Assembly (NCBI GenBank): GCA_040390125.1
Contig: JAZJYZ010000001.1
Coordinates: forward strand, 163,698-227,697
Source: Patescibacteria group bacterium
Lineage (GTDB): Bacteria; Patescibacteriota; Minisyncoccia; Phycocordibacterales; Phycocordibacteraceae
Direction: 5' to 3'
DNA: 64,000 bases
Shown: one piece after another, positions 1-64,000 of the stretch
Position numbering within the stretch: position 1 is the stretch's first letter
Layout of the letters: every line of letters begins with the position of its first letter
The notes under the pieces: generated by a model
The model's database searches: none
Seen by the model: the letters and a program-made list of their open reading frames with translations, nothing else
Told to the model about the DNA's origin: nothing
Program-made: the position numbers and the translations under genes

Positions 1-341
1 TCACGGATGTCTTCACGAACGTCAGCACGTCCGGTAGTAGTTGCTGCGTCCCTCTTGTCTTCTCGCACATCCCTCCTGTCCTCTGCACGATCTTTCACAT
101 CTTCTCGCTTATCGGCGGGGAGGAGTGCTCGTATCGGCTGAGGAATAAGAGATTTTATTCGGGGTGCTGGTTTTGGTGGTACGGGTCTTTCTGTGGTTAC
201 GGTGGCATCAGCCTCTGCTGTAACTGTTGCTTCCTCGGCGGATACACTGCCTGCCCATAGGAATAGGGCAAGAAGGATGGAAAGAAAAGCACTCTGTGCA
301 ATAAGGCGTGGAATGTTATTGGGTACTGCAATTGATTTCAT
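1..341 (-). CDS. Partial CDS running off the window start. Hypothetical secreted protein with an N-terminal signal peptide, followed by charged REDV/KDR-type repeats
   Basis: Manual reverse translation from ATG at 339-341 gives MKSIAVPNNIPRLIAQSAFLSILLALFLWAGSVSA... with no stop before the window edge; hydrophobic signal-like N-terminus. Confidence 0.4.
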   Translation of the reverse strand, partial: MKSIAVPNNIPRLIAQSAFLSILLALFLWAGSVSAEEATVTAEADATVTTERPVPPKPAPRIKSLIPQPIRALLPADKREDVKDRAEDRRDVREDKRDAATTTGRADVREDIR

Positions 342-437
342 AACGATATAGATAAGTTAATAAAAATGCCACAGCGAATGTAGGGCATCTTTCTGTTACC
401 AGTATATATGACGTTTGAGTGAGGTTTTTCTTTCCAA

Positions 438-477
438 CCCAACACAAAACCCGCCTTTTGGCGGGTTTTGTGTTGGG
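438..477. terminator. Bidirectional rho-independent terminator; perfect 18-bp palindrome cccaacacaaaacccgcc/ggcgggttttgtgttggg with a T-rich loop
   Basis: Perfect inverted repeat seen directly, just downstream of the ppa stop on the minus strand. Confidence 0.7.
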
Positions 478-496
478 TAGCATTGATTATTTTAGG

Positions 497-1021
497 TTAT
501 TTTTTGAATTTTTCCTGGTAGAGCTTTCTTCCTCGCTCGAACGCTGCTTTTGCGTCTGCTGCACTCTTGAAGCCAGGGACGGTTACTTTCTCACCTTTTA
601 AATCTTTATATGTTTCAAAGAAGTTCTGAATTTCTTTGAGTGTGTGCTTGTTTATGTCAGCAAGGTCGTGCACATCATCCCAACGCTTGTCTTTTACTGG
701 AACACCTATGACCTTGTAGTCCTCCTCTCCTGCGTCAATCATTTCCATGAATGCTACAGGGCGAATACGGACGAGCATTCCAGAAGGGATTGGAAATGTT
801 GCGAGTACCACAACATCCAAGGCATCACCGTCGTCCCAGTACGTTTTCGGGATGAAGCCATACTCAAAAGGATACGGTGCTGAGCCATAGTTTGCACGAT
901 CAAGTGCGAGCATTCCGGTTTCCTTATCTATTTCGTACTTGTTGTGCGATCCTTTTGGAATTTCAATAACCGCATTCATCTCATCTGCGGTGCCTGGGTC
1001 GATGTCGTGCCAAAGATTCAT
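497..1021 (-). CDS. ppa: Inorganic pyrophosphatase (family I)
   Basis: 174-aa ORF of typical family I pyrophosphatase length; the translated sequence reads as this family throughout. Confidence 0.93.
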   Translation of the reverse strand: MNLWHDIDPGTADEMNAVIEIPKGSHNKYEIDKETGMLALDRANYGSAPYPFEYGFIPKTYWDDGDALDVVVLATFPIPSGMLVRIRPVAFMEMIDAGEEDYKVIGVPVKDKRWDDVHDLADINKHTLKEIQNFFETYKDLKGEKVTVPGFKSAADAKAAFERGRKLYQEKFKK

Positions 1022-1059
1022 AGTGAACAGTTTACAGCTAACAGTTTACAGAAACAACT

Positions 1060-2310
1060 TTATTCGTCTGCTTTTTCTACTGATTGCTCAAGGGGAGCTT
1101 CTTCAATTGCTTCGGCTTCTGCCTCGCCAACCTCCTTATCTTCAGGGGAAGAGAGTTCTTCTTCGGCGGAGAGTTTTGCAGTATCGCCTTCGTTCTCGCT
1201 CACCGCTGCCACTGTTCCGCCAATTGGGCGGATGTCTATTGACCAGCCAGTAAGCTTTGCAGCGAGACGCACATTTTGACCGCCACGGCCGATTGCCAAC
1301 GATTGCTGATCTTCAGAGACTTCAGCAACTGCACGATGTGTTTCTTCATCAAGCTCGATTGAGAGTACTTGAGCAGGGGAGAGTGCGTCTTCAATAAATT
1401 GCTTTGTTTCTTCTGACCATTCAATGATGTCGATGCGTTCACCGCCGAGCTCGCTCATGACAGTTGAGACACGAACACCTCGCTGACCTACGAGTGCACC
1501 CACTGGGTCAATGCGTGAATCGGTTGCATGCACAGCAACTTTGGAGCGACCGCCCGCTTCACGAGCGATAGCTTTTATGACAACTGCACCGCTTGCGATT
1601 TCAGGCACTTCAAGTTCGAAAAGTTTTTCCAAGAATTTTGGATGTGCACGTGACAAGCGCAAGAATACGCCACGAACTCCTTCCTCCACTGAAAAGAGGT
1701 ATGCACGTACACGCTCACCTGCACGGTAGCGCTCACCTGGAATTTGCTCGTGGTACGGCATGATGCCTGTTGCACGACCCAAGTCCACGTAGAGGTTCCC
1801 ACGTTCAATGCGTTGCACGATGCCGTGAACGATGTCTCCTTCTTTACCGCCGTATTCTTCAACAACTGAAGCACGTTCTGCTTCACGAATTTTCTGCATG
1901 ATGACCTGCTTTGCGGTTTGTGCGGCGATGCGTCCGAAGTCAGTCTTTTGCTCTAAGGGAAAGATAAGTTCATCACCTACGGCGACATCTCTTTTAATAC
2001 GCTTTGCGTCTTCAACAAAGAGGAATCGCTCTTCGTTGTAGTGAGGACGTTCATCGCCTTCTTCTACGGGCGATTCATCGCCGTCCATGCGAACTTCTGA
2101 AGGATCAACAACCATCTTTACTTGGAAGAAATTCACACCTCCGGTTGAAATATCAAATTGCGCACGGACTATTTGGTCACGCTTGCCGTATTCACGCTTG
2201 TAGGCAGTTGCAAGAGCACCTTCTATGGCTTCTATCATCTTGTCACGTGGGATGCCCCGCTCTTCAGAGAATTGATCGATGACGAGGTTTATTGTTTTGA
2301 GGTCGAACAT
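1060..2310 (-). CDS. nusA: Transcription termination/antitermination factor NusA with an acidic C-terminal tail
   Basis: 416-aa ORF whose N-terminal, S1 and KH regions read as NusA; Glu/Asp-rich C-terminus. Confidence 0.93.
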   Translation of the reverse strand: MFDLKTINLVIDQFSEERGIPRDKMIEAIEGALATAYKREYGKRDQIVRAQFDISTGGVNFFQVKMVVDPSEVRMDGDESPVEEGDERPHYNEERFLFVEDAKRIKRDVAVGDELIFPLEQKTDFGRIAAQTAKQVIMQKIREAERASVVEEYGGKEGDIVHGIVQRIERGNLYVDLGRATGIMPYHEQIPGERYRAGERVRAYLFSVEEGVRGVFLRLSRAHPKFLEKLFELEVPEIASGAVVIKAIAREAGGRSKVAVHATDSRIDPVGALVGQRGVRVSTVMSELGGERIDIIEWSEETKQFIEDALSPAQVLSIELDEETHRAVAEVSEDQQSLAIGRGGQNVRLAAKLTGWSIDIRPIGGTVAAVSENEGDTAKLSAEEELSSPEDKEVGEAEAEAIEEAPLEQSVEKADE

Positions 2311-2556
2311 GGTTAGATTTTATTAGCGAGTGATAACGAGTTTAGAAAATCTTCCACCCCGTTAAATCCCCGGAACGGGGACGCTTCGTATTCGAAGCGT
2401 ATTTAACAGGGTTAACGAAAATATAGTCGAGTGGCTCTCCTTGTTTTCCTAAAAAAACAGGCCCGCTACGCGGACCCGTGGAGGGAAACTGACTCAAAAA
2501 GTATAGCTTAGAGGAGCAAACGTGTCAACGCTCCAAATGCATCAGCGTTACCACTT

Positions 2557-2925
2557 CTAATTATAGGGAGAAGTCCACTCGTCCAATTTACGTTTCATAG
2601 CACCTCCAATTTGTCGTATCTTACCTATCCCAAAAAGAGTGCCTATCAATCCAGCAAGGAACTTACCGTGTTGTATAATCACTTGTAAAAAATCTTGTCC
2701 CGTTCGTGCTCCTTCAGCAAGCACTTCGCCTCCGTAATAGACTCCAGCTTGTGCCAGCTCCTCTACCGATACGTTCTTTACCTTCGCATTTTCACCTGGT
2801 CCTCTAAAAACATTAGCTACGTCAACAGGAACAGAAAGATCCTCTCGTCTTATAACAGATTTACCACCGCTTGCAGGGTGAGATTCAAAAGCAGAATGAG
2901 TCAATTTTTCAGCAGCAAAAGCCAT
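2557..2925 (-). CDS. Hypothetical 122-aa protein with a C-terminal glycine-zipper amphipathic segment (GKFLAGLIGTLFGIGKI)
   Basis: ORF with a TTGACA-containing upstream region; its C-terminal motif resembles that of the divergent neighbour at 3318-3626. Confidence 0.5.
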   Translation of the reverse strand: MAFAAEKLTHSAFESHPASGGKSVIRREDLSVPVDVANVFRGPGENAKVKNVSVEELAQAGVYYGGEVLAEGARTGQDFLQVIIQHGKFLAGLIGTLFGIGKIRQIGGAMKRKLDEWTSPYN

Positions 2926-3317
2926 ATGTAATTTTGTTCAATAAATTTCTCGGATTTCTAATATCAGTAGGGTACTACACTTAAACCATTCTGTCAAGTA
3001 CTTCTTTCCGAGCATTTTTTAGCCGTATTTTTGGTATTTTCTCGCTTCTATTTTTAATGTTTTCTTTTATTTTTTATTTCTAATGTTTCGCCCTCCTACC
3101 GCCTGTTTCGCTTCCGCTCAACATCGGCGGTTCCCGAAACGGGATCGGAGGAAAATTGAAGCAGTTCAATTTTCCTCCCCAAAAGCCAAAAGCCAAAAGC
3201 TCAACGCTTCCCTGATGTTAGCCTGTATACAGAATGCGCGTACCTTGACAAGTAGTTATATTGCATGTAGGATGACCACCATTAGATTGGGTTTATTAAT
3301 TCCCAGATTTAATTCTA

Positions 3318-3626
3318 TTGCATAAATTTATGAACAATGAAGGTATAGGTATGACTTCCGGCCTCTCAAGACGTGGGAAAATCCGACGTGGAGGTTTAGT
3401 GCAAGCTGGTGGATTCACGGCTGGAGCTGCAGTTGTGGGAGTCATCGGTGAACGTATTTTGGCCGCTCATTCTGGCTTTAGTTTTGACAGTAGCTTTAGA
3501 GACAATCTACCTGCAATTATAGGGGAAGTCACAAACAATTTTGCTGGCCTTCTTGGTATTCTTGGTATTAAGGGAATGGCGGAATTACTTCTTGGGAAAA
3601 AAATTGTTTTAAGGACAGAAAAATAA
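3318..3626 (+). CDS. Hypothetical 102-aa glycine-rich protein (GxxxG zippers; C-terminal FAGLLGILGIKGM), a possible paralog of 2557-2925
   Basis: ORF followed by a clean terminator; upstream TTGACAagtag...TAGGAT promoter-like sequence at 3247-3275. Confidence 0.5.
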   Translation: MHKFMNNEGIGMTSGLSRRGKIRRGGLVQAGGFTAGAAVVGVIGERILAAHSGFSFDSSFRDNLPAIIGEVTNNFAGLLGILGIKGMAELLLGKKIVLRTEK

Positions 3627-3645
3627 AGTTACTTTTTGATTTCAT

Positions 3646-3677
3646 AAAAACCCGAAGTCTCGCTTCGGGTTTTTATT
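3646..3677 (+). terminator. Rho-independent terminator (cccgaag tctcg cttcggg then T-run)
   Basis: GC stem followed by TTTTTATTTT. Confidence 0.7.
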
Positions 3678-3749
3678 TTGTAATTTCCTCCACTAAACCC
3701 TAGCCACTAAACGCTAAACCCTGCTCTGTAATGTTATTCTTACCAAAGA

Positions 3750-5486
3750 ATGGTCGTTCCCGACGCACAATTAAAGACATTTGTGATTGATTCTGGGTTG
3801 GTATCCCGGAAAGATTTTGAATCTGCAGAGAAAACTGCAAAAGATACAGCACAGCCCTTGAGTGACACGCTGGTTTCTGCCGGTATTTTGAGCGAAGACG
3901 ATCTTCGCCGGATGCAGGCACACATACTCGGGATTCCGTTTATATCTCTTTCAGGAATCAAGATAGATTTTGAAGTACTCTCGCTCATTCCGGAGCCTAT
4001 TGCCCGCAAACACAATGTCATTGCATATAAGAAGACAGACGACTCTCTTGAAGTGGCAATGCTCTACACAAGCGACTTGGAGCCTTTGAATTTCATAAAG
4101 AAGAAAATAGGGTTGAAAATTCTACCTCGCCTGACCGACACTGCATCTCTAAAGAGTGCACTCTTGCAGTATCAGAAGTCTCTAAAGGAAGAATTTGGCG
4201 ACATTATTCAAGGTGCTTCGCAGTCGATTACAGATACTGAGAGTTTGGACACCGCAGGCTTAAAGAAGCTTGCTGATGATGTGCCGGTCATTAAGGTGGT
4301 GGACACTCTGCTTCGGCATGCGGTAGTGCAGGGTGCATCGGACATCCATATTGAGCCATTAGAAGAGATGCTCCTGGTGCGGTATCGAATCGACGGGGTA
4401 TTACATGATGCGATGGAGTTGCCAAAAAATATTGCAGCGGGTGTGACGGCACGCATTAAGGTGCTGGCAAACTTAAAACTTGATGAGAAACGTCTTCCGC
4501 AAGATGGTCGCTTTAAGATGGAAGCCGACAAAGAGAGAGTGTCGCTCCGTGTATCTGTGATGCCTACGTATTTTGGAGAAAAAACAGTGATGCGTCTTCT
4601 TCGTGAAGGCGGGGGAGGATTCACACTCGAATCGTTAGGGTTTCATGGTGTTGCACTTGAGCGTGTACATGCAGCATCAAAACAATCGACAGGTATGATT
4701 TTGATGACGGGACCAACGGGAAGTGGAAAGACGACGACCTTGTACACCATTTTGGATATTTTGAACACGCCCGACGTAAATATTTCAACCATTGAAGATC
4801 CTATTGAATATCAAATGCCACGTGTAAACCAGACACAAGTGAGGGCCGACATTGGTTTCACTTTTGCCTCAGGCTTACGCTCTCTTGTGCGTCAAGACCC
4901 GGACATCATCATGGTTGGAGAAATTCGTGACACTGAAACTGCGTCACTTGCAATCAACGCAGCCTTGACGGGACATCTTGTCCTCTCAACCCTTCATACT
5001 AATTCTGCAGCGGCGGCAATACCACGTCTCGTCGACATGGAGGCAGAGCCGTTTCTCTTGGTTTCATCACTTAGAGTGATTATCGGTCAGCGGTTAGTGC
5101 GACGGTTAGCTTCTGATCGTATTGAATACACATTGTCTGAAGAAGAGATTCAGCAGTTGAAAGCCACCATTGATATTGATCGTGTTCTTGCTGTTCTAAA
5201 AGAAGAAAAACACATCCCTACCGAGGCAACCATTAAAGAGATTCCATTCTTTAAGCCGAAAGAAAACGGAGTCTCCGTTGATGGGTACTCTGGGCGTATT
5301 GGTATCCACGAAGTTTTGCCGGTAACTCACGAAATACGAGAGCTTATTTTGAAGCGAGTGTCGGCGGATGACATTGAAGTGCAAGCAAAGCATGAAGGCA
5401 TGCTGACAATGGTGGAGGATGGAATTTTTAAGGCGGCGACAGGAATTACAACGATTGAAGAAGTCCTCCGAGTTATTAGCGAGTAG
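3750..5486 (+). CDS. pilB: Type IV pilus assembly ATPase PilB/GspE family
   Basis: Walker A GPTGSGKTTT; 578 aa; followed by pilC and pilin genes. Confidence 0.9.
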   Translation: MVVPDAQLKTFVIDSGLVSRKDFESAEKTAKDTAQPLSDTLVSAGILSEDDLRRMQAHILGIPFISLSGIKIDFEVLSLIPEPIARKHNVIAYKKTDDSLEVAMLYTSDLEPLNFIKKKIGLKILPRLTDTASLKSALLQYQKSLKEEFGDIIQGASQSITDTESLDTAGLKKLADDVPVIKVVDTLLRHAVVQGASDIHIEPLEEMLLVRYRIDGVLHDAMELPKNIAAGVTARIKVLANLKLDEKRLPQDGRFKMEADKERVSLRVSVMPTYFGEKTVMRLLREGGGGFTLESLGFHGVALERVHAASKQSTGMILMTGPTGSGKTTTLYTILDILNTPDVNISTIEDPIEYQMPRVNQTQVRADIGFTFASGLRSLVRQDPDIIMVGEIRDTETASLAINAALTGHLVLSTLHTNSAAAAIPRLVDMEAEPFLLVSSLRVIIGQRLVRRLASDRIEYTLSEEEIQQLKATIDIDRVLAVLKEEKHIPTEATIKEIPFFKPKENGVSVDGYSGRIGIHEVLPVTHEIRELILKRVSADDIEVQAKHEGMLTMVEDGIFKAATGITTIEEVLRVISE

Positions 5487-5576
5487 AATGTAGAAAGTAG
5501 AGAAGTAAACACACTATGCATATTCTTTCTACCTTCCACTTTCTACCTTCCACTTTCTACCTTCCATATACTCACT

Positions 5577-6791
5577 ATGAAATTCAAAGTTACTGCTATC
5601 ACTAAAAGCGGAGAAATGTACACGGACGTCGTCGATGTGGCGGATCGTTTTCAGGTATACCGCGATATACGCGAAAAAGGTGACACCGTTCTTGATTTAA
5701 AAGAGGAGGGGACAGGAAAATCCTTCTCACTCAATTTCTCCCTCGATATATTCAATCCTATTTCGCTTGATGAGAAGGTAGTGCTGGCACGCAATCTTGC
5801 TGCAATGCTTGAAGCAGGCCTCACTATTTCTCGTTCACTTGAAGTGATGAAGCGACAAACAAGAAACGTGCGAATGCAAAACACTCTGACTGCCATTATT
5901 GCTGATGTGAAGAAGGGCGAAACATTCTCCGCCGCTCTTGCCGGGTTCCCTAAGGTTTTTTCGCAGTTGATGATTGCTATGGTGCGTGCCGGAGAAGAAT
6001 CAGGAAAACTCACTGAGGCACTACGGGTCGTTTCCATTCAGATGGAGCGCTCTTCTAATCTGCAGAAAAAAATTAAAGGTGCGCTTATTTACCCAGGAAT
6101 AGTCTTGAGTGCAATGGTGGGCATTGGAATACTTATGCTCGTCTATGTTGTGCCGACGTTGTCTGGAACGTTCAAAGAATTGAAAGTGTCTCTCCCCCCA
6201 ACCACTCAGTTTATTATTGGTGCAAGCGATTTCTTGATTCACAACACACTCGTCGCTCTGCTGTGTTTTGGCGTTCTGGCGGTAGTATGTGTGTGGGCTA
6301 TGCGGTCAGTAAGAGGTAAGCATTTCTTAGGATGGCTTTTTTTGAAAATTCCCGTTATTGGTCCATTAATGGTGGAAATTAATGTTGCACGCACGACTCG
6401 AACACTCGCATCGTTATTTGCTTCGGGTGTTAATGCGATTTTGTCGGTGAAAATTACGTGCGATGTTCTTGAGAATGTTCAATATAAGAAGGTGCTCATT
6501 GAGGCAGAAAAAAGTCTCACTGAAGGTTCACCTTTGTCAGTAACTTTTGCAAAATATCCAAAACTTTTTCCGCCGTTGGTTTCTGAAATCATGGCGGTTG
6601 GCGAAGAAACGGGACGTTTGTCGGTTCTTCTTAAAGAGAATGCAGAATTTTATGAGGATTCGGTGGAACGTCAAACCAAGGACATGTCTACAATCATTGA
6701 GCCGTTCTTGATGATTATTATTGGTGTCATGGTTGGGTTTTTTGCGCTCTCAATGATCGCCCCAATCTATTCATTGTCGAGTGGAATTTAA
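5577..6791 (+). CDS. pilC: Type IV pilus inner-membrane platform protein PilC/GspF
   Basis: 404 aa polytopic membrane protein directly downstream of pilB. Confidence 0.88.
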   Translation: MKFKVTAITKSGEMYTDVVDVADRFQVYRDIREKGDTVLDLKEEGTGKSFSLNFSLDIFNPISLDEKVVLARNLAAMLEAGLTISRSLEVMKRQTRNVRMQNTLTAIIADVKKGETFSAALAGFPKVFSQLMIAMVRAGEESGKLTEALRVVSIQMERSSNLQKKIKGALIYPGIVLSAMVGIGILMLVYVVPTLSGTFKELKVSLPPTTQFIIGASDFLIHNTLVALLCFGVLAVVCVWAMRSVRGKHFLGWLFLKIPVIGPLMVEINVARTTRTLASLFASGVNAILSVKITCDVLENVQYKKVLIEAEKSLTEGSPLSVTFAKYPKLFPPLVSEIMAVGEETGRLSVLLKENAEFYEDSVERQTKDMSTIIEPFLMIIIGVMVGFFALSMIAPIYSLSSGI

Positions 6792-7274
6792 ATGAGGTGT
6801 CAGCTTTCAGCTTTCAGCTTTCAGGCGACGCCTCGTCGGATCCGAAGGGATCATAGGAGGAAAGAAAGCTTTTCGCGAGGGATGACACTTATTGAAGTAG
6901 TCGTCGCCGTCTCTTTGATGCTTATAATTTTCTTGGGATTTTTTGGTGCCTATGTGGCGTCTGCTGACTTGGTGCGGAGCACTTCTGCCCGAAGTGGAGC
7001 TCTCTTTCTTATGGCAAACAGAATGGAATACATAAGGGGGTTGGCGTATGGCTCTATAGGTACTGTGGGTGGAACGCCGTCAGGAAGTCTTGTGGCTAGT
7101 GAGCCAAGGATTTTGAATGGTATTACTTACACCATTCGTACAACGGTTGCATACATTGATGACGGAGCGAATGGTGCCGGTGCCGGCGATTATAAAACAG
7201 TGAAAGTTGAAGCAGATTGGAATTTTAGAAATGTCTCACAAAGTATCTCTACTGTTACCTATGTCGCACCGTAA
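6792..7274 (+). CDS. Type IV pilin / pseudopilin with a prepilin-type N-terminal methylation motif (SRG|MTLIEVVVAV); true start uncertain
   Basis: Class III signal hallmark G followed by xTLIE with E at +5 and a hydrophobic helix. The only in-frame ATG upstream gives a 30-aa leader overlapping the AGCTTTCAG repeats; ATG at 6882 would give no leader. Confidence 0.75.
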   Translation: MRCQLSAFSFQATPRRIRRDHRRKESFSRGMTLIEVVVAVSLMLIIFLGFFGAYVASADLVRSTSARSGALFLMANRMEYIRGLAYGSIGTVGGTPSGSLVASEPRILNGITYTIRTTVAYIDDGANGAGAGDYKTVKVEADWNFRNVSQSISTVTYVAP

Positions 7275-7857
7275 AAACAGCACTACACGTGGCATGACCT
7301 TAGTTGAAGTCTTGATGACAGTTGCGGTTGTTGCAGTGGTTATGGTGAGTGCGTCTGATGCAGTGCTCTCGCTCTATCGGGCAAATTCCACAGGGACACG
7401 CGGAGTGTCGCAGGTCGGAAGTGCGAGGCACGCACTAGATGCATTGATGGAAGAGCTTCGCCAAAGCTCGTATGGTAACGATGGGTCTTATCCAATTGTT
7501 TCGATTGCCACTTCTTCGATTACTTTTTTTAGTGCTATTCCAAATAGTTCAAGTGCCATGCGAGTTCAGTATCAACTTTCAAGCACAACACTAAATCGAA
7601 GTACGGTGAGCCCAGGTACTCCGCCAACATACACAAGCGCCCCGGTCACCTCGGTTGCCACCGCATACAGTAACAATGTTGCTATGGGTATTCCTATTTT
7701 TCGCTATTACGATAAAAATGGTTTAGAAATTACTGACATGACTCGGACTACTGATGTTCGGTCTGTATCGATTGCAATTAGTATTCTCAATCCTGGGATG
7801 ACTACTCCGTTTATGCTGACTGCAACAACGACGTTGCGTAATTTGAGAGGAATATGA
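7261..7857 (+). CDS. Second pilin/pseudopilin (leader MSHRKNSTTRG | MTLVEVLMTVAVVAVV)
   Basis: Prepilin motif with E at +5; the ORF track starts earlier at TTG 7207, and ATG 7261 gives an 11-aa basic leader. Confidence 0.75.
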   Translation: MSHRKNSTTRGMTLVEVLMTVAVVAVVMVSASDAVLSLYRANSTGTRGVSQVGSARHALDALMEELRQSSYGNDGSYPIVSIATSSITFFSAIPNSSSAMRVQYQLSSTTLNRSTVSPGTPPTYTSAPVTSVATAYSNNVAMGIPIFRYYDKNGLEITDMTRTTDVRSVSIAISILNPGMTTPFMLTATTTLRNLRGI

Positions 7858-9104
7858 AGAATCTACCTCAGGTTCCAGCTTTCAGGTTCCAGCTTTCAGC
7901 TACAGGCAACAGAAGGGTGCGGGGGTTTTTGACGATTTTTGTACTCGTTGCTTCCTCCGTGTTTTTATTTTTACTCTCTGAGCTTATGGGCTCACTGACG
8001 TTAGAGCGTTTAGGGGGAACAATAGAGGCCGACAGTGAAAAAGCTTTTCATATAGCCGAAGCCGGGCTTGAGTACTATCGTTGGCACTTTGCAGAGTTTC
8101 CAGGTGATCTACAAGACGGTACTGCAAGTGCGGGGCCCTATGAGCATGATGTAGCGGATCCAGAAACTAGTAACACAATTGGAACATTTTCTCTTGATAT
8201 CTCAGGCATAACTTCATGCGGTGTACTCACATCCGCCACAGTGAACTCAACTGGTTCCATGGCTAGTAGCTCAACACACCGAACTACGTTGATTGCTGAA
8301 TATGGAAAACCCACACTTTCCGCATCAACGAGTCCGGCGAAGTCCGATGCTACAGCAATTGCAACATCGCTCCCAAGTTTGAAGACGTACGCACAGTCGT
8401 CAGGCGTTTACATTGCGACATCCACAGGGTATGGATACAAAATTGTTTTCAAATCGAACGGAACATTTGATGCGTCGCCCGTTACTGGTGTCACGGAGGT
8501 ATGGGGGTATTCAACGGATGATGGGTGGCAACAAGAGGATACGATTATTTCTACAACAGGTGTTGCGGTGAACCATACTGTGCCTTCCGAATGTCCGGTG
8601 GTATTTGTTGAAGATACTGTCTGGCTTCAAGGCACTGTTTCGGGCAAAGTTACGTTAGTTTCCGCAAATATAACAAACGCTGGCGTCGATCCGAATATTG
8701 TACTTACCGGAAACATTACGTACGCCCACGCATACGATGATGGTTTTACGGCGATTGCTGAAGATTCAGTACTGATATCACTAGATTCTCCTGACGTCAT
8801 GCAACTCTCAGGAATCTATGTAGCCAGCAAGGGTCACTTTGGGCGGCATCGCTATGATGCATCCGGCACTCACGCTGTTCCCGTAAGCCTTCAGTCGTCA
8901 GTGCTCCGCTCCACCCTCAACACATTTGGGACATTTGCTTCAATGGAGACAGTTGATACTAAATGGCTCTCTTCCGGTGCGTTTATTTCAGGCTATAGCA
9001 CAAGGACTGATGTCCATGATCCTTTCTTAGGAAAGCTACCTCCGCCGTTCACTCCGGTTACTTCAAATGACTTCCGTTTCACAGACTGGAGAATACAGGA
9101 GTAG
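7854..9104 (+). CDS. PilX-like minor pilin / pilus-associated protein (N-terminal TM helix, then an AFHIAEAGLEY motif typical of the PilX N domain)
   Basis: TM helix LTIFVLVASSVFLFLL followed by an A.AEAG motif; a GTG at 7917 is an alternative start, because the first 60 nt are AGCTTTCAG repeats. Confidence 0.6.
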   Translation: MKNLPQVPAFRFQLSATGNRRVRGFLTIFVLVASSVFLFLLSELMGSLTLERLGGTIEADSEKAFHIAEAGLEYYRWHFAEFPGDLQDGTASAGPYEHDVADPETSNTIGTFSLDISGITSCGVLTSATVNSTGSMASSSTHRTTLIAEYGKPTLSASTSPAKSDATAIATSLPSLKTYAQSSGVYIATSTGYGYKIVFKSNGTFDASPVTGVTEVWGYSTDDGWQQEDTIISTTGVAVNHTVPSECPVVFVEDTVWLQGTVSGKVTLVSANITNAGVDPNIVLTGNITYAHAYDDGFTAIAEDSVLISLDSPDVMQLSGIYVASKGHFGRHRYDASGTHAVPVSLQSSVLRSTLNTFGTFASMETVDTKWLSSGAFISGYSTRTDVHDPFLGKLPPPFTPVTSNDFRFTDWRIQE

Positions 9105-9163
9105 TTGTTAGTGAACAGTGGACAGTGTTTAGGGAAAAGAAACAGCACTATTTTTGAATTCTT

Positions 9164-9733
9164 TTAGCGAGTACTTCTTAGTTTTTCTATAACTTTCACA
9201 ACCAAATCTTTTGGGTTCGTGTCATATGCTATCACTGCACCATGATCAGTCGGACATACTTTCATAATGTCTCTGATTTTGTCACTGACTCCGCCCGACC
9301 CTTCGAGTACGCCAATTACTTTACCTTCGTAGTTTGCAATGCAAAATTCTTCTAGCGTTCCAGTTTCACCACCGATGAAGATAGCCCCATCGCAATTGCG
9401 GATATTCAAATAGTTTCTTCCCGTGTATCCGCTTCCAGTCCACATAATTACCGAAGCTCCATCGAGAGGTCTCTCATACCTTTCTACATGCTCCCTAGGA
9501 TCATGTGCTGGTGAAATTCCCAATACAAACCCTCCTTTTTTAATCGCTGTTTTCCCTGCAATACCTGGCAAGCCTGCAGTGGCACCTGTAACTACTATTG
9601 CCTCGCACTCGATGATTGTTTCGCCGATTATAGCCGCCTGTTGTTCAGAATCTTTATTCCAAGTGAAAGCGCCCCCGAACACACCGATTCGTAGAGTCTT
9701 TTCGCTCAAAGAGTGTATTGAGTTACTTTTCAT
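9164..9733 (-). CDS. TIGR00725/LOG-family Rossmann-fold protein (SLOG / lysine-decarboxylase-like)
   Basis: IGVFGG...VVTGATAGLPGIAGKTAIKKGGFVLGISP pattern. Confidence 0.7.
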   Translation of the reverse strand: MKSNSIHSLSEKTLRIGVFGGAFTWNKDSEQQAAIIGETIIECEAIVVTGATAGLPGIAGKTAIKKGGFVLGISPAHDPREHVERYERPLDGASVIMWTGSGYTGRNYLNIRNCDGAIFIGGETGTLEEFCIANYEGKVIGVLEGSGGVSDKIRDIMKVCPTDHGAVIAYDTNPKDLVVKVIEKLRSTR

Positions 9734-10685
9734 GTCTTTTGTTTAGTTTCTTATTTTTGGTCGACTGGAGTGATTTTTGTGTTTCTTCAATGAGAACCGC
9801 ATTTTCTTCAATTTCCTTCATGGTTCTGTTGCCTACGACAATGGCACTCACCCCAGACTCTTTGAGTATGTGTTCGAAAGCCGACCTTCTGAGTCCTTTT
9901 GGTGAAGTATTTTTTTCTAGCAATACCAAAACCTTCTTCAAAACTTGCTCGACCTTGCCTCTGTTATGTTGTAGGTTCCATTTCCAATAATCGTCAATAA
10001 GAGGTAGGTCTTCTATTTTCTTAAAGTTTCCCGTGAGGTAGCCTCTTTTTAATGGGCCTCCAACGAGAACTCCTATGCCGTATTCTTCGGCTTCTTTAAT
10101 AGCCTCTTTGCACTCAGTATCAATTAAATTGTACTGAAGCATGATGACATCAATGTCTTGCGTCAGAGCCGCTCTCACGTGTTCTGGTTCATTTTCAAAG
10201 CTGTACCCAATAGCTTTAACCAAACCTAATGCTTGGAGTGTTTTAGCGACAGCGATAGCCTTGCCATTTTTAACTTTTTCCAATGACGGTGCATGAATGA
10301 GTAGTATGTCGACATAATCCGTTTGGAGACGTCTCAAGCTTTGTTTGAATTGATCAACGATTCGTTCTGGTTCGAAATTGCTTCGGTGTGAATATTCATC
10401 GAATTGCCCAAGCTTGAGGCAATAAAATACCTCACTGCGTTTGTTTTTAAATGCTTTGCCCAATAACTCTTGGGCACGGCTCTGCAAATAGCCACGCTCG
10501 TCTTTATATTGTCCATAGACTACAGCGGCATCGAAAATATTGATGCCGAGTTTTTGTGCTGCTTGCAGGATCTCAATATTCTCTTTCTCAGAATTTGAAT
10601 GCCATCTGCCACCGCCTATCTGCCAGACACCAAAACCCAAGAGGGAAACGTCAAAACCTGTATTGCCGAGTTTTCTATAAAGCAT
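9723..10685 (-). CDS. Aldo/keto reductase family oxidoreductase
   Basis: N-terminal LGNTGFDVSLLGFGVWQIGG motif, then the AKR barrel. Confidence 0.85.
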   Translation of the reverse strand: MLYRKLGNTGFDVSLLGFGVWQIGGGRWHSNSEKENIEILQAAQKLGINIFDAAVVYGQYKDERGYLQSRAQELLGKAFKNKRSEVFYCLKLGQFDEYSHRSNFEPERIVDQFKQSLRRLQTDYVDILLIHAPSLEKVKNGKAIAVAKTLQALGLVKAIGYSFENEPEHVRAALTQDIDVIMLQYNLIDTECKEAIKEAEEYGIGVLVGGPLKRGYLTGNFKKIEDLPLIDDYWKWNLQHNRGKVEQVLKKVLVLLEKNTSPKGLRRSAFEHILKESGVSAIVVGNRTMKEIEENAVLIEETQKSLQSTKNKKLNKRHEK

Positions 10686-10831
10686 GCTTAGTATTATTGA
10701 CTTGAGTTGAGAAAGTTGTCAAAATATAAATGACATATCTTGAAAATAACTATATTTATATTGAATAAAATAGCTTAAAACTGTTGTTATTTATTTGACA
10801 AAAATATTCAATTCAGCTTAACTGTTCGTAT

Positions 10832-11611
10832 ATGAAGGAGATAGATGAGCTATTACGTGATTTCGGTTTGTCCTCAAAAGAAATCCAAGTCTTGATGGCT
10901 GTTTTTCAAGCAGGCAAAATATCTCCGGCAGCTATTGCAAAACTGACAAAACTTAAAAGACCCACGGTGTATGTTCTTGCAAAAGAGCTCGCAAAACGGG
11001 GGTTTCTTCTGGAGGACACTACAGGAAAGACTATCAATTATCTTCCTACACAGCCTGAATATTTGTCTGAAGTTATCGAACGGGAACATTCAGTTCTTGC
11101 TGAAAAGGAGCGAATCATCAAAAATATTACCGAAAGCTTAAAAAGCTTACCTCGATCTTCCACCTACGCAGTACCAAAGATTCGTTTCGTTGAAGGAGAG
11201 AAGGAGGTCGAGCAGTTTCTGTACCGTCAGATTCCTGAGTGGTTTGCGAGTATGGAGGTAGCTCATACCAGAACGTGGTGGGGGTTTCAAGATAGCTCCT
11301 TCGTTCAATCGGCTCGCTATCGCAAGTGGATAGAGTGGCACTGGAAACAGATGCCAAATGACTTTGACCTTAGATTACTTTCTAATATTTCAGACACAGA
11401 AACCGCCATGCAAGGGAAAATCAGCGAACGACGGAGAATACGCTTCTGGGAAGATGCTGATTTTACAGCCACTCAGTGGTTTATGGGTGAATACTCAGTG
11501 ATGATAATGACATCTGCTACACCGCATTATCTTGTCGAGACGAAAGATGCGGTGTATGCAAGAAATATGCGTGCATTATTCAAACATTTATGGCAGGAAG
11601 TTTCAAAATAA
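10832..11611 (+). CDS. TrmB/MarR-like winged-helix transcriptional regulator
   Basis: N-terminal HTH region LSSKEIQVLMAVFQAGKISPAAIAKLTKLKRPTVYVLAKELAKRGFL. Confidence 0.65.
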   Translation: MKEIDELLRDFGLSSKEIQVLMAVFQAGKISPAAIAKLTKLKRPTVYVLAKELAKRGFLLEDTTGKTINYLPTQPEYLSEVIEREHSVLAEKERIIKNITESLKSLPRSSTYAVPKIRFVEGEKEVEQFLYRQIPEWFASMEVAHTRTWWGFQDSSFVQSARYRKWIEWHWKQMPNDFDLRLLSNISDTETAMQGKISERRRIRFWEDADFTATQWFMGEYSVMIMTSATPHYLVETKDAVYARNMRALFKHLWQEVSK

Positions 11612-11731
11612 GTGCAGAAGGACTGAAGCCCGACAGCTGACCCCCACGGGGACTGAGATTTATAGCCAATCGTTGAACTCTTGGACAAATCGGGAGCCTG
11701 CAAGCTTCTGTGTTAGGATTTCTGCATGAAT

Positions 11732-11846
11732 CCCGTTAGAAATTGCGAATGCGAAACAGATAGAAATGGACTGCTGAGGTCGATGTTTAGTATTTTAAAT
11801 ATAGGTAGGTGCGAGGCACAGGCATTCGCATTCTATTTCTAACGGG
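11732..11846. repeat. Long imperfect inverted repeat (21-25-nt arms cccgttagaaattgcgaatgc / gcattcgcattctatttctaacggg) enclosing about 70 nt; it ends exactly at the tpiA start codon
   Basis: Arms are reverse complements with one 4-nt bulge. Confidence 0.55.
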
Positions 11847-12599
11847 ATGAAAAAACTCATCGTCGGTAACTGGAAACTGTATGTGAATACTCCTGCTGAA
11901 GGCAAAAAGCTCATTCGTGACATTGATAAGAAACTGCCCCGTGGACTCAAAGTGGAAGTAGCACTATGTCCGCAAGTGTCGCTCGCACCTCTTTTGAAGA
12001 GTGAGTATAAAGGGAAACGAATGTCTTTTGGTACGCAGGATGTTTTTTTCGAAGGGGGTGGAGCTCATACGGGGCAGACGTCTCCAAAAGCTCTTGTCGC
12101 ATCTGGAATTAAGTATGTAATTGTGGGGCACGCAGAAAGAAGAGCAGAGGGGGACACTGATGAAATTGTTGCAAAAAAAGCAGTCACGGCAATTAAGGCA
12201 AAATTGCACCCAATCGTGTGTGTTGGTGAACCATCTCGTGACTCTGAGGGTGTGTATTTAACATATCTTGCGAACAGCGTGATTTCTTCACTCGCTCGTA
12301 TTGAAGCTACGGACGCTTCAAAATTTACTATTGCGTATGACCCACTGTGGGCCATTGGTGCCCCGCTCGCTCCATCGCCTCGCATTGTTGCGGAGGCGGT
12401 TATGTTCATCAGAAAAACTATTGCAGATATGTGGGGACGAGAACGTGCGCTGAAAGTTCGTATTATTTATGGAGGCTCAGTCAATGCAGAAAGTGCTGCA
12501 TTGTTTGCAGCAACTCCTGGTATACAAGGCCTTCTTCCGGGACGTGCAAGTGTTGACGCAGAAGAATTTACAGGAATCATTCGGGCTTTCAATTCGTAA
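11847..12599 (+). CDS. tpiA: Triosephosphate isomerase
   Basis: 250-aa ORF that reads as triosephosphate isomerase; directly upstream of pgk, the usual glycolytic pairing. Confidence 0.93.
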   Translation: MKKLIVGNWKLYVNTPAEGKKLIRDIDKKLPRGLKVEVALCPQVSLAPLLKSEYKGKRMSFGTQDVFFEGGGAHTGQTSPKALVASGIKYVIVGHAERRAEGDTDEIVAKKAVTAIKAKLHPIVCVGEPSRDSEGVYLTYLANSVISSLARIEATDASKFTIAYDPLWAIGAPLAPSPRIVAEAVMFIRKTIADMWGRERALKVRIIYGGSVNAESAALFAATPGIQGLLPGRASVDAEEFTGIIRAFNS

Positions 12600-12612
12600 A
12601 TCCAATTTGTTC

Positions 12613-13725
12613 ATGCACTCTATTGAAACAGTAACGAATTTGAGTGGTGTGCGAGTACTCGTGCGTTGTTCCTATGATGTGCCGGTAAAGGATGAAGTCG
12701 TTGTCGATACCATCCGACTGGACAACGGTTTACAGACGGTGGAGTATTTAATACGTAAAGGTGCACGTATTATTCTCATTGGGCACATTGGGCGAGATCC
12801 AAAAAATTCTTTGAAGCCCGTGTATGAATATCTGAAACAAAAAATAAATCTTACATTCGTTGATGATATTACTGGCGATGTAGCGCACAGGGCAGTTGAA
12901 GCTCTTGAGGACGGCGGAGTACTGTTGCTCGAGAATTTGCGTCGTGACCCTGGTGAGAAAGGTAATGATGAAAATTTCGCTCATTCGCTTGCATCTCTTG
13001 CGGACATATACGTGGATGATGCATTTACAAATGCACATCGCCATCATGCGTCCATGGTGGGAGTGACGAAGTTGTTGCCTTCGTATGCAGGATTTCAGTT
13101 TCTTGCTGAGGTGGAAGGGTTGAAGTCAGCTCTTGCCCCTTCGAGCCCGTCTCTAGCAATCGTAGGCGGAGCAAAATTTGAAACTAAAGTAGTATTGGTA
13201 CATACGCTTTTAGAAAAATACGACTTTGTGTTTGTAGGTGGTGCGGTTGTAAATGATTTTTTTGTCGCAAAAGGATACAGCGTAGGTAAGTCGCTTGTTT
13301 CAAAAACGCCGGTGGACAAGGACATTTTACAGAGTCCAAAAATACTTCTTCCAGAAATAGTAACAGTTGAGGGCTCAGGTGGTCGACGTGATGTATTGGT
13401 GCGTGATGTTCTAGAGGACGACGTTATTTTAGATATTGCTCCCGCATCTATTTTGGCACTCCAGCCAACTATTAATTCGGCACGCTCTATTTTATGGAAC
13501 GGTCCGATGGGTAATTTTGAAAAAGGATTTACTGCAGGGACTGACGCACTTGCCATTGCTATTGCTGGGTCGTCCGCAAAATCCATTGTTGGTGGCGGGG
13601 ACACCCTTTCCTCAATTCAAAATCTTGGGCTCATGGATAAATTTACGTTCGTTTCAACAGCGGGGGGCGCCATGCTCGACTTTCTTGCAAACGGCACGTT
13701 GCCGGGGATTGAAGCGCTTGACTAG
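12613..13725 (+). CDS. pgk: Phosphoglycerate kinase (start at ATG 12613 or TTG 12607; the track ORF begins earlier inside tpiA)
   Basis: PGK N- and C-domain sequence; gene order tpiA-pgk. Confidence 0.92.
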   Translation: MHSIETVTNLSGVRVLVRCSYDVPVKDEVVVDTIRLDNGLQTVEYLIRKGARIILIGHIGRDPKNSLKPVYEYLKQKINLTFVDDITGDVAHRAVEALEDGGVLLLENLRRDPGEKGNDENFAHSLASLADIYVDDAFTNAHRHHASMVGVTKLLPSYAGFQFLAEVEGLKSALAPSSPSLAIVGGAKFETKVVLVHTLLEKYDFVFVGGAVVNDFFVAKGYSVGKSLVSKTPVDKDILQSPKILLPEIVTVEGSGGRRDVLVRDVLEDDVILDIAPASILALQPTINSARSILWNGPMGNFEKGFTAGTDALAIAIAGSSAKSIVGGGDTLSSIQNLGLMDKFTFVSTAGGAMLDFLANGTLPGIEALD

Positions 13726-13781
13726 GCTTAATTGTTGTAGTTCTATAGACTAAATACATAGTTAATTTTTAATCAAAGAAT

Positions 13782-14030
13782 ATGCCTGGACCTCGTTTGG
13801 AACGTTTTTTATTAAAGCTTGTACCACGAAGAAGCTTAGAAAGGGAATCAGATAGACTGTACGGTTTAGTATATAAGCATGCAGCGTTTGAGCACCATGA
13901 CGCTCGATTAAAGATAGTGGATGACGAGATTGGGGATCGTAATTTTAAAAAATACGGAACCAGGGTGCACCTTGAACCAAGACGTAAACCGGTAAGACTA
14001 GGAAAACCAAAGAAAGGATGGTTTGGTTAG
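13782..14030 (+). CDS. Hypothetical basic 82-aa ORF
   Basis: ORF only. Confidence 0.2.
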   Translation: MPGPRLERFLLKLVPRRSLERESDRLYGLVYKHAAFEHHDARLKIVDDEIGDRNFKKYGTRVHLEPRRKPVRLGKPKKGWFG

Positions 14031-14091
14031 TTTAAAAAAGAGATCCCCCCTAAACACTAGATGATTCCTGCGGATCCGATGAAACTGGTCC

Positions 14092-14520
14092 CTACGGACA
14101 CGACGAAGCGTCGCCTAAACCCTGCTTAATTTTCTCCGCCACTTCTTTTGCTCCTCCTTCTTTATATTCAGTTCCTATCCACGGCTTATGGGGGTCTCCT
14201 TCAATGCGGGGGATGATGTGCATGTGTGCATGAAATACTAGCTGATGTGCGGCAGGTTCGTTGTTCATTGTTATGTTAATGCCGTCTGCTCCGACGGCAT
14301 TTTTTATGACGGGTGCAAGATAGTACACTGTTTTCATTACTTCTAGCCAAACACTTTCCGGCATGTCCAGCATATTTCTATAATGAACTTTTGGAACTAC
14401 GAGTGTGTGGCCTGCATTATTAGGACGGATATCAAGAAATGCGAACGTATGCTCGTTTTCAAATAGCATTTCTGCCGGGATTTCTTTGGCAATTATTTTA
14501 CAAAATAGACAATCAGTCAT
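14092..14520 (-). CDS. HIT-family (histidine triad) nucleotide hydrolase
   Basis: HAHMHIIP histidine triad motif. Confidence 0.9.
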   Translation of the reverse strand: MTDCLFCKIIAKEIPAEMLFENEHTFAFLDIRPNNAGHTLVVPKVHYRNMLDMPESVWLEVMKTVYYLAPVIKNAVGADGINITMNNEPAAHQLVFHAHMHIIPRIEGDPHKPWIGTEYKEGGAKEVAEKIKQGLGDASSCP

Positions 14521-14623
14521 AGGTTAGGTGTCAGCTGCCAGCTTTCAGGTTCCAGCTTCTCTTAATTCAAAGCTGAAAGCTGGAACCTGAAAGCTTCCTC
14601 TCTAAAATGTTACCATGTCCTAA

Positions 14624-16309
14624 ATGCAGATACTCCACCCGTTAGTCGAGCGAATACTTGAAAATAGAAAGATTGAAGACCGAGAGTTGTTCTTGAATCC
14701 TCTGTATGACGCAAGACACGACCCATTTCTTTTGAAGGGGATGGATGTGTCAGTTGCACGGATTCTCGAAGCAATAAAAAAAGGAGAAAAGATATGCGTA
14801 TGGCACGACTATGATTGTGATGGCATTCCCGGTGGAGCACTTCTTTTTGATTTTTTTCGTCGCATTGGATATGAGATCGAAACATACGTGCCCGAGCGAA
14901 GTGAAGGATATGGGCTCAATGTTCCCGGCATTGATTCTCTGAAAGAAAAAGGAATCTCTCTTATCATCACTGTTGATTGTGGAATCACTGATGTTCTAGA
15001 AGTGGCACATGCAAACAGTCTTGGAATTGAAACAATTGTTACTGACCATCACCTTCCGCAGGCAACACTTCCACCAGCACTTGCAGTTATCAATGCGCAC
15101 CAATCGGATGATGTGTATCCGTTCAAGGGGCTGTGTGGCACTGGTGTTGCATTTAAGTTAGTAGAAGCTCTCATTCAAAAAGGTTCGTTCAATATACCCG
15201 AAGGATCTGAAAAGTGGCTATTGGATTTGGTAGCAGTTGCAACAGTTGCGGACATGGTGCCGTTAACTGGTGAGAATCGTACTCTTGTAAAATATGGGCT
15301 CACGGTTCTGAGAAAAGGCAGACGTCCTGGCTTGAAGGCATTGCTGGAAGCTGAACGCATTCCGCTTATGACCGTTGCTGAGGATGATATCGCTTTTTCT
15401 ATTGCACCAAAAATAAATGCGGCGTCACGTATGAAGAGTCCGAAACTTTCCTTCGAGCTTCTCACAACCGAGTCAGAAACACGAGCACGGGAAATTGCAA
15501 AAGAGTTAGTGCAGTTAAATCAAGCACGGAAAATCGAAGGTATGCATGTAGCCAAAGATGTGAAGAAACGAATGGAAATGATGCCGAGCATTGATTCTGT
15601 AGTGGTTATGGGGAGTCAATCATGGCGACCCTCACTTTTAGGCATAGCGGCAACGAATATTGTTGAAACGTATCAGCGTACCGTGTGCTTGTGGGGAATG
15701 GACCCTTCGACCGACTCAGGGCAAGTGGGTCTTATTAAAGGATCATGCAGGTCAAACGGCACCGTGAATATTGTTTCCTTAATGGTAGAAGCCAAAGATG
15801 CCTTTTTGGATTTTGGTGGGCATGAGCTTGCGGGCGGGTTTTCTGTCTCGCCTGAAAAAATTCATGATTTACCTCTGAAGCTTCAGCAAGCACTCGAGTC
15901 GCTTACGTCGAGAGGGGGCGGAGAAATAGATTCAGGGGCCAGAAATAAAGGCGTAGTTGAAAGTTCATTAACACTCGCTGAAGTAAATGACATTGCATTT
16001 GATGCGCTTCGTTCTCTTGCTCCCTTTGGTATGGAAAATCCAAAGCCTTTTTTCAAATTCAACAACGTTTCAGTTCTCGGGATTAATCGTTTTGGTAAAG
16101 CAAAAGAACACATTCGGCTTACTTTTTCCGATGATTCGGGACGGAAAACAGACGGCATCGTTTTCTTCGTTCCACGTTCCTCATTCAAAGATACGCTCGA
16201 GCTTCTCTCGGTAGGGGATATGTGTACCATTGAGGCATCTATTGAGCGTTCGTATTTTGCTGGTAGGAAAGAATTACGTTTACGAATAGAAAACATGCTT
16301 GTGTCTTAG
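14624..16309 (+). CDS. recJ: Single-stranded-DNA-specific 5'-3' exonuclease RecJ (DHH/DHHA1)
   Basis: 561-aa ORF carrying a DHH motif (TDHH at the VTDHHLP stretch), consistent with DHH/DHHA1 architecture. Confidence 0.9.
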   Translation: MQILHPLVERILENRKIEDRELFLNPLYDARHDPFLLKGMDVSVARILEAIKKGEKICVWHDYDCDGIPGGALLFDFFRRIGYEIETYVPERSEGYGLNVPGIDSLKEKGISLIITVDCGITDVLEVAHANSLGIETIVTDHHLPQATLPPALAVINAHQSDDVYPFKGLCGTGVAFKLVEALIQKGSFNIPEGSEKWLLDLVAVATVADMVPLTGENRTLVKYGLTVLRKGRRPGLKALLEAERIPLMTVAEDDIAFSIAPKINAASRMKSPKLSFELLTTESETRAREIAKELVQLNQARKIEGMHVAKDVKKRMEMMPSIDSVVVMGSQSWRPSLLGIAATNIVETYQRTVCLWGMDPSTDSGQVGLIKGSCRSNGTVNIVSLMVEAKDAFLDFGGHELAGGFSVSPEKIHDLPLKLQQALESLTSRGGGEIDSGARNKGVVESSLTLAEVNDIAFDALRSLAPFGMENPKPFFKFNNVSVLGINRFGKAKEHIRLTFSDDSGRKTDGIVFFVPRSSFKDTLELLSVGDMCTIEASIERSYFAGRKELRLRIENMLVS

Positions 16310-16315
16310 ATCTCT

Positions 16316-17023
16316 ATGAAAAAAGTTATACATCGAAGTGATGAGCGAGGGAGAGGAGAATACGGCTGGCTTACTACTCGCTACAGTTTTAGTTTTGCAG
16401 ATTGGCATGAGCCGACACGTATGGGTTTTGGCGCACTTCGAGTTATTAACGACGACGTGATTTCAGCAAGCTCCGGTTTTGGTATGCACCATCATCGAGA
16501 TATGGAAATAATTACTATAGTCACTAAAGGTACGGTGACCCATAAAGACAGTATGGGAAACGTCGGGGCAGTTCCCGCAGGTGACGTGCAGGTTATGTCG
16601 GCGGGAACTGGTGTTACTCACTCCGAATATAATGACTCGAAAGAAGAAGTGCTTTCTTTATTTCAAATATGGATACAGCCAAAAGAGTTTGGTATTAAAC
16701 CCAAGTACGCTCAAAAATCTTTTAATCTTGCTGAAGTAAAGAATGGACTGACACTTCTTGTTGCACCTATTGGAATGGGAGATGGTTTGCCTATCAATCA
16801 GGACGCATATATTTCGTATGCAGTGTTGGACAAAAATACTCCGTGCAACTACACGTTGAGAGAGAAAGGTAATGGTGTGTATCTCTTTGTGGTGAACGGC
16901 GATGTCACTTTTGACGGGGAAATTCTAAACTCAAGGGATGCCGTGGGTGTGTCGGGTGCAGATGAGTTGCTGATGACCTCTTCTCTTTCAGCACGAGTAC
17001 TTGTTATTGAGGCTCCTGTCTAA
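16316..17023 (+). CDS. Pirin-family cupin protein
   Basis: GFGMHHHRDMEIITIV motif (pirin HPHRGFE-like). Confidence 0.82.
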   Translation: MKKVIHRSDERGRGEYGWLTTRYSFSFADWHEPTRMGFGALRVINDDVISASSGFGMHHHRDMEIITIVTKGTVTHKDSMGNVGAVPAGDVQVMSAGTGVTHSEYNDSKEEVLSLFQIWIQPKEFGIKPKYAQKSFNLAEVKNGLTLLVAPIGMGDGLPINQDAYISYAVLDKNTPCNYTLREKGNGVYLFVVNGDVTFDGEILNSRDAVGVSGADELLMTSSLSARVLVIEAPV

Positions 17024-17052
17024 AAGGTTTTTTGAAAATTGGTCTAACGTAT

Positions 17053-17328
17053 CTATATTCTTCCGCTTCCACCACAGGTGGAACATTTTCTGTATGCCCA
17101 TCTTTTTTGTGGGACTCGAAATCTACCCGCTAGTTCAGTTTTCCAATACCCTAACCTCTTTTGTCCCTTGCACACTGGACACTTCTGCTTTCTTTTTTCG
17201 GGTGGACGAGAACCCGCAGTTTTTGATCCGATCATGGGGTCAAGTTTCACATCGGGATAGTTTTCTTTTCGCGCCTTCAGTCTTTCTTGACGTTTTTCTC
17301 TGGGTCTTTCTATCCGGTTCCTTGACAT
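17053..17328 (-). CDS. Hypothetical small basic zinc-ribbon protein (CPVCKG ... CSTCGG)
   Basis: Two CxxC pairs; lysine/arginine-rich. Confidence 0.35.
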   Translation of the reverse strand: MSRNRIERPREKRQERLKARKENYPDVKLDPMIGSKTAGSRPPEKRKQKCPVCKGQKRLGYWKTELAGRFRVPQKRWAYRKCSTCGGSGRI

Positions 17329-17437
17329 ATTCTTATTGTATTCAATATATAATTTTTTATAAATATGTCAAAAAAGCATCTCCTGAATTCAACCTCTCCC
17401 TGCGTATCTACATTCAAGCGTAGGATACAATACCCCA

Positions 17438-17857
17438 ATGTCTCAGATAATTATTTATACCGATGGAGGGTCTCGGGGGAATCCAGGGCCGTCGGGTTCG
17501 GGCGCTGTGGTAAAGGGTTTGAATGGAAAGAACGTCGCAAGTATCTCGGCGTTTTTGGGAGTACGCACTAACAACTGGGCGGAATATGAAGCACTCATTT
17601 TGGCACTTCGTGCTGCTGTTGATGCATTTGGAACACCAGTACCACATGGAGTGGTTGTGAGAATGGATTCAGAATTAATTGTTCGACAGATGAAAGGCGA
17701 ATATAAAGTAAAACATCCAGTGCTTAAGGAGCAATACACAAAGGTCCGTGTACTTATTGCAGAATCATTTCCTCAAATAAAATTTACACATATACCACGT
17801 GAAGAAAACAGCGAAGCAGACGCTCTTGCAAACGAAGCAATGGATCGAGGGGTTTAA
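17438..17857 (+). CDS. rnhA: Ribonuclease HI
   Basis: IYTDGGSRGNPGPSG motif. Confidence 0.9.
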   Translation: MSQIIIYTDGGSRGNPGPSGSGAVVKGLNGKNVASISAFLGVRTNNWAEYEALILALRAAVDAFGTPVPHGVVVRMDSELIVRQMKGEYKVKHPVLKEQYTKVRVLIAESFPQIKFTHIPREENSEADALANEAMDRGV

Positions 17858-17859
17858 AC

Positions 17860-19224
17860 ATGCGTGCCGATTGGCTACTTCGTTTCATTGTCCCCGTACT
17901 CTGTATCGGGACGGTCATTGGTGCGGGAGCATATTCGGTATTTGCACCTGAAAAACTTTCCTCGCTTTTTGAGGATTCCATTGGTAGTACCTCTGTCATT
18001 GAAGGTGTGGTTATTAGAGATCCTGATCAACGTGAACGCACGACGCATCTTGCAGTGGAGGTGCAAAAGTTGAATGGCGTTTCTGTTACAGAGAAGGTGC
18101 GAGTGCTTATTTTCTCAGATACGTTTGAGACTGCCGTCTATGGCGACCGCATTAGTGTGAAAGGAAAAATTAAAAAGCCCGAACCATTTGAAACTGATTC
18201 AGGGCGAACATTTAATTATCCAAAATATCTTCGTGCGCACGGCATTCTTTACACGATGTCTTCACCGAGTGTTGCGAAACTAGCGACGGGAGAAGGGAAC
18301 CCTATTGTTGCAGAGCTTCTCTCAATAAAGCACTCGTTTATCAAGGGTATCGAGCGTGCGGTGCCAGAACCTGAATCAGCCTTGCTTGCAGGGTTACTTC
18401 TTGGCGAGAAGCAGTCGCTCGGCGAAAAGCTCACGGAAGCATTCCGCAATGCTGGCGTGGTGCACATCATCGTGCTCTCTGGCTACAACGTGGCACTCGT
18501 TATTCAATGGATTTCGTTCGTATTTTTAAAAATATTTTCACAGAGGGTGGCGTATATTTTTTCCGCACTTTTTGTCGTTGGCTTTGCGATAATGACCGGC
18601 GGATCTGAAACGACTATTCGCGCCCTCATCATGGCGCTTCTCATGATGGTTGCAACCGTTTTGCATCGACCAAAGGCAGCACTTCGCATGCTCGCCATTG
18701 CTGCCGCCACAATGGCAGTCATGAATCCGTTTATCGTTTTGTATGATCTCTCGTTCCAGCTCTCCATTCTTGCAACGCTCGGGCTCATACTATTTTCTGA
18801 AACACTCGCGAGTCGTTTAACGTTCATTCCTAATTTTAAATACTTCCCATTTCGGGAAATTGTATCGACGACTCTGGCAACGCAGGTAACCGTGTTGCCA
18901 CTTCTTATATTTTCTATTGGAGCAGTATCTCTTGTATTTTTGCCCGCGAATGTTCTGGTTCTTCCGGCAGTTCCTGTTGCAATGTTTGTTGGATTCTTTG
19001 CATCGATTACTGCACTTCTCTCGCCGATACTCGCTTTTCCATTAAGTATTGTTGCGTATGGAATTCTTTCCTACATTATTTCTATCGCAACATTTTTTGG
19101 GTCACTGCCATTTGCATCGCTCCCTATTCCACGGGAGTGGATGTGGCCACTGTTAATGGTGCTCGGGTTTGCGTATGCGACCATTGGATGGTTACTGTTT
19201 CACCTAAGGCAGAAATTTTTCTAG
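17860..19224 (+). CDS. comEC: ComEC/Rec2 DNA-internalization channel protein (N-terminal OB-type domain plus the polytopic competence domain); it lacks the C-terminal metallo-beta-lactamase domain
   Basis: LLGEKQSLGEKLTEAFRNAGVVHIIVLSGYNVALV competence-domain signature; 454 aa, ending after the membrane domain. Confidence 0.85.
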   Translation: MRADWLLRFIVPVLCIGTVIGAGAYSVFAPEKLSSLFEDSIGSTSVIEGVVIRDPDQRERTTHLAVEVQKLNGVSVTEKVRVLIFSDTFETAVYGDRISVKGKIKKPEPFETDSGRTFNYPKYLRAHGILYTMSSPSVAKLATGEGNPIVAELLSIKHSFIKGIERAVPEPESALLAGLLLGEKQSLGEKLTEAFRNAGVVHIIVLSGYNVALVIQWISFVFLKIFSQRVAYIFSALFVVGFAIMTGGSETTIRALIMALLMMVATVLHRPKAALRMLAIAAATMAVMNPFIVLYDLSFQLSILATLGLILFSETLASRLTFIPNFKYFPFREIVSTTLATQVTVLPLLIFSIGAVSLVFLPANVLVLPAVPVAMFVGFFASITALLSPILAFPLSIVAYGILSYIISIATFFGSLPFASLPIPREWMWPLLMVLGFAYATIGWLLFHLRQKFF

Positions 19225-19235
19225 CGTGCATATAT

Positions 19236-19265
19236 AAAAAGCCCTCAAATGAAGGCTTTTTATAA
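19236..19265. terminator. Hairpin agccctc aaatg aaggct with flanking A/T runs; a likely bidirectional terminator between convergent comEC and sod
   Basis: Imperfect 7-bp stem with a T-run. Confidence 0.45.
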
Positions 19266-19431
19266 AGCAATTGTCTACGCTCTTATTATTTATACATGCG
19301 ATTGCCTCTGGGCTCGCTTTGCGTTACGCCTCTGTGCACGTTCCCGGCGCAACATGTTAAAGTAATGCCGGAACCGCCATGATGCTGGCATTGCATTGGT
19401 ATATCTTTCATCCATATTTTAGTATAGTACA

Positions 19432-20016
19432 CTAACTAGTTGCCTTTGTCAAGCACTTACTAACAACTACGCCGTTCAGGTTTTTAAAGAAGGCCTCTAT
19501 ATATTGTTTTTTCTCAGCCGGAGTGTAATCCACCATGTAGGCGTGCTCCCACATATCGAGTGCAAGAATTGTTTTTGTGTCGTTGAGTTGTCCTAACTCG
19601 TGGTCAGCAACAAAGTGAGTGAGGAAGTTTTTAGTTGTTGCATCATATGAAAGCAATGCCCAGCCGATGCCTCGCATCATTCCGACGGCTTTAAATTCAT
19701 TTTCCCATGATTCATATGAGCCGTACTGCGATACGAGTGCATCCTTGAGAGAGCCTTCGATAGGGGCGGGCGTTCCCTCCCACTGTGAGAAGTAGTGTTC
19801 GTGCATGCGCATGCCGTTCCACTCAAATCCGATGCGTCGAGTTACTTCAGCGAGGGCGTATGCGTTTTTTTCTGAATCTTTTTTCAGATCCAGAGCGGTT
19901 TCCTCAAGTGTGTTTAAAAATTTCACATAGCCCTCATATAGCTTGATGTGTATCTCAAGTTGCTTTGGTGAAATACCGTCCAAGTTTCCAAAGGTGAATT
20001 TTTTTGCAGTGTACAT
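19432..20016 (-). CDS. Fe/Mn superoxide dismutase
   Basis: DMWEHAYMVDY motif. Confidence 0.93.
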   Translation of the reverse strand: MYTAKKFTFGNLDGISPKQLEIHIKLYEGYVKFLNTLEETALDLKKDSEKNAYALAEVTRRIGFEWNGMRMHEHYFSQWEGTPAPIEGSLKDALVSQYGSYESWENEFKAVGMMRGIGWALLSYDATTKNFLTHFVADHELGQLNDTKTILALDMWEHAYMVDYTPAEKKQYIEAFFKNLNGVVVSKCLTKATS

Positions 20017-20193
20017 ATGAATTAGTGATCAGTGTACAGGGTTCAGTGTTTAGAGAAAAATCTTCTGAGTGGCTATTTGGGCCTTGGGAGCATTATATCA
20101 TTGTGGGTGTGGCGAGAATCCCAGTGAGCAGACTTTTGGTGTTACGACGCTTCGTATGGAAATATTTAAATTTTAAAGCGAATAGCTATTTGA

Positions 20194-21087
20194 TTGCACT
20201 GCATGAGTAATCTTAAAACGAGTCGCACTACAGGATACCAAAAGGTCGCTACCGGGCAGGTGTTCCTCATCGGCATCCTTGTTTTTGGGAATATTTTTGT
20301 ATGGACTATTCCTGTTCCGCACGGGCTTAAAGTTTCATTCCTCAACATTGGACAAGGGGATTCTATTTTTATAGAAGGGCCTACTGGCATACAAATGCTT
20401 GTCGATGCGGGACCTCCAGACAAGTCAGTACTGCGAGAACTTGGAAGCGTAATGCCTCTTTTTGATCGCTCCATCGATGCAGTAGTAGAGACGCATCCCG
20501 ACCAAGATCACCTTGGAGGTATTCCTGATGTGTTTGACCGCTATCAGGTCGGGACATTTTTAGAGCCAGGAATTCCAAATGACACAAAAGCAACGAAGGC
20601 TGTTGTGCTCGCAGTAGAGAAGTCAGGAGTAAAAGATATTGTTGCGAGGCGGGGTATGCGGTTAATTCTTGGCGGTGGGGCATACGCGGATATTCTTTTC
20701 CCTGATAGGGATCTACCAAAGATTGAAACGAACACTGGCTCAATAGTAATGCGTGTTGTGTATGGAAACACATCGTTTTTATTAAACGGGGATTCTCCGC
20801 AGGTAATTGAAAAATATTTGGTGTCAATTGATGGCAAACAACTTCAAAGCACTGTGCTTAAAGCAGGGCACCATGGCTCGAAAAGTTCGAGTACTTCTGA
20901 ATTTGTGAAAGTAGTGAACCCGAAGTACGGAATTTTCTCGAGAGGGTGTGACAATAAATACGGACATCCAGCACCTATCGTCGCTCAATTGTTTTCGAAT
21001 CTGCAGATCCCGATCTTTGATACGTGCACTGATGGGCGTATTACGTTTATCTCTGACGGGGAGAGTCTTGCTATAAAAAGGCAATAA
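20194..21087 (+). CDS. Stand-alone ComEC/Rec2-type metallo-beta-lactamase domain protein with one N-terminal TM anchor
   Basis: HPDQDHLGG MBL motif and KAGHHGSKSS typical of the ComEC C-terminal nuclease domain. Confidence 0.8.
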   Translation: MHCMSNLKTSRTTGYQKVATGQVFLIGILVFGNIFVWTIPVPHGLKVSFLNIGQGDSIFIEGPTGIQMLVDAGPPDKSVLRELGSVMPLFDRSIDAVVETHPDQDHLGGIPDVFDRYQVGTFLEPGIPNDTKATKAVVLAVEKSGVKDIVARRGMRLILGGGAYADILFPDRDLPKIETNTGSIVMRVVYGNTSFLLNGDSPQVIEKYLVSIDGKQLQSTVLKAGHHGSKSSSTSEFVKVVNPKYGIFSRGCDNKYGHPAPIVAQLFSNLQIPIFDTCTDGRITFISDGESLAIKRQ

Positions 21088-21124
21088 TGAATCGTGTGCA
21101 ATCGGGCGCTGTAGAGGTACTATT

Positions 21125-21328
21125 TTATCTGAAGCTACCTGTCAAACAGAAACCGCATTTATCAAACATTATTGGGGCCCTCTTCGCACATGCAGAACAT
21201 GTTTCAACAGCCTCTTCACCTCGAGCTGCTTTAAGGGCATGTTCGACTAGATCGAGGTCGATGGTATGGCGATCCCCCCTGAAAGGAGGGACGAGTCTTA
21301 ATTTTGATTCTGTTTTTGGTTCGCCCAT
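21125..21328 (-). CDS. Hypothetical 67-aa zinc-ribbon ORF (CSAC-x10-CGFC) downstream of rpmB
   Basis: ORF only; overlaps an alternative plus-strand ORF. Confidence 0.25.
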   Translation of the reverse strand: MGEPKTESKLRLVPPFRGDRHTIDLDLVEHALKAARGEEAVETCSACAKRAPIMFDKCGFCLTGSFR

Positions 21329-21378
21329 ATCAATAGTACAGAGATGAATCTGCAGGTAACGTACAAGTGTATTAGTGA

Positions 21379-21621
21379 CTAAATGACGTTTGCTTTTCTG
21401 AGGGTCTTGAATGCACCACGTTTTGCAATGGTTTTTACTGCACGAGCAGAGAGGAGAACAGAGATGTGTTTATTCAATTCTGGTACGAATATCTTGTGCT
21501 TTTGGAGGTTAGCTTTGCGTCGAACTTTTCCGCATGGGTTGTACTGCGTAGCACGGGTACGGTTTGAATACCGACCTCCTACGAGAGATGATTTACCAGT
21601 TACAGCGCATGCTCTAGCCAT
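21379..21621 (-). CDS. rpmB: 50S ribosomal protein L28
   Basis: MARACAVTGKSSLVGGRYSNRTRATQYN... matches the L28 pattern. Confidence 0.85.
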   Translation of the reverse strand: MARACAVTGKSSLVGGRYSNRTRATQYNPCGKVRRKANLQKHKIFVPELNKHISVLLSARAVKTIAKRGAFKTLRKANVI

Positions 21622-21677
21622 AGTTTTTAGAGGATACCATGGAGGGATTCAAGATTCAAGAATTTAAAAGCTAGCAC

Positions 21678-22400
21678 CTAGAAGCTAGAACCTTTTTCAA
21701 GGTATGCAACAATCGTGCGACGCTTCCATGCAGAGCCGTCAGCATGCTTGTGCTTGAATGATTTTTCGATCTTGTGAATGGTGAAATAGGGCTCGAAGAA
21801 CCCTCGTACTGACTCTTCTGTCCACACATACTCAGCAGTGTGTATTTCTGGATGAATATACATGCCCATCTCATCTCCCGGGCTTTCACGAAGCAGGCGT
21901 TTTGCATGGGAATCATCGTCAAGGAGAAATGATTTGAAAAAGAGCCACCCACCTGGTTTTAAAACACGAAGAATTTCTTGTCGGAGATTTTCACGCCCGG
22001 CTTGTTTCAAGACATGCGAGCTCATCATGTCGAGTGCGATGGTAACGGAATTGTCAGGCAAAGGAATTGGTTTTTCCATGTCTTGTACAAAAAATTTGAT
22101 AGGCAATCCTTCGCCAGCTTTTTTAGCAACAGTGATGGCGACTTCTGAAAGATCGTACCCAACACCACGCATGCCGAATGCATTTGCAAGGTAAATGAGG
22201 TTACGTCCGTTACCACATCCAACGTCGAGCGCTTGTGCCGTAACGTTCAGAAATTTCTTTCCATGTTCACGTATTAAATAGCGTGAGAATTTTTCAAGAT
22301 CTTCCGAAGGCTCGGTCGAGAGTGCAAGATGAGGATTTGCCCCACCGGTGCGGTTTGATTTACCGTATTCCTTATTCCAGAAATTGTTTTGTTTGGACAT
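21678..22400 (-). CDS. Class I SAM-dependent methyltransferase
   Basis: LDVGCGNGRNLIYLA motif I. Confidence 0.8.
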   Translation of the reverse strand: MSKQNNFWNKEYGKSNRTGGANPHLALSTEPSEDLEKFSRYLIREHGKKFLNVTAQALDVGCGNGRNLIYLANAFGMRGVGYDLSEVAITVAKKAGEGLPIKFFVQDMEKPIPLPDNSVTIALDMMSSHVLKQAGRENLRQEILRVLKPGGWLFFKSFLLDDDSHAKRLLRESPGDEMGMYIHPEIHTAEYVWTEESVRGFFEPYFTIHKIEKSFKHKHADGSAWKRRTIVAYLEKGSSF

Positions 22401-22460
22401 ACAGGTAGCTGTCAGCTTTCAGGTGTCAGCTTTCAGCTTTAAATCTAGAACTTCATAATT

Positions 22461-23201
22461 CTATTTGAGGGCTCCTTGGTGGCTTCGGCTCCACTCATAA
22501 AAAACGATTGCGGCTGAAGCGGCGGCGTTTAATGACTCTGTGCGTGGATGTACGGGAATGCGGAGCAGTATGTCACAAAGCTCTTCAGTTTTTTCACGAA
22601 TTCCTTTTCCTTCGTTGCCTACAATAAATAGTGATGGCTCGCTGAAAGATTCATCGATGAGAGATTGTGCCCCTTTACCTGCGAGCCCATATGTCCAAAA
22701 TCCTTTATCTTTTAGAAGTCGAATTGTTTGATTTACATTGCCAATCGTAACGAGTGGAATTCGGAATGCCATGCCCGCTGAAGTTTTTACCACGGCTCCT
22801 GTTATTGGGGCAGTGCGATGTTCAGGAATAAGGACAGCAGAGAGTCCCATTGCGGCGGCAGAGCGAATGATTGCACCGACGTTGTGCGGGTCTTGGAGTT
22901 CTCCTAAAAGCACGAGTGCGGGTTTTTTAGCAATGTTGAGTGTTTGTATGAATGTTTCAAATGGTACCAACAAAGCTTCGGTGTCGATGATAGCGACGAT
23001 ACCTTGATGAACCGCATCGTTTCCCACCATGTCGCTCCCTTTGAGTGTTGCAATGGTTATTTTTTTCTTCTCTAAAAGATTTTTTATTTTCTCATCATCA
23101 AAGACTGGGGAAAGGAAAACTTTCTTTACCACGTGCGTAGCGTGTTCGACCGCCTCAGCGACTGCGTGCTTTCCATAGATGTAGACCTTTTCTCGTTGCA
23201 T
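22461..23201 (-). CDS. SpoU/TrmH-family RNA 2'-O-methyltransferase (RlmB-like)
   Basis: 246-aa ORF reading as a SpoU/TrmH-class RNA methyltransferase (NVGAIIRSAAAMG stretch). Confidence 0.85.
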   Translation of the reverse strand: MQREKVYIYGKHAVAEAVEHATHVVKKVFLSPVFDDEKIKNLLEKKKITIATLKGSDMVGNDAVHQGIVAIIDTEALLVPFETFIQTLNIAKKPALVLLGELQDPHNVGAIIRSAAAMGLSAVLIPEHRTAPITGAVVKTSAGMAFRIPLVTIGNVNQTIRLLKDKGFWTYGLAGKGAQSLIDESFSEPSLFIVGNEGKGIREKTEELCDILLRIPVHPRTESLNAAASAAIVFYEWSRSHQGALK

Positions 23202-23395
23202 ATTTTTTAGCTTTCAGCTGTTAGCTTACCGCCTAGCGAGGTGAGAGGAAAGCGAATTCTTGCTTTCCCGAGGGAGCGACGGCGGAAAACCCTTTTAGGG
23301 TTTATAAGCTTATAGCTTTAAACAGCAAAGTTTCAAAAGACTTTCTTCTCCTCCCTGAAAGCTGTAAGCTATAACCTGAAAGCTGGTAGTTCAAT

Positions 23396-24025
23396 ATGGA
23401 ATTTCTCATCGGCATCGTAATAGTCATTCTTTCAATCATCTTCCACGAAGTGGCACATGGATATGTGGCTGATTGGCTAGGCGACCCTACTGCTCGCTAC
23501 GCAGGAAGGCTTACCTTGAACCCTGTACCACACGTAGACCCAATAGGTTCTATAGCTATTCCCGGTATTCTTGCCTTGACTGGCTCCCCGTTTTTGATTG
23601 GTTGGGCAAAACCTGTTCCGTATAACCCCTACAATTTAAAGAACCAGCGTTGGGGCGAGGCACTCGTTGGTTTAGCAGGTCCAGCGACCAACATCCTTAT
23701 CGCCCTTATATTTGGGCTTATTTTGAGATTTTCTGCCCCCCTGGGCATTTCCGGTGCCTTGCTCGGGGTATTTGTAATGGTTATTTATACCAACCTGGTA
23801 CTCGCTATATACAACATGATTCCGATACCACCCCTTGATGGGTCAAAAGTGCTTTCTGCAATACTTCCGCTCCAATTGCGTATGGGGTACAAGCGGTTAG
23901 AGGCTTCTATGTATGCCCTCGGTCCCTTTGGTCTTATTGGGGTGAGCTTAGTTGCCATATACCTCTTATGGCCGGTGCTTTCAGGTTTTGTGCAGGCTCT
24001 TTTCTCCTTGATCGTAGGGACATGA
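23396..24025 (+). CDS. Site-2-protease-like (M50 family) membrane Zn metalloprotease
   Basis: HEVAH (HExxH) inside the first TM helix; polytopic. Confidence 0.8.
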   Translation: MEFLIGIVIVILSIIFHEVAHGYVADWLGDPTARYAGRLTLNPVPHVDPIGSIAIPGILALTGSPFLIGWAKPVPYNPYNLKNQRWGEALVGLAGPATNILIALIFGLILRFSAPLGISGALLGVFVMVIYTNLVLAIYNMIPIPPLDGSKVLSAILPLQLRMGYKRLEASMYALGPFGLIGVSLVAIYLLWPVLSGFVQALFSLIVGT

Positions 24026-24099
24026 GGCCTTGTCTGTTGCGTTTTTAAGCCTTGCCTTGTATAGTATCCGAACTGCCCTTGCGCAGTTTTTTCGTAACA

Positions 24100-24513
24100 A
24101 TGGCTACCATAAATCAACTGAGGAAGAATCCTCGCCGAAAAGCATCTCGAAAGACGAAAACCGTTGCGTTGTCTCGTGGTTTCAACGTTCTCAAAAATCG
24201 CCCTACATTCTACCCATCGCCTTTCAAGCGTGGTGTTTGTACAAAAGTAACAACAAAGACACCAAGAAAGCCTAACTCAGCTGTCCGAAAGATTGCTCGT
24301 GTCCGCCTTACAAACGGCATGGAGGTGACCGCCTACATTCCTGGCGAGGGTCACAATTTGCAGGAACACTCCGTTGTTATGCTTCGTGGTGGCCGTACTA
24401 AAGACCTTTCACTCCGTTACAAAGTGGTCCGTGGACGCCTTGACGCAGCCGGTCTTGAAAAACGTCGTCGTGGACGAAGCCGTTACGGAAGTAAACGCCC
24501 AAAGGCAAAATAA
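24100..24513 (+). CDS. rpsL: 30S ribosomal protein S12
   Basis: [14 protein letters not shown]...PNSAVRK; start at ATG 24100 within the longer track ORF. Confidence 0.95.
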
Positions 24514-24516
24514 TAT

Positions 24517-24987
24517 ATGCGTAGACGACTCAAAAAACAGAACGTCATTGCTCCTGATTCAAAATATGAATCAGAGTTTTTGGCACGATTCATCAATACC
24601 GTTATGTGGGATGGAAAGAAAAGCATCGCACAGACGATTGTTTACGATGCCCTCGACGAAATAAAGAAGCGTGATGACACACTCGATCCAATAGTTGTTT
24701 TTGATACAGCCATTTCAAATGTAAGCCCAACAATTGAAGTTCGTTCACGTCGTGTTGGTGGTGCAAACTATCAAGTTCCTCGTGAAGTACGGCCTGAACG
24801 TCGTCGCTCGCTCGCATTCAGATGGATTGTTACTGCTGCTCGTGCAAAGAAAGGAAAGCCAATGGCTTTGAAGCTTGCTGATGAGCTCATGGCAGCGTCA
24901 AAAAATGAAGGAAGTGCAGTGAAGAAGCGTGAAGACGTACACCGCATGGCAGAATCCAACCGTGCCTTTGCTCACTTGGCTTGGTAA
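24517..24987 (+). CDS. rpsG: 30S ribosomal protein S7
   Basis: S7 sequence, immediately after rpsL. Confidence 0.95.
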
Positions 24988-24992
24988 ATAGT

Positions 24993-25247
24993 ATGAGTGA
25001 GCGTGAAGTGAGAGAGGGTTTTATACGAGGTGCACTAGAGGAGATTTTGACGACACCCGATAGAGCGGCACGTTTGTTAAGTGCTTTACCTAAGGGGGAG
25101 CGTACTGCGGTTGCTTCTGGAGCTTTTGATAGGATAGAAGCTGCTTTAGGTAGTCGAGATCCTCAAGATGTTGAAGCTCTCGGAACCACAGGAGGAATTA
25201 TTGATGCTTATATGGATGTGCATGTAAGAGGAAATCGTCCGAAATAA
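24993..25247 (+). CDS. Hypothetical 84-aa protein inserted between rpsG and fusA
   Basis: ORF with locally elevated GC; unusual position inside the str operon. Confidence 0.35.
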   Translation: MSEREVREGFIRGALEEILTTPDRAARLLSALPKGERTAVASGAFDRIEAALGSRDPQDVEALGTTGGIIDAYMDVHVRGNRPK

Positions 25248-25249
25248 GT

Positions 25250-25501
25250 ATGGTTCGTGAAAATAGTCCGATTGCAGGCAGAATCGGCAGGCGCAGTACG
25301 CCAGCAGAAATAGAAGCCGAAATTGAAAGACTCAGGGAAGACTTGCGGGCAAGTGACGGAGACCCAGCATCCAACCAACCGCTCGTATCGAATATAAAAA
25401 TTCTTCAGGAAATGTTGAACAAAAGAAGAAGCAAGGAACGAAAGCAAGAGAAAAAACCAAAAGCAACTATTACCACATTAAAACCGAGGTCAAAGAAATA
25501 A
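25250..25501 (+). CDS. Hypothetical 83-aa protein with a coiled-coil-like N-terminal half and a lysine-rich C-terminus
   Basis: ORF starting right after the previous stop; EIEAEIERLREDL heptads. Confidence 0.35.
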   Translation: MVRENSPIAGRIGRRSTPAEIEAEIERLREDLRASDGDPASNQPLVSNIKILQEMLNKRRSKERKQEKKPKATITTLKPRSKK

Positions 25502-25513
25502 TTTTTTAATACT

Positions 25514-27667
25514 ATGGGCAAAAGAGACTATCCATTGGACAGAGTTCGAAACTTCGGCATCATTGCGCACATTGATGCAGGTAAGACGACAACCTCTGAG
25601 CGTGTTTTGTACTACACGGGCTCTCAACACAAAATCGGCGAAGTGCACGAAGGAGAGACGACGACCGACTGGATGGAGCAAGAGCGTGAGCGTGGTATCA
25701 CCATTACCTCCGCTGCTATTACGTGTTTCTGGACACCCACTGAAGAGACAGATAAGAAAGACACGAGCAAAAAAATTCGCTTTAACGTCATCGACACTCC
25801 TGGACACATCGACTTCACCATTGAAGTGAAGCGCTCGCTTCGTGTGCTTGACGGCGCTGTGGTGGTTTTTGATGGCGTTGCAGGGGTTGAGCCACAATCA
25901 GAAACAAACTGGCGTTACGCTGACGAAGGAAAAGTTCCTCGCATTTGTTTCATCAATAAACTCGACCGAACTGGCGCATCATTTGAGCGTTCCTACGCAT
26001 CTATTTTAGACCGCCTCACCAAGGACGCTGTTCGCATGCAGGTTCCGATTGGTGAAGAAGGAGATCATGTGGGTGTTGTAGAGCTGTTGACTCGTGAAGC
26101 AGTGTATTTCGATGGTGACATGGGTGAGATTGTTCGTCGTGAAAAAGAAATTCCAGAAAATTTGAAAGCAGATGTTGAAAAGTATCGTGGTGAGCTCATT
26201 GAGAAAATTGTTTCTGAGGATGACGCCATGATGTCGAGCTACCTCGACGGTGTTGAACCATCTCTTGCTGATTTGAAAAAGACGCTCCGCAAAGCAGTCA
26301 TTGATAACAAAATTGTTCCTGTATATGCAGGCTCAGCACTGAAGAACAAAGGTGTTCAGCTTGTGCTCGATGCTGTGGTGGAATACCTCCCATCACCACT
26401 CGATTTGCCACCAACCAAAGGTATTAATCCAGACACAGGTGAAGAAGTATTCCGCAATGCTTCAGACGATGAGCCATTCTGTGCACTCGTCTTTAAACTC
26501 CAGACTGACCCATTCGTGGGGGCACTTTCATTTTTCCGTGTGTACTCAGGAAAAATTGAAGCAGGTTCGTATGTATACAACGCATCAACTGGCGTAAAGG
26601 AACGCCTTGGACGTATTGTGCGTCTTCAGGCTGACAAGCGTGAAGAAGTGAAAGAAGTTTTCACTGGGGAAATTGCAGCAGCAGTGGGCCTCAAAGAAGC
26701 AAAGACTTCTAACACGCTTGCTGACGAAGCAAACCCAATGATTCTTGAAATCATTAAGGCACCAGACCCAGTGGTTTCGATGCGTATTGAACCAAAAACA
26801 AAGGGTGACCAAGAAAGAATGGGTATGGCACTCAAAAAACTTTCTGATGAAGACCCAAGCTTCCGTGTCACCTCAGACGCTGAAACTATGGAAACAATTA
26901 TTGCAGGCATGGGTGAGCTTCACCTTGAAATTCTTGTTGACCGTATGAAACGTGAGTTCAATGTGGATGCAACCACAGGCAAACCACAAGTTGCGTACCG
27001 AGAAACAATTCAGAAAGAAGCAGAAGCAAATCATAAATACATTAAGCAAACTGGAGGTAAGGGTCAGTACGGTCACGTGGCAATTAAAATCAGGCCAATG
27101 GAACCGCTTGACCCTGGTGCAAAAGTAAAGAACAACGTGAAGCGTGAAGCGCACTTCGAGTTCATAAACAACATTAAGGGGGGTGTTATTCCACAAGAAT
27201 TTATTCCTGCAGTTGAGAAGGGTATTCGTGAAGCGATGGAGCGAGGTATTGTTGCAGGATTTAAAATGGAAGACATTTCAGTCGATCTCTTTGACGGTTC
27301 ATCTCACGATGTCGACTCATCAGAAATCGCATTCAAAATTGCGGCATCAATGGCATTCAAAGAGGCTGCTGAGCGTGCACGGCCAGTCTTGCTCGAGCCA
27401 GTCATGAAAGTTGAAGTCGTGGTACCGGAGAAATTCATGGGTGATATCACAGGGCACGTGACTTCAAAGCGAGGTGCGATTGATTCAATAGAAGAGCGAG
27501 GTATGGCAAAGGTAGTGAACGCAAAAGTGCCACTTTCAGAAATGTTCGGCTACACAACAGCGCTTCGTTCCATGACCGAGGGTCGTGGCGTTATGGCAAT
27601 GGAATTCGATCACTACGAAGTCGTTCCGCAAAACGTTGCTGAGACTATCAAGGCTGCACGGAAGTGA
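25514..27667 (+). CDS. fusA: Elongation factor G
   Basis: 717-aa ORF reading as EF-G throughout (G motifs AHIDAGKTT and DTPGH plus the domain IV-V region). Confidence 0.97.
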   Translation: MGKRDYPLDRVRNFGIIAHIDAGKTTTSERVLYYTGSQHKIGEVHEGETTTDWMEQERERGITITSAAITCFWTPTEETDKKDTSKKIRFNVIDTPGHIDFTIEVKRSLRVLDGAVVVFDGVAGVEPQSETNWRYADEGKVPRICFINKLDRTGASFERSYASILDRLTKDAVRMQVPIGEEGDHVGVVELLTREAVYFDGDMGEIVRREKEIPENLKADVEKYRGELIEKIVSEDDAMMSSYLDGVEPSLADLKKTLRKAVIDNKIVPVYAGSALKNKGVQLVLDAVVEYLPSPLDLPPTKGINPDTGEEVFRNASDDEPFCALVFKLQTDPFVGALSFFRVYSGKIEAGSYVYNASTGVKERLGRIVRLQADKREEVKEVFTGEIAAAVGLKEAKTSNTLADEANPMILEIIKAPDPVVSMRIEPKTKGDQERMGMALKKLSDEDPSFRVTSDAETMETIIAGMGELHLEILVDRMKREFNVDATTGKPQVAYRETIQKEAEANHKYIKQTGGKGQYGHVAIKIRPMEPLDPGAKVKNNVKREAHFEFINNIKGGVIPQEFIPAVEKGIREAMERGIVAGFKMEDISVDLFDGSSHDVDSSEIAFKIAASMAFKEAAERARPVLLEPVMKVEVVVPEKFMGDITGHVTSKRGAIDSIEERGMAKVVNAKVPLSEMFGYTTALRSMTEGRGVMAMEFDHYEVVPQNVAETIKAARK

Positions 27668-27704
27668 TTAACGTGCGTTCTTGTAGGTAGGAAGCGTAGG
27701 GTGT

Positions 27705-28031
27705 ATGACCTCAAGAGCCTCGGAAAAAATTAAAACTCAAAGAGAAATTGTTAGGCTAAAATTTGTTCGACCTAAAACTTTTAAAGAAGCCAATCTACGA
27801 TTGGCGGATCTAAAAAAGACACTGGGGAAAATTGATTCGCAACTGAGTAGCGAGTTGTTTCGTAATCGTTTTCCTGATGCAGTAAGTTACGCACGATGGC
27901 GACGCAGTGCCTATAAGGCTAAAGCTTTTTGTGGAATTGAAATGGCATTCATCAAAGGTGTGTTGAAACAGTTCAAGAAAAATAACTCTAGACAAAAAGG
28001 GGCTCTACCAATAATCGCTCCTCATTCTTAA
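27705..28031 (+). CDS. Hypothetical 108-aa basic ORF in the fusA-tuf spacer
   Basis: ORF only. Confidence 0.2.
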   Translation: MTSRASEKIKTQREIVRLKFVRPKTFKEANLRLADLKKTLGKIDSQLSSELFRNRFPDAVSYARWRRSAYKAKAFCGIEMAFIKGVLKQFKKNNSRQKGALPIIAPHS

Positions 28032-28722
28032 AAATCCTTAAAGTGTTTTTGATTGTTTTTTATGGCACACGGTTTTAGAGAGGGAACTTCTGCTGTTAAC
28101 ACTACGTGCCCTTTTTGTTTAAAAACTATTATGGTCATTAGAGATGGCCTTAGGAGGAAGATATTGCCACATTTCTCCACGAATACGAAGGGTGCTACTG
28201 AAGGTTGCGAGGGTAACGGGCGTGCAATCGAGGATTCGGATTAGTATTCCACAACACTCCGAACATTCTCTTGCGTAGTGAAACTAAGCGGAATACTATA
28301 GGTCTTATATGGAGGGTAGTACCCATCGGTTAGTGAGCTTTGGTAGGTCTTTTGTTGTAAGCAAAGGAGCAGATGTGAAACATAGGGGGATGAAGCGCCT
28401 TCCAGAAGACAGAAGCGTGCAAGGCCAGGATGGCTCAGCAGACAGGCATAATCGTACTCGTTTGAGGGGAAAGCGGGTTCGTTTCGATCCGAACGCACCA
28501 TTCCCAACTTTGATGTAATTGTGCTTGAAATTCGAACCTGATTCTTGACTCTTTTTAAGCTTTCAGATACAGTACCCCGTAACGCTTCACGCGTTCTTTT
28601 CGTCTACGATTCCTGGTTGTGCGGGCTTTCGGAGCGAAGCAAGGGCTCGGTGGTTTTTCTTAGCTCTTTGATTTAGAATTTACTAGTCCCTATACACTAA
28701 ACACTAATCACTAATTTATAAT

Positions 28723-29919
28723 ATGGTAGATTTCGCACGCACTAAGCCTCACGTCAACGTCGGTACTATCGGCCACGTCGACCACGGCAAGACTACCCTC
28801 ACTGCGGCTATCCTTTCCGTTCTTGCAAAGGCAGGAAATGGATACAGCGCATCAGTGAAGGACGTCGCTCAGATCGACAATGCACCTGAAGAAAAGGCTC
28901 GTGGTATTACCATCTCCCTTTCGCACTCCGAGTACGAATCACCAGCTCGCCACTACGCACACATCGATGCTCCTGGCCACGCTGACTACATCAAGAACAT
29001 GATTACTGGTGCCGCCCAAATGGACGGTGCAATTCTCGTTGTTGCTGCAACGGACGGTGTGATGCCTCAAACGCGTGAACACATTCTCCTCGCTAAGCAA
29101 GTTGGTGTACCAAAGGTCATTGTTTTCTTGAACAAGGTTGACATGGTTGACGATAAAGACCTCGTTGAGCTCGTTGAAGAAGAAGTTCGTGAGCTCCTCA
29201 CCAAGCAAGGCTTTGATGGTGCTGCAACTCCGGTTATCCGTGGTTCAGGCTTGAAGGCTCTTGAGAATCCAGCACCAGGCAACGAATGGTCTGAGAAGAT
29301 CATGGAGCTTGTAAAGGCACTCGATGATTACATTCCACAGCCAGAGAGAGACGTTTCTAAGCCATTCCTTATGCCAATTGAGGACATTTTCTCGATTGAA
29401 GGACGTGGCACCGTGGTTACTGGCCGTATTGAGCGTGGTCAGATAAAAGTAGGTGAAGAAGTTGAAATTGTCGGCCTCCAGCCAACAGTTAAGACCACTA
29501 TCACTGGTATTGAAATGTTCAACAAGTCCTTGCAAGAAGGTATGGCAGGCGACAACGCAGGCATCTTGCTCCGTGGTACGAAGAAAGAAGACGTACACCG
29601 TGGACAAGTTCTCGGAAAGACTGGCACCGTTACTCCGCACACTGACTTTGAAGCAGAAGTCTACATTCTCTCAAAGGAAGAAGGAGGTCGTCACACACCG
29701 TTCTTTACAGGCTACAAGCCACAGTTCTACGTCCGCACTACTGACGTCACTGGCGATGTAACCTTGCCTGAAGGAGTTGAAATGGTTATGCCAGGAGATA
29801 CCGTGAAGTTTAAAGTGAAACTTGTAGCACCAGTTGCCCTTGAAGAACAACAGCGCTTTGCTATCCGTGAAGGAGGTAAGACTGTCGGTGCTGGCGTGGT
29901 AACGAAGATAGTTGCGTAA
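28723..29919 (+). CDS. tuf: Elongation factor Tu
   Basis: [10 protein letters not shown] and DAPGHADY motifs; 398 aa. Confidence 0.97.
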
Positions 29920-30016
29920 ATTAGAACGTAGAAAGTTGTAGGTAGAATGTAGAAAACATTTCAGCAAAGAAAGTTCTTTAAAAAACTACATACTACCTGC
30001 TACTTACTACCCACTT

Positions 30017-30406
30017 GTGCATATGGCTGAAGAAACAACAACAAAAGCAAAAACGAAGCGTGTAACAAAAAAGAGCGTGGGTGCTGTGGCACCTGCAACT
30101 ACTTCGAAGTTGCGCCTTCGTGTGCGAGCCTATGATCACAAGGTCTTGGATGCTTCAGTGAAGCAGATTATCGACACCGCACTCCGTTTTGATGCGGAGG
30201 TTGTAGGTCCTATCCCGCTTCCAACTGACATCAAGAAGTTCACCGTGAACGCTTCGTCGTTCGTCTACAAAGATGCTCGTGAGCAGTTCGAGATTCGTAC
30301 ACATAAGCGAATTTTGGACATCGTAAACCCAACACCAAAAATCATTGATGCTTTGACGAACCTTTCGTTGCCATCAGGTGTCTCGGTTGATGTAAGGATG
30401 ATGTAG
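30017..30406 (+). CDS. rpsJ: 30S ribosomal protein S10 with a basic N-terminal extension
   Basis: [14 protein letters not shown]...FEIRTHKR S10 core. Confidence 0.93.
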
Positions 30407-30537
30407 TCGTTTGACGAGAATCGCAATCTGCTTTGTTGCAGGTTGCGGTGCTCTCTCGCCGTACGTAAGAGTACGGCTCGGTTTGCTCCTCGCCTGCGCC
30501 TCGCATCTCATCGATTCTCTCCAAACTCCAAATTAAA

Positions 30538-30566
30538 AACCGCCCGAAAGGGCGTTTTTTAATTTG
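30538..30566. terminator. Bidirectional rho-independent terminator aaaaaccgcccgaaagggcgtttttt
   Basis: GC-rich hairpin with A-run upstream and T-run downstream. Confidence 0.75.
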
Positions 30567-30597
30567 TGTTGCGTACAAGTTCTACGTTCCCCTGCTC

Positions 30598-30741
30598 TTA
30601 GGCTCTTTTATACCATTCTTTGGTAAGTTTATTGTATACATAATCGAATGGCATAGAAAAAGGATGAGGGTGGTGTTTAAAACCTGGACCAGTCGTTTCA
30701 TAACCACCTCGTCGTGAAATTAATTTTAGTCTCTCTTTCAT
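30598..30741 (-). CDS. Hypothetical 47-aa basic protein (MKERLKLISRRGGYETTGPGFKHHPHPFSMPFDYVYNKLTKEWYKRA), antisense to the S10 operon. The 61-aa track ORF starts inside the promoter, so the downstream ATG is preferred
   Basis: Consensus promoter immediately upstream and terminator immediately downstream on the minus strand. Confidence 0.3.
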   Translation of the reverse strand: MKERLKLISRRGGYETTGPGFKHHPHPFSMPFDYVYNKLTKEWYKRA

Positions 30742-30773
30742 AGATAAAATATAAGTTTTTAAGTGATACGTAA

Positions 30774-30802
30774 ATAATAGCATATTAGAAACCTTCTGTC
30801 AA
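30774..30802 (-). promoter_or_regulatory. Near-consensus sigma70-type promoter on the minus strand: TTGACA, 17-nt spacer, TATTAT
   Basis: -35 at 30797-30802 and -10 at 30774-30779 (read as the reverse complement); exact 17-nt spacer. Confidence 0.5.
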
Positions 30803-30906
30803 GTATTTCTATAGTGAGTTCAACAAGTAAGTGTACCACTCCAGACTTCTAAGGGGGGGCACCTTTGGTAAAATACCGAGGTTTCGTCGTGGTATTTTTA
30901 GGTTTC

Positions 30907-30935
30907 TTGCATCTTTTAGGTGCTTTGTGTATAGT
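30907..30935 (+). promoter_or_regulatory. Candidate promoter for the rplC operon: TTGCAT, 17-nt spacer, TATAGT
   Basis: Hexamers with an exact 17-nt spacer, about 120 nt upstream of rplC. Confidence 0.45.
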
Positions 30936-31014
30936 AGCTGAAACGCTACGTTTGCCTCCGAAACATCGAAAGGGTTGGACCCTTCGACAAGCTCAGGGTA
31001 AACCAATGGTATAT

Positions 31015-31047
31015 CGCACACTGCGAATACCGGTGTGCGTTTTTCTT
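31015..31047 (+). terminator. Leader hairpin cgcacac..gtgtgcg followed by TTTTTCTTT, 10 nt upstream of the rplC start; a candidate attenuator
   Basis: 7-bp GC-rich stem with a T-run; an alternative upstream hairpin cgaaaggg/cccttcg lies at 30967-30986. Confidence 0.45.
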
Positions 31048-31056
31048 TAAACAAAA

Positions 31057-31665
31057 ATGAAATTTCTTATCGGTACAAAACAGGGAATGACACAGGTCTT
31101 CAATTCAGCAGGTCACGCTGTGCCTGTTACCGTTATACATGCGCCAAAGGTTACAGTGACCCAAGTAAAGAACGTGGAGACTGATGGCTACAAGGCAGTG
31201 CAGGTAGGGTACGGTGAACAAAAGCAATCACGCATTGCAAAACCACAGCAACCTAAAGGAAATGTTCGTGGGCTTCGTGAGTTTCGTTTCGACGGAGCTG
31301 AGGCTCTTGAGGTCGGTGCCACATTTGATGTCACTGCTTTCTCAGAAGGTGAAAGCGTCGTTGTTTCAGGAATTTCAAAAGGAAAAGGTTTCCAGGGCGT
31401 CGTAAAGCGATACGGTTTCAAAGGAGGTCCTCGTACACATGGTCAGAAACATTCTGAAAGAGAGCGTGGTTCTTCAGGAGGAGGCCCAGGCCGAGCAGGT
31501 GGTCGCGTCGTGAAGGGTATGCGCATGGCAGGCCGAATGGGTTCTGACCGTGTGACTGTTCCAAATCTCGAGGTCATTCGAGTGGACAGTGTAAAAAATG
31601 AGATTTTTGTTCGTGGAGCAGTTCCAGGACGAAAGGGAACAGTAATTGAGATTCGTGGCAAATAA
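31057..31665 (+). CDS. rplC: 50S ribosomal protein L3
   Basis: 202-aa ORF reading as L3 (MKFLIGTKQGMTQVF... N-terminus, Gly/Arg-rich middle region). Confidence 0.95.
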   Translation: MKFLIGTKQGMTQVFNSAGHAVPVTVIHAPKVTVTQVKNVETDGYKAVQVGYGEQKQSRIAKPQQPKGNVRGLREFRFDGAEALEVGATFDVTAFSEGESVVVSGISKGKGFQGVVKRYGFKGGPRTHGQKHSERERGSSGGGPGRAGGRVVKGMRMAGRMGSDRVTVPNLEVIRVDSVKNEIFVRGAVPGRKGTVIEIRGK

Positions 31666-31666
31666 T

Positions 31667-32347
31667 ATGAAAGCATCTATATACAACACAAGTGCAAAAG
31701 AAGTAGGGGAAATCGAACTCCCAGATAGCATTTTCGGTGTAAAGCGAAATGATGCCTTGGTGCATCAGGTTGTTCTTGCCATGCAGGCAAACGCTCGCAC
31801 ACCAGTGGCTCACACGAAGGGTCGTGGTGAAGTACGAGGAGGAGGTAAGAAGCCATGGAAGCAAAAAGGCACTGGACGAGCTCGTCATGGTTCTATTCGT
31901 TCTCCTATTTGGAGAGGAGGAGGCACCACACATGGTCCTGTAAAGGAACGTGATTTCTCGCAGAAGATAAATAAGAAGATGCGCGCAAAAGCAGTTGCAA
32001 CAGTTCTTTCAGAAAAACTCCGCAAAGGAAAAATGATTTTTGTTGACTCGCTTTCCTTCAAGGCTCCAAAGACAAAAGATGCAAAGGCAACCCTCGGAGG
32101 TCTTGCTAAGATTGCAGGATTTGCAGAGCTTGCTACCCGAAGAAATAATGCAGCGCTCATTCTTCTTTCGAAGCATGATGTTGCTGCAGTAAAGAGTTTC
32201 CGCAACATGAAGAATGTGATGGTTGATGAAGCAAGAAATGCAAACCCTGTTGACTTGCTTACCTACCGATATATCCTCATTGTAGATCCACAGGTTGCTG
32301 TTAAAACCCTCTCATCCCGCCTTTCTGATATTAAAGCTAAAAGCTAA
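31667..32347 (+). CDS. rplD: 50S ribosomal protein L4 (start at ATG 31667; C-terminus ...IKAKS encoded by AAAGCTAAAAGC repeats)
   Basis: 227-aa ORF reading as L4 (RGEVRGGGKKPWKQKGTGRARHGS... central region); position between rplC and rplW. Confidence 0.9.
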   Translation: MKASIYNTSAKEVGEIELPDSIFGVKRNDALVHQVVLAMQANARTPVAHTKGRGEVRGGGKKPWKQKGTGRARHGSIRSPIWRGGGTTHGPVKERDFSQKINKKMRAKAVATVLSEKLRKGKMIFVDSLSFKAPKTKDAKATLGGLAKIAGFAELATRRNNAALILLSKHDVAAVKSFRNMKNVMVDEARNANPVDLLTYRYILIVDPQVAVKTLSSRLSDIKAKS

Positions 32348-32374
32348 AAGCTATAACCTAAAAGCTGACTATAT

Positions 32375-32782
32375 ATGGCACTTTTCAACACAAAAAAGAA
32401 TACGAAGAAGGCGAAGGAATCGATTCCAGAATCGAAGTCTGTTCTCCCTGAAAGCTCTAAGCCAAAAGCCAAAAGCTCTTCTGAACGTCCTTCTGCTCTC
32501 GCTGAGTATGCCAATGTTTTGGTACGCCCTCGCATTACCGAGAAAGCAGCAAACATGACCGCACAAGGTGTGTATACATTTGATATTCGCAAGACCGCAA
32601 CAAAGAAGGATGTTGCTAAGGCGGTACACGCACTCTACAAAGTGATGCCAATTAAAGTGAATGTCGTAAATACACCAGCAAAACGTGTGCAGATGAGAAA
32701 GAAGCGTGGTTTTGGTAAGACTGCTGCATCAAGAAAAGCTCTTGTATTTTTAAAGAAAGGTGACACTATCCGTTTCTCATAA
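32375..32782 (+). CDS. rplW: 50S ribosomal protein L23 with a roughly 40-aa K/S/P-rich N-terminal extension
   Basis: L23 core VLVRPRITEKA...; position between rplD and rplB. Confidence 0.88.
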   Translation: MALFNTKKNTKKAKESIPESKSVLPESSKPKAKSSSERPSALAEYANVLVRPRITEKAANMTAQGVYTFDIRKTATKKDVAKAVHALYKVMPIKVNVVNTPAKRVQMRKKRGFGKTAASRKALVFLKKGDTIRFS

Positions 32783-32800
32783 ATTTTTTACTATACGCAT

Positions 32801-33664
32801 ATGTCTTCTACACGAAATTACAAAGCACGCACCGCATCTACTCGTCACATGAGTGTGATTCGTTACCGGGGTGTTGTGACGACCAGCAAGCCTCTAAAGT
32901 CTTTGACGAAGGGTAAGAAAAACCGTGCAGGCCGAAACTCTTTTGGTCGTATTACAACTCGCCACCAAGGAGGCGGACACAAACAGCAGGTGCGCATGGT
33001 TGATTTTATGTTCGCTAAAAAGAACATCTGGGGCAAGGTTGAGCACATTGAATACGATCCCACTCGCTCAGGTTTCATTGCTCGCATTGTAGACATAGAC
33101 GGAGAGCGCCGATACATACTTGCACCGAAGTCTTTGAAAGTTGACGATAAAGTCATCACTTCTGAAACTGCCCCAATCACTCCTGGAAATCGTCTTCCTT
33201 TGAAGAATATTCCAATTGGAACATTCATCTACAACATTGAGATTCATGCAAACGGGGGTGCGAAGATTGCTCGAAGTGCTGGCAATCATGCCGAGCTTAT
33301 TGCACTTGACGCTGGGTACGCTCAAATCAAGCTCCCTTCAACTGAAGTTCGCAAGGTGGTAGACACTGCATGGGCATCCATTGGCGAGGTTTCAAACGAT
33401 GCACATCATCTTGTCATCATTGGTAAAGCAGGTCGTTCTAGACACATGGGTATCCGCCCAACGGTACGTGGTACTGCTATGAACCCAGTTGACCATCCAC
33501 ACGGAGGAGGTGAAGGCCGTCAGGGTCGTGGACACAGAAGGCAACGCACTATGTGGGGTAAGCCATCAGGAAAGGGTCAAAAGACACGAACTCCAAAGAA
33601 ATACTCCAATCCGTTCATTGTTTCTCGTCGCCGTGTTGGAAAGAAGAGAACAAAGGGAGCGTAA
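32801..33664 (+). CDS. rplB: 50S ribosomal protein L2
   Basis: 287-aa ORF reading as L2 (Gly/His/Arg-rich C-terminal half ...GRNSFGRITTRHQGGGHKQ... and ...DHPHGGGEGRQGRGHRRQ...). Confidence 0.95.
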   Translation: MSSTRNYKARTASTRHMSVIRYRGVVTTSKPLKSLTKGKKNRAGRNSFGRITTRHQGGGHKQQVRMVDFMFAKKNIWGKVEHIEYDPTRSGFIARIVDIDGERRYILAPKSLKVDDKVITSETAPITPGNRLPLKNIPIGTFIYNIEIHANGGAKIARSAGNHAELIALDAGYAQIKLPSTEVRKVVDTAWASIGEVSNDAHHLVIIGKAGRSRHMGIRPTVRGTAMNPVDHPHGGGEGRQGRGHRRQRTMWGKPSGKGQKTRTPKKYSNPFIVSRRRVGKKRTKGA

Positions 33665-33673
33665 ATTTCAGAA

Positions 33674-33709
33674 TAAAAAATCCCCCGCCATATATGGCGG
33701 GGGATTTTT
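33674..33709. terminator. Strong palindromic terminator aaaaaatcccccgcca tatatggcgggggatttttta, right after rplB
   Basis: 12-bp GC-rich stem flanked by A/T runs. Confidence 0.7.
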
Positions 33710-33727
33710 AGTTGTACAATATAGGAC

Positions 33728-36700
33728 ATGAACGTTATTTCTCGAAGTGTCAATTTTTCGTTTCTTTTTTTCGGGATCTCTTTTGCTTTGGTAGCAGTGC
33801 TTTTTGTTGCATTGCCAACGCCTGTTCATGCTGGTCCTCAAACTGGTGGTTGCGGAGAATCTTGGGGATATGAGTATACCGTAGTAGTAAACCCGTATAC
33901 GCCATTTACTCCTGCTCATGATGCCTGGCACTCACTTCACGGCGGTGATAGCTACACGGTACAGAGTGCATATCAAATAGCTAGCGTTGGTGATGAGGGA
34001 TGTCCTGTTAGTGATCCACCATACATAGCCCCTACTGTTGGCGTTGTCGTAGTTCCTTTAACTATTACTGCGGGTGAATCTTCCCAGCTTGCGTGGGGGG
34101 CCGAGAATACACTTTCTTGTACGGGCACGAACTTTTCAACTGGCTCGGCCACTCAAGGTGTAGTCACTGTTTCTCCAACAGTGACTACAACCTATTCTGT
34201 TAGTTGTACTGACGGTGCTACTACTGTATCGTCGAGTGCTACGCTATTTGTTAATCCACCACCTGTACCCACAGCATCTCTAAGCGCAAGTACAAATTCT
34301 ATTGTCTCAGGGAGCCCCTCAACGCTCACGTGGAATTCCACGAACGCCACTTCGTGTGCAGGTACTAATTTTTCAACCGGCGGAGCAACGGCAGGATCTG
34401 TGAGCGTTTCGCCAGTGAGTAGCACTTCATACCTTGTATCTTGCACAGGGCTTAGTGGATCGGCTTCAGCTTCTGTTACTGTCACCGTAACGCCTCCAGT
34501 CCTCCAAGCAAGTTGTTCAGTTTCATCCACGTCTGCCATTGTTGGGCAAGCAGTCACGTGGACTGCCGTACCTTCCGGTGGTACCGGCTCCTACACGTAT
34601 TCCTGGAGTGGAAGTGATAGTCTTTCAGGTACAGGAAGTTCAGTTTCGAAATCATACTCATCGACGGGTACCAAAACTGGCTCTGTTAGTGTCACCTCTG
34701 GATCGCAAACAACTTCGGTGACTTGCTCGAACAGTGTGTCGATAAGTAATGCTCCAGTTGCTGTTTCTTGTTCAGTATCTCCAACCTCTGCCACCGTCGG
34801 TAGCTCTGCTACGTGGAGCGCAAGTGCCTCAGGTGGCACCGGCTCCTACACGTATTCGTGGACTGGTACTGACAGTCTTTCCGGCACGGGTGCGTCTGTA
34901 TCCAAAACATATTCCACGACGGGAACAAAAACTGGATCGGTAACGGCAACCTCCGGCGGACAATCGGCTACAGCAAATTGTTCAAACAGTGTAGTGGTGA
35001 GTAACACTCCAGTAACTGGTTCTTGTTCGGTGTCGCCATCTTCTCAAACAACAGGCAGTGCCGTCACGTGGAGCGCAAGTGCTTCCGGTGGCACCGGCTC
35101 GTACAGCTATGTATGGAGTGGCACCGATAGTCTTTCAGGCAGTGCCAGTTCCGTTTCGAAGACGTATTCAAGCACTGGCACGAAGAGTGGCTCAGTAATA
35201 ATTACTTCAGGGGGAAATTCTACGAGCGTGACCTGTGCAAACTCGGTATCAGTAAGTTATCCGGCAATTACCGGCTCGTGCTCTGTGTCGCCTACAACTA
35301 TCACCGCAGGTGGTTCTGCAACGTGGAGTGCAAGTGCTTCTGGTGGCTCCGGTTCCTACACGTATTCTTGGAGTGGTACGGACAGCCTTTCTGGCACAGG
35401 CACATCAGTCACAAAAACCTACTCCAGTTCGGGTGCGAAGACTGCCTCGATTACTATTACTTCAGGCGGAAGTTCCGAGGTAATTAACTGCTCTAATGCA
35501 CTCACGGTAGGTAATGTGCCGGTAGGTGGTTCCTGCTCTGTAACGCCAACCAGTATGTATGCCGGTAGTTCTGCAACATGGACTGCTGTACCTTCAGGTG
35601 GCACCGGCTCGTACACGTATGTATGGAGTGGCACTGACAGTCTTTCAGGTACTGCTAGCTCGGTTTCAAAAACGTATTCAGGAAGCGGTATTAAGACGGG
35701 TTCCGTCGCAATCACTTCAGGAGGAAATTCTGCTACTGTGACGTGTTCGAATTCTGTTGCAGTGAGTGTGACGTTGTCGGATCTCATTACTGGTGCTGTG
35801 TCTCCAACTTCTGCCGTTGCAGGTGTTGCACAAATGTTTTCTGCAACAATCACCAACATTGGGCAGTCTGGGACGAATGGTGCTTTCACGAGTTTATTCC
35901 AGCGAGCAACATCTGCAGGTGGTGCAAATACGACCGATATTGGCACCGATGGCTCTCCGAGTGTGTCTGCAAATGGTACAGACGTGGCTGGGCTTTCGTA
36001 TGCGTTTCCCTCAGGAGGTATTTGGTACTTACGTGTTTGGGCCGACAAAAGCGGAACGGCGGATTCGGGGGCCATTAATGAGTCGAGTGAAAGCAATAAC
36101 TCAGGTGCATGGACTGCAATCTCTGTGTCGAGCCCAACATTGAGTGCGTACTGTAATGTCGCACCTGCCTCGGGATATTCTGGAGATACATTTACGTGGA
36201 CGGCATACCCATCTGGTGGCACCGGCTCCTACACCTATTCGTGGACTGGCAGTGACGGACTCTCCGGCACCACGCAAAGTGTTGCAAAATCATATTCGAC
36301 TTCTGGCACTAAGACTGGTTCCGTGACGGTGGTTTCTGGCGGGCAATCGGTAGGTGCCACATGTGCATCTGCAAATCTATCGAATGTTCCAAGTGCGCTC
36401 ATAACCGCAACTCCAAATTCTATTATTCTTGGCAACACGTCTCGTCTTGACTGGACTTCTTCAAACGCATCTTCCTGTAACAGTTCTGCTTTCTCGACCG
36501 GCGGGGCACCATCGGGTTCCGTAACCGTTACCCCTTTAACTACAAAAACCTATGACCTGACCTGTACTGATGGCACACGAACAGGTGTCTCTAGCGCAAC
36601 GGTGACCGTCGTTCCTGTTGGACTCACGCTTTCAATCAATCCTTCAACGACAGTTCGTCAAGGGGATCCTGCAACAGTTAACTGGTCAGTGAGTGGAAGT

Positions 36701-36871
36701 CCTGATTCTTGTTCAATTCAGGGTCCTGGTCTCTCATCAACCGCTCTCTCTGGGTCACGGGTAGTGACTATTACTGCGGAGAGCACTTACGTCCTCACGT
36801 GTACCTCAGGAGGTTCTTCGATAACCACTTCAGTCACTATAGGCCTGACCCCCCACTTTGAAGAGTTTTAA
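33728..36871 (+). CDS. Giant 1047-aa secreted Ser/Thr/Gly-rich tandem-repeat protein. It has a signal peptide, 6 copies of an 85-aa Cys-bracketed module (CSVSPTS..TW.A.ASGGTGSYTYSW.GTDSLSGTG.SVSKTYS.TGTKTGSV...C.NSV.VSN) and 4 copies of a second roughly 70-aa module (L.W.S.NA.SC....FSTGGA..GSV.V.P....Y.L.CT). It is inserted between rplB and rpsS
   Basis: Uninterrupted 3144-nt ORF; about 255-bp nucleotide-level tandem repeats (ggtggcaccggctcctacacgtattcgtgg recurs at 34576, 34830, 35088, 35342, 35596, 36212); hydrophobic N-terminus ending ...PTPVHA. Confidence 0.8.
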   Translation: MNVISRSVNFSFLFFGISFALVAVLFVALPTPVHAGPQTGGCGESWGYEYTVVVNPYTPFTPAHDAWHSLHGGDSYTVQSAYQIASVGDEGCPVSDPPYIAPTVGVVVVPLTITAGESSQLAWGAENTLSCTGTNFSTGSATQGVVTVSPTVTTTYSVSCTDGATTVSSSATLFVNPPPVPTASLSASTNSIVSGSPSTLTWNSTNATSCAGTNFSTGGATAGSVSVSPVSSTSYLVSCTGLSGSASASVTVTVTPPVLQASCSVSSTSAIVGQAVTWTAVPSGGTGSYTYSWSGSDSLSGTGSSVSKSYSSTGTKTGSVSVTSGSQTTSVTCSNSVSISNAPVAVSCSVSPTSATVGSSATWSASASGGTGSYTYSWTGTDSLSGTGASVSKTYSTTGTKTGSVTATSGGQSATANCSNSVVVSNTPVTGSCSVSPSSQTTGSAVTWSASASGGTGSYSYVWSGTDSLSGSASSVSKTYSSTGTKSGSVIITSGGNSTSVTCANSVSVSYPAITGSCSVSPTTITAGGSATWSASASGGSGSYTYSWSGTDSLSGTGTSVTKTYSSSGAKTASITITSGGSSEVINCSNALTVGNVPVGGSCSVTPTSMYAGSSATWTAVPSGGTGSYTYVWSGTDSLSGTASSVSKTYSGSGIKTGSVAITSGGNSATVTCSNSVAVSVTLSDLITGAVSPTSAVAGVAQMFSATITNIGQSGTNGAFTSLFQRATSAGGANTTDIGTDGSPSVSANGTDVAGLSYAFPSGGIWYLRVWADKSGTADSGAINESSESNNSGAWTAISVSSPTLSAYCNVAPASGYSGDTFTWTAYPSGGTGSYTYSWTGSDGLSGTTQSVAKSYSTSGTKTGSVTVVSGGQSVGATCASANLSNVPSALITATPNSIILGNTSRLDWTSSNASSCNSSAFSTGGAPSGSVTVTPLTTKTYDLTCTDGTRTGVSSATVTVVPVGLTLSINPSTTVRQGDPATVNWSVSGSPDSCSIQGPGLSSTALSGSRVVTITAESTYVLTCTSGGSSITTSVTIGLTPHFEEF

Positions 36872-36896
36872 TTTAGCCGTTTAGTGCTATTGGACC

Positions 36897-36926
36897 CTTT
36901 GTGCAACCTCCGGAGGTTGCACAAAG
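36897..36926. repeat. REP-like perfect palindrome ctttgtgcaacctcc|ggaggttgcacaaag (left flank of the transposase gene)
   Basis: The exact palindrome is shared with 37648-37689. Confidence 0.65.
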
Positions 36927-36945
36927 AGTGTGGTAGCCTAAATTG

Positions 36946-37638
36946 ATGCCTAAAGCATTACCAAAGTCGCGAGAAGGAATTGCTCCGGGGGAGTATTATC
37001 ATATTGTTAATCGTGGCGCTCATCGACAGACGATCTTTAAAGAAAAAAGCGACTGGCGCCGATTTCTTTTTAATGTGTTGTTTCTTCAATCTCCACATCA
37101 ATTTAAAAACATACATCGGATTACGGAAAGCTTTCTTCCAGATATTGGCTTTGCTGTCCCTAACGAAGATATCGAGGCTATCATAGAGAGTCGTTTTGTA
37201 GAAGTGGTTTGTTTTTGTCTCATGTCAAACCATTTTCACTTACTGGTCAAAGAAACTACTGAAGGCGGAATCGCACGCTATATGCAGCGTGTCTCTGACG
37301 GATACACAAAATATTACAATGTTAAATATGAAGCTACTGGGCATGTATTTCAGGGTCCATACAAAGCGGTGCATGTAAAAACAGACTCTCAGCTTCTCTA
37401 CACATCCGCCTATATTCATAGAAATCCTCGTGACATACGAGAGTGGTCAGGGAAGGAGTTTGAATACCCGTGGTCGTCACTCCAAGATTTTACTGACGCA
37501 AATCGATGGGGAGGACTCATAGTGCCCGAGATTGTTACGGGTCAGTTTTCCGTCACACCTAAAAGTAATTATGCTGATTTTGTTAAAACAACAACCGCCA
37601 AACTTTTAGCTGAGGAGCTTGAAGGCATCATTCTATAA
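36946..37638 (+). CDS. IS200-like / REP-associated tyrosine (Y1, HuH) transposase
   Basis: YHIVNRG..., HuH motif CLMSNHFHLLVKE, catalytic-Tyr region YTSAYIHRNP; 230 aa. Confidence 0.75.
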   Translation: MPKALPKSREGIAPGEYYHIVNRGAHRQTIFKEKSDWRRFLFNVLFLQSPHQFKNIHRITESFLPDIGFAVPNEDIEAIIESRFVEVVCFCLMSNHFHLLVKETTEGGIARYMQRVSDGYTKYYNVKYEATGHVFQGPYKAVHVKTDSQLLYTSAYIHRNPRDIREWSGKEFEYPWSSLQDFTDANRWGGLIVPEIVTGQFSVTPKSNYADFVKTTTAKLLAEELEGIIL

Positions 37639-37647
37639 ATTTCCTAC

Positions 37648-37689
37648 AACGCCATTTGTGCAACCTCCGGAGGTTGCACAAATGGCGTT
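37648..37689. repeat. REP-like perfect 42-nt palindrome aacgccatttgtgcaacctcc|ggaggttgcacaaatggcgtt (right flank)
   Basis: Perfect 21-bp arms; the core is identical to 36897-36926. Confidence 0.65.
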
Positions 37690-37781
37690 GACAGGAGGCG
37701 GGTGATTGGGATAGTATGCCCAAAGCTCGTGAGGGCGCATTTTTCTTAGTGCGTACCTGTTTGGGTAATACATACAACACA

Positions 37782-38141
37782 ATGGCTCGCTCACTTAAAA
37801 AAGGTCCCTATGTTGCACACAAGCTTCTAAAGAAGATTGATGGCAAGAAGCCTGCAACGACAGCCCCTATAAAGACATGGGCACGTGCATCTGAAATCAG
37901 CCCTGAAATGGTTGGCTTTGTTTTTCTTGTTCATAACGGTAAGGATTTTCCAGAAGTATTTGTTACAGAGGAAATGGTAGGACACCGTCTTGGTGAATTT
38001 TCGGCGACAACGAAATTCACTCGTCACGGAGGTAAGATGCAGAAAGAACTTGAGCAGAAGAAGAAAGAGTCTGAAATTGCAGCAGCACAAGCAGCCAAGG
38101 CTCCAGCAGACGGAAAAACTAAAGCTCCGGCAAAAAAGTAA
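37782..38141 (+). CDS. rpsS: 30S ribosomal protein S19 with a lysine/alanine-rich C-terminal extension
   Basis: [19 protein letters not shown]...; start at ATG 37782 within the longer track ORF. Confidence 0.9.
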
Positions 38142-38166
38142 TTTTTTGATACATAGCATTTAGAAT

Positions 38167-38511
38167 ATGAAGGCGACACTTTCCAACTACAAGCAGACTC
38201 CACGTAAAACAAGGCTCGTTACTGAACTTGTAAAAGGTAAGAGCATTGACGCAGCGCTTCTTGCGTTGAAGTTCTTGGACAAGCGTGCGGCTACGCCAGT
38301 TGCAAAACTTATTGCATCCGCCGTTGCAAACGCCGAGAAGCAAGGAGAAGACGCTCGCACCCTCGTGGTACAAAACATCACTGTTAACAAAGGACTCGTT
38401 GCTATGCGTTCTATGCCACGTGCATTTGGTCGTTCGTCCCCAATTCGTCATCGTATGAGCCACGTAACCGTTACTTTGGGTAAAGCTAAAGTCGCCAAGA
38501 AAAAGAAATAA
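38167..38511 (+). CDS. rplV: 50S ribosomal protein L22
   Basis: L22 sequence; operon position. Confidence 0.93.
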   Translation: MKATLSNYKQTPRKTRLVTELVKGKSIDAALLALKFLDKRAATPVAKLIASAVANAEKQGEDARTLVVQNITVNKGLVAMRSMPRAFGRSSPIRHRMSHVTVTLGKAKVAKKKK

Positions 38512-38512
38512 T

Positions 38513-39193
38513 ATGACAAAAATTGTACATCCATACGCACACCGCCTTGGCATTCTTCGTGACTGGCAGAGTCGCTGGTTTGCAGGTTCTGCAAAGAAGA
38601 ACCGTGAATTCATTCGCACCGACGCAATGATTAGGCAGTTTTTGAGCAAGCGTCTTCGTGGTTCTTACGTGTCGCATGTAGAAATCGAACGTTCCCAAAA
38701 AGATTTGCGTGTACAGATTCATACCGCACGCCCTGGTATGGTCATTGGACGCTCGGGTGAGGGAGCAACAAAACTCAAAAAAGACTTACATCAAATGTTG
38801 AAGAGCATGCAACTTGCATCAGTGCCTTCACTCCACCTCGATATCATTGAAGTACGCTCGCCTGAATCAAATGCTGCCATTGTTGCTGGTATGGTTGTGG
38901 AAAGTCTTGAAAAAAGATTGCCATTTCGTCGAGTGTTGAAGCAGACCATCGATAAAGTGATGGCGAACCGAGATGTGAAAGGTGTACGTATTGGCGTTTC
39001 CGGCATGCTCGGCTCTGGCTCAATGTCACGCACCGAAGAATTGAAGAGGGGGCGCATTCCTCTTCAGACATTTCGTGCAGACATCGACTATGCGCAGGTT
39101 GCGGCTAATCTTCCTTTGGGCAAAATCGGTGTAAAGGTATGGATTTATCGTGGCGATGTATTCGCTGACGACACGATGCGACCAAAAGTATAA
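38513..39193 (+). CDS. rpsC: 30S ribosomal protein S3
   Basis: 226-aa ORF reading as S3; position between rplV and rplP. Confidence 0.95.
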   Translation: MTKIVHPYAHRLGILRDWQSRWFAGSAKKNREFIRTDAMIRQFLSKRLRGSYVSHVEIERSQKDLRVQIHTARPGMVIGRSGEGATKLKKDLHQMLKSMQLASVPSLHLDIIEVRSPESNAAIVAGMVVESLEKRLPFRRVLKQTIDKVMANRDVKGVRIGVSGMLGSGSMSRTEELKRGRIPLQTFRADIDYAQVAANLPLGKIGVKVWIYRGDVFADDTMRPKV

Positions 39194-39202
39194 TTTTTCT
39201 AT

Positions 39203-39622
39203 ATGTTGTTCCCAAAAAAAGTAAAATACAGAAAGTGGCAACGCTCACGCGTGAACCCAAAAAAGAAACAGGTGGCAACACGTGGTATTACGCTTGCGTT
39301 CGGTTCCCACGGATTGAAAGCTATTTCTTCTGATCGTATTTCATCAAATCAGCTTGAGGCTGCTCGTAGAGCAGGAGCAAGACTCTTGGGTAAAACTGGT
39401 CGTGTGTGGATTCGTGTATTTCCTGATCGTCCTGACACAAAGAAGGGAGGGGAGTTGCCGATGGGTAAAGGTAAAGGCGACCCGTACCGCTTTGTTGTGG
39501 AGGTAAAGCCAGGCAGAATTCTTTTTGAGATTGATGGCGTTACTGATGCAATTGCTCGGGAGGCACTCCGTAAAGCTGCGACGAAATTGTCAGTTAAGAC
39601 GACCGTAATTGCTCGCCACTAA
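39203..39622 (+). CDS. rplP: 50S ribosomal protein L16
   Basis: L16 sequence. Confidence 0.95.
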   Translation: MLFPKKVKYRKWQRSRVNPKKKQVATRGITLAFGSHGLKAISSDRISSNQLEAARRAGARLLGKTGRVWIRVFPDRPDTKKGGELPMGKGKGDPYRFVVEVKPGRILFEIDGVTDAIAREALRKAATKLSVKTTVIARH

Positions 39623-39624
39623 AT

Positions 39625-39819
39625 TTGCATATGAAAGCTATAGATGTTAGGAAGAAGAACGACAGTGAACTAATGAAGCTCCTTGGAGATCTCGAAATTG
39701 AGCTCCGTGAATTTCGTTTCGGTATGTCGGGAGGACGCACGAAAAATGTTCGCAAAGCTCGAGGAATACGTGCCGATATTGCCCGCATTAAAGCAATTAT
39801 GACCGAGAGAAGCGCATAA
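39625..39819 (+). CDS. rpmC: 50S ribosomal protein L29
   Basis: 64-aa ORF reading as L29 (...ELMKLLGDLEIELREFRF...); position between rplP and rpsQ. Confidence 0.88.
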   Translation: MHMKAIDVRKKNDSELMKLLGDLEIELREFRFGMSGGRTKNVRKARGIRADIARIKAIMTERSA

Positions 39820-39824
39820 TCTAT

Positions 39825-40064
39825 ATGGAACCAACTACAAAACACAAAAAGACATTGAACGGCACGGTTGTGTCGACAAAAATGAAAGACACTATTACCG
39901 TGGCGGTGAATCGCTACGTTAAAGACTCGAAGTATAAGAAGTACGTTCGTCAGACCAAGAAGTATCTTGCGCATGATCCAGGCAACACCAAAGTAGAAGG
40001 TGAGCGAGTCACCATTGAAGAGTGTCGCCCTATGTCGAAGAATAAGCATTTCATAGTTATATGA
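39825..40064 (+). CDS. rpsQ: 30S ribosomal protein S17
   Basis: 79-aa ORF reading as S17 (...TLNGTVVSTKMKDTITVAVNRYV...); position between rpmC and rplN. Confidence 0.9.
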   Translation: MEPTTKHKKTLNGTVVSTKMKDTITVAVNRYVKDSKYKKYVRQTKKYLAHDPGNTKVEGERVTIEECRPMSKNKHFIVI

Positions 40065-40441
40065 TTCAAGATCGCTCACTCGTCATCATTGCAGATAACA
40101 CCGGCGGTAAGGTTGGACGCATTTTCAAAGTGCTTGGTGGTTCAAAAAAGACCATTGCACAAATTGGTGACCGAGTAGTGCTTTCAGTGCAATCTGCGGA
40201 ACCTCGTAAGATGGTTAAGAAGAAAGAAGTTTTGACTGCGGTTGTTGTTCGTCAGCGAAAGTCATTCCGTCGAGTTGATGGTTCGTACATTCGTTTTGAT
40301 GACAACGCTGTCGTGATTCTTTCAAAGAATGCAAAAGATCCGTTTGAGCCAAAAGCAAACCGTGTCTTCGGGCCTATCCCTCGAGAAATCGTAGACTTGG
40401 GGTACCAGAAGATTGGATCGCTGGCACCGGAGGTAGTATAA
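40061..40441 (+). CDS. rplN: 50S ribosomal protein L14
   Basis: MIQDRSLVIIADNTGGK... Confidence 0.95.
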   Translation: MIQDRSLVIIADNTGGKVGRIFKVLGGSKKTIAQIGDRVVLSVQSAEPRKMVKKKEVLTAVVVRQRKSFRRVDGSYIRFDDNAVVILSKNAKDPFEPKANRVFGPIPREIVDLGYQKIGSLAPEVV

Positions 40442-40507
40442 GGAGCTTTTAGGCAACGCTTCGTTGGATCCGTAGGGATCATAGGAAAAAGAAAAAACAA
40501 AAACAAC

Positions 40508-40810
40508 ATGAAAATAAAAAAAGGAGACAAAATAATTATCATCACCGGCAAGGACAAAGGCAAGACGGGGACGGTGACACGTGCACTTCCAGCAGTGAGT
40601 AAAATTATTGTTGAGGGTTTGAACCTCAAAAAGAAGCATCAGAAGCCACGAGGAAACCGCAAAGGTCAGATTGTTGATATGGCGATGCCATTCCATGTAT
40701 CAAACGCCATGCTTGTTGATCCAAAATCAGGCAAAGGTACACGCATTTCTATTTCAATGAAGGGTGATAAGCGAGTCCGTATCGCAGTTAAGAGTGGATC
40801 AGAAGTGTAA
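40508..40810 (+). CDS. rplX: 50S ribosomal protein L24
   Basis: MKIKKGDKIIIITGKDKGK... KOW motif. Confidence 0.9.
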   Translation: MKIKKGDKIIIITGKDKGKTGTVTRALPAVSKIIVEGLNLKKKHQKPRGNRKGQIVDMAMPFHVSNAMLVDPKSGKGTRISISMKGDKRVRIAVKSGSEV

Positions 40811-40860
40811 TTAGGCTTAGAGCTTCTAGCTTTCAGCTTTTAGGGAGGAAAAACAAAAAT

Positions 40861-41406
40861 ATGAAAACAACACTAGTACGAGAATTAGAAAAATCAGCAT
40901 TCAAGACTCTGAAGGGAGATTTTGGTTACAAAAATACTTTTCAGGCTCCACACTTAGTAAAGGTGGTTATTTCGACAGGCATCGGAAAAATAAAGGATAA
41001 GAAGAAGGTTGAACTTATTGAAAATAGACTTGCTTTGATTACTGGCCAAAAAGCAGCTGTGCGTGGTGCTAAGAAGTCAGTCGCATCCTTCAAGGTGCGT
41101 CAGGGTGACCCAGTAGGGTATCAAGTAACGCTCCGTGGGGCTCGCATGTATGATTTTTTGGACAAACTCGTACACATCTCACTCCCTCGAACTCGTGACT
41201 TTCGTGGACTTTCCGCAAAAGCGATTGATTCTTTGGGTAACATAACCCTCGGCATTAAGGAGCACACGATTTTCCCTGAAACTTCAGACGAAGAATTGAA
41301 GGATGTGTTCGGTCTCGCCATCACCATTGTGACGACGGCAAAAGATGAGAAACAAGCAGAGGCATTCTTCCGCCACATTGGGGTCCCACTTCAGGAAGCC
41401 GTGTAA
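40861..41406 (+). CDS. rplE: 50S ribosomal protein L5
   Basis: L5 sequence; operon position. Confidence 0.95.
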   Translation: MKTTLVRELEKSAFKTLKGDFGYKNTFQAPHLVKVVISTGIGKIKDKKKVELIENRLALITGQKAAVRGAKKSVASFKVRQGDPVGYQVTLRGARMYDFLDKLVHISLPRTRDFRGLSAKAIDSLGNITLGIKEHTIFPETSDEELKDVFGLAITIVTTAKDEKQAEAFFRHIGVPLQEAV

Positions 41407-41424
41407 GTATCCACTCAAATTTTT

Positions 41425-41571
41425 ATGGGACACGAAGATCAAGGTACTTCTTTTCCAATTCCCCCAGCAGAATCCATACCAGGACTGCTCGAAAGCCTCG
41501 GGCTTACCGGTAAAGCACTTCCCGGACCCTTGTTTGGTCAAAAACCATCATCAAAGCCTGAGGCAGATTAA
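41425..41571 (+). CDS. Unlisted 48-aa ORF (MGHEDQGTSFPIPPAESIPGLLESLGLTGKALPGPLFGQKPSSKPEAD) in the rplE-aroK spacer
   Basis: ORF found manually; below the track length cutoff. Confidence 0.15.
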   Translation: MGHEDQGTSFPIPPAESIPGLLESLGLTGKALPGPLFGQKPSSKPEAD

Positions 41572-41638
41572 ACATAGCTAGATTTCGTCTCTTAATGTTT
41601 TGGTAAGATAAGGTTTCTTACGTCTTGATTCACAAAAC

Positions 41639-42169
41639 ATGAAAGGTATTACTTTTATAGGAATGTCAGGAAGTGGTAAATCAAGCGTAGGCGCAAGATT
41701 GGCAATGCAGATTGGATGGAAGTTTGTTGATCTTGATAAACTGATTTTGGAAAAACAATCTGCTACTCATCACGAAATAATGCAAAGGTTTGGTGAGGAA
41801 GGGCTTAAAGCTCTTGAGGAGCAGTACACACTAGAACTAGATTTTGCTAATACAGTTTTTGCACCTGGGGGGAGCTTAGTATATTCACAGCTCGCAATGG
41901 AAAAAGCGAAAGATGAATCTACGCTTATTTATCTTCGGGTTCCACCAAGGATCATTGAGAGTAGGTTAGGTGATCGCCTGCACCGAAATGGCATCGTTGG
42001 CCTTGAGGAGAAAGGCCTTGCTGGAGTTATGGCGGAACGCATTCCGCTCTATGAAGGCTATGCGGACTATGTGTTTGATTCAGAAATGCAGAGTGTTCAA
42101 GAGATGGCAGAAAAAATTATTACTACACTGCGAAGTCGTGGTTTAGATTTTCCCTATGCGGTTTCATAG
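41639..42169 (+). CDS. aroK: Shikimate kinase
   Basis: P-loop GMSGSGKSSVG; about 176 aa. Confidence 0.8.
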   Translation: MKGITFIGMSGSGKSSVGARLAMQIGWKFVDLDKLILEKQSATHHEIMQRFGEEGLKALEEQYTLELDFANTVFAPGGSLVYSQLAMEKAKDESTLIYLRVPPRIIESRLGDRLHRNGIVGLEEKGLAGVMAERIPLYEGYADYVFDSEMQSVQEMAEKIITTLRSRGLDFPYAVS

Positions 42170-43466
42170 CACTAACAAGCATTCAAAAGGCTTTTCTTTT
42201 TCTCAGGCAATTCTTGCAGGTCTTGCTCCTGACGGAGGGTTGTTCATGCCGGATCGCTGGCCATCTTTACCAAAACGTTTTTTTTTAGATTTAAAAGAGT
42301 CAACGTTCGCTGACAGTGCATTCTCAATAGCTAAGCATTTTGTGCCTCAAATCTCAGACAGAGACCTTCGTCGCCTAACAAAAGATGCCTTCAATTTTCC
42401 TGTACCCCTTGTTCCCCTTGGGGATGGGGTATTTTTGTTAGAACTTTTTCATGGTCCAACCATGGCTTTTAAAGACTTCGGTGCACGTTTTTTGTCTCGT
42501 ATTTCAAGTTTTTTCCTCCGCCAATCAAAAAAGAAGATGACGATTATTGTTGCCACGTCGGGTGACACTGGCTCGGCAGTTGCAAGCGGGTTTTTCAAGG
42601 TTCCTCATGTGCGAATATTTATTTTGTATCCAAGTGGAAAGGTAAGTCCACTACAAGAAAAACAGCTAACGACGTACGGAGGGAATATTACCGCTATCGA
42701 AGTGAAGGGCACATTCGATGACTGCCAAAAGCTTGCAAAACAAGCACTTGCTGACAGAGAGCTTGTGGAAGCCCTCAACCTCTCTTCTGCAAATTCAATT
42801 AATTTCGGACGATTGTTACCGCAGTCGTTTTATTATTTTTGGGCATGGAAGCAATTGCAAGAGAAAGGAATTTACAAAGATCCTGTATTCGTCGTGCCGA
42901 GCGGAAATTTTGGTAATGGGTTTGCTGGTTTAATGGCAAAACGAATGGGACTCCCTGTCTCGAAGTTTGTTTTTGCAACAAATGCGAATGCAATTGTGCC
43001 TAGTTACCTAAAGACAGGGAAATTTCTAGCTCAAAAATCAAAAAATACTATTTCAAACGCAATGGACGTGGGCAATCCGAGTAACTTTGCTCGTATTCTA
43101 GCTCTATATGACGGGAAGAGAGTGAAAATGAAAGAGGATATATGGAGCGAGAGTGTATCTGATGGGGTGACAAAAAAAACTATCCGTCGAGTTTTTGAAG
43201 AGTATGGGTACACGCTTGACCCACATACAGCAGTTGGCGTTGCAGCTGCATGGCGATTTCGAAAAGAAACAAAAAATGAAAATCCGATCGTAGTTCTCTC
43301 AACGGCACATCCGGCAAAATTTCGTGAAGTTGTGGAACCTGTCATCGGGAAGAAAATCACGCTGCCGTTGCAATTACGTGCTCCAATGAAAAAGAAAAAA
43401 CACTCACACCTGATTCCTGCTTCGTACGGCATCCTCAAGAAATTTTTATTGACTCACGAAGATTGA
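42156..43466 (+). CDS. thrC: Threonine synthase
   Basis: N-terminal ...LAGLAPDGGLFMP... and PLP-lysine region FHGPTMAFKDFG. Confidence 0.85.
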   Translation: MRFHSTNKHSKGFSFSQAILAGLAPDGGLFMPDRWPSLPKRFFLDLKESTFADSAFSIAKHFVPQISDRDLRRLTKDAFNFPVPLVPLGDGVFLLELFHGPTMAFKDFGARFLSRISSFFLRQSKKKMTIIVATSGDTGSAVASGFFKVPHVRIFILYPSGKVSPLQEKQLTTYGGNITAIEVKGTFDDCQKLAKQALADRELVEALNLSSANSINFGRLLPQSFYYFWAWKQLQEKGIYKDPVFVVPSGNFGNGFAGLMAKRMGLPVSKFVFATNANAIVPSYLKTGKFLAQKSKNTISNAMDVGNPSNFARILALYDGKRVKMKEDIWSESVSDGVTKKTIRRVFEEYGYTLDPHTAVGVAAAWRFRKETKNENPIVVLSTAHPAKFREVVEPVIGKKITLPLQLRAPMKKKKHSHLIPASYGILKKFLLTHED

Positions 43467-43502
43467 CACGTACTTTCCCACTGGTAGAGTTGCATTGCAT
43501 AT

Positions 43503-43688
43503 ATGCCAAAAGACCCAGAATCAGCACCCTTGAATCGAACATCTGTGAAGCATGTGCCTAGGTTTGGGAAAGGTTTTAGACTGATTCGAGAAATAGATGT
43601 GCCTGTGGGCGGGGGACAGGGAACAGAGAGAGTTTTTACTTTTATGGAGTTTCCGGATGGTCGTCGTCAGTGGTTAGGACGTCGTTAA
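43503..43688 (+). CDS. Hypothetical 61-aa ORF
   Basis: ORF only. Confidence 0.15.
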   Translation: MPKDPESAPLNRTSVKHVPRFGKGFRLIREIDVPVGGGQGTERVFTFMEFPDGRRQWLGRR

Positions 43689-43718
43689 TATTTTCTGGGT
43701 TTATTTTTCGTAGTTTAC

Positions 43719-44003
43719 ATGTTTGAGCGAGGCGTGAGATCTGTGAAAGGCTCCAGTAGACCATGGGTCGCACTTGGGATGGTGGCGGCGCTTTTTTCTC
43801 CGGATAAATATCCTGATCCTGTACAGCGAGGTGTAGATGCCGGCTTTCGTTTGGCGGAAAGTGGCGATTGCAGGGGATCCATAAGAGATGAGTATATTGA
43901 GGTGCTTGCACAAGAGCATCGTCCTCTGCGTTACGTCCTGCCGTTCGTCAAGGCACGCAATGATACCTGTGCACGAGCGGAGTCCATGGTTGATTTTCGC
44001 TAG
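43719..44003 (+). CDS. Hypothetical 94-aa ORF
   Basis: ORF only; GC-rich. Confidence 0.2.
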   Translation: MFERGVRSVKGSSRPWVALGMVAALFSPDKYPDPVQRGVDAGFRLAESGDCRGSIRDEYIEVLAQEHRPLRYVLPFVKARNDTCARAESMVDFR

Positions 44004-44184
44004 TTTGACCTCTTAGTTCGTTTCTGCTATCCTAGCAATAGCTTTTCGAAGCGCTTTTTCTTTACCCTTCAACTTCGTTCAGGGTGAAAGGCCTCTTCCC
44101 GAAAGGGTGAGGTACGGAAAAGGGCTCTAAAAGGCGAATACCCTTCATCTCAGCACAGGCTGAATGAATACGGTTCCCTAAAAA

Positions 44185-44454
44185 ATGGCTAAAAAGTCAC
44201 AATTGGCTCGCAATTCCAAGCGTATCAAAACGGTCGCTCGTTTTGCTGTTAAACGTGCTGCGTTAAAGAAGGCGGGAGATTGGGAAGGTCTACAGAAGCT
44301 TCCTAAGAACGCTTCACCAATTCGTGTGAAGAATCGCTGTGCAGTTACTGGTCGTGGTCAGGGCTATATGCGTCATTTCGGACTTTCTCGTATCCAGTTT
44401 CGTGAGATGGCACGCCGTGGCGAGATCCCAGGCGTTAAGAAGTCTTCTTGGTAA
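44185..44454 (+). CDS. rpsN: 30S ribosomal protein S14 (long, non-zinc-ribbon type)
   Basis: [17 protein letters not shown]...[27 protein letters not shown]. Confidence 0.9.
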
Positions 44455-44478
44455 TTCTGTTCACTTTTCACTATATTT

Positions 44479-44874
44479 ATGATTACAGATCCTATTGGAG
44501 ATTTCATAGTTCGACTCAAGAACGCCACAGCGGTGCGCAAAGCATCAGTCGCTGTTCCGTTTTCCAAGTTGAAACTCGCCGTAGCACTTGCATTGAAGAA
44601 ATCAGGCTATCTTGGTGAAATTTCTGAAGAAGGCTCCGGTGTTCAAAAGACCCTTGTTGTTGAGCTTATCTATGGAGCCGACGGACTGCCAAAAATCAAC
44701 GGTGTAAAGCGAATTTCAAAGCCTGGGCGCCGTCTCTATGCAAAGGCACGTGAAGTTTTCCCAGTTAAATATGGCAAAGGACTCCTGGTGCTTTCAACTC
44801 CGCAGGGCATTGTTACTGACCGTGAGGCTCGCCAAAATAGACTTGGAGGAGAGACGCTTTTCAAGATTTGGTAG
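44479..44874 (+). CDS. rpsH: 30S ribosomal protein S8
   Basis: MITDPIGDFIVRLKNA... Confidence 0.95.
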   Translation: MITDPIGDFIVRLKNATAVRKASVAVPFSKLKLAVALALKKSGYLGEISEEGSGVQKTLVVELIYGADGLPKINGVKRISKPGRRLYAKAREVFPVKYGKGLLVLSTPQGIVTDREARQNRLGGETLFKIW

Positions 44875-44899
44875 TCGCGCTCACTATAAATAATTCACT

Positions 44900-45436
44900 A
44901 TGTCACGCATCGGTAAAAACCCAATTACACTTCCAGCAAACACGCACGTTTCAGTTGCGGAAGGTGTTTTGACTGTGAAGGGGCCTTTGGGTTCCATCAC
45001 AAAGCCTGTGCACTCGATGGTAGCGATTGCTGTCGATGGCTCTTCCGTGACCGTTACACCAGCCAACACCTCAAAGCTCGCACGATCTCTCTGGGGTACC
45101 TTCGCATCTCACATCAAGAACATGGTTGCCGGTGTGAATAAGAAATATGAGAAGAAGTTGACGCTTGAAGGTATCGGGTACCGTGTGGAAGTACAAGGTA
45201 AGAACATGAAATTTGCTGTTGGTTTTTCTCATCCAGTTATCCTTCCTATTCCTGCCGGTATTGAAGTAGCAGTTGAGAAGAATCAGATAACCGTTTCAGG
45301 TATCGACAAAGACGAAGTGGGGCAGTTTTCAGCAGTTGTTCGTGCGGTGAAGAAGCCTGAACCATACAAAGGCAAGGGCATTCGCTACGAAGGTGAGTAC
45401 GTACGTCGTAAGCAAGGTAAGAAAGCATCTGCATAA
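44900..45436 (+). CDS. rplF: 50S ribosomal protein L6
   Basis: [12 protein letters not shown]... Confidence 0.95.
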
Positions 45437-45444
45437 TTTTTCAT

Positions 45445-45801
45445 ATGTCTAAACTCACTCCAAAAACTCAATCAGCACTTCGCGCTCGCAGACACCGCCG
45501 TATTCGTGGAAAGGTGAAGGGTACTGCTACCTGTCCACGCCTTGCGATTTTTCGCTCAAACAAATATTTCTACGCTCAGCTCATTGATGACGACAAGCAG
45601 GTGACTCTTGCGAGCGCTTCATCTATGGATGTGAAGGGTAAGTCAATGATGGAAGATGCAAAAATTGTTGGTGAGCGTGTTGCGAAAGCGGGTATCGAAA
45701 AAGGCGTTAAGAAAGTAGTCTTTGATCGTGGAGGCTTTACGTACACAGGACGTGTGCGTGCACTTGCCGAAGCTGCACGAGCCGGAGGTCTTGAATTTTA
45801 G
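45445..45801 (+). CDS. rplR: 50S ribosomal protein L18
   Basis: L18 sequence; operon position. Confidence 0.9.
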
Positions 45802-45834
45802 TGAACAGTGTACAGTGAATAGTAAATAACAATT

Positions 45835-46470
45835 ATGAATGATGAACAAAACATGACCCCTTCAGACGGAAACACACCAGAAGCTGTATCTGTACCTACA
45901 GTGGTGGCTGACGCAAAAGGTGGAGCACCGAGAGGCTCTGGTAGCCCTCAGCGTGGAGGACGCCGTCCTCAGCGTGGAGGCCCGGGCGGAGACAGGAGAC
46001 CTTCTCGTGGAGGAGATCGCAAGCGTGAGCCTCGTGAACGAGCAGAATTTGATCAACGCACCATTCTTATTCGCCGTGTTGCTCGTGTTATGGCTGGCGG
46101 TAGACGCTTCTCATTCTCAGCTGCTATTGCAGCGGGTGACAGGAAGGGCAGGGTAGGTATTGGCGTCGGCAAGGGTGGCGACACAGCGCTTGCAATTGAA
46201 AAGGCACTTCGAGATGCAAAGAAAAATATGATTACCGTTAAAATGACGAAGACCATGAGCATTGCGCATGACGTGATGGCAAAAACTTCTTCAGGTATCG
46301 TTTCGATTCGTCCTTCCCCTGAACGTGGTATCGTTGCCGGTTCCGCAGTGAAGATTGTATTGGAACTTGCTGGCGTTAAAGATGTGACCGCAAAAGTACT
46401 TTCGTCTTCAAAAAATAAACTCAACATTGCCCGTGCGACAATTAAAGCACTTTCGACTCTCAAGAAATAA
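45835..46470 (+). CDS. rpsE: 30S ribosomal protein S5 with an RGG-rich N-terminal extension
   Basis: S5 core ...ARVMAGGRRFSFSAAIAAGD... Confidence 0.9.
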   Translation: MNDEQNMTPSDGNTPEAVSVPTVVADAKGGAPRGSGSPQRGGRRPQRGGPGGDRRPSRGGDRKREPRERAEFDQRTILIRRVARVMAGGRRFSFSAAIAAGDRKGRVGIGVGKGGDTALAIEKALRDAKKNMITVKMTKTMSIAHDVMAKTSSGIVSIRPSPERGIVAGSAVKIVLELAGVKDVTAKVLSSSKNKLNIARATIKALSTLKK

Positions 46471-46471
46471 C

Positions 46472-46999
46472 ATGGAACTCCACACACTTACACGCACAAA
46501 GAGTAACAAAGCAACCCGCCGTGTTGGCCGTGGAGGTAAGCGTGGCAAGACGTCTGGCCGTGGTTCAAAGGGTCAGAAGTCACGTGCTGGTGCAAAATTT
46601 CGTCCTGAATGGCGTGACATCATCAAAAAAATTCCAAAGCGACGTGGATACGGCAGAAACCGTTCTCGAACAGCCGTGCCACGCATCCGTTTTGCAACCG
46701 TGAATTTTGATACTCTCTCGAGACAGTTCAAGGCGGGGGACATCATTACTCCGATTGCATTGGTTAAGGCTGGAGCTGTACGCCGTATTTCTGGCAAAGT
46801 TCCTCCGATAAAGATTCTTGCTCGAGGAGAGATCAGCATGAAGCTCGCTTTTGAGGACGTTCTCATTTCAGAAGTAGCTAAGACACTAATTGAAAAAGCT
46901 GGTGGCACTGTCCGTGCTCCTATTTCAAAGAAGGTACTGCCTTCTAAAAAAGACACTTCTCCTAAAAAAGCTGCTTCCTCCCTAAAAGCTAAAAGCTAA
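46472..46999 (+). CDS. rplO: 50S ribosomal protein L15, directly after rpsE (no L30 gene), with a K/S-rich C-terminal tail
   Basis: MELHTLTRTKSNKATRRVGRGGKRGKTSGRG... Confidence 0.9.
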   Translation: MELHTLTRTKSNKATRRVGRGGKRGKTSGRGSKGQKSRAGAKFRPEWRDIIKKIPKRRGYGRNRSRTAVPRIRFATVNFDTLSRQFKAGDIITPIALVKAGAVRRISGKVPPIKILARGEISMKLAFEDVLISEVAKTLIEKAGGTVRAPISKKVLPSKKDTSPKKAASSLKAKS

Positions 47000-47011
47000 A
47001 AGCTGGTTACT

Positions 47012-48283
47012 ATGTCTGGATTTTTCACAAAACTCAAACTCATACTGAGCGACGGCACGCTTTTGAAGCGAATCGGTTTTGTCATTGCGGCACTCGCAGT
47101 ATTCAGGCTTCTTGCTACGATACCGATTCCAGGCATTGATCCAGACCGTCTTTCACAGTTTTTCTCAGGCAATCAATTCTTGGGTCTTTTAAATATTTTC
47201 TCCGGAGGAGGTCTTTCAAATCTCTCTATCGTTATGCTCGGTGTTGCTCCATACATCACTGCGTCAATCATCATGCAGGTTTTGACCATCATGTTCCCAA
47301 AATTGAAGACGATGTATCAGGAAGAAGGAGATCAGGGTCGCAAGAAGTTCAGTCAGTATTCTCGTCTCTTATCTGTCCCACTCGCATTCATCCAAGGGTA
47401 TGCATACCTCTCTCTGTTTGAGAGTCAGGGAGTTATTGATCAACTTCCGTTCATGGCGTTCATGTTGAACGTACTTATCGTAGCTGCAGGATCAGTCCTG
47501 TTGATGTGGATTGGCGAGCTCATGACTGAGTTCGGTATAGGTAATGGTGTCTCGCTCATCATTTTTGCAGGCATTGTGGCATCTGTTCCCCAGAATTTTG
47601 CTCAACTCTTATTTTCATTTAATCCCGCACAGATTCCTCTCTACATTGGTTTCATCGTCGCAGCCTTGGCGATTATCTACGGAGTGGTTGTCATGACTGA
47701 AGCTGAACGTCCAGTGCCAGTGACCTACGCAAAGCGTGTTCGTGGGAACAAACTCTACGGAGGTGTTTCTACCTACTTACCACTTCGCTTGAACCAAGCT
47801 GGCGTCATTCCAATTATTTTCGCTCTCTCTATTCTTCTTTTTCCTCAACTCCTTCTGAACTTCGCAGCGAAATCTTCTGTTCTCTGGCTTTCAGGGATCG
47901 CATCAGCGCTTCTTTCGTGGAATGGTGGTGCTGTGGTGTACGCTCTGTTCTATTTCCTCCTAGTCTTCCTCTTTACGTATTTCTACACCGCAGTCACGTT
48001 TGATCCAAACATGCTTGCCACAAACCTTCAGAAAAATGGTGCATTCGTTCCTGGTGTTCGTCCTGGGCTGCAGACCGCAGAGTATTTAGGGAAGGTTATT
48101 ACTCGTATCACTATGGTCGGAGCACTCTTTCTTGGTGTTGTTGCCGTGTTGCCACTTATTATGCAGTCCGTTACCGGCTTAACGACTCTCGCTATCGGTG
48201 GTACCGCACTCCTCATTGTGGTGTCAGTGGTATTGGATTTGGTGCGTAAAATCGAAGGGCAGATTTCTTTGCGGGAATATTAA
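47012..48283 (+). CDS. secY: Preprotein translocase SecY
   Basis: 423-aa polytopic membrane protein; conserved position after rplO. Confidence 0.95.
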   Translation: MSGFFTKLKLILSDGTLLKRIGFVIAALAVFRLLATIPIPGIDPDRLSQFFSGNQFLGLLNIFSGGGLSNLSIVMLGVAPYITASIIMQVLTIMFPKLKTMYQEEGDQGRKKFSQYSRLLSVPLAFIQGYAYLSLFESQGVIDQLPFMAFMLNVLIVAAGSVLLMWIGELMTEFGIGNGVSLIIFAGIVASVPQNFAQLLFSFNPAQIPLYIGFIVAALAIIYGVVVMTEAERPVPVTYAKRVRGNKLYGGVSTYLPLRLNQAGVIPIIFALSILLFPQLLLNFAAKSSVLWLSGIASALLSWNGGAVVYALFYFLLVFLFTYFYTAVTFDPNMLATNLQKNGAFVPGVRPGLQTAEYLGKVITRITMVGALFLGVVAVLPLIMQSVTGLTTLAIGGTALLIVVSVVLDLVRKIEGQISLREY

Positions 48284-48336
48284 AATCAAAGCTGTCAGCT
48301 TCCGGCTGTCAGCTTACAGCTTTAAATAGCAAAAGC

Positions 48337-48909
48337 ATGAAAGGAAAATTCATACTCGTTATTGGTCCATCCGGTTCCGGAAAAGGGACGCTCATAAATC
48401 ATATTCGGCCTTTGTTTCCGGAACTTATGTATCCGAAGTCTTCAACAACTCGCTCCATGCGTGCAAATGAAAAACATGGTGAGCACTATTATTTTCTTTC
48501 TCGTGAGGAATTTCAAACCCGTATTGATAACAATGATTTTCTTGAATGGGCAGAGTATGGCGGACACTTTTACGGTACGCTTGCCTCTGAAGTTATACCT
48601 CTTCTCGATGTTGGAAAAACTGCCTTGAAGGAGCTTGAGGTACAAGGCGTTCGTCAACTGCAAGGGAAGATCCCGAAAGAGGAACTTGCTATCATTTTTG
48701 TGAATGCAGGTTCTTGGTCCGAAATGGAGACCCGCATTCGTGCACGTGCGCCAATATCGGAAACCGAACTAGAAAAACGAAAAGCACGCTATCAAGATGA
48801 GATGAGTTTCATGTCAGAGGCGGATTTTGTTGTTGAAAATCATTCAGGCGAGGTGGATTCTGCAAAGAAACGATTTGAAGAAGTCGTACGTTCTCTTATT
48901 GCAGGTTAA
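48337..48909 (+). CDS. gmk: Guanylate kinase
   Basis: GPSGSGKGT P-loop, ...STTRSMR...YYFLSREEF... Confidence 0.85.
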   Translation: MKGKFILVIGPSGSGKGTLINHIRPLFPELMYPKSSTTRSMRANEKHGEHYYFLSREEFQTRIDNNDFLEWAEYGGHFYGTLASEVIPLLDVGKTALKELEVQGVRQLQGKIPKEELAIIFVNAGSWSEMETRIRARAPISETELEKRKARYQDEMSFMSEADFVVENHSGEVDSAKKRFEEVVRSLIAG

Positions 48910-48919
48910 TATAGTATTT

Positions 48920-49501
48920 ATGGACACCGAACAAAAACATCTATTTTTCTTTGTAGGACGCATCGCCTCTGGTAAAGAAACACAGTGTGTACAGCTTGCT
49001 GAGAAGCTTGGATATACGGTTTTTAGTACCGGCGGAAAATTTCGTGAAATTGTTGCGTCAAATTCATTGTTAGGCAATCGTATCAAAGCCGACTACGAGA
49101 AAGGACTTCTCATGCCTTCCTGGGTTGCAAACTACATGTTTCAGGAATTTCTTTTCAATCTTCCTCCTCAAAACGGGGCAATTTTTGAAGGTTCAGGTCG
49201 GGACGTTGATCAAGCCAAGGTGATAGAAGAGGTTACCAGTTGGCTGGGTCGTTCATACACTGTTTTGAATTTGGACGTAAGTGAAGAAGAGGTAATCAAG
49301 CGTTCGCTTCTTCGAGGACGTGATTCTACTGACAAGGATGAATCAGTAATCCGCATGCGTCTTGCTGAATACAACCGTCTCACAAAACCTGCAATTGAAT
49401 ATTTCCAGTCTTTAGGAAAGTGTATGAATATCAATGGTGAACAGACACCTGAACAAGTGCACGAAGAGGTGATGCAAAAAGTGAGCGAGGTTTTGAAATA
49501 A
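48920..49501 (+). CDS. adk: Adenylate kinase-like nucleoside monophosphate kinase (divergent)
   Basis: P-loop GRIASGKETQ; LID-like RGRDSTD..DESVIRMRLAEY; conserved position between secY and map. Confidence 0.7.
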   Translation: MDTEQKHLFFFVGRIASGKETQCVQLAEKLGYTVFSTGGKFREIVASNSLLGNRIKADYEKGLLMPSWVANYMFQEFLFNLPPQNGAIFEGSGRDVDQAKVIEEVTSWLGRSYTVLNLDVSEEEVIKRSLLRGRDSTDKDESVIRMRLAEYNRLTKPAIEYFQSLGKCMNINGEQTPEQVHEEVMQKVSEVLK

Positions 49502-49511
49502 CCCACAGAGG

Positions 49512-50276
49512 ATGATTGCAACAGAAAAAGATATTCCGATTCTTCGAGAGGGCGGAAAACATCTCGCAAGTGTGCTTAACGCAGTTGCGAAAGCTACTGT
49601 ACCCGGTGTTTCAACCGACGAGCTCAATACTCTTGCAGAAAAACTAATACGGGACTTTGGGGACACGCCATCGTTAGTCGGATACACGCCTCGAGGAGCT
49701 TCACGTCCATACCCTGCAACTATCTGTATTTCAATAAACGAGGAAGTGGTACACGGCATTCCAAATGAAAACCCGAGCATTATTAAAGAAGGAGACGTTG
49801 TTGGGCTTGATTGTGTCCTCTCGCATGGTGGTCTCTTGGTGGATAGCGCACTCACCGTAATTGCAGGTAAGGGCGACATAGAGGCAAAGGCACTCCTTAA
49901 AGCAACCGAAGAAGCACTTATGGCTGGCATTCGTTCCGCAAAAGGAGGTGCACGCATAGGTGACATTAGTTCCGCCATTGAGGCGGTTGGTGTGAAGTGT
50001 GGATACGGTATTGTTTTTGAACTTGGAGGGCACGGAGTGGGGAATACAGTACATGAAGAGCCGTATGTGCCGAACGTTGGAGACGCTGGCACTGGCACAC
50101 TTTTAACTCCAGGTCTTGTCATTGCTATTGAGCCAATGTTTACGGAAGGTACGCCCCGTGTGAAGCTTTTGAAAGATGGATATACATTCGTGACGACAGA
50201 CGGTTCTCGTGCCGCACACTTTGAGCACACCATCCTCATCACTGAAGGAAAACCTGAAATACTTACGAGACTGTAA
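49512..50276 (+). CDS. map: Methionine aminopeptidase type I
   Basis: Pita-bread fold sequence; operon position. Confidence 0.9.
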   Translation: MIATEKDIPILREGGKHLASVLNAVAKATVPGVSTDELNTLAEKLIRDFGDTPSLVGYTPRGASRPYPATICISINEEVVHGIPNENPSIIKEGDVVGLDCVLSHGGLLVDSALTVIAGKGDIEAKALLKATEEALMAGIRSAKGGARIGDISSAIEAVGVKCGYGIVFELGGHGVGNTVHEEPYVPNVGDAGTGTLLTPGLVIAIEPMFTEGTPRVKLLKDGYTFVTTDGSRAAHFEHTILITEGKPEILTRL

Positions 50277-50331
50277 GGGCACAATTTCCCCAGTTTGCGC
50301 AAGGGAGAGGCTTGCTGGTATAACTGCATCA

Positions 50332-50598
50332 ATGGCATTTGACTCACGTGGTCCGGAAGGATCTCATGACAGAAAACCAATCAAGTCGCTTGTACTTATG
50401 CAGTACCCTCCTCCATTAATATTTCCGATCAAGCCCACTACTCCAGCACGAGAGCAATATTTTGGTTCTGACCAATGTAAGGGTTGTTCTGGATGGGGAG
50501 AGCAATATCAGGGATATACGAATGAAAGAGGGGTGTCTGTGTCTACGTTGTTGCTCCCATGCAAAGTGTGCGGTGGAACGAAGAAAAAGCCAGCCTAA
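50332..50598 (+). CDS. Hypothetical small protein with DnaJ-type zinc-finger motifs CKGCSGWG ... CKVCGGTK (start uncertain; the track ORF begins inside map)
   Basis: CxxCxGxG repeats; occupies the position where infA/rpmJ would be expected. Confidence 0.3.
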   Translation: MAFDSRGPEGSHDRKPIKSLVLMQYPPPLIFPIKPTTPAREQYFGSDQCKGCSGWGEQYQGYTNERGVSVSTLLLPCKVCGGTKKKPA

Positions 50599-50642
50599 AT
50601 ATAATCTTGACAAAATAATTTTCAAAAGGCACAGTAGCTTCC

Positions 50643-50813
50643 ATGACTGTTTTTGGTGCAGAGGCGTTGGATACTACAGAATGTGGGCCTGTGAAGGCGA
50701 GAGAAGTCTGGTGTGTTGCCTGTGAGGCAACTGGAAAATTAAAGGGAGAAGAATGCCCGCATTGTGAGGGAAGGAAAAAAGTGAAAGTTGCTGTTTCATC
50801 GAGAAAGTTTTAA
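50643..50813 (+). CDS. Unlisted 56-aa zinc-ribbon protein MTVFGAEALDTTECGPVKAREVWCVACEATGKLKGEECPHCEGRKKVKVAVSSRKF
   Basis: Manual translation; CxxC-x10-CxxC of the CxxCxG type; below the track cutoff. Confidence 0.35.
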   Translation: MTVFGAEALDTTECGPVKAREVWCVACEATGKLKGEECPHCEGRKKVKVAVSSRKF

Positions 50814-50881
50814 GTGGAGGCATTTGTAGCGTGGTCACTTTGATTGTTGTCTGTTAGCATAAGAAACCCTTTAGGGGTTTT

Positions 50882-51598
50882 ATGAATACAGGAAACATTC
50901 GCTCCAACACTTTTCCCACAAGTGTCACTTTCCCTGAAGTAACTATAGAGCTAGTTCGTACAAGGTTTGAATACGGCGACATCTCCACTTTTATTTTCAA
51001 ATCCGAAGAATCTATTTCTTTTAAAGCAGGTCAGTACGTACACCTCCGTCTTTCAAATGTAGCCTCAGGGCATAAGGCAGTACGTGAGTTTTCCTTCGCC
51101 TCTGTACCAGGAGAAAAGGAAATCTGGTTTTCAGTAAATACTCGTTCCGGCAGTCCATATCAGGTAGCGTTGCGGGCACTCGTGCCTGGCAACAAAGCGT
51201 CTCTCTTCAAGATTAAAGGTGAGATGGTTGTGCCGGAAGACTTGGGTGCACACATAGTGTTAATTGCACACGGCGTCGGTATGGCGCCGTTTCGTGCAAT
51301 TCTTCATGATGCTCATGCCCGAGACCTGAATGTAGATTTCACACTGGTACAAGTAGACAAAGAAAAGTACCTCTATGAAGAGGAGATTAGAGAGTTGTCT
51401 TATGAGCAGCATCGAATTACTCGTGTGCAATTAGGAGAAACACTCGAAGGTGTCATTCAAAAACACCCGGGAGCGTATTTTTTCTTAGCCGGCTCTCTGT
51501 CGTTTGTGGAAAGTATCAAAGGCAAGCTTATCGGGAGAGGTGTGAGTGTTGAAAAAATAAAAACTGACATCTTTAAAGGTCTTACTGATGATTTTTAG
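50882..51598 (+). CDS. FNR-type FAD/NAD(P)-binding oxidoreductase (ferredoxin-reductase-like electron transfer protein)
   Basis: REFSFAS (RxYS-type FAD motif) and HGVGMAPF NAD-binding motif. Confidence 0.7.
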   Translation: MNTGNIRSNTFPTSVTFPEVTIELVRTRFEYGDISTFIFKSEESISFKAGQYVHLRLSNVASGHKAVREFSFASVPGEKEIWFSVNTRSGSPYQVALRALVPGNKASLFKIKGEMVVPEDLGAHIVLIAHGVGMAPFRAILHDAHARDLNVDFTLVQVDKEKYLYEEEIRELSYEQHRITRVQLGETLEGVIQKHPGAYFFLAGSLSFVESIKGKLIGRGVSVEKIKTDIFKGLTDDF

Positions 51599-51683
51599 GA
51601 TTCCATGGCAGGTTCTACGAAAATTTTAAACTTTAAATGGTATGTTAGACTAACGATGTTATTTAAAAATATTTTGGTGTTCT

Positions 51684-51749
51684 ATGGCAAAAGGAAATCA
51701 CTCGCAGAAAAAAGAGATGAAGAAGCCGAAGAAAGATAAGAAGAAGTAA
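51684..51749 (+). CDS. Unlisted 21-aa lysine-rich micro-ORF MAKGNHSQKKEMKKPKKDKKK, followed by a strong terminator
   Basis: Manual translation; terminator aaaaggcaccc gta gggtgcctttt at 51755-51780. Confidence 0.25.
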   Translation: MAKGNHSQKKEMKKPKKDKKK

Positions 51750-51754
51750 GTAGC

Positions 51755-51780
51755 AAAAGGCACCCGTAGGGTGCCTTTTC
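51755..51780 (+). terminator. Rho-independent terminator ggcaccc-gta-gggtgcc then TTTTCTCTTC
   Basis: 7-bp GC stem with a T-run. Confidence 0.6.
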
Positions 51781-51813
51781 TCTTCTCCAATCGGTAGCGT
51801 TACAATATGCACT

Positions 51814-52338
51814 ATGTCGCCTAAAGCGTATTGGAGCTTTTTTGTACTAGCGGTAAGCATGTGTGCCATCGGGGCTTGGATTTTTTTTGAATCTCCGCAT
51901 TCGCCAGCGTCTCAAGTGGCTTCTTGTACTGAGGAGGCAAAAATTTGTCCTGATGGTAGAGCGGTGATGCGTGGGGGGCCCGCATGTGAATTTGCGCCCT
52001 GCTTAGCGCCTGTCTACAACTGGATTGTGAGTGATACAGAAACAAAGAGTCGCTCCGGTGCGCCTCTCATTAACGTGGCGCTTTCCTTGAACGGTAAAGA
52101 ATACCAAGCAGGAACATACGAGGGTGCATGTGCGGAAATTGGCGATGCCGAGTGGCCACTTCTCATTGGCGAAGAAGCAGGAGCGGCTTGTTGGTTTGGA
52201 GCTACCGGCATTGAGCTTGGTGTGTTTGAGGAGCAGGGGCGGTTGGTTTTGAAAAGGGCAGTGCTCAAAGAGGGTACAAATTCCGAAATCGTTCGAGATA
52301 ATTTTGAAACATTGATGAAACTTGGGTCAAATATCTGA
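51814..52338 (+). CDS. Hypothetical membrane-anchored Cys-containing protein
   Basis: N-terminal TM helix; 8 Cys in the predicted extracytoplasmic part. Confidence 0.45.
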   Translation: MSPKAYWSFFVLAVSMCAIGAWIFFESPHSPASQVASCTEEAKICPDGRAVMRGGPACEFAPCLAPVYNWIVSDTETKSRSGAPLINVALSLNGKEYQAGTYEGACAEIGDAEWPLLIGEEAGAACWFGATGIELGVFEEQGRLVLKRAVLKEGTNSEIVRDNFETLMKLGSNI

Positions 52339-52382
52339 TTGCCCGCAGGTGCGTGCGAGCGACACGTTATACTACTTGATAC

Positions 52383-55265
52383 ATGCCAGGATTTAATCCC
52401 AACAAAGGAATCGATACAAAAGCGGCAAAGCTCTCACCTGAGCATCAGCTTACGAAGCTTCGTGAGACTGCACGCTCAGGTGGTGGTGGCAGGGGTCAGC
52501 GAGGAGGTCCGGCATTGCCCGTTGAAACCTCTGTCCTTCCGGCTGTTTCGCAAGCTCTTGATGGCACCGAACAGGAAGAGAAGAGTGGCATCATTCTTGA
52601 ACTCACACCAGACTCAAATGACAAGGACATGGAAGAGCTTTTGGGGATTCTCCACGCTAGAGGATTCAAAGCGGTGATGAAAGAGCTCGACCGCATAGAT
52701 AATCCGCACCTTGAAGACGATTTTCATCGTTTACTTGTTCAATACCGAACGGCAGGGCACTCGATTCCGGGTCTTGATCCTAACGACCCTCTAGCAAAGG
52801 CACTCGATTTTGTACTTTTGGATGTTGCAGTTCCTGAGGCAGCACCGGGAAAACCAGGAGGCTCTTTGAAAGATATCTGTACGCAAATGGAGCAGTTTTA
52901 TTTGAGTATGATTCCGTTTGTTGCCCTGCCGGATACTGTGTTTTTGAAGGATTGGCAAAAACGACGGAGAATTCATCTCCAACATTTCACATTGGAAATC
53001 GCTGTTTCGCACACAAAAGAAGAGGCAGTCTTTTACCTATCAGTGCCTCGTGCGAAACGGGAGACTTTCGAAAAGCAGATTTTTGCGATGTTTCCTCGTG
53101 CGCGTGTCGTTGAAAAGAAGGATGACTACAATATCTTTAACCAGTTTGGTGCAACTGTGGGTGCTTCTGCGTACTATCATCGTCCGCCACCAATCCCCTT
53201 GAAGACCTCTGAGGAGTTTACCCACGATCCTTTGAACGTCACCCTAGCTGCACTATCGAAAATTACAAAAGAAGGGGAGGGAGCTGCAATTCAGATTGCG
53301 GTTGCTCCTGCGGGCGATTATCACTCGAAGCGTATCCGCTATGTGCTCGATGAGCTCAATAAAGGAAAGAGCGGGGCGAACGATGTGTTCCGAAAGAATA
53401 TGTATATGGAGCATTATTCGCCGATGCGTCGATTTTTCCAGAACCTCGGGAAAGGTTTCAAACTATTTCTTGAAAGTTCCGAGGAAAAAAAGAAGGACGA
53501 TAAGCATATTGATGCCTTTGCGACAGAGGCAGTGTCCAAAAAACTGAAGAGCGTTATTGTGGGTGTGAATTTACGCATCGTTGCTTCGGCTCGAACAAAA
53601 GAACGGGCTCATGCGATTCTCACTGAGATCGAAAATACGTTCGGGCAGTACGAAGATGCAAAGGCAAACCGACTTCGCTTTAAGCATTTAAAAAAGAAAG
53701 AACTCCGAGATTTCCTACGTGCATTTATCTTTCGAACGTTCGATCGCCAAGCACACGAGGGCTTTTTCTATCAGCTTTGGCTTGAGTGGACACGCAAAGC
53801 TGCGCCAACGCCTTTAATGCATAAGATTCCTTTGATGCCTATGAACTTGGCAGAACTTTCAACCATTTTTCACCTCACCATTGCTGGTGGTACGGCGTCT
53901 CGTGAAGCGAAGACTGCAAGCGCTAAGCTTGCACCTGCACCACCAGGGCTTCCAGACAAAGGAATTGTCATTGGTAATAATCGCTACTCGAATATTGCAA
54001 CACCCATTCATTTCACGCCGGACGACAGGCTCCGTCACATGTACACCATCGGACAGACCGGTACCGGTAAAACAAACTTCTTGAAGAATATGATTATTCA
54101 AGACATCGAAAATGGGGAAGGAGTGTGCTTCATCGACCCGCACGGCGTGGATGTATTGGAGATACTCTCACGCATTCCGAAAGAACGTTATGACGATCTC
54201 ATTTACTTCGACCCGGCCTATACCGCACGGCCCATGGGCCTCAACATGCTTGAGTATGATCCACGGTTTCCTGAGCAAAAGACATTCGTGGTGGATGAGA
54301 TGTTTAAGATTTTCAAAAAATTGTACGGCGATGTGCCGGAAGCTTTTGGTCCTATCTTCGAGCAGTACTTCCGTAATGCCACCATGCTTGTGCTTGAGGA
54401 CCCTGACACTGGTTCCACGTTGATGGATATTTCACGAGTACTCGCTGACGATGAATTCCGTGCGTTGAAACTTTCTCGTTGCAGAAATCCCGTCGTGACG
54501 CATTTCTGGGAAGACATTGCGGAAAATGTGCGTGGCGAAGGAGACTTGCGTAACGTCGTGCCGTACATCACGTCAAAGTTCGACATCTTCATCGCAAACG
54601 AAATTATGCGTCCAATCATAGGTCAGCAACGTTCCGCCTTCAATTTCAAGGACATCATGGACAATAAGAAGATACTTTTAGTGAACCTCTCCAAGGGTCG
54701 ACTTGGTGATGTGAATGCCAACCTCATTGGTCTTGTGATTGTCGGCAAGATTATGATGACCGCACTTGCACGCACGGAATATCTACATTTGAATCCGCCG
54801 AACTTCTATCTATATATCGACGAATTCCAAAATATCACCACCAACACTATTTCAACGATTCTCTCTGAAGCACGTAAATTCCGTCTCTCTATGACCATGG
54901 CACACCAGTATGTCGCACAGCTTGGCAAAGAAATCAAAGAGGCTGTTTTCGGTAACGTGGGCACCATGGCGGTGTTCCGTGTTGGGCCAGACGATGCTGA
55001 ATATATTTCAAAACAATTTCAGCCAACATTTGAAGTCACTGATTTCCTTAAAATCGATAATTACCATGCATACTTGAAGCTTCTTGCAGGAGGAAAGCCA
55101 GCACCACCGTTTAGTATAGAAACTATTCCATTCCAGCCGGGCGATTTCCTTAACATTGATGCTCTGAAGCAGATTTCATATCAGCGCTATGGACGAGCAC
55201 GAGAAGCGGTTGAAGCTGATATCCGTCAGAAATACGACCAGATGCGGGAAAACCAGAAAGACTAG
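52383..55265 (+). CDS. 960-aa protein. The C-terminal half is a VirD4/TraD/TrwB-like type IV coupling-protein P-loop ATPase; the N-terminal ~450 aa has no recognisable domain
   Basis: Walker A GQTGTGKTN followed by FIDPHG, Walker B YLYIDEFQNI, and an SEARKFRLSMTMAHQ TraD/VirD4-type motif. Confidence 0.7.
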   Translation: MPGFNPNKGIDTKAAKLSPEHQLTKLRETARSGGGGRGQRGGPALPVETSVLPAVSQALDGTEQEEKSGIILELTPDSNDKDMEELLGILHARGFKAVMKELDRIDNPHLEDDFHRLLVQYRTAGHSIPGLDPNDPLAKALDFVLLDVAVPEAAPGKPGGSLKDICTQMEQFYLSMIPFVALPDTVFLKDWQKRRRIHLQHFTLEIAVSHTKEEAVFYLSVPRAKRETFEKQIFAMFPRARVVEKKDDYNIFNQFGATVGASAYYHRPPPIPLKTSEEFTHDPLNVTLAALSKITKEGEGAAIQIAVAPAGDYHSKRIRYVLDELNKGKSGANDVFRKNMYMEHYSPMRRFFQNLGKGFKLFLESSEEKKKDDKHIDAFATEAVSKKLKSVIVGVNLRIVASARTKERAHAILTEIENTFGQYEDAKANRLRFKHLKKKELRDFLRAFIFRTFDRQAHEGFFYQLWLEWTRKAAPTPLMHKIPLMPMNLAELSTIFHLTIAGGTASREAKTASAKLAPAPPGLPDKGIVIGNNRYSNIATPIHFTPDDRLRHMYTIGQTGTGKTNFLKNMIIQDIENGEGVCFIDPHGVDVLEILSRIPKERYDDLIYFDPAYTARPMGLNMLEYDPRFPEQKTFVVDEMFKIFKKLYGDVPEAFGPIFEQYFRNATMLVLEDPDTGSTLMDISRVLADDEFRALKLSRCRNPVVTHFWEDIAENVRGEGDLRNVVPYITSKFDIFIANEIMRPIIGQQRSAFNFKDIMDNKKILLVNLSKGRLGDVNANLIGLVIVGKIMMTALARTEYLHLNPPNFYLYIDEFQNITTNTISTILSEARKFRLSMTMAHQYVAQLGKEIKEAVFGNVGTMAVFRVGPDDAEYISKQFQPTFEVTDFLKIDNYHAYLKLLAGGKPAPPFSIETIPFQPGDFLNIDALKQISYQRYGRAREAVEADIRQKYDQMRENQKD

Positions 55266-55391
55266 GCGACGCTTCGTCGGATCCGTAGGGATCACTTAGT
55301 GTTTATAGAAACTTCTTATAATTTCTGAGCTCGCCCTCCCCTAAACACTAAACGCTAGCCCCTAACCCCTCTTAGTGGTATAGTCGCTTCA

Positions 55392-56003
55392 ATGAATACA
55401 GATGCAAAATTTGAGAATGAGCGCACGCTAGTCATATTGAAGCCTGACGCTGTGCAACGCTCTCTCGTGGGCGAGATAATGAAGCGTATTGAAAGGACGG
55501 GACTAAAGTTTGTGGCCTTCAAGTTTGGTATCGCTACGGAAGATCAACTTGTTCGTCACTACAATAAGGACGAAAAGTGGTTTCTTGAGAAAGGAACTCG
55601 AATATTGAATGACCGAACCACCCATAACTTGCCAATAGAGAAGGATGCGCTTGGGTACGGTAAAGAAATAATAGATTCAATAGTGAAATTCATGACTGCA
55701 GGTCCTGTATTAATGATGGTGATTGAAGGAAATGAGTCAGTAGCCGTTGTGAAGAAGCTTGTGGGTGCCACAGAGCCAAAGACATCGGATGTCGGGACTA
55801 TTCGAGGTGACTACACTGTGGATTCGTATGACCACTCATCGGTACAGAGTCGTGCCGTCAGAAACCTCGTCCACTGCTCTGAATCTCCTGAAGAAGCATC
55901 ACGTGAAATTGCCGTGTGGTTTAAGCCCGAAGAAATTTTGAAATATCGTATCGTTCAGGAGCAGATCCTCTACGATGTGAACCTTGACGGGATAATGGAG
56001 TAG
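55392..56003 (+). CDS. ndk: Nucleoside diphosphate kinase (with an internal insertion)
   Basis: LVILKPDAVQR..., ...NLVHCSESPEEASREIAVWF. Confidence 0.88.
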   Translation: MNTDAKFENERTLVILKPDAVQRSLVGEIMKRIERTGLKFVAFKFGIATEDQLVRHYNKDEKWFLEKGTRILNDRTTHNLPIEKDALGYGKEIIDSIVKFMTAGPVLMMVIEGNESVAVVKKLVGATEPKTSDVGTIRGDYTVDSYDHSSVQSRAVRNLVHCSESPEEASREIAVWFKPEEILKYRIVQEQILYDVNLDGIME

Positions 56004-56041
56004 CTTCCAGCTTCCAGCTTCCAGCTTCCAGAGAAAATTGT

Positions 56042-56350
56042 ATGTTTTTAGGAAGGCAAGATGATGCAGTAACAGTAGCCCCTGAGGTACATTCTGTTGT
56101 ATTTGAGAATGAAAAAATTAGAGTTTTAGATGTTGTTGTTCCTGTGGGTTATAAAAGTGGATTGCATTGGCATCCCCAGAATATGGGATATGTTCTCACT
56201 CCGGGCACTTTGCGGTTCACTTTGCCTGATGGGGCAGTAAAAGATGTAGTGTTGTCTCTGAATCAGGTTACACAAGGGGAAGGTGCACATATCGTTGAAA
56301 ATATAGGCACTGAGACCGTAAGAGTGATGCAAATTGAATTCAAGAATTAA
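56042..56350 (+). CDS. Small cupin-domain protein
   Basis: GLHWHPQN...GEGAHIVEN cupin motifs. Confidence 0.65.
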   Translation: MFLGRQDDAVTVAPEVHSVVFENEKIRVLDVVVPVGYKSGLHWHPQNMGYVLTPGTLRFTLPDGAVKDVVLSLNQVTQGEGAHIVENIGTETVRVMQIEFKN

Positions 56351-56411
56351 AGTTTTTTAAGCTGGAACCTGACAGCTGGCACCTGAAAGCTGAAAGGCAT
56401 GGTACGCTTTT

Positions 56412-56612
56412 AGAGGGGTTAGTGACGGAGTATTAACCTCGTTGAAAAACTTTAGGGAGCTTTACATCGTTATGTGCTGGTGACTCCCTTTGGGGGATTC
56501 CGAAGCCCATTAACTGCGAGCACCCACCTGGAGCTTCGGCTCTAAGGTTAATACTCCGTCAGTGACCCTTTCAAATTCCGCCGTACGAGCAGAGTCTTGT
56601 GGCGGTTTTTTT
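56412..56612 (+). ncRNA. Candidate structured ncRNA (6S-like or regulatory leader). A roughly 23-bp closing helix pairs 56415-56438 with 56545-56567, internal hairpins lie between them, and an intrinsic terminator sits at 56578-56612
   Basis: Long-range complementarity gggttagtgacggagtattaacc / ggttaatactccgtcagtgaccc seen directly; internal gggag...ctccc and gagcttcggctc (UUCG loop) hairpins; T-run. Confidence 0.35.
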
Positions 56613-56655
56613 ATTTTTGCCTAATTACAGACCTGCGTTTGCTACTATAGAGACT

Positions 56656-58032
56656 ATGGAAAAATCTATTTCTATTATGTTTGCACGTGGCGCAAGGCGG
56701 GTCACGGGCTCTAACTTTCTTGTTGAAGCCAAGAGCGGTGACACTACTACACGCATTCTTATTGATTGCGGACTTGCTCAAGGGGAGCGTTTCTGTGAAT
56801 CAACAAACAAGGATACATTTTCCTATGAGCCAGCATCTGTTGATGTTGTGCTGTTTACACATGCACATGCTGACCACATTGGACTATTCCCCAAACTTGT
56901 TAAAGATGGGTTTAAGGGGCGAGCTTTCGCAACAGCTCCTACCAAAGCACTCACTCCCATAATGCTCGAGGACTCCGTAAAGATAATCGCACTCGAAGCA
57001 AAGAGGTGCAACGATGAGCCACCATACGGCACGGAGGACGTGCTTCGGGCAGTAGAGTACATTGATGAAGCGGTCTATGAAAAACCTATCAATCTCGCAC
57101 CTGGCATTACTGCAACGTTCAATAATGCAGGGCACATACTAGGCTCCGCTACGATTCTTCTTGATATCTTTGGAAAGAGAATTCTTTTTACAGGAGATCT
57201 AGGTCGTGTGCCCGCAGCTATTGTTCCAGATAGAGATGTCCCGGAAGGGGTAGAATTTCTCGTGACTGAGAGTGTGTATGGTAATAAGACGCACGGCTCG
57301 CTCCAAGAGAGTGAGGCAGTACTCCTCTCGGCAGTGAGGGGAGTTGTTGCAAACGAAGGAACGCTTTTAATTCCTGCTTTTTCACTTGAGCGCACACAAA
57401 TTATTCTTGCGTCTCTTGATAAGGCAATTACAAGCGGGGCCATCCCGCCAGTTGCTGTATTTATGGATTCTCCTCTCGCCGCAAAAGTGACCGATGTATA
57501 TCGGAAGTATCCAAAATTTCTTCGTGCTGATATCAGAGCACGATTAGAGAGTGGAGATGACCCTTTTTCATTTCCAAGCCTCAAAGTGAGCGTGCATCCG
57601 GATGAATCAGACGCCATTGATCGGCATCCTGGCCCTAAGATAATCATTGCGGGTGCTGGCATGAGTCACGGTGGGCGTATACGGAGGCACGAAGCGAAGT
57701 ATCTACCCCAGAAATCAACCACACTTCTCCTGGCAGGCTATCAAGTGCCGGGAAGTTTAGGGCGAAGACTCAAGGACGGTGCAAAAAGCGTGGATATTGA
57801 TGGTGTACGGGTCGCTGTGCGAGCGTCCATTGCCTCTACTGATGGTTTTTCGGCGCATGCTGATAAAGATGACCTCATGACATTTGCTGAGGCGGTGAGT
57901 CCAAAGCGTGTGTTTGTAGTATTAGGAGAAACTGAAGCTTCGGCATTTTTAGCTCAGCGTATCGCAGGGTTCTTGAACATCCCCGTTGATGTACCGAGGG
58001 AAGGGGAAACATACGAAATCCCTCTTGTTTGA
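56656..58032 (+). CDS. Beta-CASP MBL-fold RNA-metabolising hydrolase (RNase J / CPSF-like)
   Basis: HAHADH motif; about 458 aa; start at ATG 56656 downstream of the terminator. Confidence 0.8.
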   Translation: MEKSISIMFARGARRVTGSNFLVEAKSGDTTTRILIDCGLAQGERFCESTNKDTFSYEPASVDVVLFTHAHADHIGLFPKLVKDGFKGRAFATAPTKALTPIMLEDSVKIIALEAKRCNDEPPYGTEDVLRAVEYIDEAVYEKPINLAPGITATFNNAGHILGSATILLDIFGKRILFTGDLGRVPAAIVPDRDVPEGVEFLVTESVYGNKTHGSLQESEAVLLSAVRGVVANEGTLLIPAFSLERTQIILASLDKAITSGAIPPVAVFMDSPLAAKVTDVYRKYPKFLRADIRARLESGDDPFSFPSLKVSVHPDESDAIDRHPGPKIIIAGAGMSHGGRIRRHEAKYLPQKSTTLLLAGYQVPGSLGRRLKDGAKSVDIDGVRVAVRASIASTDGFSAHADKDDLMTFAEAVSPKRVFVVLGETEASAFLAQRIAGFLNIPVDVPREGETYEIPLV

Positions 58033-58088
58033 CAAAGTAGAGGTTTTTTATAGACTCTCTGTATTAACGTAAAAAATAGTTATTTTCT

Positions 58089-58268
58089 ATGGCGAGGGAT
58101 GGTGCAGAAAGTGTTCATAAAAAAGATCCAGTCGATGCCATTTTAGCTGGTGCCGCTCGTGTGAGGGCCAGCAGAGCAAAACTTCACAGAGACATAAGTA
58201 GATTGACCCCAGCACAGCGTGAAGAATATAAACGAAGAGCCGAAGCGCTACCTAATAGCTATTTCTGA
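58089..58268 (+). CDS. Unlisted 59-aa hypothetical ORF (MARDGAESVHKKDPVDAILAGAARV...)
   Basis: Manual translation; followed by a bidirectional terminator. Confidence 0.25.
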   Translation: MARDGAESVHKKDPVDAILAGAARVRASRAKLHRDISRLTPAQREEYKRRAEALPNSYF

Positions 58269-58270
58269 AT

Positions 58271-58300
58271 AAAAAATCCCCGCATAAGCGGGGATTTTTG
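58271..58300. terminator. Bidirectional terminator aaaaaatccccgc ataa gcggggattttt (also terminates rplT on the minus strand)
   Basis: Palindromic GC stem flanked by A and T runs. Confidence 0.75.
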
Positions 58301-58312
58301 TTAGACAGGTTC

Positions 58313-58660
58313 TTAGGCGATTTTCTTCACTACACGGTCGAATGCTTCTGGGTAGGCGACAGCAATTTCTGAAAGTACTTTGCGGTCGAGCTCGATGTTT
58401 GCTTTTTTGAGTGCACCCATGAAGGTGCTGTAGTTTTTGAAACCACGCTCACGGAGTGCCGCATTGATGCGGACAATTGCGAGTCCTCGCATCGTTCTTT
58501 TCTTAGCTCTACGGTCACGGAATGCGTACTTACCAGCGTGCTTCAAAGCTTCAAGCGCTTGTTTTGTTTTTGTTGAACGTCCAAAACGATAACCTTTTGC
58601 GGCTTTCAATATATTGCGACGGCGCTTCATTGCTTTCGGTCCTCCTTTTACTCGTGACAT
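58313..58660 (-). CDS. rplT: 50S ribosomal protein L20
   Basis: 115-aa basic ORF reading as L20; infC-rpmI-rplT gene order. Confidence 0.95.
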
Positions 58661-58709
58661 ATGAAATTAGGGATTAGTGTTTAGTGGATAGTGTTTAGGG
58701 AAAGAAAAT

Positions 58710-58901
58710 CTAGGCGCCGTTTCCAGGAAGGAAGCGGGCACGCACCCCCGGACTCATTGTTACCAATTTGGCCCGTGCTTTGACGGTGCGAGTCTTTCGG
58801 CTGTCACGAGCATTGAAATGGTCTTGCCCACCCTTGCGAGCAACAATCTTGCCGGTTCGAGTAACCCTGAGTCGCTTTGTATAAGATTTGTTAGTTTTCA
58901 T
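58710..58901 (-). CDS. rpmI: 50S ribosomal protein L35
   Basis: Small basic protein between infC and rplT. Confidence 0.9.
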   Translation of the reverse strand: MKTNKSYTKRLRVTRTGKIVARKGGQDHFNARDSRKTRTVKARAKLVTMSPGVRARFLPGNGA

Positions 58902-58905
58902 TTTA

Positions 58906-59439
58906 TTATTTTACTGCCTTCTGTTTGCCTGCTTTTTCGATAATCATATTAAATCCTTTCGGACCTTTCTGAATATCTTCAGCGATGCGGTAGTCCTCGG
59001 GAACCAAGAGCACGAAACGCTTCAGTCGCTCCTTAAGGAACGCTGGATCCATGTATTTGTAGCGTCCCTTGAGGAATAACTCTACACGTACCCGGTGTCC
59101 TTCTTTGAGCCAGCCAGCTGCTTGTCGAGCCTTACGGAGAAGGTCATTCTCCCCAGTGCCCACCTCTACCTGGACTGCCTTTGTCTCTGTAATGTGCGAT
59201 TTAGCCCTTATTTCCCGGTCTTTTTTCTGCTGCTCGTATTGAAATTTACCATAATCCATTATTTTCGCAACCGGCGGGGTGGCACTCGGCGAAACCTCAA
59301 TTAAATCAAGTTCAGCCTCTTTGGCTTGAGCCATTGCGTCGGCCAGTGTGATAACGCCGATATTTTCGCCGTTAGGACCTATGACCCGAAGTTCGGGTGC
59401 GCGTATCTGCGCATTGATGCGTGTTTTTAGAGTAGCCAA
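58906..59439 (-). CDS. infC: Translation initiation factor IF-3
   Basis: ...RAPELRVIGPNGENIGVI...; infC-rpmI-rplT order. Confidence 0.9.
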   Translation of the reverse strand: MATLKTRINAQIRAPELRVIGPNGENIGVITLADAMAQAKEAELDLIEVSPSATPPVAKIMDYGKFQYEQQKKDREIRAKSHITETKAVQVEVGTGENDLLRKARQAAGWLKEGHRVRVELFLKGRYKYMDPAFLKERLKRFVLLVPEDYRIAEDIQKGPKGFNMIIEKAGKQKAVK

Positions 59440-59511
59440 GGTTTTGTAGGTTGACTTATCAACGTAGAATAGCGTTTTTAGTGGGTTTGTGCAATGACCT
59501 TTCGGCTTATT

Positions 59512-61275
59512 TTACGACACATCACCTCCATACTGAAAGCGTTTCCATGACGGCATGAAGACTCGTATTGCTTCTTCAGATTTTGTAAAGACGCACTGCT
59601 CATCATAGAGGGTTTGTATGGTGGGGAATTTTTTAAGCCGTTCAAGCAGCTTAGTGTTTCCCGAAGTGAGAAATACTTTCTTACCGTGTCCTCTGAGGTT
59701 TTCTATCGCTTCGACTAGCATATTTTCACCTTCGTAGTCGATGCCGAAAAGATTTCGAAGGCGGAGCATAACGATAGGAATGCTTTTCGTTCGTGCCATG
59801 TGTCGAAGATTCGCCGCATGCTGTCCGCTGTCGATATATCCCAAGAAGCCCGCAATACTGTACGTAACAAAAGCGAATTCTTTTCCTTCTGGAATTTTCA
59901 GAATCTTTGCCCGGCGGTTTTCGTCTTTCGTGCCGTCGCAGAAATTAAAAATGACATCGAAGTATCCATGGCTCACGCGGTCGGCAAAGAAAAGGAGCGA
60001 GAGCACTGCACCGATGAGGACTGCGATTCCTGCGTCCTCAAGAATCGTAATCAGAAGCACCAGAACTGCAATGAGGAATCCCTGCTTCTCTCGTTTGAAG
60101 AATTCAATAAAAACACTCACTTCAATTAGGCCAAGTGCCGTATTGACGAGGATGGCCGCAATAACGGCCATCGGGATAAAAACGAAATAGGGGAGTGCAA
60201 TGAGTGCGATCAGTCCGGTTACGGCGGCGGCGATTATAGAGGAAGTCCGATGTGTGGCACCAGCTTTGATATTTGCACCTGCACGGATGAATACTCCAGT
60301 TGCTGGCAAGCCGCCCATAACGCCCGATCCGATATTTGCAAGGGCAAGTCCGAATAATTCACGTCTGCTTGATGACTGAGTCTTCGTAATTTTGTCTCCG
60401 ATTTTTGCCGTAATGAGGGTTTCAAGGACGGCGATGAGTGCTACGGTCCCGCCTGTTCCGAGAAGGAACATGAATGTTTCGCGCGTTGAAAATAATTGTG
60501 GAAATTTTTCCCATGGAACTTGTGCGATAAGGGATGCCGAAAAGGATCCGAATTTATCACCGAGTGTGAATATGTCAGCTGCGGGAAAGTATGTTTTGCC
60601 GATCCATCCGCTCAGGATGCCGAGTATGGCCGCAGGAATGACAGCGGGAAGTCGTGGCATCCACCGCTTCCATAAAAGGATGAATGCGAGGAATGCGAAA
60701 AAAAAGAAGGCGGCAGTGACATGCGTTTCTCCGGCGTGTTTCATGTAGAGTCCGATGTCGCCGAGGAACGACCCTGTGCGTTTCAAGGCAGACAGGCCTG
60801 TCGCATCGAAAAGCTGAGAGGCTGCAATAAGGAGTGCAACGCCTGCCGCAAATCCGTGCATGACACTTGAGGGGATGTAATAGAGAAAACGGTCAGCGCC
60901 GATTGCCCAGACGATGAATATGAGAATGCCACAGACTATCGCAATAACAGGCAGGATGAGTGCACCAAGTCCCAAAGGAGCCGCAAGTGTTGCGGCGAAC
61001 AGGACAGTGGTGAGGGCACCGGCTGCACCGACGACGTTATAATTGCTGCCACCGAAAAATCCTGCAATAAGTGTTGCCCAAATACCAGTGATGACGCCAG
61101 GAATCGGTCCTGCACCTGAAGCGACAGAGAGTGCTATTGAAAGCGGAACAGAAATCAACGCAACGGTAATGCCCGATTTCCAGTTCTTTTTTAAATGACT
61201 GAAAACATGATTCATAATCGGACAAGTATACATCCGTTCGCAGTAGGTCAAAATAATACTCTTAGAAAAATACAA
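59512..61275 (-). CDS. SulP-family anion transporter with a C-terminal STAS domain
   Basis: Polytopic; SulP signature region ...GAAGALTTVLFAAT...; STAS-like C-terminus. Confidence 0.88.
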   Translation of the reverse strand: MYFSKSIILTYCERMYTCPIMNHVFSHLKKNWKSGITVALISVPLSIALSVASGAGPIPGVITGIWATLIAGFFGGSNYNVVGAAGALTTVLFAATLAAPLGLGALILPVIAIVCGILIFIVWAIGADRFLYYIPSSVMHGFAAGVALLIAASQLFDATGLSALKRTGSFLGDIGLYMKHAGETHVTAAFFFFAFLAFILLWKRWMPRLPAVIPAAILGILSGWIGKTYFPAADIFTLGDKFGSFSASLIAQVPWEKFPQLFSTRETFMFLLGTGGTVALIAVLETLITAKIGDKITKTQSSSRRELFGLALANIGSGVMGGLPATGVFIRAGANIKAGATHRTSSIIAAAVTGLIALIALPYFVFIPMAVIAAILVNTALGLIEVSVFIEFFKREKQGFLIAVLVLLITILEDAGIAVLIGAVLSLLFFADRVSHGYFDVIFNFCDGTKDENRRAKILKIPEGKEFAFVTYSIAGFLGYIDSGQHAANLRHMARTKSIPIVMLRLRNLFGIDYEGENMLVEAIENLRGHGKKVFLTSGNTKLLERLKKFPTIQTLYDEQCVFTKSEEAIRVFMPSWKRFQYGGDVS

Positions 61276-61457
61276 AAATACCTAGCTGAAGCTAGGTATT
61301 TTTGTACTGGTGGAGATGGAGGGTAATGGTCACGAGTAGAATACTCACCTTCGTTCGCATTCTCTCTCGACCCCGTCTCGCAGTCTCGAGCGAGACGTCG
61401 AGACATAGCTCCGACTCTCATTACTCCACGTGCATACAGCAGTGTATGCACTCCACG

Positions 61458-61499
61458 CCACAAATACAAAAGCCCGCCTAAGCGGGTTTGTATTTGTGG
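61458..61499 (-). terminator. Long palindromic hairpin ccacaaatacaaa-agcccgc-ctaa-gcgggtt-tgtatttgtgg overlapping the tmRNA 3' end; presumed ssrA terminator
   Basis: About 19-bp inverted repeat seen directly. Confidence 0.55.
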
Positions 61500-61900
61500 A
61501 GGTGGGGAGAGTCGAACTCCCGTACGAAGAGGGTCTCCGAAATGTTTCTACAAGACATAGTTCGTTTCAAGATTTAAGACAGGTGGGTAGAGAACGAACA
61601 AAATGACACCTATCCGAGCTCTCCAATTTCATTCTTTTCTACGAGCAGTAGAGAAGAATATAGCCTGATGTTATGGCACTAGAAACTTCGTATCAGACGT
61701 CAGAAGTCTAGCGCCGTCCCGACCGAAGTGAGGACGGAAGAGGTAGCTTACGCTAATGCCAACGCGAAGTCAGCACGAGTGAAGTAGCCCTTTATAGTAG
61801 AAGCGTTTGCACGTTTCAGTGCTCGAGGTTTAAGGTGTTCTCCAGCATTCACCGTCTTGCGCACAACAGAGGAAATTCTCCGTCGAAACCAGTCACCCCC
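61497..61900 (-). ncRNA. ssrA: tmRNA (SsrA), about 404 nt. The 5' end is GGGGGUGACUGGUUUCGACGG; the 3' tRNA-like end is GGGAGUUCGACUCUCCCCACCUCCA with CCA not encoded. The predicted tag reading frame ends ...ADFALALA*
   Basis: The 5' end matches the conserved tmRNA start GGGGCUGAUUCUGGAUUCGACGGG; the T-arm UUCGA and acceptor pairing GGGGGUG/CACCUCC include a G3:U pair; an alanine-rich tag ORF stop lies at 61748; smpB is adjacent. Confidence 0.8.
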
Positions 61901-61941
61901 CGGGACAACAGGCATGCCTGTGATTTCGGGGACTGGCTAAT

Positions 61942-62393
61942 TTAGTATTCAGTTTTCAAAGTACGTTCAATCTCACGTTTTGCGTCACGGCCCTTGAGGG
62001 TATCACGCTTGTCGTGCTTATTCTTATGACGCACAACTGCCACTTGAACTTTCAACTTACCGCTTTTATTATATACCATAATAGGTATAATTGTCAAACC
62101 CTTCTGTCCTTCTTTCAGAGCAAGTTCTCCAATTTCCTTCTTGCTCAAGAGGAGCCTTCTCGTTCGCTCAGTATCGTAGCTCTTCGGTGTATTGCTCACC
62201 TGGTACGCCGAGATAGTGGCGCCAGAGAGAAACGCTTCTCCACCTCGGACTACCACACGTGAACCTGCAAGCGAGGCTTTGCCTGTGCGGAGTGATTTCA
62301 CCTCTAGTCCAATCAACTGAAGCCCCGCCTCGTATGAGTCGAGGATTTCATATTCAAGACGTGCTTTTTTATTTTCTACTAGGGCTTTCATAC
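61942..62393 (-). CDS. smpB: SsrA-binding protein SmpB (start at the internal Met MKALVENKKARLEYEIL...)
   Basis: SmpB pattern ...YEAGLQLIGLEVKSLRTGKASL...; about 150 aa; adjacent to ssrA. Confidence 0.88.
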
Positions 62394-62410
62394 CAGGCTT
62401 TAGCATACCG

Positions 62411-63808
62411 CTATTTTTCTTTTTCACACGCCACATACCAGAGGTCTGTCGCAATTTCTTCGACGCACAGTGGAGCTGTGCCGAGAAGGGTATCGAGGCC
62501 GTAGATGGTGCTGATATACAAGGGTTTTTGAAAATCATATAAGAAAGCGATCTTCTCTTCTGTGGATGTTCCAGCCCACAGATGTGTCCACGTTTCGAGG
62601 TTGTGAGTATCATTGAGCATTCCAGGCGCTGCGATGTGTGCCGTGGTCCATCCCTCAAACCACGGAGCTTCGTTTGAAGTGGTGAGGATGGTTGCTTCGA
62701 CGGGTACTATTTTTCCAATTTCCTCAATTCTTACAATCTGTGCATCGGGCATGAGCGGTAGAGTGGTGGTGATCTGATTCCACAGGTTCCCGAAAAAGAG
62801 GCCAACGATAAGAGAGAGTCCCATGAGCGGTAGAAGAACATTGCGTGTGCCCCACGATGAACGCAGGGAGGAGCATAGGTGTCGTATCCCGTATGCTGAA
62901 AGTGCCACGAGTGCAATATCTGAAAAGAGGAATATTCTTTCATAAAAGGGAAGTCGCAAGAGCACGAATAAAAAACTTACAGACGCAAAGGCAATAAGAG
63001 TTTTTGGAACTATAGAGTGGCGAAATGCTCCTCGCCCTAAAAGAATGGCAAGAATGAGTGGAAAAGAAAAAATAGTATACGTTCTCCAATCGAGAAATAC
63101 TGCCGATGGAACTATGACAGTGAGCTCATGTACGGTGGGTGCATTCACGAGTGCAAAGAGCAGGCCTGCAAGTGCGATATGTATGCCGTACTCTTTTCTA
63201 CGACCATGCGAGAACACAAAAAGTACGATAAGTGTGAGGATATAGATAATGGCCGTAGTTTTATGAGTGAGCACTAATGCGATGTCGAGTGCGAGCCATG
63301 CGAGTAGCCACTTCCGCTCAATTGCAATAAATGCGAGCAACATGAAATCAAGAGCCAGTGCATTTTTGAGAAGGAAATACCAGTATCCGCTGTAGGCTAT
63401 CGATGAGCCGATTAAGAGCATTCCCGCAACAAATGCACCCCACGTGTGTAGATAGGGTTTGAGAAAGAGAAAGAGTAGTGCTGGCAGTATTGCCCAAAAG
63501 GCGAAATAGGTACCGTAGAGGATGAAGTCGGTTGGAAGATGAAGAAAGCGAAGTAGGTCGAGCAGTATTCTCACGATAAGTGCGTCATCGCCAAGACCGG
63601 GCACTGGGGTGTTGGGGAATGACGTAAACGGTTCAATCAAATAACGTCTATAAAAGCCGGTGTCGTAGCCAAGGGGGTGCCGGCCGAATAGAAGGAAGGG
63701 GAGGGCGTGCAGTAGTAGTGAAGAAAGTCCCAGGAGGAAACTCCAGAAGATAGTCTGCTTATTTTCGGAAAGGGCAGATATCTGCATCTTCGTCGTAGTG
63801 TATCTCAT
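62411..63808 (-). CDS. Polytopic membrane protein, GT-C-fold glycosyltransferase-like (ArnT/PMT-family-like)
   Basis: More than 10 predicted TM helices; overall resemblance to GT39/ArnT-type proteins; weak. Confidence 0.5.
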   Translation of the reverse strand: MRYTTTKMQISALSENKQTIFWSFLLGLSSLLLHALPFLLFGRHPLGYDTGFYRRYLIEPFTSFPNTPVPGLGDDALIVRILLDLLRFLHLPTDFILYGTYFAFWAILPALLFLFLKPYLHTWGAFVAGMLLIGSSIAYSGYWYFLLKNALALDFMLLAFIAIERKWLLAWLALDIALVLTHKTTAIIYILTLIVLFVFSHGRRKEYGIHIALAGLLFALVNAPTVHELTVIVPSAVFLDWRTYTIFSFPLILAILLGRGAFRHSIVPKTLIAFASVSFLFVLLRLPFYERIFLFSDIALVALSAYGIRHLCSSLRSSWGTRNVLLPLMGLSLIVGLFFGNLWNQITTTLPLMPDAQIVRIEEIGKIVPVEATILTTSNEAPWFEGWTTAHIAAPGMLNDTHNLETWTHLWAGTSTEEKIAFLYDFQKPLYISTIYGLDTLLGTAPLCVEEIATDLWYVACEKEK

Positions 63809-63895
63809 CCCCAGCGTGCGAAGGGCGTCTATGGTCTTGTGCTACGCTTTCTTCTATTAGGCGACTTTTATATAATTTATAGGTATTTTTTTATA

Positions 63896-64000
63896 TGGCG
63901 TCAAAAAATAAAAATGGTCAGACCGCAAAGATGGTGTTTTCTCTCCTCGCTGCCGTAGTAATTACTGGCGGTGCTTTTTTTGTGGCGTCTGGCACGGTAC
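63896..64000 (+). CDS. Partial 5' end of a hypothetical membrane protein (MASKNKNGQTAKMVFSLLAAVVITGGAFFVASGTV...)
   Basis: ORF runs off the window end. Confidence 0.3.

Follow-up and report, generated by a model that had tools for sequence, protein, structure and literature searches.

A variable spacer between two conserved core units

The window analysed here is a 64-kb (64,000-nucleotide) stretch of a Patescibacteria MAG. Positions 2557-3677 form the spacer that separates two conserved, divergent core units in this Paceibacteria (Patescibacteria/CPR) genome, pilB-pilC-pilins (plus strand) and nusA-ppa (minus strand), with the pilin-like genes (GMTLIEV... N-termini) located 3' of pilC. The divergent order of nusA and pilB is retained in 33 relatives, with spacers of 90 to 4621 bp that carry different ORFs in different relatives. 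An earlier note on this DNA had described two oppositely oriented ORFs in the spacer (ORF A and ORF B hereafter), their TTGACA motifs and a recurring 17-mer, all of which we found at the positions given. The features of the locus are listed below; those given as promoters, terminators or transcription starts were assigned purely by match to a consensus.

2450..2528, minus strand: conserved promoter-plus-hairpin block, 3' of ORF A and 5' of nusA
2557..2925, minus strand: ORF A (NCBI V4449_00955), 122 aa, member of family 'X'
2954..2962, minus strand: proximal ATTAGAAAT repeat, at the predicted ORF A transcription start
2969..2997, minus strand: ORF A promoter, -35 TTGACA (2997..2992), 17-nt spacer, -10 TACCCT (2974..2969)
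2989..3005, minus strand: 17-mer AGAAGTACTTGACAGAA, covering the -35 TTGACA of the ORF A promoter together with 8 nt 5' and 3 nt 3' of it
3076..3084, minus strand: distal copy of the ATTAGAAAT repeat, 122 nt farther upstream
3085..3178, no strand assigned: GC-rich multi-hairpin element, 94 nt
3158..3246, plus strand: diverged copy (the distal one) of the pilB 5' region, spanning about -70 to +12
3245..3273, plus strand: ORF B promoter, TTGACA (3245-3250), 17 nt, TAGGAT
3351..3626, plus strand: ORF B, 91 aa from ATG 3351 (P0002)
3644..3676, plus strand: ORF B intrinsic terminator, 15-bp stem followed by a T run
3678..3762, plus strand: pilB 5' region, proximal copy, lying just 5' of pilB (ATG 3750)
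30774..30810, minus strand: second 17-mer copy, promoter TTGACA (30802..30797), 17 nt, TATTAT

Coding potential and predicted proteins

Both ORFs are likely to be real, if small, genes, given that their in-frame codon-usage log-odds (0.237 for ORF A, 0.33 for ORF B) compare with 0.27 +/- 0.11 for chunks of true genes and -0.49 +/- 0.28 for off-frame chunks. ORF A has the 122 aa ascribed to it earlier, and no obvious Shine-Dalgarno sequence. The 102 aa ascribed to ORF B can be read from TTG 3318 (3318..3626), but the gene callers start it further downstream, at ATG 3351 (91 aa) or at ATG 3330 (98 aa, NCBI V4449_00960). The GC3 of both genes is unusually low (0.27 and 0.30; the median over genes is 0.42-0.43), and only 1% of 100-codon chunks have a GC3 of 0.30 or less.

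Since evidence of conservation is absent for ORF B, it could be a non-functional ORF. A broader version of this explanation, which we regard as rather unlikely, supposes that ORF B and a 47-aa ORF elsewhere in the window (30598-30741, minus strand) are both untranslated, and that their units yield small non-coding RNAs or nothing functional. The lack of an ORF B homologue deprives it of evolutionary evidence of coding, its structure model is of low confidence, and the coding score of the 47-aa ORF is ambiguous (0.079). However, the codon score of ORF B lies within the range of true genes while its other five frames are all negative, an AAGG is positioned 8-11 nt 5' of ATG 3351, and two independent gene callers predict the gene. 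No Rfam family fits either, the only sub-threshold matches being on the ORF B terminator hairpin.

The N-terminal half of ORF A is poorly predicted and is followed by a central QNVSL-type motif, a C-terminal hydrophobic helix and a basic tail. Its single-sequence AlphaFold model has low confidence (pLDDT 47.5), and its maximum Kyte-Doolittle mean over 19 residues is 1.48 (usual cut-off 1.6), so that membrane association is plausible yet weak. We tentatively picture a protein whose N-terminal half is flexible and whose hydrophobic helix, near the C-terminus, leads into a cationic amphipathic tail; it may be a small accessory protein that is anchored in the membrane or peripheral to it. For ORF B, the model, equally single-sequence and of low confidence (pLDDT 63.6), has helices at residues 7-42 and 47-80, with a marginal maximum Kyte-Doolittle mean of 1.62. 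The charges (+5 at the N-terminus, -2 in the loop, +3 at the C-terminus) fit an N-in/C-in hairpin, and ORF B may tentatively be viewed as a small integral membrane protein of this kind, with two helices and basic ends. Our best guess is that both are small membrane-associated accessory proteins.

Database searches added little to these predictions. Neither ORF, nor the 47-aa ORF, nor the ORF A family as a whole gave anything notable in Pfam, PHROGs, NCBIfam or PADLOC; in Pfam, ORF A, ORF B and 10 ORF A family members were without any family at E <= 1, and a sequence search of the PDB with the ORF A family profile and with ORF B returned nothing below E 0.1. The best PHROGs match of ORF B was phrog_32449 (unknown function) at E 0.38. 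Comparing the ORF B model with the PDB and BFVD using Foldseek retrieved generic helical hairpins such as the ATP synthase c subunit and EsxB, all at E >= 1.

The two proteins are probably not paralogs

The two proteins had been proposed to share a C-terminal GxxxG-zipper segment, and a pairwise comparison revealed no similarity beyond composition. BLASTP produced no alignment at E <= 100. The Smith-Waterman score of 27 is below the shuffle mean of 28-30 and is attained by 60-70% of shuffles, and the two segments put forward as homologous score 25 against 21.2 +/- 4.5, a value reached by 21% of shuffles. With hhalign, the ORF A family profile matched ORF B at a probability of 0.7-0.9%. The shared segment thus does not rise above chance by any of these methods, and ORF A and ORF B appear to be unrelated, their likeness reflecting the Gly/Leu/Ile composition common to hydrophobic helices.

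The zipper itself is hardly better supported. Taking [GAS]xxxGxxxG in a membrane helix as the criterion for a glycine zipper, ORF A contains one match to the pattern [GAS]xxxGxxx[GAS], AGLIGTLFG at residues 91-99 (AxxxGxxxG), but only two of nine ORF A family members have the pattern inside the C-terminal hydrophobic segment. The ORF B segment shows GxxG spacing and no zipper match, and the only GxxxG of that protein is in its first helix. Both proteins share small size and Gly-rich hydrophobic helices with the glycine-zipper proteins of Pfam (Gly-zipper_Omp, Gly-zipper_OmpA, Gly-zipper_YMGG, Rick_17kDa_Anti), but neither matches these models even at E <= 1. As for the membrane-active character suggested earlier, membrane association remains plausible, each protein having a moderately hydrophobic, Gly-containing helix. 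For bacteriocins, holins or stress peptides in particular, searches of Pfam, PHROGs, NCBIfam, PADLOC and the PDB gave no match, and the genes identified beside the two ORFs (pilB, pilC, pilins, nusA, ppa) include no lysin, immunity or transporter gene.

A TTGACA-containing motif does precede each ORF, as TTGACA-17-TACCCT for ORF A and TTGACA-17-TAGGAT for ORF B, both spacers falling within the 16-18 nt typical of sigma-70-type promoters. The flanks of the two motifs have little in common beyond the hexamer (AGAAGTAC-TTGACA-GAA versus CGCGTACC-TTGACA-AGT), which argues against related promoter motifs; the two seem to be independent promoters. Of a shared regulon the window shows no sign: the 17-mer TTCTGTCAAGTAYTTCT has two copies in these 64 kb of a 749-kb contig (2989-3005 and 30794-30810, the second being the recurrence reported near 30793), and the count remains two when up to three mismatches are tolerated. 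Its core, RTACTTGACAGAR, occurs once per locus in 11 related loci, each time upstream of the ORF A homologue.

It is therefore very improbable, in our view, that ORF A and ORF B are divergent, paralogous glycine-zipper peptides, active on membranes and co-regulated through a shared regulon motif. Gly-rich hydrophobic helices in both proteins, a TTGACA before each, and a 17-mer recurring once elsewhere, far above chance, would fit such a pair. However, the proteins resemble each other in composition only (hhalign probability below 1%), ORF B is missing from every relative with an ORF A homologue, so that the pair is not conserved, the zipper varies within the ORF A family, the promoter flanks differ, the 17-mer is limited to two copies in 64 kb, and holin, bacteriocin and defence families are unmatched. 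If true, the pair would have represented a small new regulated membrane-peptide system, which these results do not support. We instead favour, at somewhat better than even odds for the explanation as a whole (variable spacer and the readings of ORF A and ORF B taken jointly), an ordinary variable-spacer locus that holds two unrelated small genes.

Predicted control elements of ORF A

ORF A would be transcribed from its own sigma-70-type promoter, of which the 17-mer forms the -35 region. This predicted promoter is nearly invariant among relatives, the block from -35 to -10 showing zero variation in nine related loci, and it is bracketed by the two ATTAGAAAT repeats, the only copies of that sequence in the window. 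An equivalent pair, 123 nt apart, is found in eight related loci.

The 94-nt GC-rich element is present only in the window and in two related loci (L001 and L003). It is 94-97% identical between them while the flanking spacer is 62-71% identical, and it has no match in Rfam. As it is missing from the other relatives, it reads as an inserted element that would be part of neither ORF A nor ORF B.

The second copy of the 17-mer appears to belong to another promoter with an identical extended -35 region. This promoter faces the doubtful 47-aa ORF, in an unusually long rpsJ-rplC spacer. Against an expectation of 0.02 copies in the window, the two known copies, written as AGAARTACTTGACAGAA, agree at 16 of 17 positions and both occupy -35 positions. 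Such a match exceeds what two independent promoters would need, and may point to a site for a shared regulator or to a copied promoter module. A metagenome scan with ribosomal protein L3, which yielded only a comparison of rpsJ-rplC spacer lengths, recovered no close relatives (identity <= 59%).

The ORF A family

The ORF A family comprises about 10 sequence clusters among 5.8 billion and is, judging from these searches, tiny, undescribed and restricted to one Paceibacteria genus. A phmmer search of 1.8 billion representatives with ORF A recovered P0003 (E 1e-19), P0004 (2e-13), P0005 (3e-10) and P0006 (3e-9), and a profile search added P0008-P0011. P0005 in turn matches a 113-aa ORF of L001 at E 1e-12; we had considered ORF A as a replacement of an unrelated gene of L001 and L003, an idea dropped when P0005, recovered by the exhaustive search, provided the link between them. 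Other spacer ORFs, of 153 aa in L081 and of 194 and 78 aa in L002, aligned to the family with hhalign no better than the top shuffles; the 194-aa ORF has a weak BLASTP match to P0005 (E 0.009), the sole one among these extra ORFs.

All members with readable flanks come from one Paceibacteria genus and lie between a divergent pilB and a co-directional nusA. In the five loci where both flanks can be read (L081, L084, L087, L088 and L089), pilB is followed by the family gene on the other strand and then by nusA, and ppa is found beyond nusA wherever the contig extends that far. Five short contigs (L082, L083, L085, L086 and L090) reach one flank each, and none conflicts with this order. Most relatives with the pilB/nusA arrangement lack a family gene, with spacers down to 90 bp. 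The position immediately upstream of nusA and co-directional with it recalls that of RimP (DUF150), whose gene usually sits right before nusA in bacteria. Unlike RimP, ORF A has no Pfam or NCBIfam match and differs in size and in its predicted helical, partly disordered architecture, and many relatives have no gene immediately upstream of nusA.

With dN/dS of about 0.2-0.6 (0.22-0.64) versus 0.003-0.04 in nusA, the family is shown by these ratios to be fast-evolving and under weak purifying selection. Its alleles do not track the flanking genes: between the window and L081, the dS of nusA reaches 2.0, but the family proteins are 48% identical (dS 0.87), while between the window and L001 the dS of nusA is 0.63, but the identity of the family proteins is about 18%. 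The identity matrices of the N- and C-terminal parts also disagree. P0008, for instance, is 58-67% identical to P0009 and P0011 in its N-part and 70-85% identical to P0003 and P0005 in its C-part, which shows the family to be mosaic, with N- and C-terminal modules that reassort. This mosaicism, together with the decoupling of alleles from flanking genes, suggests exchange by recombination.

These traits invite a comparison with type IV pili. In Pseudomonas aeruginosa, a variable pilA/accessory-gene locus (pilA allele groups) is divergent from pilB, and the ORF A family is likewise variable, adjoins a divergent pilB, has recombining alleles and is set between conserved flanks. Type IV pilins begin with a prepilin leader (G|F/M-T-L-x-E) and continue into a hydrophobic helix; in contrast to P. 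aeruginosa pilins, the ORF A family has neither this leader nor an N-terminal hydrophobic helix, and in a 10-member alignment the N-termini are polar and variable, the sole hydrophobic segment being C-terminal. The family could still serve the type IV pilus machinery in an accessory or regulatory capacity, under diversifying selection because pili mediate attachment to the host in episymbiotic Patescibacteria, an explanation to which we give a fairly low chance. In that case the constant place beside pilB and the tight conservation of the promoter would stem from co-regulation with pilB. The constant adjacency to pilB-pilC-pilins, a conserved control region of 230-240 nt common to the family gene and pilB, the P. 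aeruginosa precedent, and the fast evolution, mosaicism and recombination exchange expected of genes for interaction surfaces would speak for it. Apart from lacking the pilin hallmarks, however, the family shows no Pfam or PDB similarity to pilus proteins, is absent from most relatives with the same pilB/nusA order, and adjoins nusA just as much as pilB.

Bolder still, and quite improbable in our estimation, would be a joint reading in which the family is a recombining 'variable-allele' membrane-anchored factor tied to the type IV pilus/host-interaction apparatus of an episymbiotic Paceibacteria genus. According to this reading, the ORF A promoter would be controlled by an operator formed by the two ATTAGAAAT sites, 123 nt apart around the invariant -35 to -10 block, and the pilB-nusA spacer would act as a dedicated landing pad capturing small membrane genes like ORF B. 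A search of the literature on Patescibacteria pili, hypervariable loci and NusA autoregulation yielded nothing relevant among the papers listed. The ordinary variable spacer with two unrelated genes remains the reading that we prefer. The locus also resembles the intergenic 'hot spots' of lineage-specific orphan genes, as both ORFs have conserved flanks, atypical composition and no known family; ORF A, however, is no true orphan, since it has a few relatives, a position that is fixed among them and a promoter of unusual conservation.

ORF B as a probable strain-specific insertion

ORF B seems to be a singleton cassette, specific to this strain and inserted upstream of pilB, that brings a promoter and a strong intrinsic terminator of its own. 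A word-index search of 5.8 billion proteins returned only the self match, and homologues were absent from 90 loci of the nusA region and of the ORF A family, from the remainder of the window, and from viral contigs, phage records and plasmids, where the sole plasmid match had E 0.8. Distant homologues may have gone undetected, as this large database was searched by word index and relatives of ORF A were revealed by exhaustive HMMER.

The insertion is apparently bracketed by two diverged copies of a region of roughly 80 nt from the 5' side of pilB. The proximal copy is 87% identical to the corresponding region of L001 and 59% to the distal copy, which retains a remnant start codon (ATG 3234-3236, then CGC GTA CCT TGA) and a heptamer repeat, CCAAAAG x3, at 3179-3200. 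With two such copies, an intact one still precedes pilB. That ORF B itself derives from the 5' coding region of pilB was considered and found no support at the DNA or protein level.

A selfish or mobile cassette carrying a toxic small membrane protein, either holin-like or similar to a type I toxin, is a possibility that we hold to be unlikely. An insertion confined to this strain and equipped with a strong promoter and terminator of its own, the predicted two-helix hairpin with basic termini, the atypically low GC3 and the lack of homologues, which is common for cargo of mobile origin, would all be in line with it, and the predicted hairpin is reminiscent of class II holins, which have two transmembrane helices, N-in/C-in topology and a charged C-terminus. 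Contrary to these, ORF B has no holin match in PHROGs or Pfam and no PADLOC match, and Foldseek against viral structures gave only E >= 1. Neither an endolysin gene nor any phage gene is among the neighbours that could be identified, which are pilB, nusA and the ORF A gene. Type I toxin-antitoxin systems usually involve peptides of less than 60 aa and an overlapping antisense RNA, whereas ORF B has 91 aa and the opposite strand of its cassette carries no promoter-like site or other sign of an antitoxin or antisense RNA. We saw no integrase, transposase or inverted repeats, and the flanking repeats, at about 80 nt and only 59% identity, are unlike target-site duplications. A bacteriocin locus, which would combine a leader peptide with adjacent genes for immunity, transport or modification, is not indicated either, with no such genes among the identified neighbours ppa, nusA, pilB, pilC and the pilins.

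Collectively, these observations make the locus a clearly bounded case of the way in which small accessory genes may arise and be exchanged in reduced CPR genomes: one fixed slot flanked by core operons harbours a fast-evolving mosaic family, plus a singleton insertion in this strain, and conservation is far stronger in the promoter of the slot than in the gene under its control. The locus opens no new question by itself, and its use would lie in the annotation of 'hypothetical proteins' of Patescibacteria and in the choice of candidates for studies of host interaction.

Predicted transcription signals before nusA

The block between ORF A and nusA consists of TTGACA-17-TATACT (2528..2500), AGTCAGTTTCCCTCC, a hairpin (2479..2457) and T7. 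It is likely that this block combines the terminator of the ORF A transcript with the nusA leader, and transcription of ORF A would most likely end at the conserved hairpin and T7 before nusA. Such a widely conserved promoter and terminator-like hairpin before nusA may be of broader interest for the regulation of transcription in the phylum. In the window, TTGACA is enriched in intergenic DNA, 10 of its 20 copies lying in the 17% that is non-coding (binomial P = 7e-4).

Two Unrelated Small Genes Between nusA and pilB

The window is part of a metagenome-assembled genome of the Patescibacteria (CPR). In it, a variable slot separating two core operons is occupied by the gene of a small protein specific to one genus (ORF A), which evolves fast, recombines and lies under a highly conserved predicted promoter, and by a singleton insertion (ORF B). 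This is a new but ordinary sort of thing for a CPR genome.

Features of the slot and its flanks (window coordinates)
497-1021, minus: ppa, conserved unit flanking the ORF A/B region
1060-2310, minus: nusA, conserved unit with ppa
2557-2925, minus: ORF A, 122 aa
2997-2992, minus: TTGACA of the promoter-like site of ORF A, followed by 17 nt and TACCCT
3158-3246: distal copy of the pilB 5' region
3245-3273, plus: promoter-like site of ORF B (TTGACA 3245-3250, 17 nt, TAGGAT)
3351-3626, plus: ORF B, 91 aa
3644-3676, plus: terminator of ORF B, 15-bp stem
3678-3762: proximal copy of the pilB 5' region, directly before pilB, 87% identical to that of L001, a locus from one of the closest genomes
3750-5486, plus: pilB, conserved unit on the other side
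5577-6791, plus: pilC, in the pilB unit
plus strand: pilin-like genes of the pilB-pilC unit

Both ORFs are present in the ORF listing and are annotated by NCBI, ORF A as 'hypothetical protein V4449_00955' and ORF B as V4449_00960; the contig that carries ORF A measures 748,944 bp. Their in-frame codon-usage log-odds (0.237 for ORF A, 0.33 for ORF B) compare with 0.27 ± 0.11 for chunks of real genes and -0.49 ± 0.28 for off-frame chunks, and all remaining frames of both are negative. Their GC3 is 0.27-0.30 versus 0.42-0.43 for the genes of the window, at or below the 1% tail. Gene callers start ORF B at ATG 3351 (91 aa) or ATG 3330 (98 aa), not at TTG 3318.

The earlier note had taken the two products for related glycine-zipper proteins. 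Yet BLASTP gives no alignment between them at E ≤ 100, their best local alignment score (27) falls below the mean for shuffled sequences (28-30), and the two segments cited as similar score 25 against 21.2 ± 4.5. The formal [GAS]xxxGxxx[GAS] pattern occurs in ORF A only, the cited segment of ORF B having GxxG spacing, and the profile of the ORF A family does not match ORF B. The genes are unrelated and the zipper is no conserved feature. The ORFs, their promoter-like sites and the repeated 17-mer motif described in that note are real and the protein similarity is not. Most of the note's interpretation is left unsupported, the motif being a promoter and the regulon signal not demonstrated.

A Small, Recombining Family at the ORF A Position

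A word-index search of 5.8 billion proteins matched ORF A only to itself, and phmmer, run exhaustively against 1.8 billion representatives, then recovered P0003-P0006, four homologues 117-126 aa long (E 1e-19 to 3e-9), to which a profile search added P0008-P0011. P0009 is a 113-aa ORF found at the equivalent position in L001 and L003, the closest genomes; its reading as a gene unrelated to ORF A, after blank tblastn and BLASTP comparisons with ORF A, was dropped, as P0005 links it to the family (BLASTP E 1e-12). In the five loci with readable flanks (L081, L084, L087, L088, L089), pilC and pilB share a strand, and the family gene and nusA (with ppa if the contig reaches it) are on the opposite one; the short contigs L082, L083, L085, L086 and L090 show a single flank each, none conflicting with that order. 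The family is accordingly tiny (about 10 clusters) and restricted to a single genus-level group, within which identity to the window is 88-97% for NusA, 78-93% for PilB, 67-74% for PilC and 61-74% for Ppa. No relative of the family was found in Pfam, PHROGs, NCBIfam, PADLOC or the PDB.

Members share a central (A)P(E/K)VQN(V/T)SL(P) motif, preceded by a variable, polar N-terminal half and followed by a C-terminal hydrophobic segment and a Lys/Arg/Trp-rich tail that ends in SPY(R/N) or PRDRY. The hydropathy of ORF A (1.48) is below the threshold for a classical transmembrane helix. Several members have a strongly amphipathic tail, with a hydrophobic moment reaching 0.67. The single-sequence AlphaFold model of ORF A is poor (pLDDT 47.5), with two long helices after residues 1-50, which lack confident structure.

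The dN/dS of the family is 0.22-0.64, versus 0.003-0.04 for nusA over these same genome pairs, which shows that purifying selection on it is real but weak. Its divergence is not clock-like: L001 and L087 have a nusA dS of 0.56 and family proteins 73% identical, window and L001 proteins share only about 18% identity despite a nusA dS of 0.63, and the closest allele to ORF A lies in L081 (48% identity; nusA dS 2.0). The two halves of the proteins also disagree in their relationships, P0008 grouping with P0009/P0011 in its N-part (58-67%) and with P0003/P0005 in its C-part (70-85%). We conclude that alleles and half-alleles are swapped by recombination within conserved flanks.

Accessory genes collect generally at the pilB-nusA spacer, which is a hot spot for them in the loci compared (L001-L090). 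In 33 relatives pilB and nusA retain their divergent arrangement, with spacers of 90 to 4621 bp, and spacer ORFs vary by clade: a 68/80-aa pair is common to L017 and L075, proteins of 310-470 aa to L025, L055 and L064, and L081 has an additional 153-aa ORF preceded by a separate copy of the conserved promoter.

A Conserved Predicted Promoter Contains the 17-mer

TTGACA behaves as the genuine -35 element in this genome, ten of its 20 copies lying inside the intergenic 17% of the window (P = 7e-4). In an alignment of the spacer from pilB to the family gene (12 loci, basal spacer 229-244 nt), nine relatives show no variation in GAGTACTTGACAGAGTGATTTAAGTGTAGTACCCT, which runs from -35 through -10 with the spacer included. 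Deviations in the window are confined to the upstream flank, with AAG in place of GAG, and to two positions of the spacer; the coding sequence just 3' of the promoter has diverged almost completely. The 17-mer is the -35 hexamer of the predicted ORF A promoter plus its flanks. Its core RTACTTGACAGAR occurs once per locus in 11 of 11 related loci, each time at the family promoter. In L025 and L030, more distant relatives without the family gene, TACTTGACA forms the -35 region of the promoter directly 5' of nusA; L081 has it ahead of the family gene, as a second promoter.

The recurrence of the 17-mer holds (two copies versus 0.02 expected), and no further copy was found in the 64-kb window at ≤ 3 mismatches; two copies do not make the regulon that had been envisaged. 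The second (30794-30810) is the -35 region of a TTGACA-17-TATTAT site aimed at an antisense ORF of 47 aa that forms a singleton cluster and whose coding score (0.079) is ambiguous. The 16/17 identity of the copies suggests that a promoter module was copied or that they share a factor site. This ORF sits in the rpsJ-rplC spacer (30407-31056), which at 650 nt is far above the median for 61 CPR loci (about 66 nt). Besides the ORF and the second 17-mer promoter, the spacer contains a bidirectional terminator and several GC hairpins.

Exactly two copies of ATTAGAAAT occur in the 64 kb (2954-2962 and 3076-3084, minus), one on either side of the ORF A promoter at a distance of 122 nt from each other. 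Eight related loci (L001, L082-L085, L088-L090) retain such a pair, spaced by exactly 123 nt. They could be operator sites. That the family is a variable factor linked to the pilus or to host interaction, under operator control, strikes us as unlikely.

ORF B Is a Singleton Insertion

No relative of ORF B was found by word-index search in the 5.8-billion-protein database, nor in the 90 nusA-region and family loci, in the rest of the window, or in viral contigs, phage records and plasmids, and no family library or PDB entry matched it. In the spacer alignment, the complete cassette (promoter, ORF and terminator) is found in the window only, bracketed by two copies of the ~80-nt pilB 5' region. 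An intact copy still precedes pilB, beyond the ORF B terminator; the distal copy, with a remnant start codon (ATG 3234-3236, then CGC GTA CCT TGA), is only 57-59% identical to the proximal one and to every relative. The insertion of the cassette therefore involved a diverged region upstream of pilB, which was either duplicated or recombined with.

The model of ORF B is a helical hairpin (helices 7-42 and 47-80, pLDDT 63.6) with basic N- and C-termini and an acidic loop; Foldseek matched it to generic hairpins only (E ≥ 1). We read ORF B as a putative strain-specific small integral membrane protein, and consider it rather unlikely that it is not translated at all.

A Candidate Attenuator in the nusA Leader

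Between ORF A and nusA, a block at 2528-2450 (minus) comprises TTGACA-17-TATACT, then AGUCAGUUUCCCUCC, a 10-bp GC hairpin and U7. It is 85-93% conserved in L001-L004, its promoter spacer being variable. A terminator-like hairpin with a T-run lies ≤ 220 nt 5' of nusA in 55 of 77 relatives' nusA loci, versus 2 of 225 control windows inside nusA, and is retained even where the divergent pilB begins at a distance of only 90 nt; stems are complementary throughout, with sequences differing between clades. Rfam has no match to the block. The hairpin probably ends the ORF A transcript, and it also has the look of an attenuator in the nusA leader, so far undescribed, that may serve NusA autoregulation. 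Leaders autoregulated by NusA are known in Escherichia coli and Bacillus subtilis, which this candidate would parallel.

The AGTCAGTTTCCCTCC, GC hairpin and T7 series starts within about 20 nt of TTGACA-17-TATACT, and the promoter-hairpin arrangement is also present in L007, L025 and L030. From the hairpin to the nusA start (about 2315-2440), the window has ~85 nt more than L001-L003, holding two hairpins, AAATACGCTTCGAATACGAAGCGT and CCCCGTTCCGGGGATTTAACGGGG, where relatives have heptamer repeats.

Hairpin Elements and Repeats

A 94-nt multi-hairpin element (3085-3178) folds strongly on both strands (z = -5.0 and -3.9), the first hairpin arm being an inverted copy of native GGAGGAAAA. It is 94-97% identical among the window, L001 and L003, versus 62-71% for the surrounding spacer, and absent from other relatives; Rfam gave no match. 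It looks like a recently acquired, transferred or spreading element, possibly a small mobile insertion, and not like a riboswitch.

Short arrays of repeats 7 nt (or 14 nt) long, for instance AGCTTTC, CCAAAAG or CTAAACA in either orientation, are found in many intergenic spacers across the window; the period is 7 or 14 in about 25 of 45 TRF rows. Upstream of pilB the periodicity is kept, with the heptamer sequence varying between species.

Examples of heptamer-type arrays (window coordinates)
1027-1051
3179-3200
3690-3716
6800-6824
7868-7899
14531-14595
22407-22440
32333-32366
46982-47004
56002-56031
58674-58698

A ~50-nt element, AGCTTTCAGGCGACGCCTCGTCGGATCCGAAGGGATCATAGGAGGAAAGAAA, is repeated at 6816-6867, 40444-40495 and 55257-55308 and inverted at 14083-14117; it combines a heptamer, hairpins and a Shine-Dalgarno-like GGAGG, and seems to be located just 5' of gene starts. 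Five tandem 255-nt repeats (34463-35725; 62-71% identical, 50% GC), with a sixth partial copy at 36193-36270, presumably belong to a gene for a repeat-domain surface protein. A tmRNA gene was detected at 61494-61900 (minus) by Rfam (103.7 bits), ARAGORN reporting none, and a perfect TTGACA-18-TATAAT lies about 200 nt 5' of it (62097).

Follow-up and report, generated by a model that had tools for sequence, protein, structure and literature searches.

The repeated words scattered through the window (the whole 64-kb stretch of DNA analysed, from a Patescibacteria (Parcubacteria/Paceibacteria) bacterium of the candidate phyla radiation) are 7- or 14-nt tandem repeats, nearly all confined to non-coding spacers (25 of 28 arrays are intergenic). 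They are heptanucleotide simple-sequence repeats of the STRR/long-SSR class. Their best explanation, to which we give about an even chance, is that they are microsatellites born by slippage and filtered by selection on mRNA.

An earlier note on this DNA had counted about 17 copies of AGCTTTCAG where chance would give fewer than one, and this count holds: with its complement the 9-mer occurs 17 times against 0.92 expected, an 18-fold over-representation that none of 100 shuffles reached. Copies are present at every position listed there and also at 28558 (tuf upstream region) and 32448 (minus strand). The other word families, CACTAAA/GTGTTTAG, CTTTCTACCTTCCA and GTGAACAGTG, occur as described, and the likeness of the tuf and rplT leaders is confirmed by CACTAAACACTAATC[A/C]CTAATTT, common to both. 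Using TRF and a custom period scan with an array threshold of 11 of 14 matches, these words proved to be pieces of period-7 or period-14 tandem arrays; neither the 7-nt period nor the link to a known heptamer-repeat class had been recognised earlier. There are 28 arrays in the window versus 1.8 in shuffles, with enrichment restricted to periods 7 and 14 (0–5 arrays at periods 4, 5, 8, 10, 11 and 13). Intergenic DNA has autocorrelation peaks at lags of 7, 14 and 21 nt, and the only period in coding DNA is 3. The arrays cover 826 of 8255 intergenic nt (10%), three of the 28 sit mostly in coding sequence, and three unit families (AGCT, CACT/AGTG and GTAG/CTAC) make up ~25 of 27 arrays. The arrays are:

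1022–1055, minus strand: ACAGTTT/ACAGCTA (sense CTGTAAA/CTGTTAG), filling the 38-nt nusA-ppa spacer and ending 1 nt from the ppa start
3176–3208, no strand: orphan array, CCAAAAG x3, within a 425-nt divergent spacer
3688–3719, plus: CCACTAAACCCTAG x2, between an intrinsic terminator and pilB, 31 nt ahead of the latter
5481–5504, plus: GTAGAAN x3, in overlap with the pilB stop; 5′ hairpin arm
5521–5569, plus: CTTTCTACCTTCCA x3, 8 nt ahead of pilC; 3′ hairpin arm, paired with 5481–5504, z = -2.4
6797–6826, plus: TCAGCTT x3.6, beginning right after the pilC stop; a REP-like element directly follows
7865–7904, plus: TCAGGTTCCAGCTT x2.3, behind the second pilin-like gene's stop; next gene's start uncertain
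9106–9135, plus: GTGAACA/GTGGACA/GTGTTTA, convergent junction, where two genes meet with their 3′ ends
14526–14559, minus: TCAGCTG/CCAGCTT/TCAGGTT (sense AAGCTGG/AACCTGA), 6 nt upstream of a HIT-family gene; inverted-repeat arm
14567–14597, plus: AAAGCTG/GAACCTG, 27 nt upstream of recJ; second arm of the inverted repeat with 14526–14559
20022–20058, minus: sense CTAAACA CTGAACC CTGTACA CTGATCA, 6 nt ahead of the gene for superoxide dismutase
21665–21695, no strand: AAGCTAG/CACCTAG, convergent junction, overlapping both gene ends
22405–22442, minus: TGTCAGCTTTCAGG x2 (sense AAGCTGA), filling the spoU-methyltransferase spacer; start 5 nt away
23205–23232, minus: TTAGCTT/TCAGCTG (sense AAGCTAA/CAGCTGA), 4 nt upstream of spoU
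23351–23388, plus: CTGAAAG/CTGTAAG/CTATAAC, 8 nt ahead of the gene for the M50 peptidase; inverted relative to 23205–23232
28687–28716, plus: CACTAAA/CACTAAT, 7 nt upstream of tuf; no G
29918–29955, plus: GTAGAAA/GTAGGTA, beginning at the tuf stop; 5′ arm of a hairpin
29983–30015, plus: ACTACAT/ACTACCT/GCTACTT, 8 nt ahead of the ATG of rpsJ (30023); 3′ arm with 29918–29955, z = -3.1
32328–32368, plus: AAAGCTA x4.9, running across the rplD stop; rplW lies 7 nt downstream
32452–32479, plus: AAGCCAA x2.6, in coding sequence, within L23's K/S-rich N-terminal extension; one of the three mostly coding arrays
40815–40843, plus: AGCTTCT/AGCTTTC/AGCTTTT, rplX-rplE spacer
45799–45828, plus: GTGAACA/GTGTACA/GTGAATA, rplR-rpsE spacer; folds worse than shuffles, z = +1.9
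46979–47007, plus: CTAAAAG x3.3, running across the rplO stop, with secY 4 nt downstream; L081 and L082 have it conserved; z = +2.0
48288–48323, plus: GCTGTCAGCTTNCG x2.5, secY-gmk spacer
55338–55370, plus: CCCTAAA/CACTAAA/CGCTAGC, followed closely by a TGGTATAGT box, with ndk 22 nt downstream of the array
55999–56034, plus: CCAGCTT x4.3, at the ndk stop
56358–56396, plus: AAGCTGG/AACCTGA/CAGCTGG, inverted relative to 55999–56034, ~320 nt apart
58665–58703, minus: sense CCCTAAA CACTATC CACTAAA CACTAAT CCCTAAT, filling the rpmI-rplT spacer; predicted MFE 0 kcal/mol

The placement reported earlier, in intergenic spacers and 5′ leaders, at the Shine-Dalgarno position and within operons, is borne out, ribosomal-protein operons included: of the 48 spacers 25 nt or longer, 20 have an array. 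A start codon lies no more than 20 nt away for 15 of 24 arrays, and in long spacers 8 of 13 arrays are within 30 nt of a start versus 4.7 expected (P = 0.03). Since arrays lie inside the S10/spc operon, they must be transcribed. The host is essentially without Shine-Dalgarno sequences: GGAG/GAGG/AGGA at -20 to -4 precedes 5 of 76 starts versus a 12% background, a depletion, and the G content at -13 to -1 is 7–17%. The suggestion that the repeats are SD-independent initiation elements is contradicted by the ~3/4 of SD-less genes that have no array at all, and by relatives whose orthologous junctions work with spacers of 6–9 nt.

Action at the DNA level, as operators, roadblocks, nucleoid-protein sites or promoter-spacing/UP-like elements, with inverted pairs as dimer sites or cruciforms, we consider improbable. 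The divergent spacers do lend themselves to it: the HIT/recJ spacer holds an inverted repeat (14526–14597) with a perfect 19-bp core (hairpin z = -4.65), inverted arms flank the spoU/M50 spacer, and the TCAGC...GCTGA arrangement is strand-symmetric, as a DNA site would be. The ndk array adjoins its box on the upstream side, and Nostoc heptamer repeats are reported to affect NtcA/LexA binding and expression. Most arrays, however, lie within ribosomal-protein operons or right beside start codons rather than in the -40 to -60 region; that of tuf abuts the ATG, ~140 nt downstream of the sole promoter-like site (TTGACT-17-TACAGT). Promoter-like matches are not enriched (19 versus 27 in shuffles), and relatives dispense with arrays. 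The earlier idea of UP-like promoter elements does not fit these positions.

Comparison with other assemblies bears on the origin of the arrays. An assembly artefact, raised earlier as a possible source of the repeats, is excluded by Logan contig L086, 100% identical across window positions 832–17685 with 10 arrays included, and by arrays at matching junctions in related genomes from other studies. Conservation in relatives, proposed as a check, was found in part: arrays do occur at shared junctions, but some are absent and units and copy number have changed. Copy number shifts and arrays come and go between close relatives. The CCAGCTT array at the ndk stop has 4.3 copies in the window versus 6.3 in its L081 ortholog, and the rpmI-rplT array five units versus three in relatives; the secY-gmk array is kept with different units. 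The rplX-rplE and rplR-rpsE arrays are present in the window and absent in the compared relatives, the rplX-rplE spacer being 50 nt with its array versus 6–9 nt in relatives with 87–94% SecY identity. Because of this change, gain and loss, no single array can be essential, and judging from these sequences expression appears to require no individual array.

Under the slippage explanation, slipped-strand mispairing would create and resize arrays; as 7 is not divisible by 3, these would last only where no reading frame runs. They would be carried in the mRNA leaders and intercistronic spacers of an SD-independent initiator, so that selection at the mRNA level would decide which units and orientations persist. 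Consistent with this, start-proximal arrays mostly read CTGA/CTAA on the sense strand. By rules defined post hoc, after inspecting the data, the CTR reading is found in 15 of 19 start-proximal arrays of the window and the YAG reading in 5 of 5 stop-only arrays, and start codons inside start-proximal arrays number 3 sense versus 21 antisense. In metagenome loci a first orientation test was biased by its ORF heuristic; an unbiased test of single arrays there gave no orientation preference (49:48 and 42:52). Single arrays fold like shuffles or more weakly (z ~0 to +2.0), and structure in array-bearing leaders was not significantly lower than in other leaders (P = 0.2). The start-adjacent survivor would thus be a CTGA/CTAA reading with no AUG/GUG/UUG, weak folding and often UGA/UAA, which in three copies of a stop-bearing unit would place a stop in every frame: an unstructured, insulating lead-in that does no harm ahead of an SD-less start. 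Inverted array pairs form periodic hairpins from stop to start (z -2.4 to -7.2). A complementary YAG array after the preceding stop would pair, with periodic mismatches, with the start-side array, and such a hairpin might serve to couple or gate the downstream cistron's translation, or to mark a site of mRNA processing or stability.

Slippage with frame selection leaves the exclusivity of period 7 unexplained, because periods 4, 5, 8, 10 and 11 break frame equally and are absent. The few families, the recurrence of the window's unit in an NC10 bacterium (Methylomirabilis) and in phages, and the nearly invariant arm order of paired arrays (TCAGC...GCTGA, 86:3) suggest sequence-specific recognition or copy-and-paste spread. 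The former could be by an oligomeric RNA-binding protein contacting one short motif per 7 nt, in a global post-transcriptional regulon of initiation or antitermination; we regard this as possible but rather doubtful. It would resemble HutP (XAG plus 4 nt, three per face), TRAP, or a cold-shock or S1-domain protein; S1, Csp or CsrA have been put forward as candidates by MacGregor (PMC4679880). HutP, whose contacts at U498, U505 and U512 are heptad-spaced, shows that such triplet recognition exists, and the dominance of few unit families, the occurrence of one unit across phyla and in phages, the pair polarity and the fixed orientation of start-proximal arrays in the window and Beggiatoa all fit. 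Against it, arrays are gained and lost at essential ribosomal-protein junctions of close relatives, several unrelated units coexist in one genome, even in one phage (L221), and arbitrary heptamers form arrays too (three composition-matched controls gave x3 arrays at 5–17 loci in phage contigs). The genes concerned share no common function, and a search for a candidate binder within the window found none.

Copy-and-paste spread would make the arrays, inverted pairs above all, REPIN-type non-autonomous elements mobilised by the Y1 (IS200/RAYT-like) transposase at 36943–37638, which we find hardly probable. The fixed polarity of the pairs resembles REPINs, YAG always precedes the REP-like element, and the window has specific insertions relative to L081/L082 (~43 nt at rplX-rplE and a 35-nt REP-like element at rplN-rplX). 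Yet the hairpins flanking the conserved Y1_Tnp gene occur only twice and show no relation to the heptamer units, each locus has its own copy number and mix of units with no common element boundaries visible, copy-number change between orthologs looks like slippage, and many genomes have heptamer arrays with no such gene linked to them. That variable copy number might instead switch adjacent genes, as at contingency (phase-variation) loci, is very unlikely. Arrays do flank type IV pilus genes, and 5′ UTR SSRs can drive phase variation (PMC12721329), but most lie beside housekeeping genes (ribosomal proteins, tuf, secY, ndk, recJ), and in an untranslated spacer a change of 7 nt shifts no frame. 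Least credible, to the point of being extremely unlikely, is the earlier proposal that AGCTTTCAG serves the type IV pilus/competence machinery as a DNA-uptake signal. PilB, PilC and pilin-like genes at 3750–9104 and the over-representation of the 9-mer speak for it; the word is present, however, only as an overlapping part of tandem heptamer arrays (16 of 17 copies non-coding), other unrelated heptamers behave identically, and a signal that should be lineage-specific recurs in NC10, in contigs of 38–70% GC and in phages.

Heptanucleotide repeats are known from cyanobacteria (STRR), Beggiatoaceae (TAACTGA) and Xanthomonas (GGGAATC), a documented class for which slippage has been proposed as the origin, with no known function (PMC4679880; PMC4692102; bioRxiv 10.1101/309039). 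What is seen here is that class in the mRNA leaders of an SD-less CPR bacterium. The closest described case is the TAACTGA repeat of Beggiatoaceae, which in Beggiatoa likewise takes the forward CTGA orientation, with 147 sets toward starts and 12 toward stops (PMC4679880).

The gene spacers in the window carry short tandem arrays with a period of 7 or 14 nt, and these arrays lie close to start codons. The earlier note had reported an over-represented 9-mer, and the excess is real: AGCTTTCAG and its complement are present in 17 copies where 0.92 are expected, no shuffled sequence attains 17, and every block of coordinates in which copies had been reported does contain them. Tandem Repeats Finder returned ~45 short arrays, mostly of period 7 or 14 and, for these periods, with 2–5.4 copies, and in a scan of periods 4–16 only 7 and 14 exceeded shuffles. 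At a threshold of 11/14 matches there are 28 arrays compared to 1.8 in shuffles, and the frame-breaking periods 4, 5, 8, 10, 11 and 13 yielded 0–5 arrays. Using a gene map curated from homology to close relatives, independent gene calls and Pfam, the autocorrelation of intergenic DNA peaks at lags 7, 14 and 21 (0.307, 0.294 and 0.278; baseline ~0.265), and coding DNA has the 3-nt codon period only. All but three of the 28 arrays are mostly intergenic; they are present in 20 of the 48 spacers of at least 25 nt and cover 826 of 8255 intergenic nt.

An array often extends from within or just past a stop codon to 0–20 nt before the next start. The proximity to gene starts that had been proposed stands in the window: the median distance from array to start is 10.5 nt (15/24 arrays within 20 nt), and in spacers of at least 100 nt 8/13 arrays lie within 30 nt of a start compared to 4.7 for random placement (P = 0.03). 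Arrays are found in the str, S10 and spc ribosomal-protein operons, the type IV pilus operon and the rpmI-rplT spacer, and they also precede tuf, ndk, recJ, sod and other genes. They are not an assembly artefact, since a Logan contig (L086, reached via a TrmB-like protein) is 100% identical to the window over 16.9 kb, ten arrays included, and genomes from other studies carry arrays at the same junctions. L086 represents the same genome; exact matching of L18, SecY and EF-Tu yielded no contig. Canonical intrinsic terminators are present and distinct from the arrays. In Rfam searches with gathering and E-value thresholds there was no real match on the arrays, the weak array hits being due to chance, and only the tmRNA gene passed.

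61494–61900, minus strand: tmRNA gene (Rfam RF00023, 103.7 bits), unreported by ARAGORN

The organism does not use Shine-Dalgarno pairing, at genes with or without arrays, because GGAG, GAGG or AGGA occurs at positions −20 to −4 in only 5/76 starts, under the 12% background, and positions −13 to −1 are A/T-rich (G 7–17%, T 59% at −1). Neither the window nor the fetched loci contain an rRNA gene. EF-Tu shares 82% identity with that of Kaiserbacteria, Adlerbacteria and other Patescibacteria metagenome-assembled genomes, and SecY is fully (100%) identical to a protein encoded on a 749-kb contig of a Patescibacteria group bacterium. A cyanobacterial origin was considered and rejected: HIP1 is missing, no STRR heptamer unit is in tandem, and both EF-Tu and SecY point to Patescibacteria. 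Several genes have TATAnT-like boxes (TGGTATAGT, TACAAT, TTATACT, CTATAG) 4–9 nt before the start codon, kept in relatives, which suggests leaderless or very short-leader mRNAs.

Genes with a TATAnT-like box
ndk, box at 55375–55391
174-aa gene at 51814
DUF8128 gene at 52383
RNase J gene at 56656

Each junction was compared by alignment with the loci of four relatives (SecY identity 94, 93, 87 and 81%). In the window the rplX-rplE spacer has 50 nt and an array, and in three relatives it has 6–9 nt; the rplR-rpsE array is found only in the window among the aligned relatives; and the secY-gmk spacer has an array in four genomes, with unlike units. The CCAGCTT array at the ndk stop has 4.3 copies in the window and 6.3 in one relative (L081), and the rpmI-rplT array has 5 units in the window and 3 in relatives; such interspecies differences in copy number are consistent with an origin by slippage. 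Six loci from distant Patescibacteria carry heptamer arrays of other units directly upstream of tuf, two of them as inverted pairs. From these junctions and the distant tuf arrays it follows that the array syndrome is common to the group, that individual arrays turn over fast and that none is essential. Conservation in relatives, suggested earlier as a check, holds for arrays at shared junctions, though not always for their units, copy number or presence. Other features of the window, several of them also compared among the relatives, are the following.

33728–36871, plus strand: gene for a 1047-aa protein with weak PKD/CARDB matches, in the S10/spc operon between rplB and the Y1 gene; kept in L081–L083
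36943–37638, plus strand: IS200/RAYT-like Y1 transposase gene between rplB and rpsS, inside the ribosomal-protein operon; in the same place in L081–L083 and on the opposite strand in L085
36900–36923 and 37657–37680: identical palindrome TGTGCAACCTCCGGAGGTTGCACA on both sides of the Y1 gene; the relatives keep a flanking hairpin of different sequence
41639–43466, plus strand: genes for shikimate kinase and threonine synthase, an insertion between rplE and rpsN specific to this genome; the relatives have a 170–350 nt spacer
44025–44184: leader upstream of rpsN (S14), starting with TGCTATCCTAGCAATAGC and kept in all four relatives; probably an internal promoter plus ribosomal-protein leader
51684–51749, plus strand: tiny basic ORF MAKGNHSQKKEMKKPKKDKKK followed by a terminator hairpin; kept in L081 and L082 (MAKGETHRKDKKKPKKDKKK)
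56042–56350: unconserved 102-codon ORF, probably not a gene
56516–56568: conserved block GCGAGCACCCACCTGGAGCTTCGGCTCTAAGGTTAATACTCCGTCAGTGACCC in the 652-nt ndk-RNase J spacer, kept upstream of RNase J in L081 and L083; the block is unmatched in Rfam and is a candidate leader or small RNA
6826–6860, 40452–40486 and 55269–55300, plus strand: REP-like element GGCGACGCTTCGTCGGATCCGTAGGGATCA of ~35 nt with two small hairpins, always with YAG just before it and often adjoining a heptamer array; missing from the rplN-rplX spacer of L081 and L082
near 14063 and 14087, minus strand: weaker copies of the REP-like element

Three unit families account for ~25/27 arrays, and their units can be read on the sense strand as CTR (CTGA/CTAA-type) or YAG (CAG/TAG-type).

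Unit families of the arrays
AGCT family: TCAGCTT, CCAGCTT, TCAGGTT, AAAGCTA and complements
CACT/AGTG family: CACTAAA, CCCTAAA, GTGAACA, GTGTTTA
GTAG/CTAC family: GTAGAAA, CTTTCTACCTTCCA, ACTACCT

Under rules set post hoc, after inspection of the data and for the window only, 15/19 start-proximal arrays read CTR (AAGCTGA, CACTAAA, CTAAAAG, TTTCTAC), all five arrays next to a stop only read YAG (TCAGCTT, GTAGAAA, ACAGTGN), and start-proximal arrays contain 3 start codons on the sense strand compared to 21 on the other. The TCAGCTT, GTAGAAA and ACAGTGN arrays present YAG every 7 nt. Stops in all three frames had no orientation specificity in the window arrays (7 vs 11). Replication was rejected as the source of the orientation bias, the plus strand holding ~13 YAG and ~11 CTR arrays, and a G-poor or A-rich sense strand accounts for fewer arrays than the CTR/YAG description.

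The predicted folding of single direct arrays does not exceed that of shuffles, and for some it is weaker. A YAG array after a stop and a CTR array before the next start together form a hairpin with about one mismatch per 7 nt. For inverted pairs other than GCTGA, the count for TGA or TAA in the 3′ arm was 7:0 raw and 6:0 with the duplicate window/L086 pair merged, too few pairs to count as a trend. As a group, array-bearing leaders show no significant reduction in structure compared to other leaders.

Predicted folding of array-bearing spacers
Single arrays: rplR-rpsE z = +1.9; rplO-secY z = +2.0; rpmI-rplT MFE 0
Single arrays, near zero: tuf leader −0.08; rplX-rplE +0.05
Paired arrays: pilB-pilC z = −2.4; tuf-rpsJ z = −3.1; HIT/recJ z = −4.65

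The TCAGCTT unit is not limited to Patescibacteria. At least 120 metagenome contigs (GC 38–70%, median 0.58 among the matches listed) and 33 IMG/VR viral contigs contain exact (TCAGCTT)3. One of the metagenome contigs belongs to Candidatus Methylomirabilis (NC10; PilB ~90% identical) and has (TCAGCNN)n-loop-(NNGCTGA)n immediately adjoining an ATG; one of the viral contigs, which encodes portal, capsid, protease and terminase, is from a true tailed phage and has TCAGC...GCTGA pairs at many gene junctions. Four IMG/VR phage contigs (L213, L229, L215 and L221; GC ~0.6) carry 12–22 heptamer arrays per 12–14 kb at many gene junctions, often as an inverted pair with its second arm directly against an ATG and no Shine-Dalgarno sequence, and at least five different units are present in L221. 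Among the matches listed, the flanks of pairs abut an ORF start in 44/160 cases (median 3 nt) compared to 18/160 random positions. Composition-matched control heptamers also give three-copy arrays, at 5–17 viral loci, and TAACTGA does so at 107; arrays can therefore arise from any heptamer, with TCAGCTT just 2–6-fold over controls. An orientation ratio of 34:6 for GCTGA-reading arrays before ORF starts (metagenome and viral loci, among the matches listed) was withdrawn as biased, because GCTGA arrays themselves provide the in-frame stop that the ORF-start rule requires upstream. The all-frame stop tests on the metagenome set share this bias and are not relied on, and a flank-based orientation test of single arrays among the matches listed had no bias (49:48 and 42:52).

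Among the matches listed, arms no more than 100 nt apart are arranged as TCAGC...GCTGA 86 times and the other way round 3 times. This order is strand-symmetric, and neither transcription direction nor hairpin formation alone accounts for the polarity. The 86:3 polarity among these matches, together with the restricted unit families and the cross-phylum unit, speaks for the main rival to the reading we prefer, in which a heptad-reading RNA-binding protein would recognize the arrays by analogy with HutP. Arrays are, however, gained and lost rapidly, and many units stand side by side in one genome or phage, and we regard such a protein as rather unlikely. HutP, TRAP, CSD and Hfq domains were not found within the 64-kb window (of a ~749-kb genome).

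A bolder interpretation comes close to the SD-independent initiation elements of the earlier note. The arrays might be a cross-phylum cis-element of SD-independent expression, with the heptad-spaced CUGA/CUAA read directly by a universal component of that machinery, for example the ribosome or S1, or by an RNA chaperone; such reading would load or re-load ribosomes at starts. The near-invariant 5′-(UCAGCNN)n-loop-(NNGCUGA)n-3′ module, shared by a CPR bacterium, a member of NC10 and phages, would be a stop-to-start coupling device. We consider this a long shot; if it were true, the widespread 7-nt intergenic periodicity of bacteria would have a function at last.

Two other proposals of the earlier note, a DNA-uptake signal and UP-like promoter elements, do not fit the arrays. 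DNA-uptake sequences (DUS/USS) are 9–12-nt words found as single copies in coding and non-coding DNA, about 1 per kb. All 17 copies of the 9-mer are in or beside tandem arrays, 16 of them non-coding, in place of scattered singles at such a density, and the spread of (TCAGCTT)3 over Methylomirabilis and the other metagenome and viral contigs is at odds with lineage specificity. An UP element would be A/T-rich and sit at −40 to −60 relative to a promoter; the arrays lie within operons or against starts, and the tuf array is downstream of a promoter-like site. REP/REPIN elements resemble the arrays in being short and intergenic, in forming inverted pairs of fixed polarity and mRNA hairpins, and in the presence of a Y1 transposase gene, but REPs are single imperfect palindromes and the arrays are tandem heptamers. 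The hairpins flanking the Y1 gene had no link to the arrays, and their palindrome occurs in the window only at 36900 and 37657. We regard an action at the DNA level, mobile elements, phase variation and an uptake signal as less likely.

Our preferred reading, to which we give an even chance, is that the arrays are slippage-born microsatellites confined to untranslated spacers and filtered by selection on the mRNA of an organism that lacks Shine-Dalgarno pairing. Slippage would generate heptamer arrays, and these would survive only in untranslated spacers. Selection on mRNA, presumably including transcripts of arrays outside operons, would favour, near starts, readings with little structure and no start codon, often with UGA or UAA. 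Inverted pairs would give stop-to-start hairpins with a possible role in the coupling or gating of translation or as marks of processing sites.

To the known cases the window adds a Patescibacteria genome that is very small and SD-less and that has arrays in one tenth of its intergenic DNA, essential operons included. Because close relatives offer array-bearing and array-free versions of one junction, they form a compact natural test set for why such repeats are so common. For annotation, the arrays should be treated as ordinary microsatellites, neither uptake signals nor promoters, and they can mislead start-codon calling. The starts of two pilin-like genes (6792–6884 and 7854–7920) are ambiguous: upstream of the prepilin cleavage motifs G|MTLIE and G|FLTIF a leader is required, and the only leaders that begin with ATG cross a heptamer array, joined in the first gene by the REP-like element. 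The starts set by an independent gene caller are 6882 and 7854.

Tandem heptamers are the most abundant intergenic periodic repeat in a survey of 7,006 genomes, which found "no clear clue" to their function (bioRxiv 10.1101/309039). The closest counterpart is TAACTGA, known from positions shortly before starts that lack an RBS in Beggiatoaceae, some cyanobacteria and some Bacteroidetes, for which S1, Csp or CsrA were proposed as readers (PMC4679880). As in the marine Beggiatoaceae (MacGregor 2015, PMC4679880), the window has arrays of 2–6 tandem heptamers, nearly all intergenic and with related 7-mers interspersed, usually a few nt upstream of starts of genes without a ribosome-binding site, inside ribosomal-protein operons and, by the post hoc rule, in one orientation with the core CTGA toward the start, which agrees with the 147:12 forward orientation in Beggiatoa (PMC4679880). 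In contrast, the window has three families in place of a single dominant unit, and TAACTGA itself is absent (complement once), so that only the CTGA/CTAA core is in common. It also has frequent period-14 units, many arrays after stops with the opposite reading, and several inverted pairs compared to one in BOGUAY, and its phylum is Patescibacteria.

The arrays likewise share the features of the STRR heptamers of heterocystous cyanobacteria, known from Calothrix and Nostoc, and of the long SSRs of Mrazek et al. (2007), as cited in PMC4692102 and PMC4679880, where ~7 nt touching the polymerase was proposed to favour slippage. They are head-to-tail 7- or 14-nt units in several families per genome, intergenic and dispersed over many loci, with length and sequence varying by locus among relatives; these sources propose that the class originates by polymerase slippage and assign it no function. 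A Nostoc preprint reports that heptamer repeats affect recF and recO expression. Unlike in STRR genomes, CCCCAGT, TTGGTCA and CAACAGT are not tandem in the window, and the host genome is ~0.75 Mb, without HIP1. The GGGAATC/GGGGAYT heptamers of Xanthomonas (Rehm 2015, PMC4692102) and Nostoc are also intergenic, sometimes in inverted pairs, and occupy the same gene junctions in related species with widely variable length and sequence (PMC4692102). Our scan detects repeats of this type at Lysobacterales/Dokdonella tuf loci; they are G-rich and G-quadruplex-capable, whereas the window units are not G-rich. HutP recognizes XAG every 7 nt in a Bacillus leader RNA, and an XAG triplet with a 7-nt period in an mRNA leader, as in HutP (TRAP) sites, is the exact form of the YAG-reading arrays. 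HutP sites are, however, three plus three motifs in a single operon with a known protein, and the window has dozens of loci with both readings, so the likeness is one of mechanism by analogy only. The literature searched contained no report of heptamer repeats in CPR/Patescibacteria or of this unit, whose sequence matched only unrelated primers. The class of repeat is already known, and the Patescibacteria case adds a member to it.

Follow-up and report, generated by a model that had tools for sequence, protein, structure and literature searches.

The double-hairpin element is a dispersed repeat that has multiplied within a narrow clade of Paceibacterota (CPR). Most copies are located between genes, with others at gene ends and even in coding regions. 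It is best read as a miniature insertion repeat of the REP-like kind that may move as single-stranded DNA, a reading to which we give a probability of about 0.55. The window, the whole 64,000-nucleotide stretch of DNA analyzed here, contains four copies (Table 1), the number given in the initial annotation. These match a common 29-mer with 0-3 mismatches, compared with a chance expectation of 0 in 100 dinucleotide shuffles. A covariance model of both hairpins run with filters off returns exactly four full-length matches in the window (53-61 bits), the best score after these being 8.5 bits. Outside the window the same model finds ~80 further copies, some redundant, in at least seven related Paceibacterota genomes. 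The near-complete 0.79-Mb relative Ga0207952 has at least 19, a lower bound in which only loci fetched around pattern matches are counted, and the density of the element is ~1 per 16-40 kb. Copies occur singly or as direct tandems of 1.5-2 units, and in the sole inverted pair observed the two copies lie 1.1 kb from each other, on either side of a LemA gene. The element has no match in Rfam at gathering or E-value thresholds and none in the viral contigs searched.

Table 1. Positions of the element copies and associated features in the window
Feature	Positions	Strand	29-mer match	Covariance model	Sequence and remarks
Copy 1, prepilin leader	6826..6853	+	6824-6852	57 bits	28-nt core CGACGCCTCGTCGGATCCGAAGGGATCA; CAGG (6822-6825) just 5'
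Copy 2, rplN-rplX spacer	40450..40483	+	40452-40480	57 bits	TAGG, core 40454-40481, TA
Copy 3 (long form), HIT gene end	14062..14117	-	14087-14115	53 bits and half-copy match 14063-14076	
Copy 4, coupling ATPase/ndk	55263..55296	+	55265-55293	61 bits	TAGG then core 55267-55294
CAGCTTT heptamer array	6800..6824	+			TRF period 7, 3.6 copies, 100%; kept in L057
Heptamer-array hairpin adjoining copy 4	55297..55370	+			TTAGTGTTTA ... CCCCTAAACACTAAACGCTAGCCCCTAACCCC
RAYT-like Y1 (HUH) transposase gene	36943..37638	+			Pfam Y1_Tnp 9.3e-10
Palindrome upstream of RAYT-like gene	36895..36936				TTTGTGCAACCTCCGGAGGTTGCACAAA ... GTAG; repeat family other than double hairpin
Palindrome downstream of RAYT-like gene	37644..37690				CTAC AACGCCATTTGTGCAACCTCCGGAGGTTGCACAAATGGCGTTG

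Structure of the Double-hairpin Element

Within the element (28-30 nt), a 5-bp hairpin with the sequence CGAYG-CYT-CRTCG directly adjoins a second one, GNTCC-GNAG-GGANC, and a terminal A follows. The hairpins differ from each other in both stem and loop, and loop 2 is present as GAAG, GTAG, or GCAG. The pair of mini-hairpins originally proposed from the window copies is supported by compensatory change in both stems, with C-G/U-A and A-U/U-A/G-C swaps and double changes in 5 pairs at positions that the copy-finding search pattern had left free. Pairing is conserved among homologous copies, 97.7% of cells across the 27-nt paired core being paired, and 0 of 500 shuffles match this. Intermediates of the G.T and C.A types are equally frequent, which gives no indication that G-U pairs form in the transcript of one strand. 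Both orientations can be folded as RNA (-12.8 and -10.2 kcal/mol). Folded by itself the 34-mer is only modestly stable (z = -2.1), and z-scores of -3 to -4.8 are obtained at several loci for multibranch array hairpins that include the element.

Copy 3 had been described as carrying a short insertion, which turns out to be a recurrent 1.5-unit long form (14117-14062) found at 9 other loci in relatives. It runs from TAGG through hairpin 1, a variant hairpin 2 (GTCC-GTAG-GGAC), AGT, TTCATCG, and hairpin 2 (GATCC-GCAG-GAATC) to the terminal A, the general order being hairpin 1, variant hairpin 2, AGN, TTCRTCG, and hairpin 2. Orthologous sites can hold forms of different length (short in L007, long in L016, and longer still in L037), and such modular long and tandem forms are shared with other small-repeat families. 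The ends, CGAYG... and ...GANCA, read from the sequence, are not mutually complementary, and terminal inverted repeats are thus absent. A MITE, the derivative of a terminal inverted repeat transposon exemplified by Correia, does not fit, given this and the absence of a duplication in filled/empty pairs.

Target Site and Flanking Heptamer Arrays

Five filled/empty pairs differ by a gap of 25-30 nt corresponding to the ~28-nt segment CGAYG...GGGANCA, and L015 compared with L004 agrees with them. The gap is placed 3' of YAGG in three pairs and of YAG in two, with junctions uncertain by 1-3 nt and the fourth base, G, missing in two of the five empty sites. None of the pairs has a direct repeat at the ends, and no target duplication is present. 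Across the family the consensus of the four bases just 5' of the core is TAGG (88%, 97%, 99%, and 97%, respectively), and in at least three of the five empty sites the YAGG tag is part of a target heptamer. The orientation of the element relative to the YAG(G) heptamer is always the same.

Spacers in this clade are rich in phased 7-nt repeats (nYAGnnn). These lie on the 5' side of more than 80% of copies, and TAG recurs in 7-nt phase through the upstream flank, A/G being present at 84/82% at -5/-4, 66% at -12/-11, and 63% at -19/-18. Whole spacers are exchanged between genomes that share 90-99% identity in the flanking genes.

Copies in Their Gene Contexts

The initial annotation placed all copies in intra-operon spacers, which is not true of every copy. 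Copy 1 lies inside an open reading frame. The spacer of copy 3 is convergent, and this copy extends into the 3' end of the HIT reading frame. Relatives lack copies 1, 2, and 3 at the corresponding sites. The rplN-rplX spacer hosting copy 2, between genes for L14 and L24 as identified by Pfam, is 66 nt, compared with 4-26 nt without the element in six relatives (L070, L072, L074, L075/L076, L077, and L079). Stem 1 of this copy is the variant CAACG/CGTTG.

Copy 1 is inside a probable prepilin open reading frame (6792-7274) with the N_methyl motif at residues 28-49 (Pfam). In the relative L057 the same frame begins at the same start and has the same three CAGCTTT units, and 30 nt are missing at the site of copy 1. 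The element is an in-frame gain of 30 nt, or 10 residues, in the leader MRCQLSAFSFQ[ATPRRIRRDH]RRKESFSRG|MTLIEV. The heptamer array is translated as QLSAFSFQ, and its end is the CAG(G) that precedes copy 1. Prepilin leaders of the window and L053 carry in-frame copies in two different reading frames, and another is in the dnaG linker of L068. Copies 1 and 2 are 83% identical over 52 nt including flanks beyond the core, which fits the copying of larger tracts by recombination.

The HIT reading frame (14092-14520, minus strand) runs into copy 3 and takes its stop from the TAG of loop 2. Its orthologue in L057 ends ...AEKIKNTLKK*, after which comes a terminator, the element being absent. The TAG at the start of the TAGG that precedes the core of copy 4 (55263-55265) is the stop codon of a 960-amino acid TraG/TrwB-like ATPase; Pfam supports the identities of this ATPase and of the adjacent NDK. 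Downstream, the array hairpin and the two mini-hairpins of copy 4 are predicted to form a multibranch fold. The orthologous copy in L022 uses the same TAG stop, and here the core is identical at 28 of 29 positions compared with 26 of 47 in the 40 nt downstream. A core so much better kept than its flanks suggests selection or homogenization rather than a decaying selfish insert.

Orientation Relative to Genes

In the window the orientation of every copy agrees with that of the gene upstream, at the least. The original description, that orientation always matches the flanking genes, is correct for the window but does not extend to the family. The best-sampled genome, Ga0207952, has 8 sense and 7 antisense copies relative to co-directional genes, and the first set of loci has ~12 and 5, respectively. 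One divergent spacer contains the element in opposite orientations (L023/L012 compared with L006). With respect to replication, the top strand of the element coincides with the locally G-rich strand in 23 cases and with the C-rich one in 15, the 8-kb local GC skew being a weak proxy.

These counts bear on the reading first proposed, in which polycistronic mRNAs carry the element as a sense-strand signal for processing, protein binding, or translational coupling. In its favor, the window copies are co-oriented as described, the hairpins covary, sense copies are often 5-30 nt past a stop codon, and the loop-1 CCUC of copy 1 can pair with a downstream GGAGG. The mixed orientation, the equal share of G.U and C.A intermediates, the absence of three of the four window copies from orthologous sites, the copies in coding sequence, and the absence of an Rfam match all argue against it. 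ATAGGA(GG) directly follows two window copies, as first described (6853-6861 and 40481-40487), but ATAGGAG also follows copies that lack a downstream gene start (L024 and L058), and among the copies compared the loop-1 variant is not correlated with downstream GGAGG. An RNA signal is accordingly improbable; the accompanying view that the element is not a promoter stands.

The RAYT-like Gene

The window encodes a RAYT-like protein with the motifs HFHLLV and YIHRNP visible in the translation. Its best NCBIfam match is the REP-associated tyrosine transposase at 30 bits, below the cut-off of 80. Apart from RAYT-like genes of this kind no Y1 gene was found in the 720 kb examined, and that sequence yielded neither a transposase gene bounded by the double hairpin nor an autonomous parent element. 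A RAYT-like gene is also present in L079, another element-bearing genome, and is widespread in Patescibacteria without the element (more than 750 homologues; the outgroups L070 and L074 have it too). In the window, L070, L074, and L079 the palindromes on either side of the RAYT-like gene are of the TGTGCAA...TTGCACA type and not the double hairpin. Because of this different palindrome the link between gene and element is just a lead, and the product is a candidate trans-acting enzyme only. The downstream palindrome abuts a promoter-like TTGACA-N17-GATAGT before rpsS.

Proposed Mechanism and Alternatives

Insertion 3' of a fixed tetranucleotide without duplication, together with terminal hairpins, is the single-strand signature of IS200/IS605- and REP-type elements (PMC6006769, PMC8266576), from which we infer an element of the single-strand type. 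A new copy would be placed just 3' of a heptamer's YAG(G) core in fixed orientation, with no target duplication and independently of the direction of transcription. The hairpins may be kept because the spreading process recognizes folded single-stranded DNA, or the host may select for them afterwards. The likeliest agent would be a single-strand HUH/Y1 transposase supplied in trans, for which the conserved RAYT-like gene is the sole candidate seen. Effects on genes would be by-products of insertion, namely the stops for the ATPase and HIT genes, the 10 prepilin residues, and the longer rplN-rplX spacer. Counting against an insertion element are the absence of a parent from the 720 kb examined, the other palindrome around the RAYT-like gene, the unlike hairpins, the lack of an evident replication-strand bias by the weak proxy used, and junctions that are not exact to the base. 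A narrower and rather unlikely form of the proposal is a 28-nt single-strand DNA transposon consisting of the two recognition hairpins only, mobilized in trans by the RAYT-like Y1 protein, whose gene Paceibacterota retain within the ribosomal-protein cluster, and targeting the YAGG core of the 7-nt repeat arrays. Loop 2 plus G (GYAG+G) would recreate the target, allowing nested and tandem forms, and L037 has one such self-target junction.

A serious rival is that heptamer arrays recombine and so spread the element. It would make the element a host-selected structural module, a branch of the array hairpins spread by ectopic gene conversion with no transposase, which we regard as possible though doubtful. 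The phased 5' arrays, the stable multibranch folds, the flanks shared by copies 1 and 2, the junctions varying by a few bases, the whole-spacer swaps, the better-kept core, and the folding of RNA in both orientations are all consistent with it. Such a module might protect the ends of mRNAs, insulate neighboring cistrons from one another, or, as with BIMEs, present folded DNA to a binding protein, but the 34-mer has limited stability by itself. The rplN-rplX spacers of all outgroups are without a heptamer array that could act as recombination partner, and copies in the dnaG linker and the prepilin leader are hard to explain as selected function. Much less probable still, below even the RNA signal, is a DNA uptake sequence or other double-stranded recognition sequence, serving as a "self" mark or as a site for a dimeric protein. 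CPR bacteria rely on type IV pili for DNA uptake, and pil genes are present in the window; conservation between genomes with ~79% identical genes and a mostly intergenic, orientation-independent location would also fit. The density of known uptake sequences, however, is about one per kb, far higher than that of this element, and the complementarity-preserving swaps (A-T, T-A, and G-C at one pair) indicate a hairpin rather than a base-specific duplex.

CPR/Patescibacteria genomes (~0.75 Mb) are usually called streamlined, with little mobile DNA. In this clade, however, a tiny structured repeat has recently proliferated alongside heptamer arrays, and the two have lengthened operon spacers, donated stop codons, and added protein residues. 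Should a Y1/HUH enzyme prove to move the element, few substrates of that class would be smaller, and the element would offer a simple model for recognition of folded single-stranded DNA and a 4-nt target. Were the 28-nt transposon proposal true, arrays and element would form a lineage-specific system rebuilding spacers, stops, signal-peptide leaders, and protein linkers. The spread of these repeats cautions against inferring regulatory RNAs from recurrent intergenic hairpins in a single genome window.

Relation to Known Repeat Systems

REP/REPIN sequences with their RAYTs (PMC2817692, PMC3116915, PMC3733652, PMC8266576) are likewise 20-40 nt and hairpin-forming, with pairing maintained among copies, and both have a conserved unpaired tetranucleotide 5' of the stem. 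Both are dispersed and mostly extragenic with occasional copies in genes, including replication genes, both are oriented without regard to transcription, and both have a RAYT or RAYT-like gene in the genome. The tag is GTAG in REP and YAGG here, where GTAG is just a loop 2 variant and no conserved GTAG (or CGTC) tag is found. A REP is one 8-20-bp palindrome, whereas this element has two different 5-bp hairpins. REPs number in the hundreds, often as inverted pairs (REPIN/BIME), compared with tens here, mostly singletons or direct partial tandems. In a REPtron the RAYT is flanked by cognate REPs, unlike the gene in the window. We found no description of REPs in ultra-small CPR genomes in the literature searched.

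Guide sequences have been described in IS608, which with ISDra2 belongs to the IS200/IS605 family, and the left and right ends of these elements resemble each other. The double hairpin consists of the hairpins alone, leaving no room for such guides, and hairpins 1 and 2 are unlike, in contrast to the similar subterminal hairpins of that family. No full-length parent was found here in the 720 kb examined, and no lagging-strand bias was detected by the weak skew measure given above. Shared with IS200/IS605 and the miniature PATEs (PMC6006769) are insertion 3' of a specific short target (a tetra- or pentanucleotide) in one orientation without duplication, hairpins at both ends, and the Y1 HUH family of enzymes in the genome.

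The prepilin leader and dnaG linker copies resemble Rickettsia palindromic elements (RPE) and other in-gene REPs (PMC3733652) in being inserted in-frame without gene destruction. RPEs are ~100-150 bp and unrelated in sequence, and most double-hairpin copies are between genes. The context of the element resembles the TAACTGA heptamer repeats of Beggiatoaceae and Cyanobacteria (PMC4679880), tandem 7-nt units with stop triplets in spacers near start codons. Cyanobacterial STRRs are intergenic direct repeats of heptamers as well. Heptamer units do not make up the double hairpin, and here many heptamer types share only the YAG core and form inverted, hairpin-forming arrays. Close relatives differ in these arrays, which turn over quickly enough to change from one to the next. 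Starts and stops near double-hairpin elements will be misplaced by gene callers, and the elements are convenient strain markers.

Copies of the Double Hairpin in the Window

The element is a 28-30-nt repeat composed of hairpin 1 (CGAYG-CYT-CRTCG), hairpin 2 (GNTCC-GNAG-GGANC), and a terminal A. The 29-mer GGCGACGCTTCGTCGGATCCGTAGGGATC matches the window four times with 0-3 mismatches, none being expected by chance in dinucleotide-preserving shuffles, and the covariance model of both hairpins (R1), run with filters off, returns exactly the same four full-length copies at 53-61 bits, the next-best score in the window being 8.5 bits. The four copies described in the initial annotation are thus borne out, and the flanking genes it named agree: pilC (T2SSF), HIT, L14, L24, a 960-aa TraG/TrwB-like ATPase, and NDK. 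A prepilin with an N_methyl motif also flanks copy 1, beside pilC. Compensatory changes are present within the window, as stem 1 of copy 2 reads CAACG/CGTTG and stem 2 of copy 3 has G-C instead of A-T. Rfam searches find nothing relevant, either over the whole window at the gathering threshold (only a tmRNA and a chance CRISPR-DR match) or around copy 4 at an E-value threshold.

Features of the window (nucleotide positions of the whole stretch)
Feature	Position	Strand	Detail
Element copy 1	6824-6852	+	pilC/prepilin
Element copy 2	40452-40480	+	rplN-rplX spacer
Element copy 3	14087-14115	-	3' end of HIT, long form
Element copy 4	55265-55293	+	ATPase/ndk
Half copy of element	14063-14076	-	found by R1
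Prepilin gene start and leader	6792-6882		ATG at upstream stop (TAAATG)
Heptamer arrays (examples)	1021-1051, 5477-5566, 14525-14595, 22406-22436, 29918-30015, 32333-32367, 46982-47012, 56001-56031, 56359-56396, 58668-58698		phased 7-nt repeats
RAYT-like Y1 transposase gene	36943-37638		Pfam Y1_Tnp 9.3e-10
Inverted perfect palindromes	36895-36936, 37644-37690		TGTGCAACCTCCGGAGGTTGCACA plus GTAG, flanking RAYT-like gene
First interruption of S10/spc cluster	33728-36871		rplB-rpsS
Tandem repeats in PKD/CARDB protein	34463-35725		five of 255 nt
Second interruption of S10/spc cluster	41639-43466		rplE-rpsN
Spacer upstream of rpsN (S14)	44004-44184		about 170 nt
6S RNA match	56405-56579	+	18.4 bits, E = 0.07
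tmRNA gene	61494-61900	-	Rfam 103.7 bits; not called by ARAGORN

Pairing and Covariation

Among 48 distinct sequences, standard pairs occupy 97.7% of cells and both-sided changes occur in 5 of the 10 pairs. Every one of 500 shuffles falls short of each observed pairing measure, and the covariation signal is lost when partner columns are slid, so the hairpin pairing anticipated by the first reading is conserved among copies. Most of the covariation is carried by stem 1 pair 4 (U-A 22, C-G 21, three exceptions) and stem 2 pair 2 (A-U 26, G-C 10, U-A 9, two exceptions), which are seen in all six combinations. In the pattern used for metagenome contigs the covarying positions could vary separately (Y with R, N with N), and the covariation is therefore not an ascertainment effect. 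G.T intermediates occur three times and C.A intermediates four to five times, and because G.T is no commoner than C.A nothing favors G-U pairing on one transcribed strand. On its own, the 34-mer adopts the predicted fold at -12.8 kcal/mol (z = -2.1), and its complement folds at -10.2 kcal/mol. In an alternative fold of copy 1, CCUC of loop 1 pairs with GGAGG, but a Shine-Dalgarno-sequestering switch was rejected, since the loop variant and a downstream GGAGG fail to appear together across copies and ATAGGAG is also seen behind copies that have no gene downstream.

Distribution in Related Genomes

A scan of species-representative genomes, using a pattern with free stem and loop positions, gives 5-9 matches each in JAGOSG01, JBBAAE01, SCTS01, and VMHB01 (Paceibacterota/Parcubacteria MAGs), together with matches in CAYNOO01 and in a Simkania-labeled contig and three further matches that are probably chance. 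Metagenome contigs scanned with a looser pattern added Ga0207952, a near-complete relative in four contigs totaling 789 kb, which carries at least 19 copies in the parts examined; additional copies, whose existence the first reading had left to be checked, are thus found in Paceibacterota relatives. The window's own genome is not among the matches of either scan. R1 finds 38 full-length copies in the first locus set and 46 in the second, some of them redundant, as JBBAAE01 and Ga0265292 are one assembly. The element is absent from the ribosomal-protein regions of the outgroups (L070-L077; about 110 kb examined, some loci overlapping), which places the family in a narrow clade; the N terminus of the window ATPase is 88% identical to that of the SCTS01 genome versus 68-77% for outgroups L070, L075, and L077. 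A degenerate pattern has 0 matches in viral contigs, giving no indication of a phage origin.

Two taxonomic labels look wrong. The Simkania-bin contig (L005, JAGXTH010000098.1; 4.2 kb) is essentially identical to a Paceibacterota locus of Ga0207952. CAYNOO01 (L013/L079), a MAG labeled Saccharibacteria, bears the element, encodes a RAYT-like protein 82% identical to that of the window, and has a ribosomal-protein cluster laid out as in the window (L24 is not among the matches listed).

Presence, Absence, and Sub-forms

Five pairs of filled and empty orthologous sites were found: window copy 1 (empty in L057), L032 (empty in L034 and L005), L047 (empty in L067), L011 (empty in L044), and the upstream copy of L006 (empty in L050); the L015/L004 pair agrees. 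In all five, the extra segment is CGAYG...GGGANCA with a gap of 25-30 nt, and no direct repeat is present at its ends; three of the segments come after YAGG, the other two after YAG. Copy 2 is missing from the rplN-rplX spacer (4-14 nt) of L070, L072, L074, L075/L076, and L077 and also from that of the element-bearing CAYNOO genome, where the ends of a 26-nt spacer align with the window spacer on both sides of the insert. CAYNOO in turn carries a diverged copy downstream of secY, a site that is empty in the window, and copy 3 is missing downstream of the HIT orthologue in L057. Copy 4 is common to the window and L022 with 28/29 core positions identical; identity falls to 26/47 over the next 40 nt and is about 75% for the flanking genes. 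A proposed orthologue of copy 1 at L001:4446, both lying after a 404-aa ORF, was rejected because tblastn shows that the ORF is not pilC.

Copy 3 is one of at least 10 long-form copies, in which hairpin 1 is followed by a variant hairpin 2 (GTTCC/GGAAC or TGTCC/GGACC), AGN, (C)TTCRTCG, and hairpin 2. One orthologous site has the short form in L007, the long form in L016, and a still longer form in L037, and two tandem units are present in L004 and L025 where L015 and L026 have one. At L037:6517-6573 (minus strand), a complete element directly follows the CAGG that a truncated upstream copy supplies through its loop 2 (GCAG+G), so that loop 2 plus G recreates the YAGG target, which could explain the nested and tandem forms.

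Several copies lie in coding sequence. The window prepilin ORF starts at an ATG abutting the pilC stop, and its L057 counterpart shares this start (TAGATG) along with the first 11 codons, among them a CAGCTTT x3 array; the window gene is longer by exactly 30 nt, which encode ATPRRIRRDH in the leader, ahead of the G|MTLIEV cleavage motif. In a second prepilin (L053/L020) the ATG overlaps the upstream stop (ATGA) and the copy is read through in another frame. In both prepilin genes (the second at L053:3004-3110) the ATG is apparently coupled to the upstream stop, and the unusually long leaders (30-35 aa) translate heptamer repeats and the element. The window HIT ORF reads into copy 3 with TAG of loop 2 as its stop codon, and the ATPase gene ends at the TAG preceding copy 4 in both the window and L022. 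A further in-frame copy (L068:7845-7878) lies in the DnaG linker between the DnaB-binding and C-terminal domains, where L008 (about 1230-1330) has heptamer-like repeats instead (GAAAGCC AAAAGCT GAAAGCG); the linker is too diverged between these two loci for a clean insertion boundary to be defined.

Orientation and Heptamer Arrays

The orientation of the element was initially described as always matching the flanking genes, and this fails across the family: copies between co-directional genes of Ga0207952 are 8 sense and 7 antisense. The first locus set, with orthologues collapsed, gives about 12 sense to 5 antisense, and in the spacer of a divergent gene pair (643 aa/424 aa) the orientation in L006 is opposite to that in L023 and L012. 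Local GC skew, a weak proxy for the replicating strand, splits the copies 23 to 15, which is no significant replication-strand bias. Orientation relative to the immediate sequence context is fixed. The four positions 5' of the core read T (88%), A (97%), G (99%), and G (97%), and TAG recurs farther upstream in exact 7-nt phase, so the element is tied to heptamer repeats and not to genes.

Most window spacers consist of phased 7-nt repeats with only a YAG core in common, and units of the TTAG or CTAG type create a stop triplet every 7 nt on each strand. Counted as at least four phased YAG heptamers, the window has 19 arrays versus 0.2 in shuffles. Array density is the same in element-bearing relatives, in loci fetched around elements, and outgroups have 0-0.5 arrays per 10 kb. 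The usual layout is a left arm (nYAGnnn), a loop, and a complementary right arm, indicating that the arrays form long hairpins, with the two mini-hairpins branching from the left arm or the apex. Whole arrays are swapped for other heptamer types between genomes with 90-99% identical flanking genes.

The RAYT-like Gene

The Y1_Tnp gene, first noticed in the ribosomal-protein clusters of relatives, lies in the window between rplB and rpsS, after the PKD protein. The best NCBIfam match of its product (P0121), to the REP-associated tyrosine transposase, scores 30 bits against a cut-off of 80, and the translation contains an HUH motif HFHLLV and YIHRNP. Inverted copies of a different palindrome (TTTGTGCAACCTCCGGAGGTTGCACAAA, GTAG pointing inward) lie on both sides of the gene; this palindrome covaries between genomes and is dispersed in relatives (L002:431, L007:6074, L037:6198, and L059:4983). 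The downstream palindrome adjoins a TTGACA-N17-GATAGT promoter-like site, and gene and position are kept in L070, L074, and L079 with covarying hairpins. Homologues of the protein number more than 750 in Patescibacteria, and outgroups that lack the element encode it too. In the 720 kb of sequence examined, a profile derived from 120 homologues finds no second Y1 gene. An inverted pair around a 186-aa ORF in L028 was rejected as a REPtron because the ORF is LemA and its neighbor an M48 peptidase. The flanking palindrome, its dispersal in relatives, the spread of the protein family, and the absence of a second Y1 gene from the sequence examined speak against a link to the double hairpin. These genomes thus encode a single-strand HUH enzyme, but its evident substrate is another hairpin, and a part in moving the double hairpin is only a lead.

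Nature of the Element

The double hairpin is probably a miniature insertion repeat of the REP or IS200/IS605 kind (probability about 0.55); within this reading, the link to the enzyme is doubtful. A short hairpin repeat with lineage-specific presence and absence, placement after a fixed tetranucleotide in fixed orientation with no duplication, and indifference to gene orientation combined with tolerated in-frame insertions and modular tandem forms all fit an insertion repeat and argue against a sense-strand RNA signal. The dedicated RNA signal of the flanking genes proposed in the initial annotation is accordingly not borne out and seems highly improbable. The main rival, a host-selected module copied between arrays by recombination, is unlikely, with several observations in its favor: copies 1 and 2 have flanks in common, junctions are imprecise, spacers are exchanged wholesale, and orthologous copies are strongly conserved.

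The insertion repeat as proposed departs from REP proper in the GTAG tag, the REPtron arrangement, and the single-palindrome form, and from IS200/IS605 derivatives in end similarity and in the parent element, none having been found. Published descriptions cover REP families with their RAYTs, intragenic REPs, and RAYT-like genes bordered by unrelated self-complementary repeats (PMC2817692, PMC3116915, PMC3733652, PMC8266576). Single-strand elements of the IS200/IS605 family (PMC6006769) are likewise on record, as are heptamer repeats between genes of Beggiatoaceae and Cyanobacteria (PMC4679880). A literature search brought up no work that connects Patescibacteria with REP, RAYT, or heptamer repeats.

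Other Features of the Window

ARAGORN finds no tRNA genes within the 64 kb and does not call the Rfam-detected tmRNA. The conserved S10/spc ribosomal-protein cluster is interrupted twice, by a 1047-aa PKD/CARDB protein and by shikimate kinase, threonine synthase, and small ORFs, the latter interruption being absent from relatives L070-L079. A weak full-length 6S RNA match (gathering score 46.4) sits in a 248-nt spacer that contains a long, imperfect inverted repeat and is possibly a divergent 6S RNA. The spacer upstream of rpsN has no Rfam match, and blocks such as AGCAATAGCTTTTCGAAGCGCTTTTTCTTTA and GGCGAATACC are kept in all relatives fetched; it may be an undescribed ribosomal-protein leader or small RNA.
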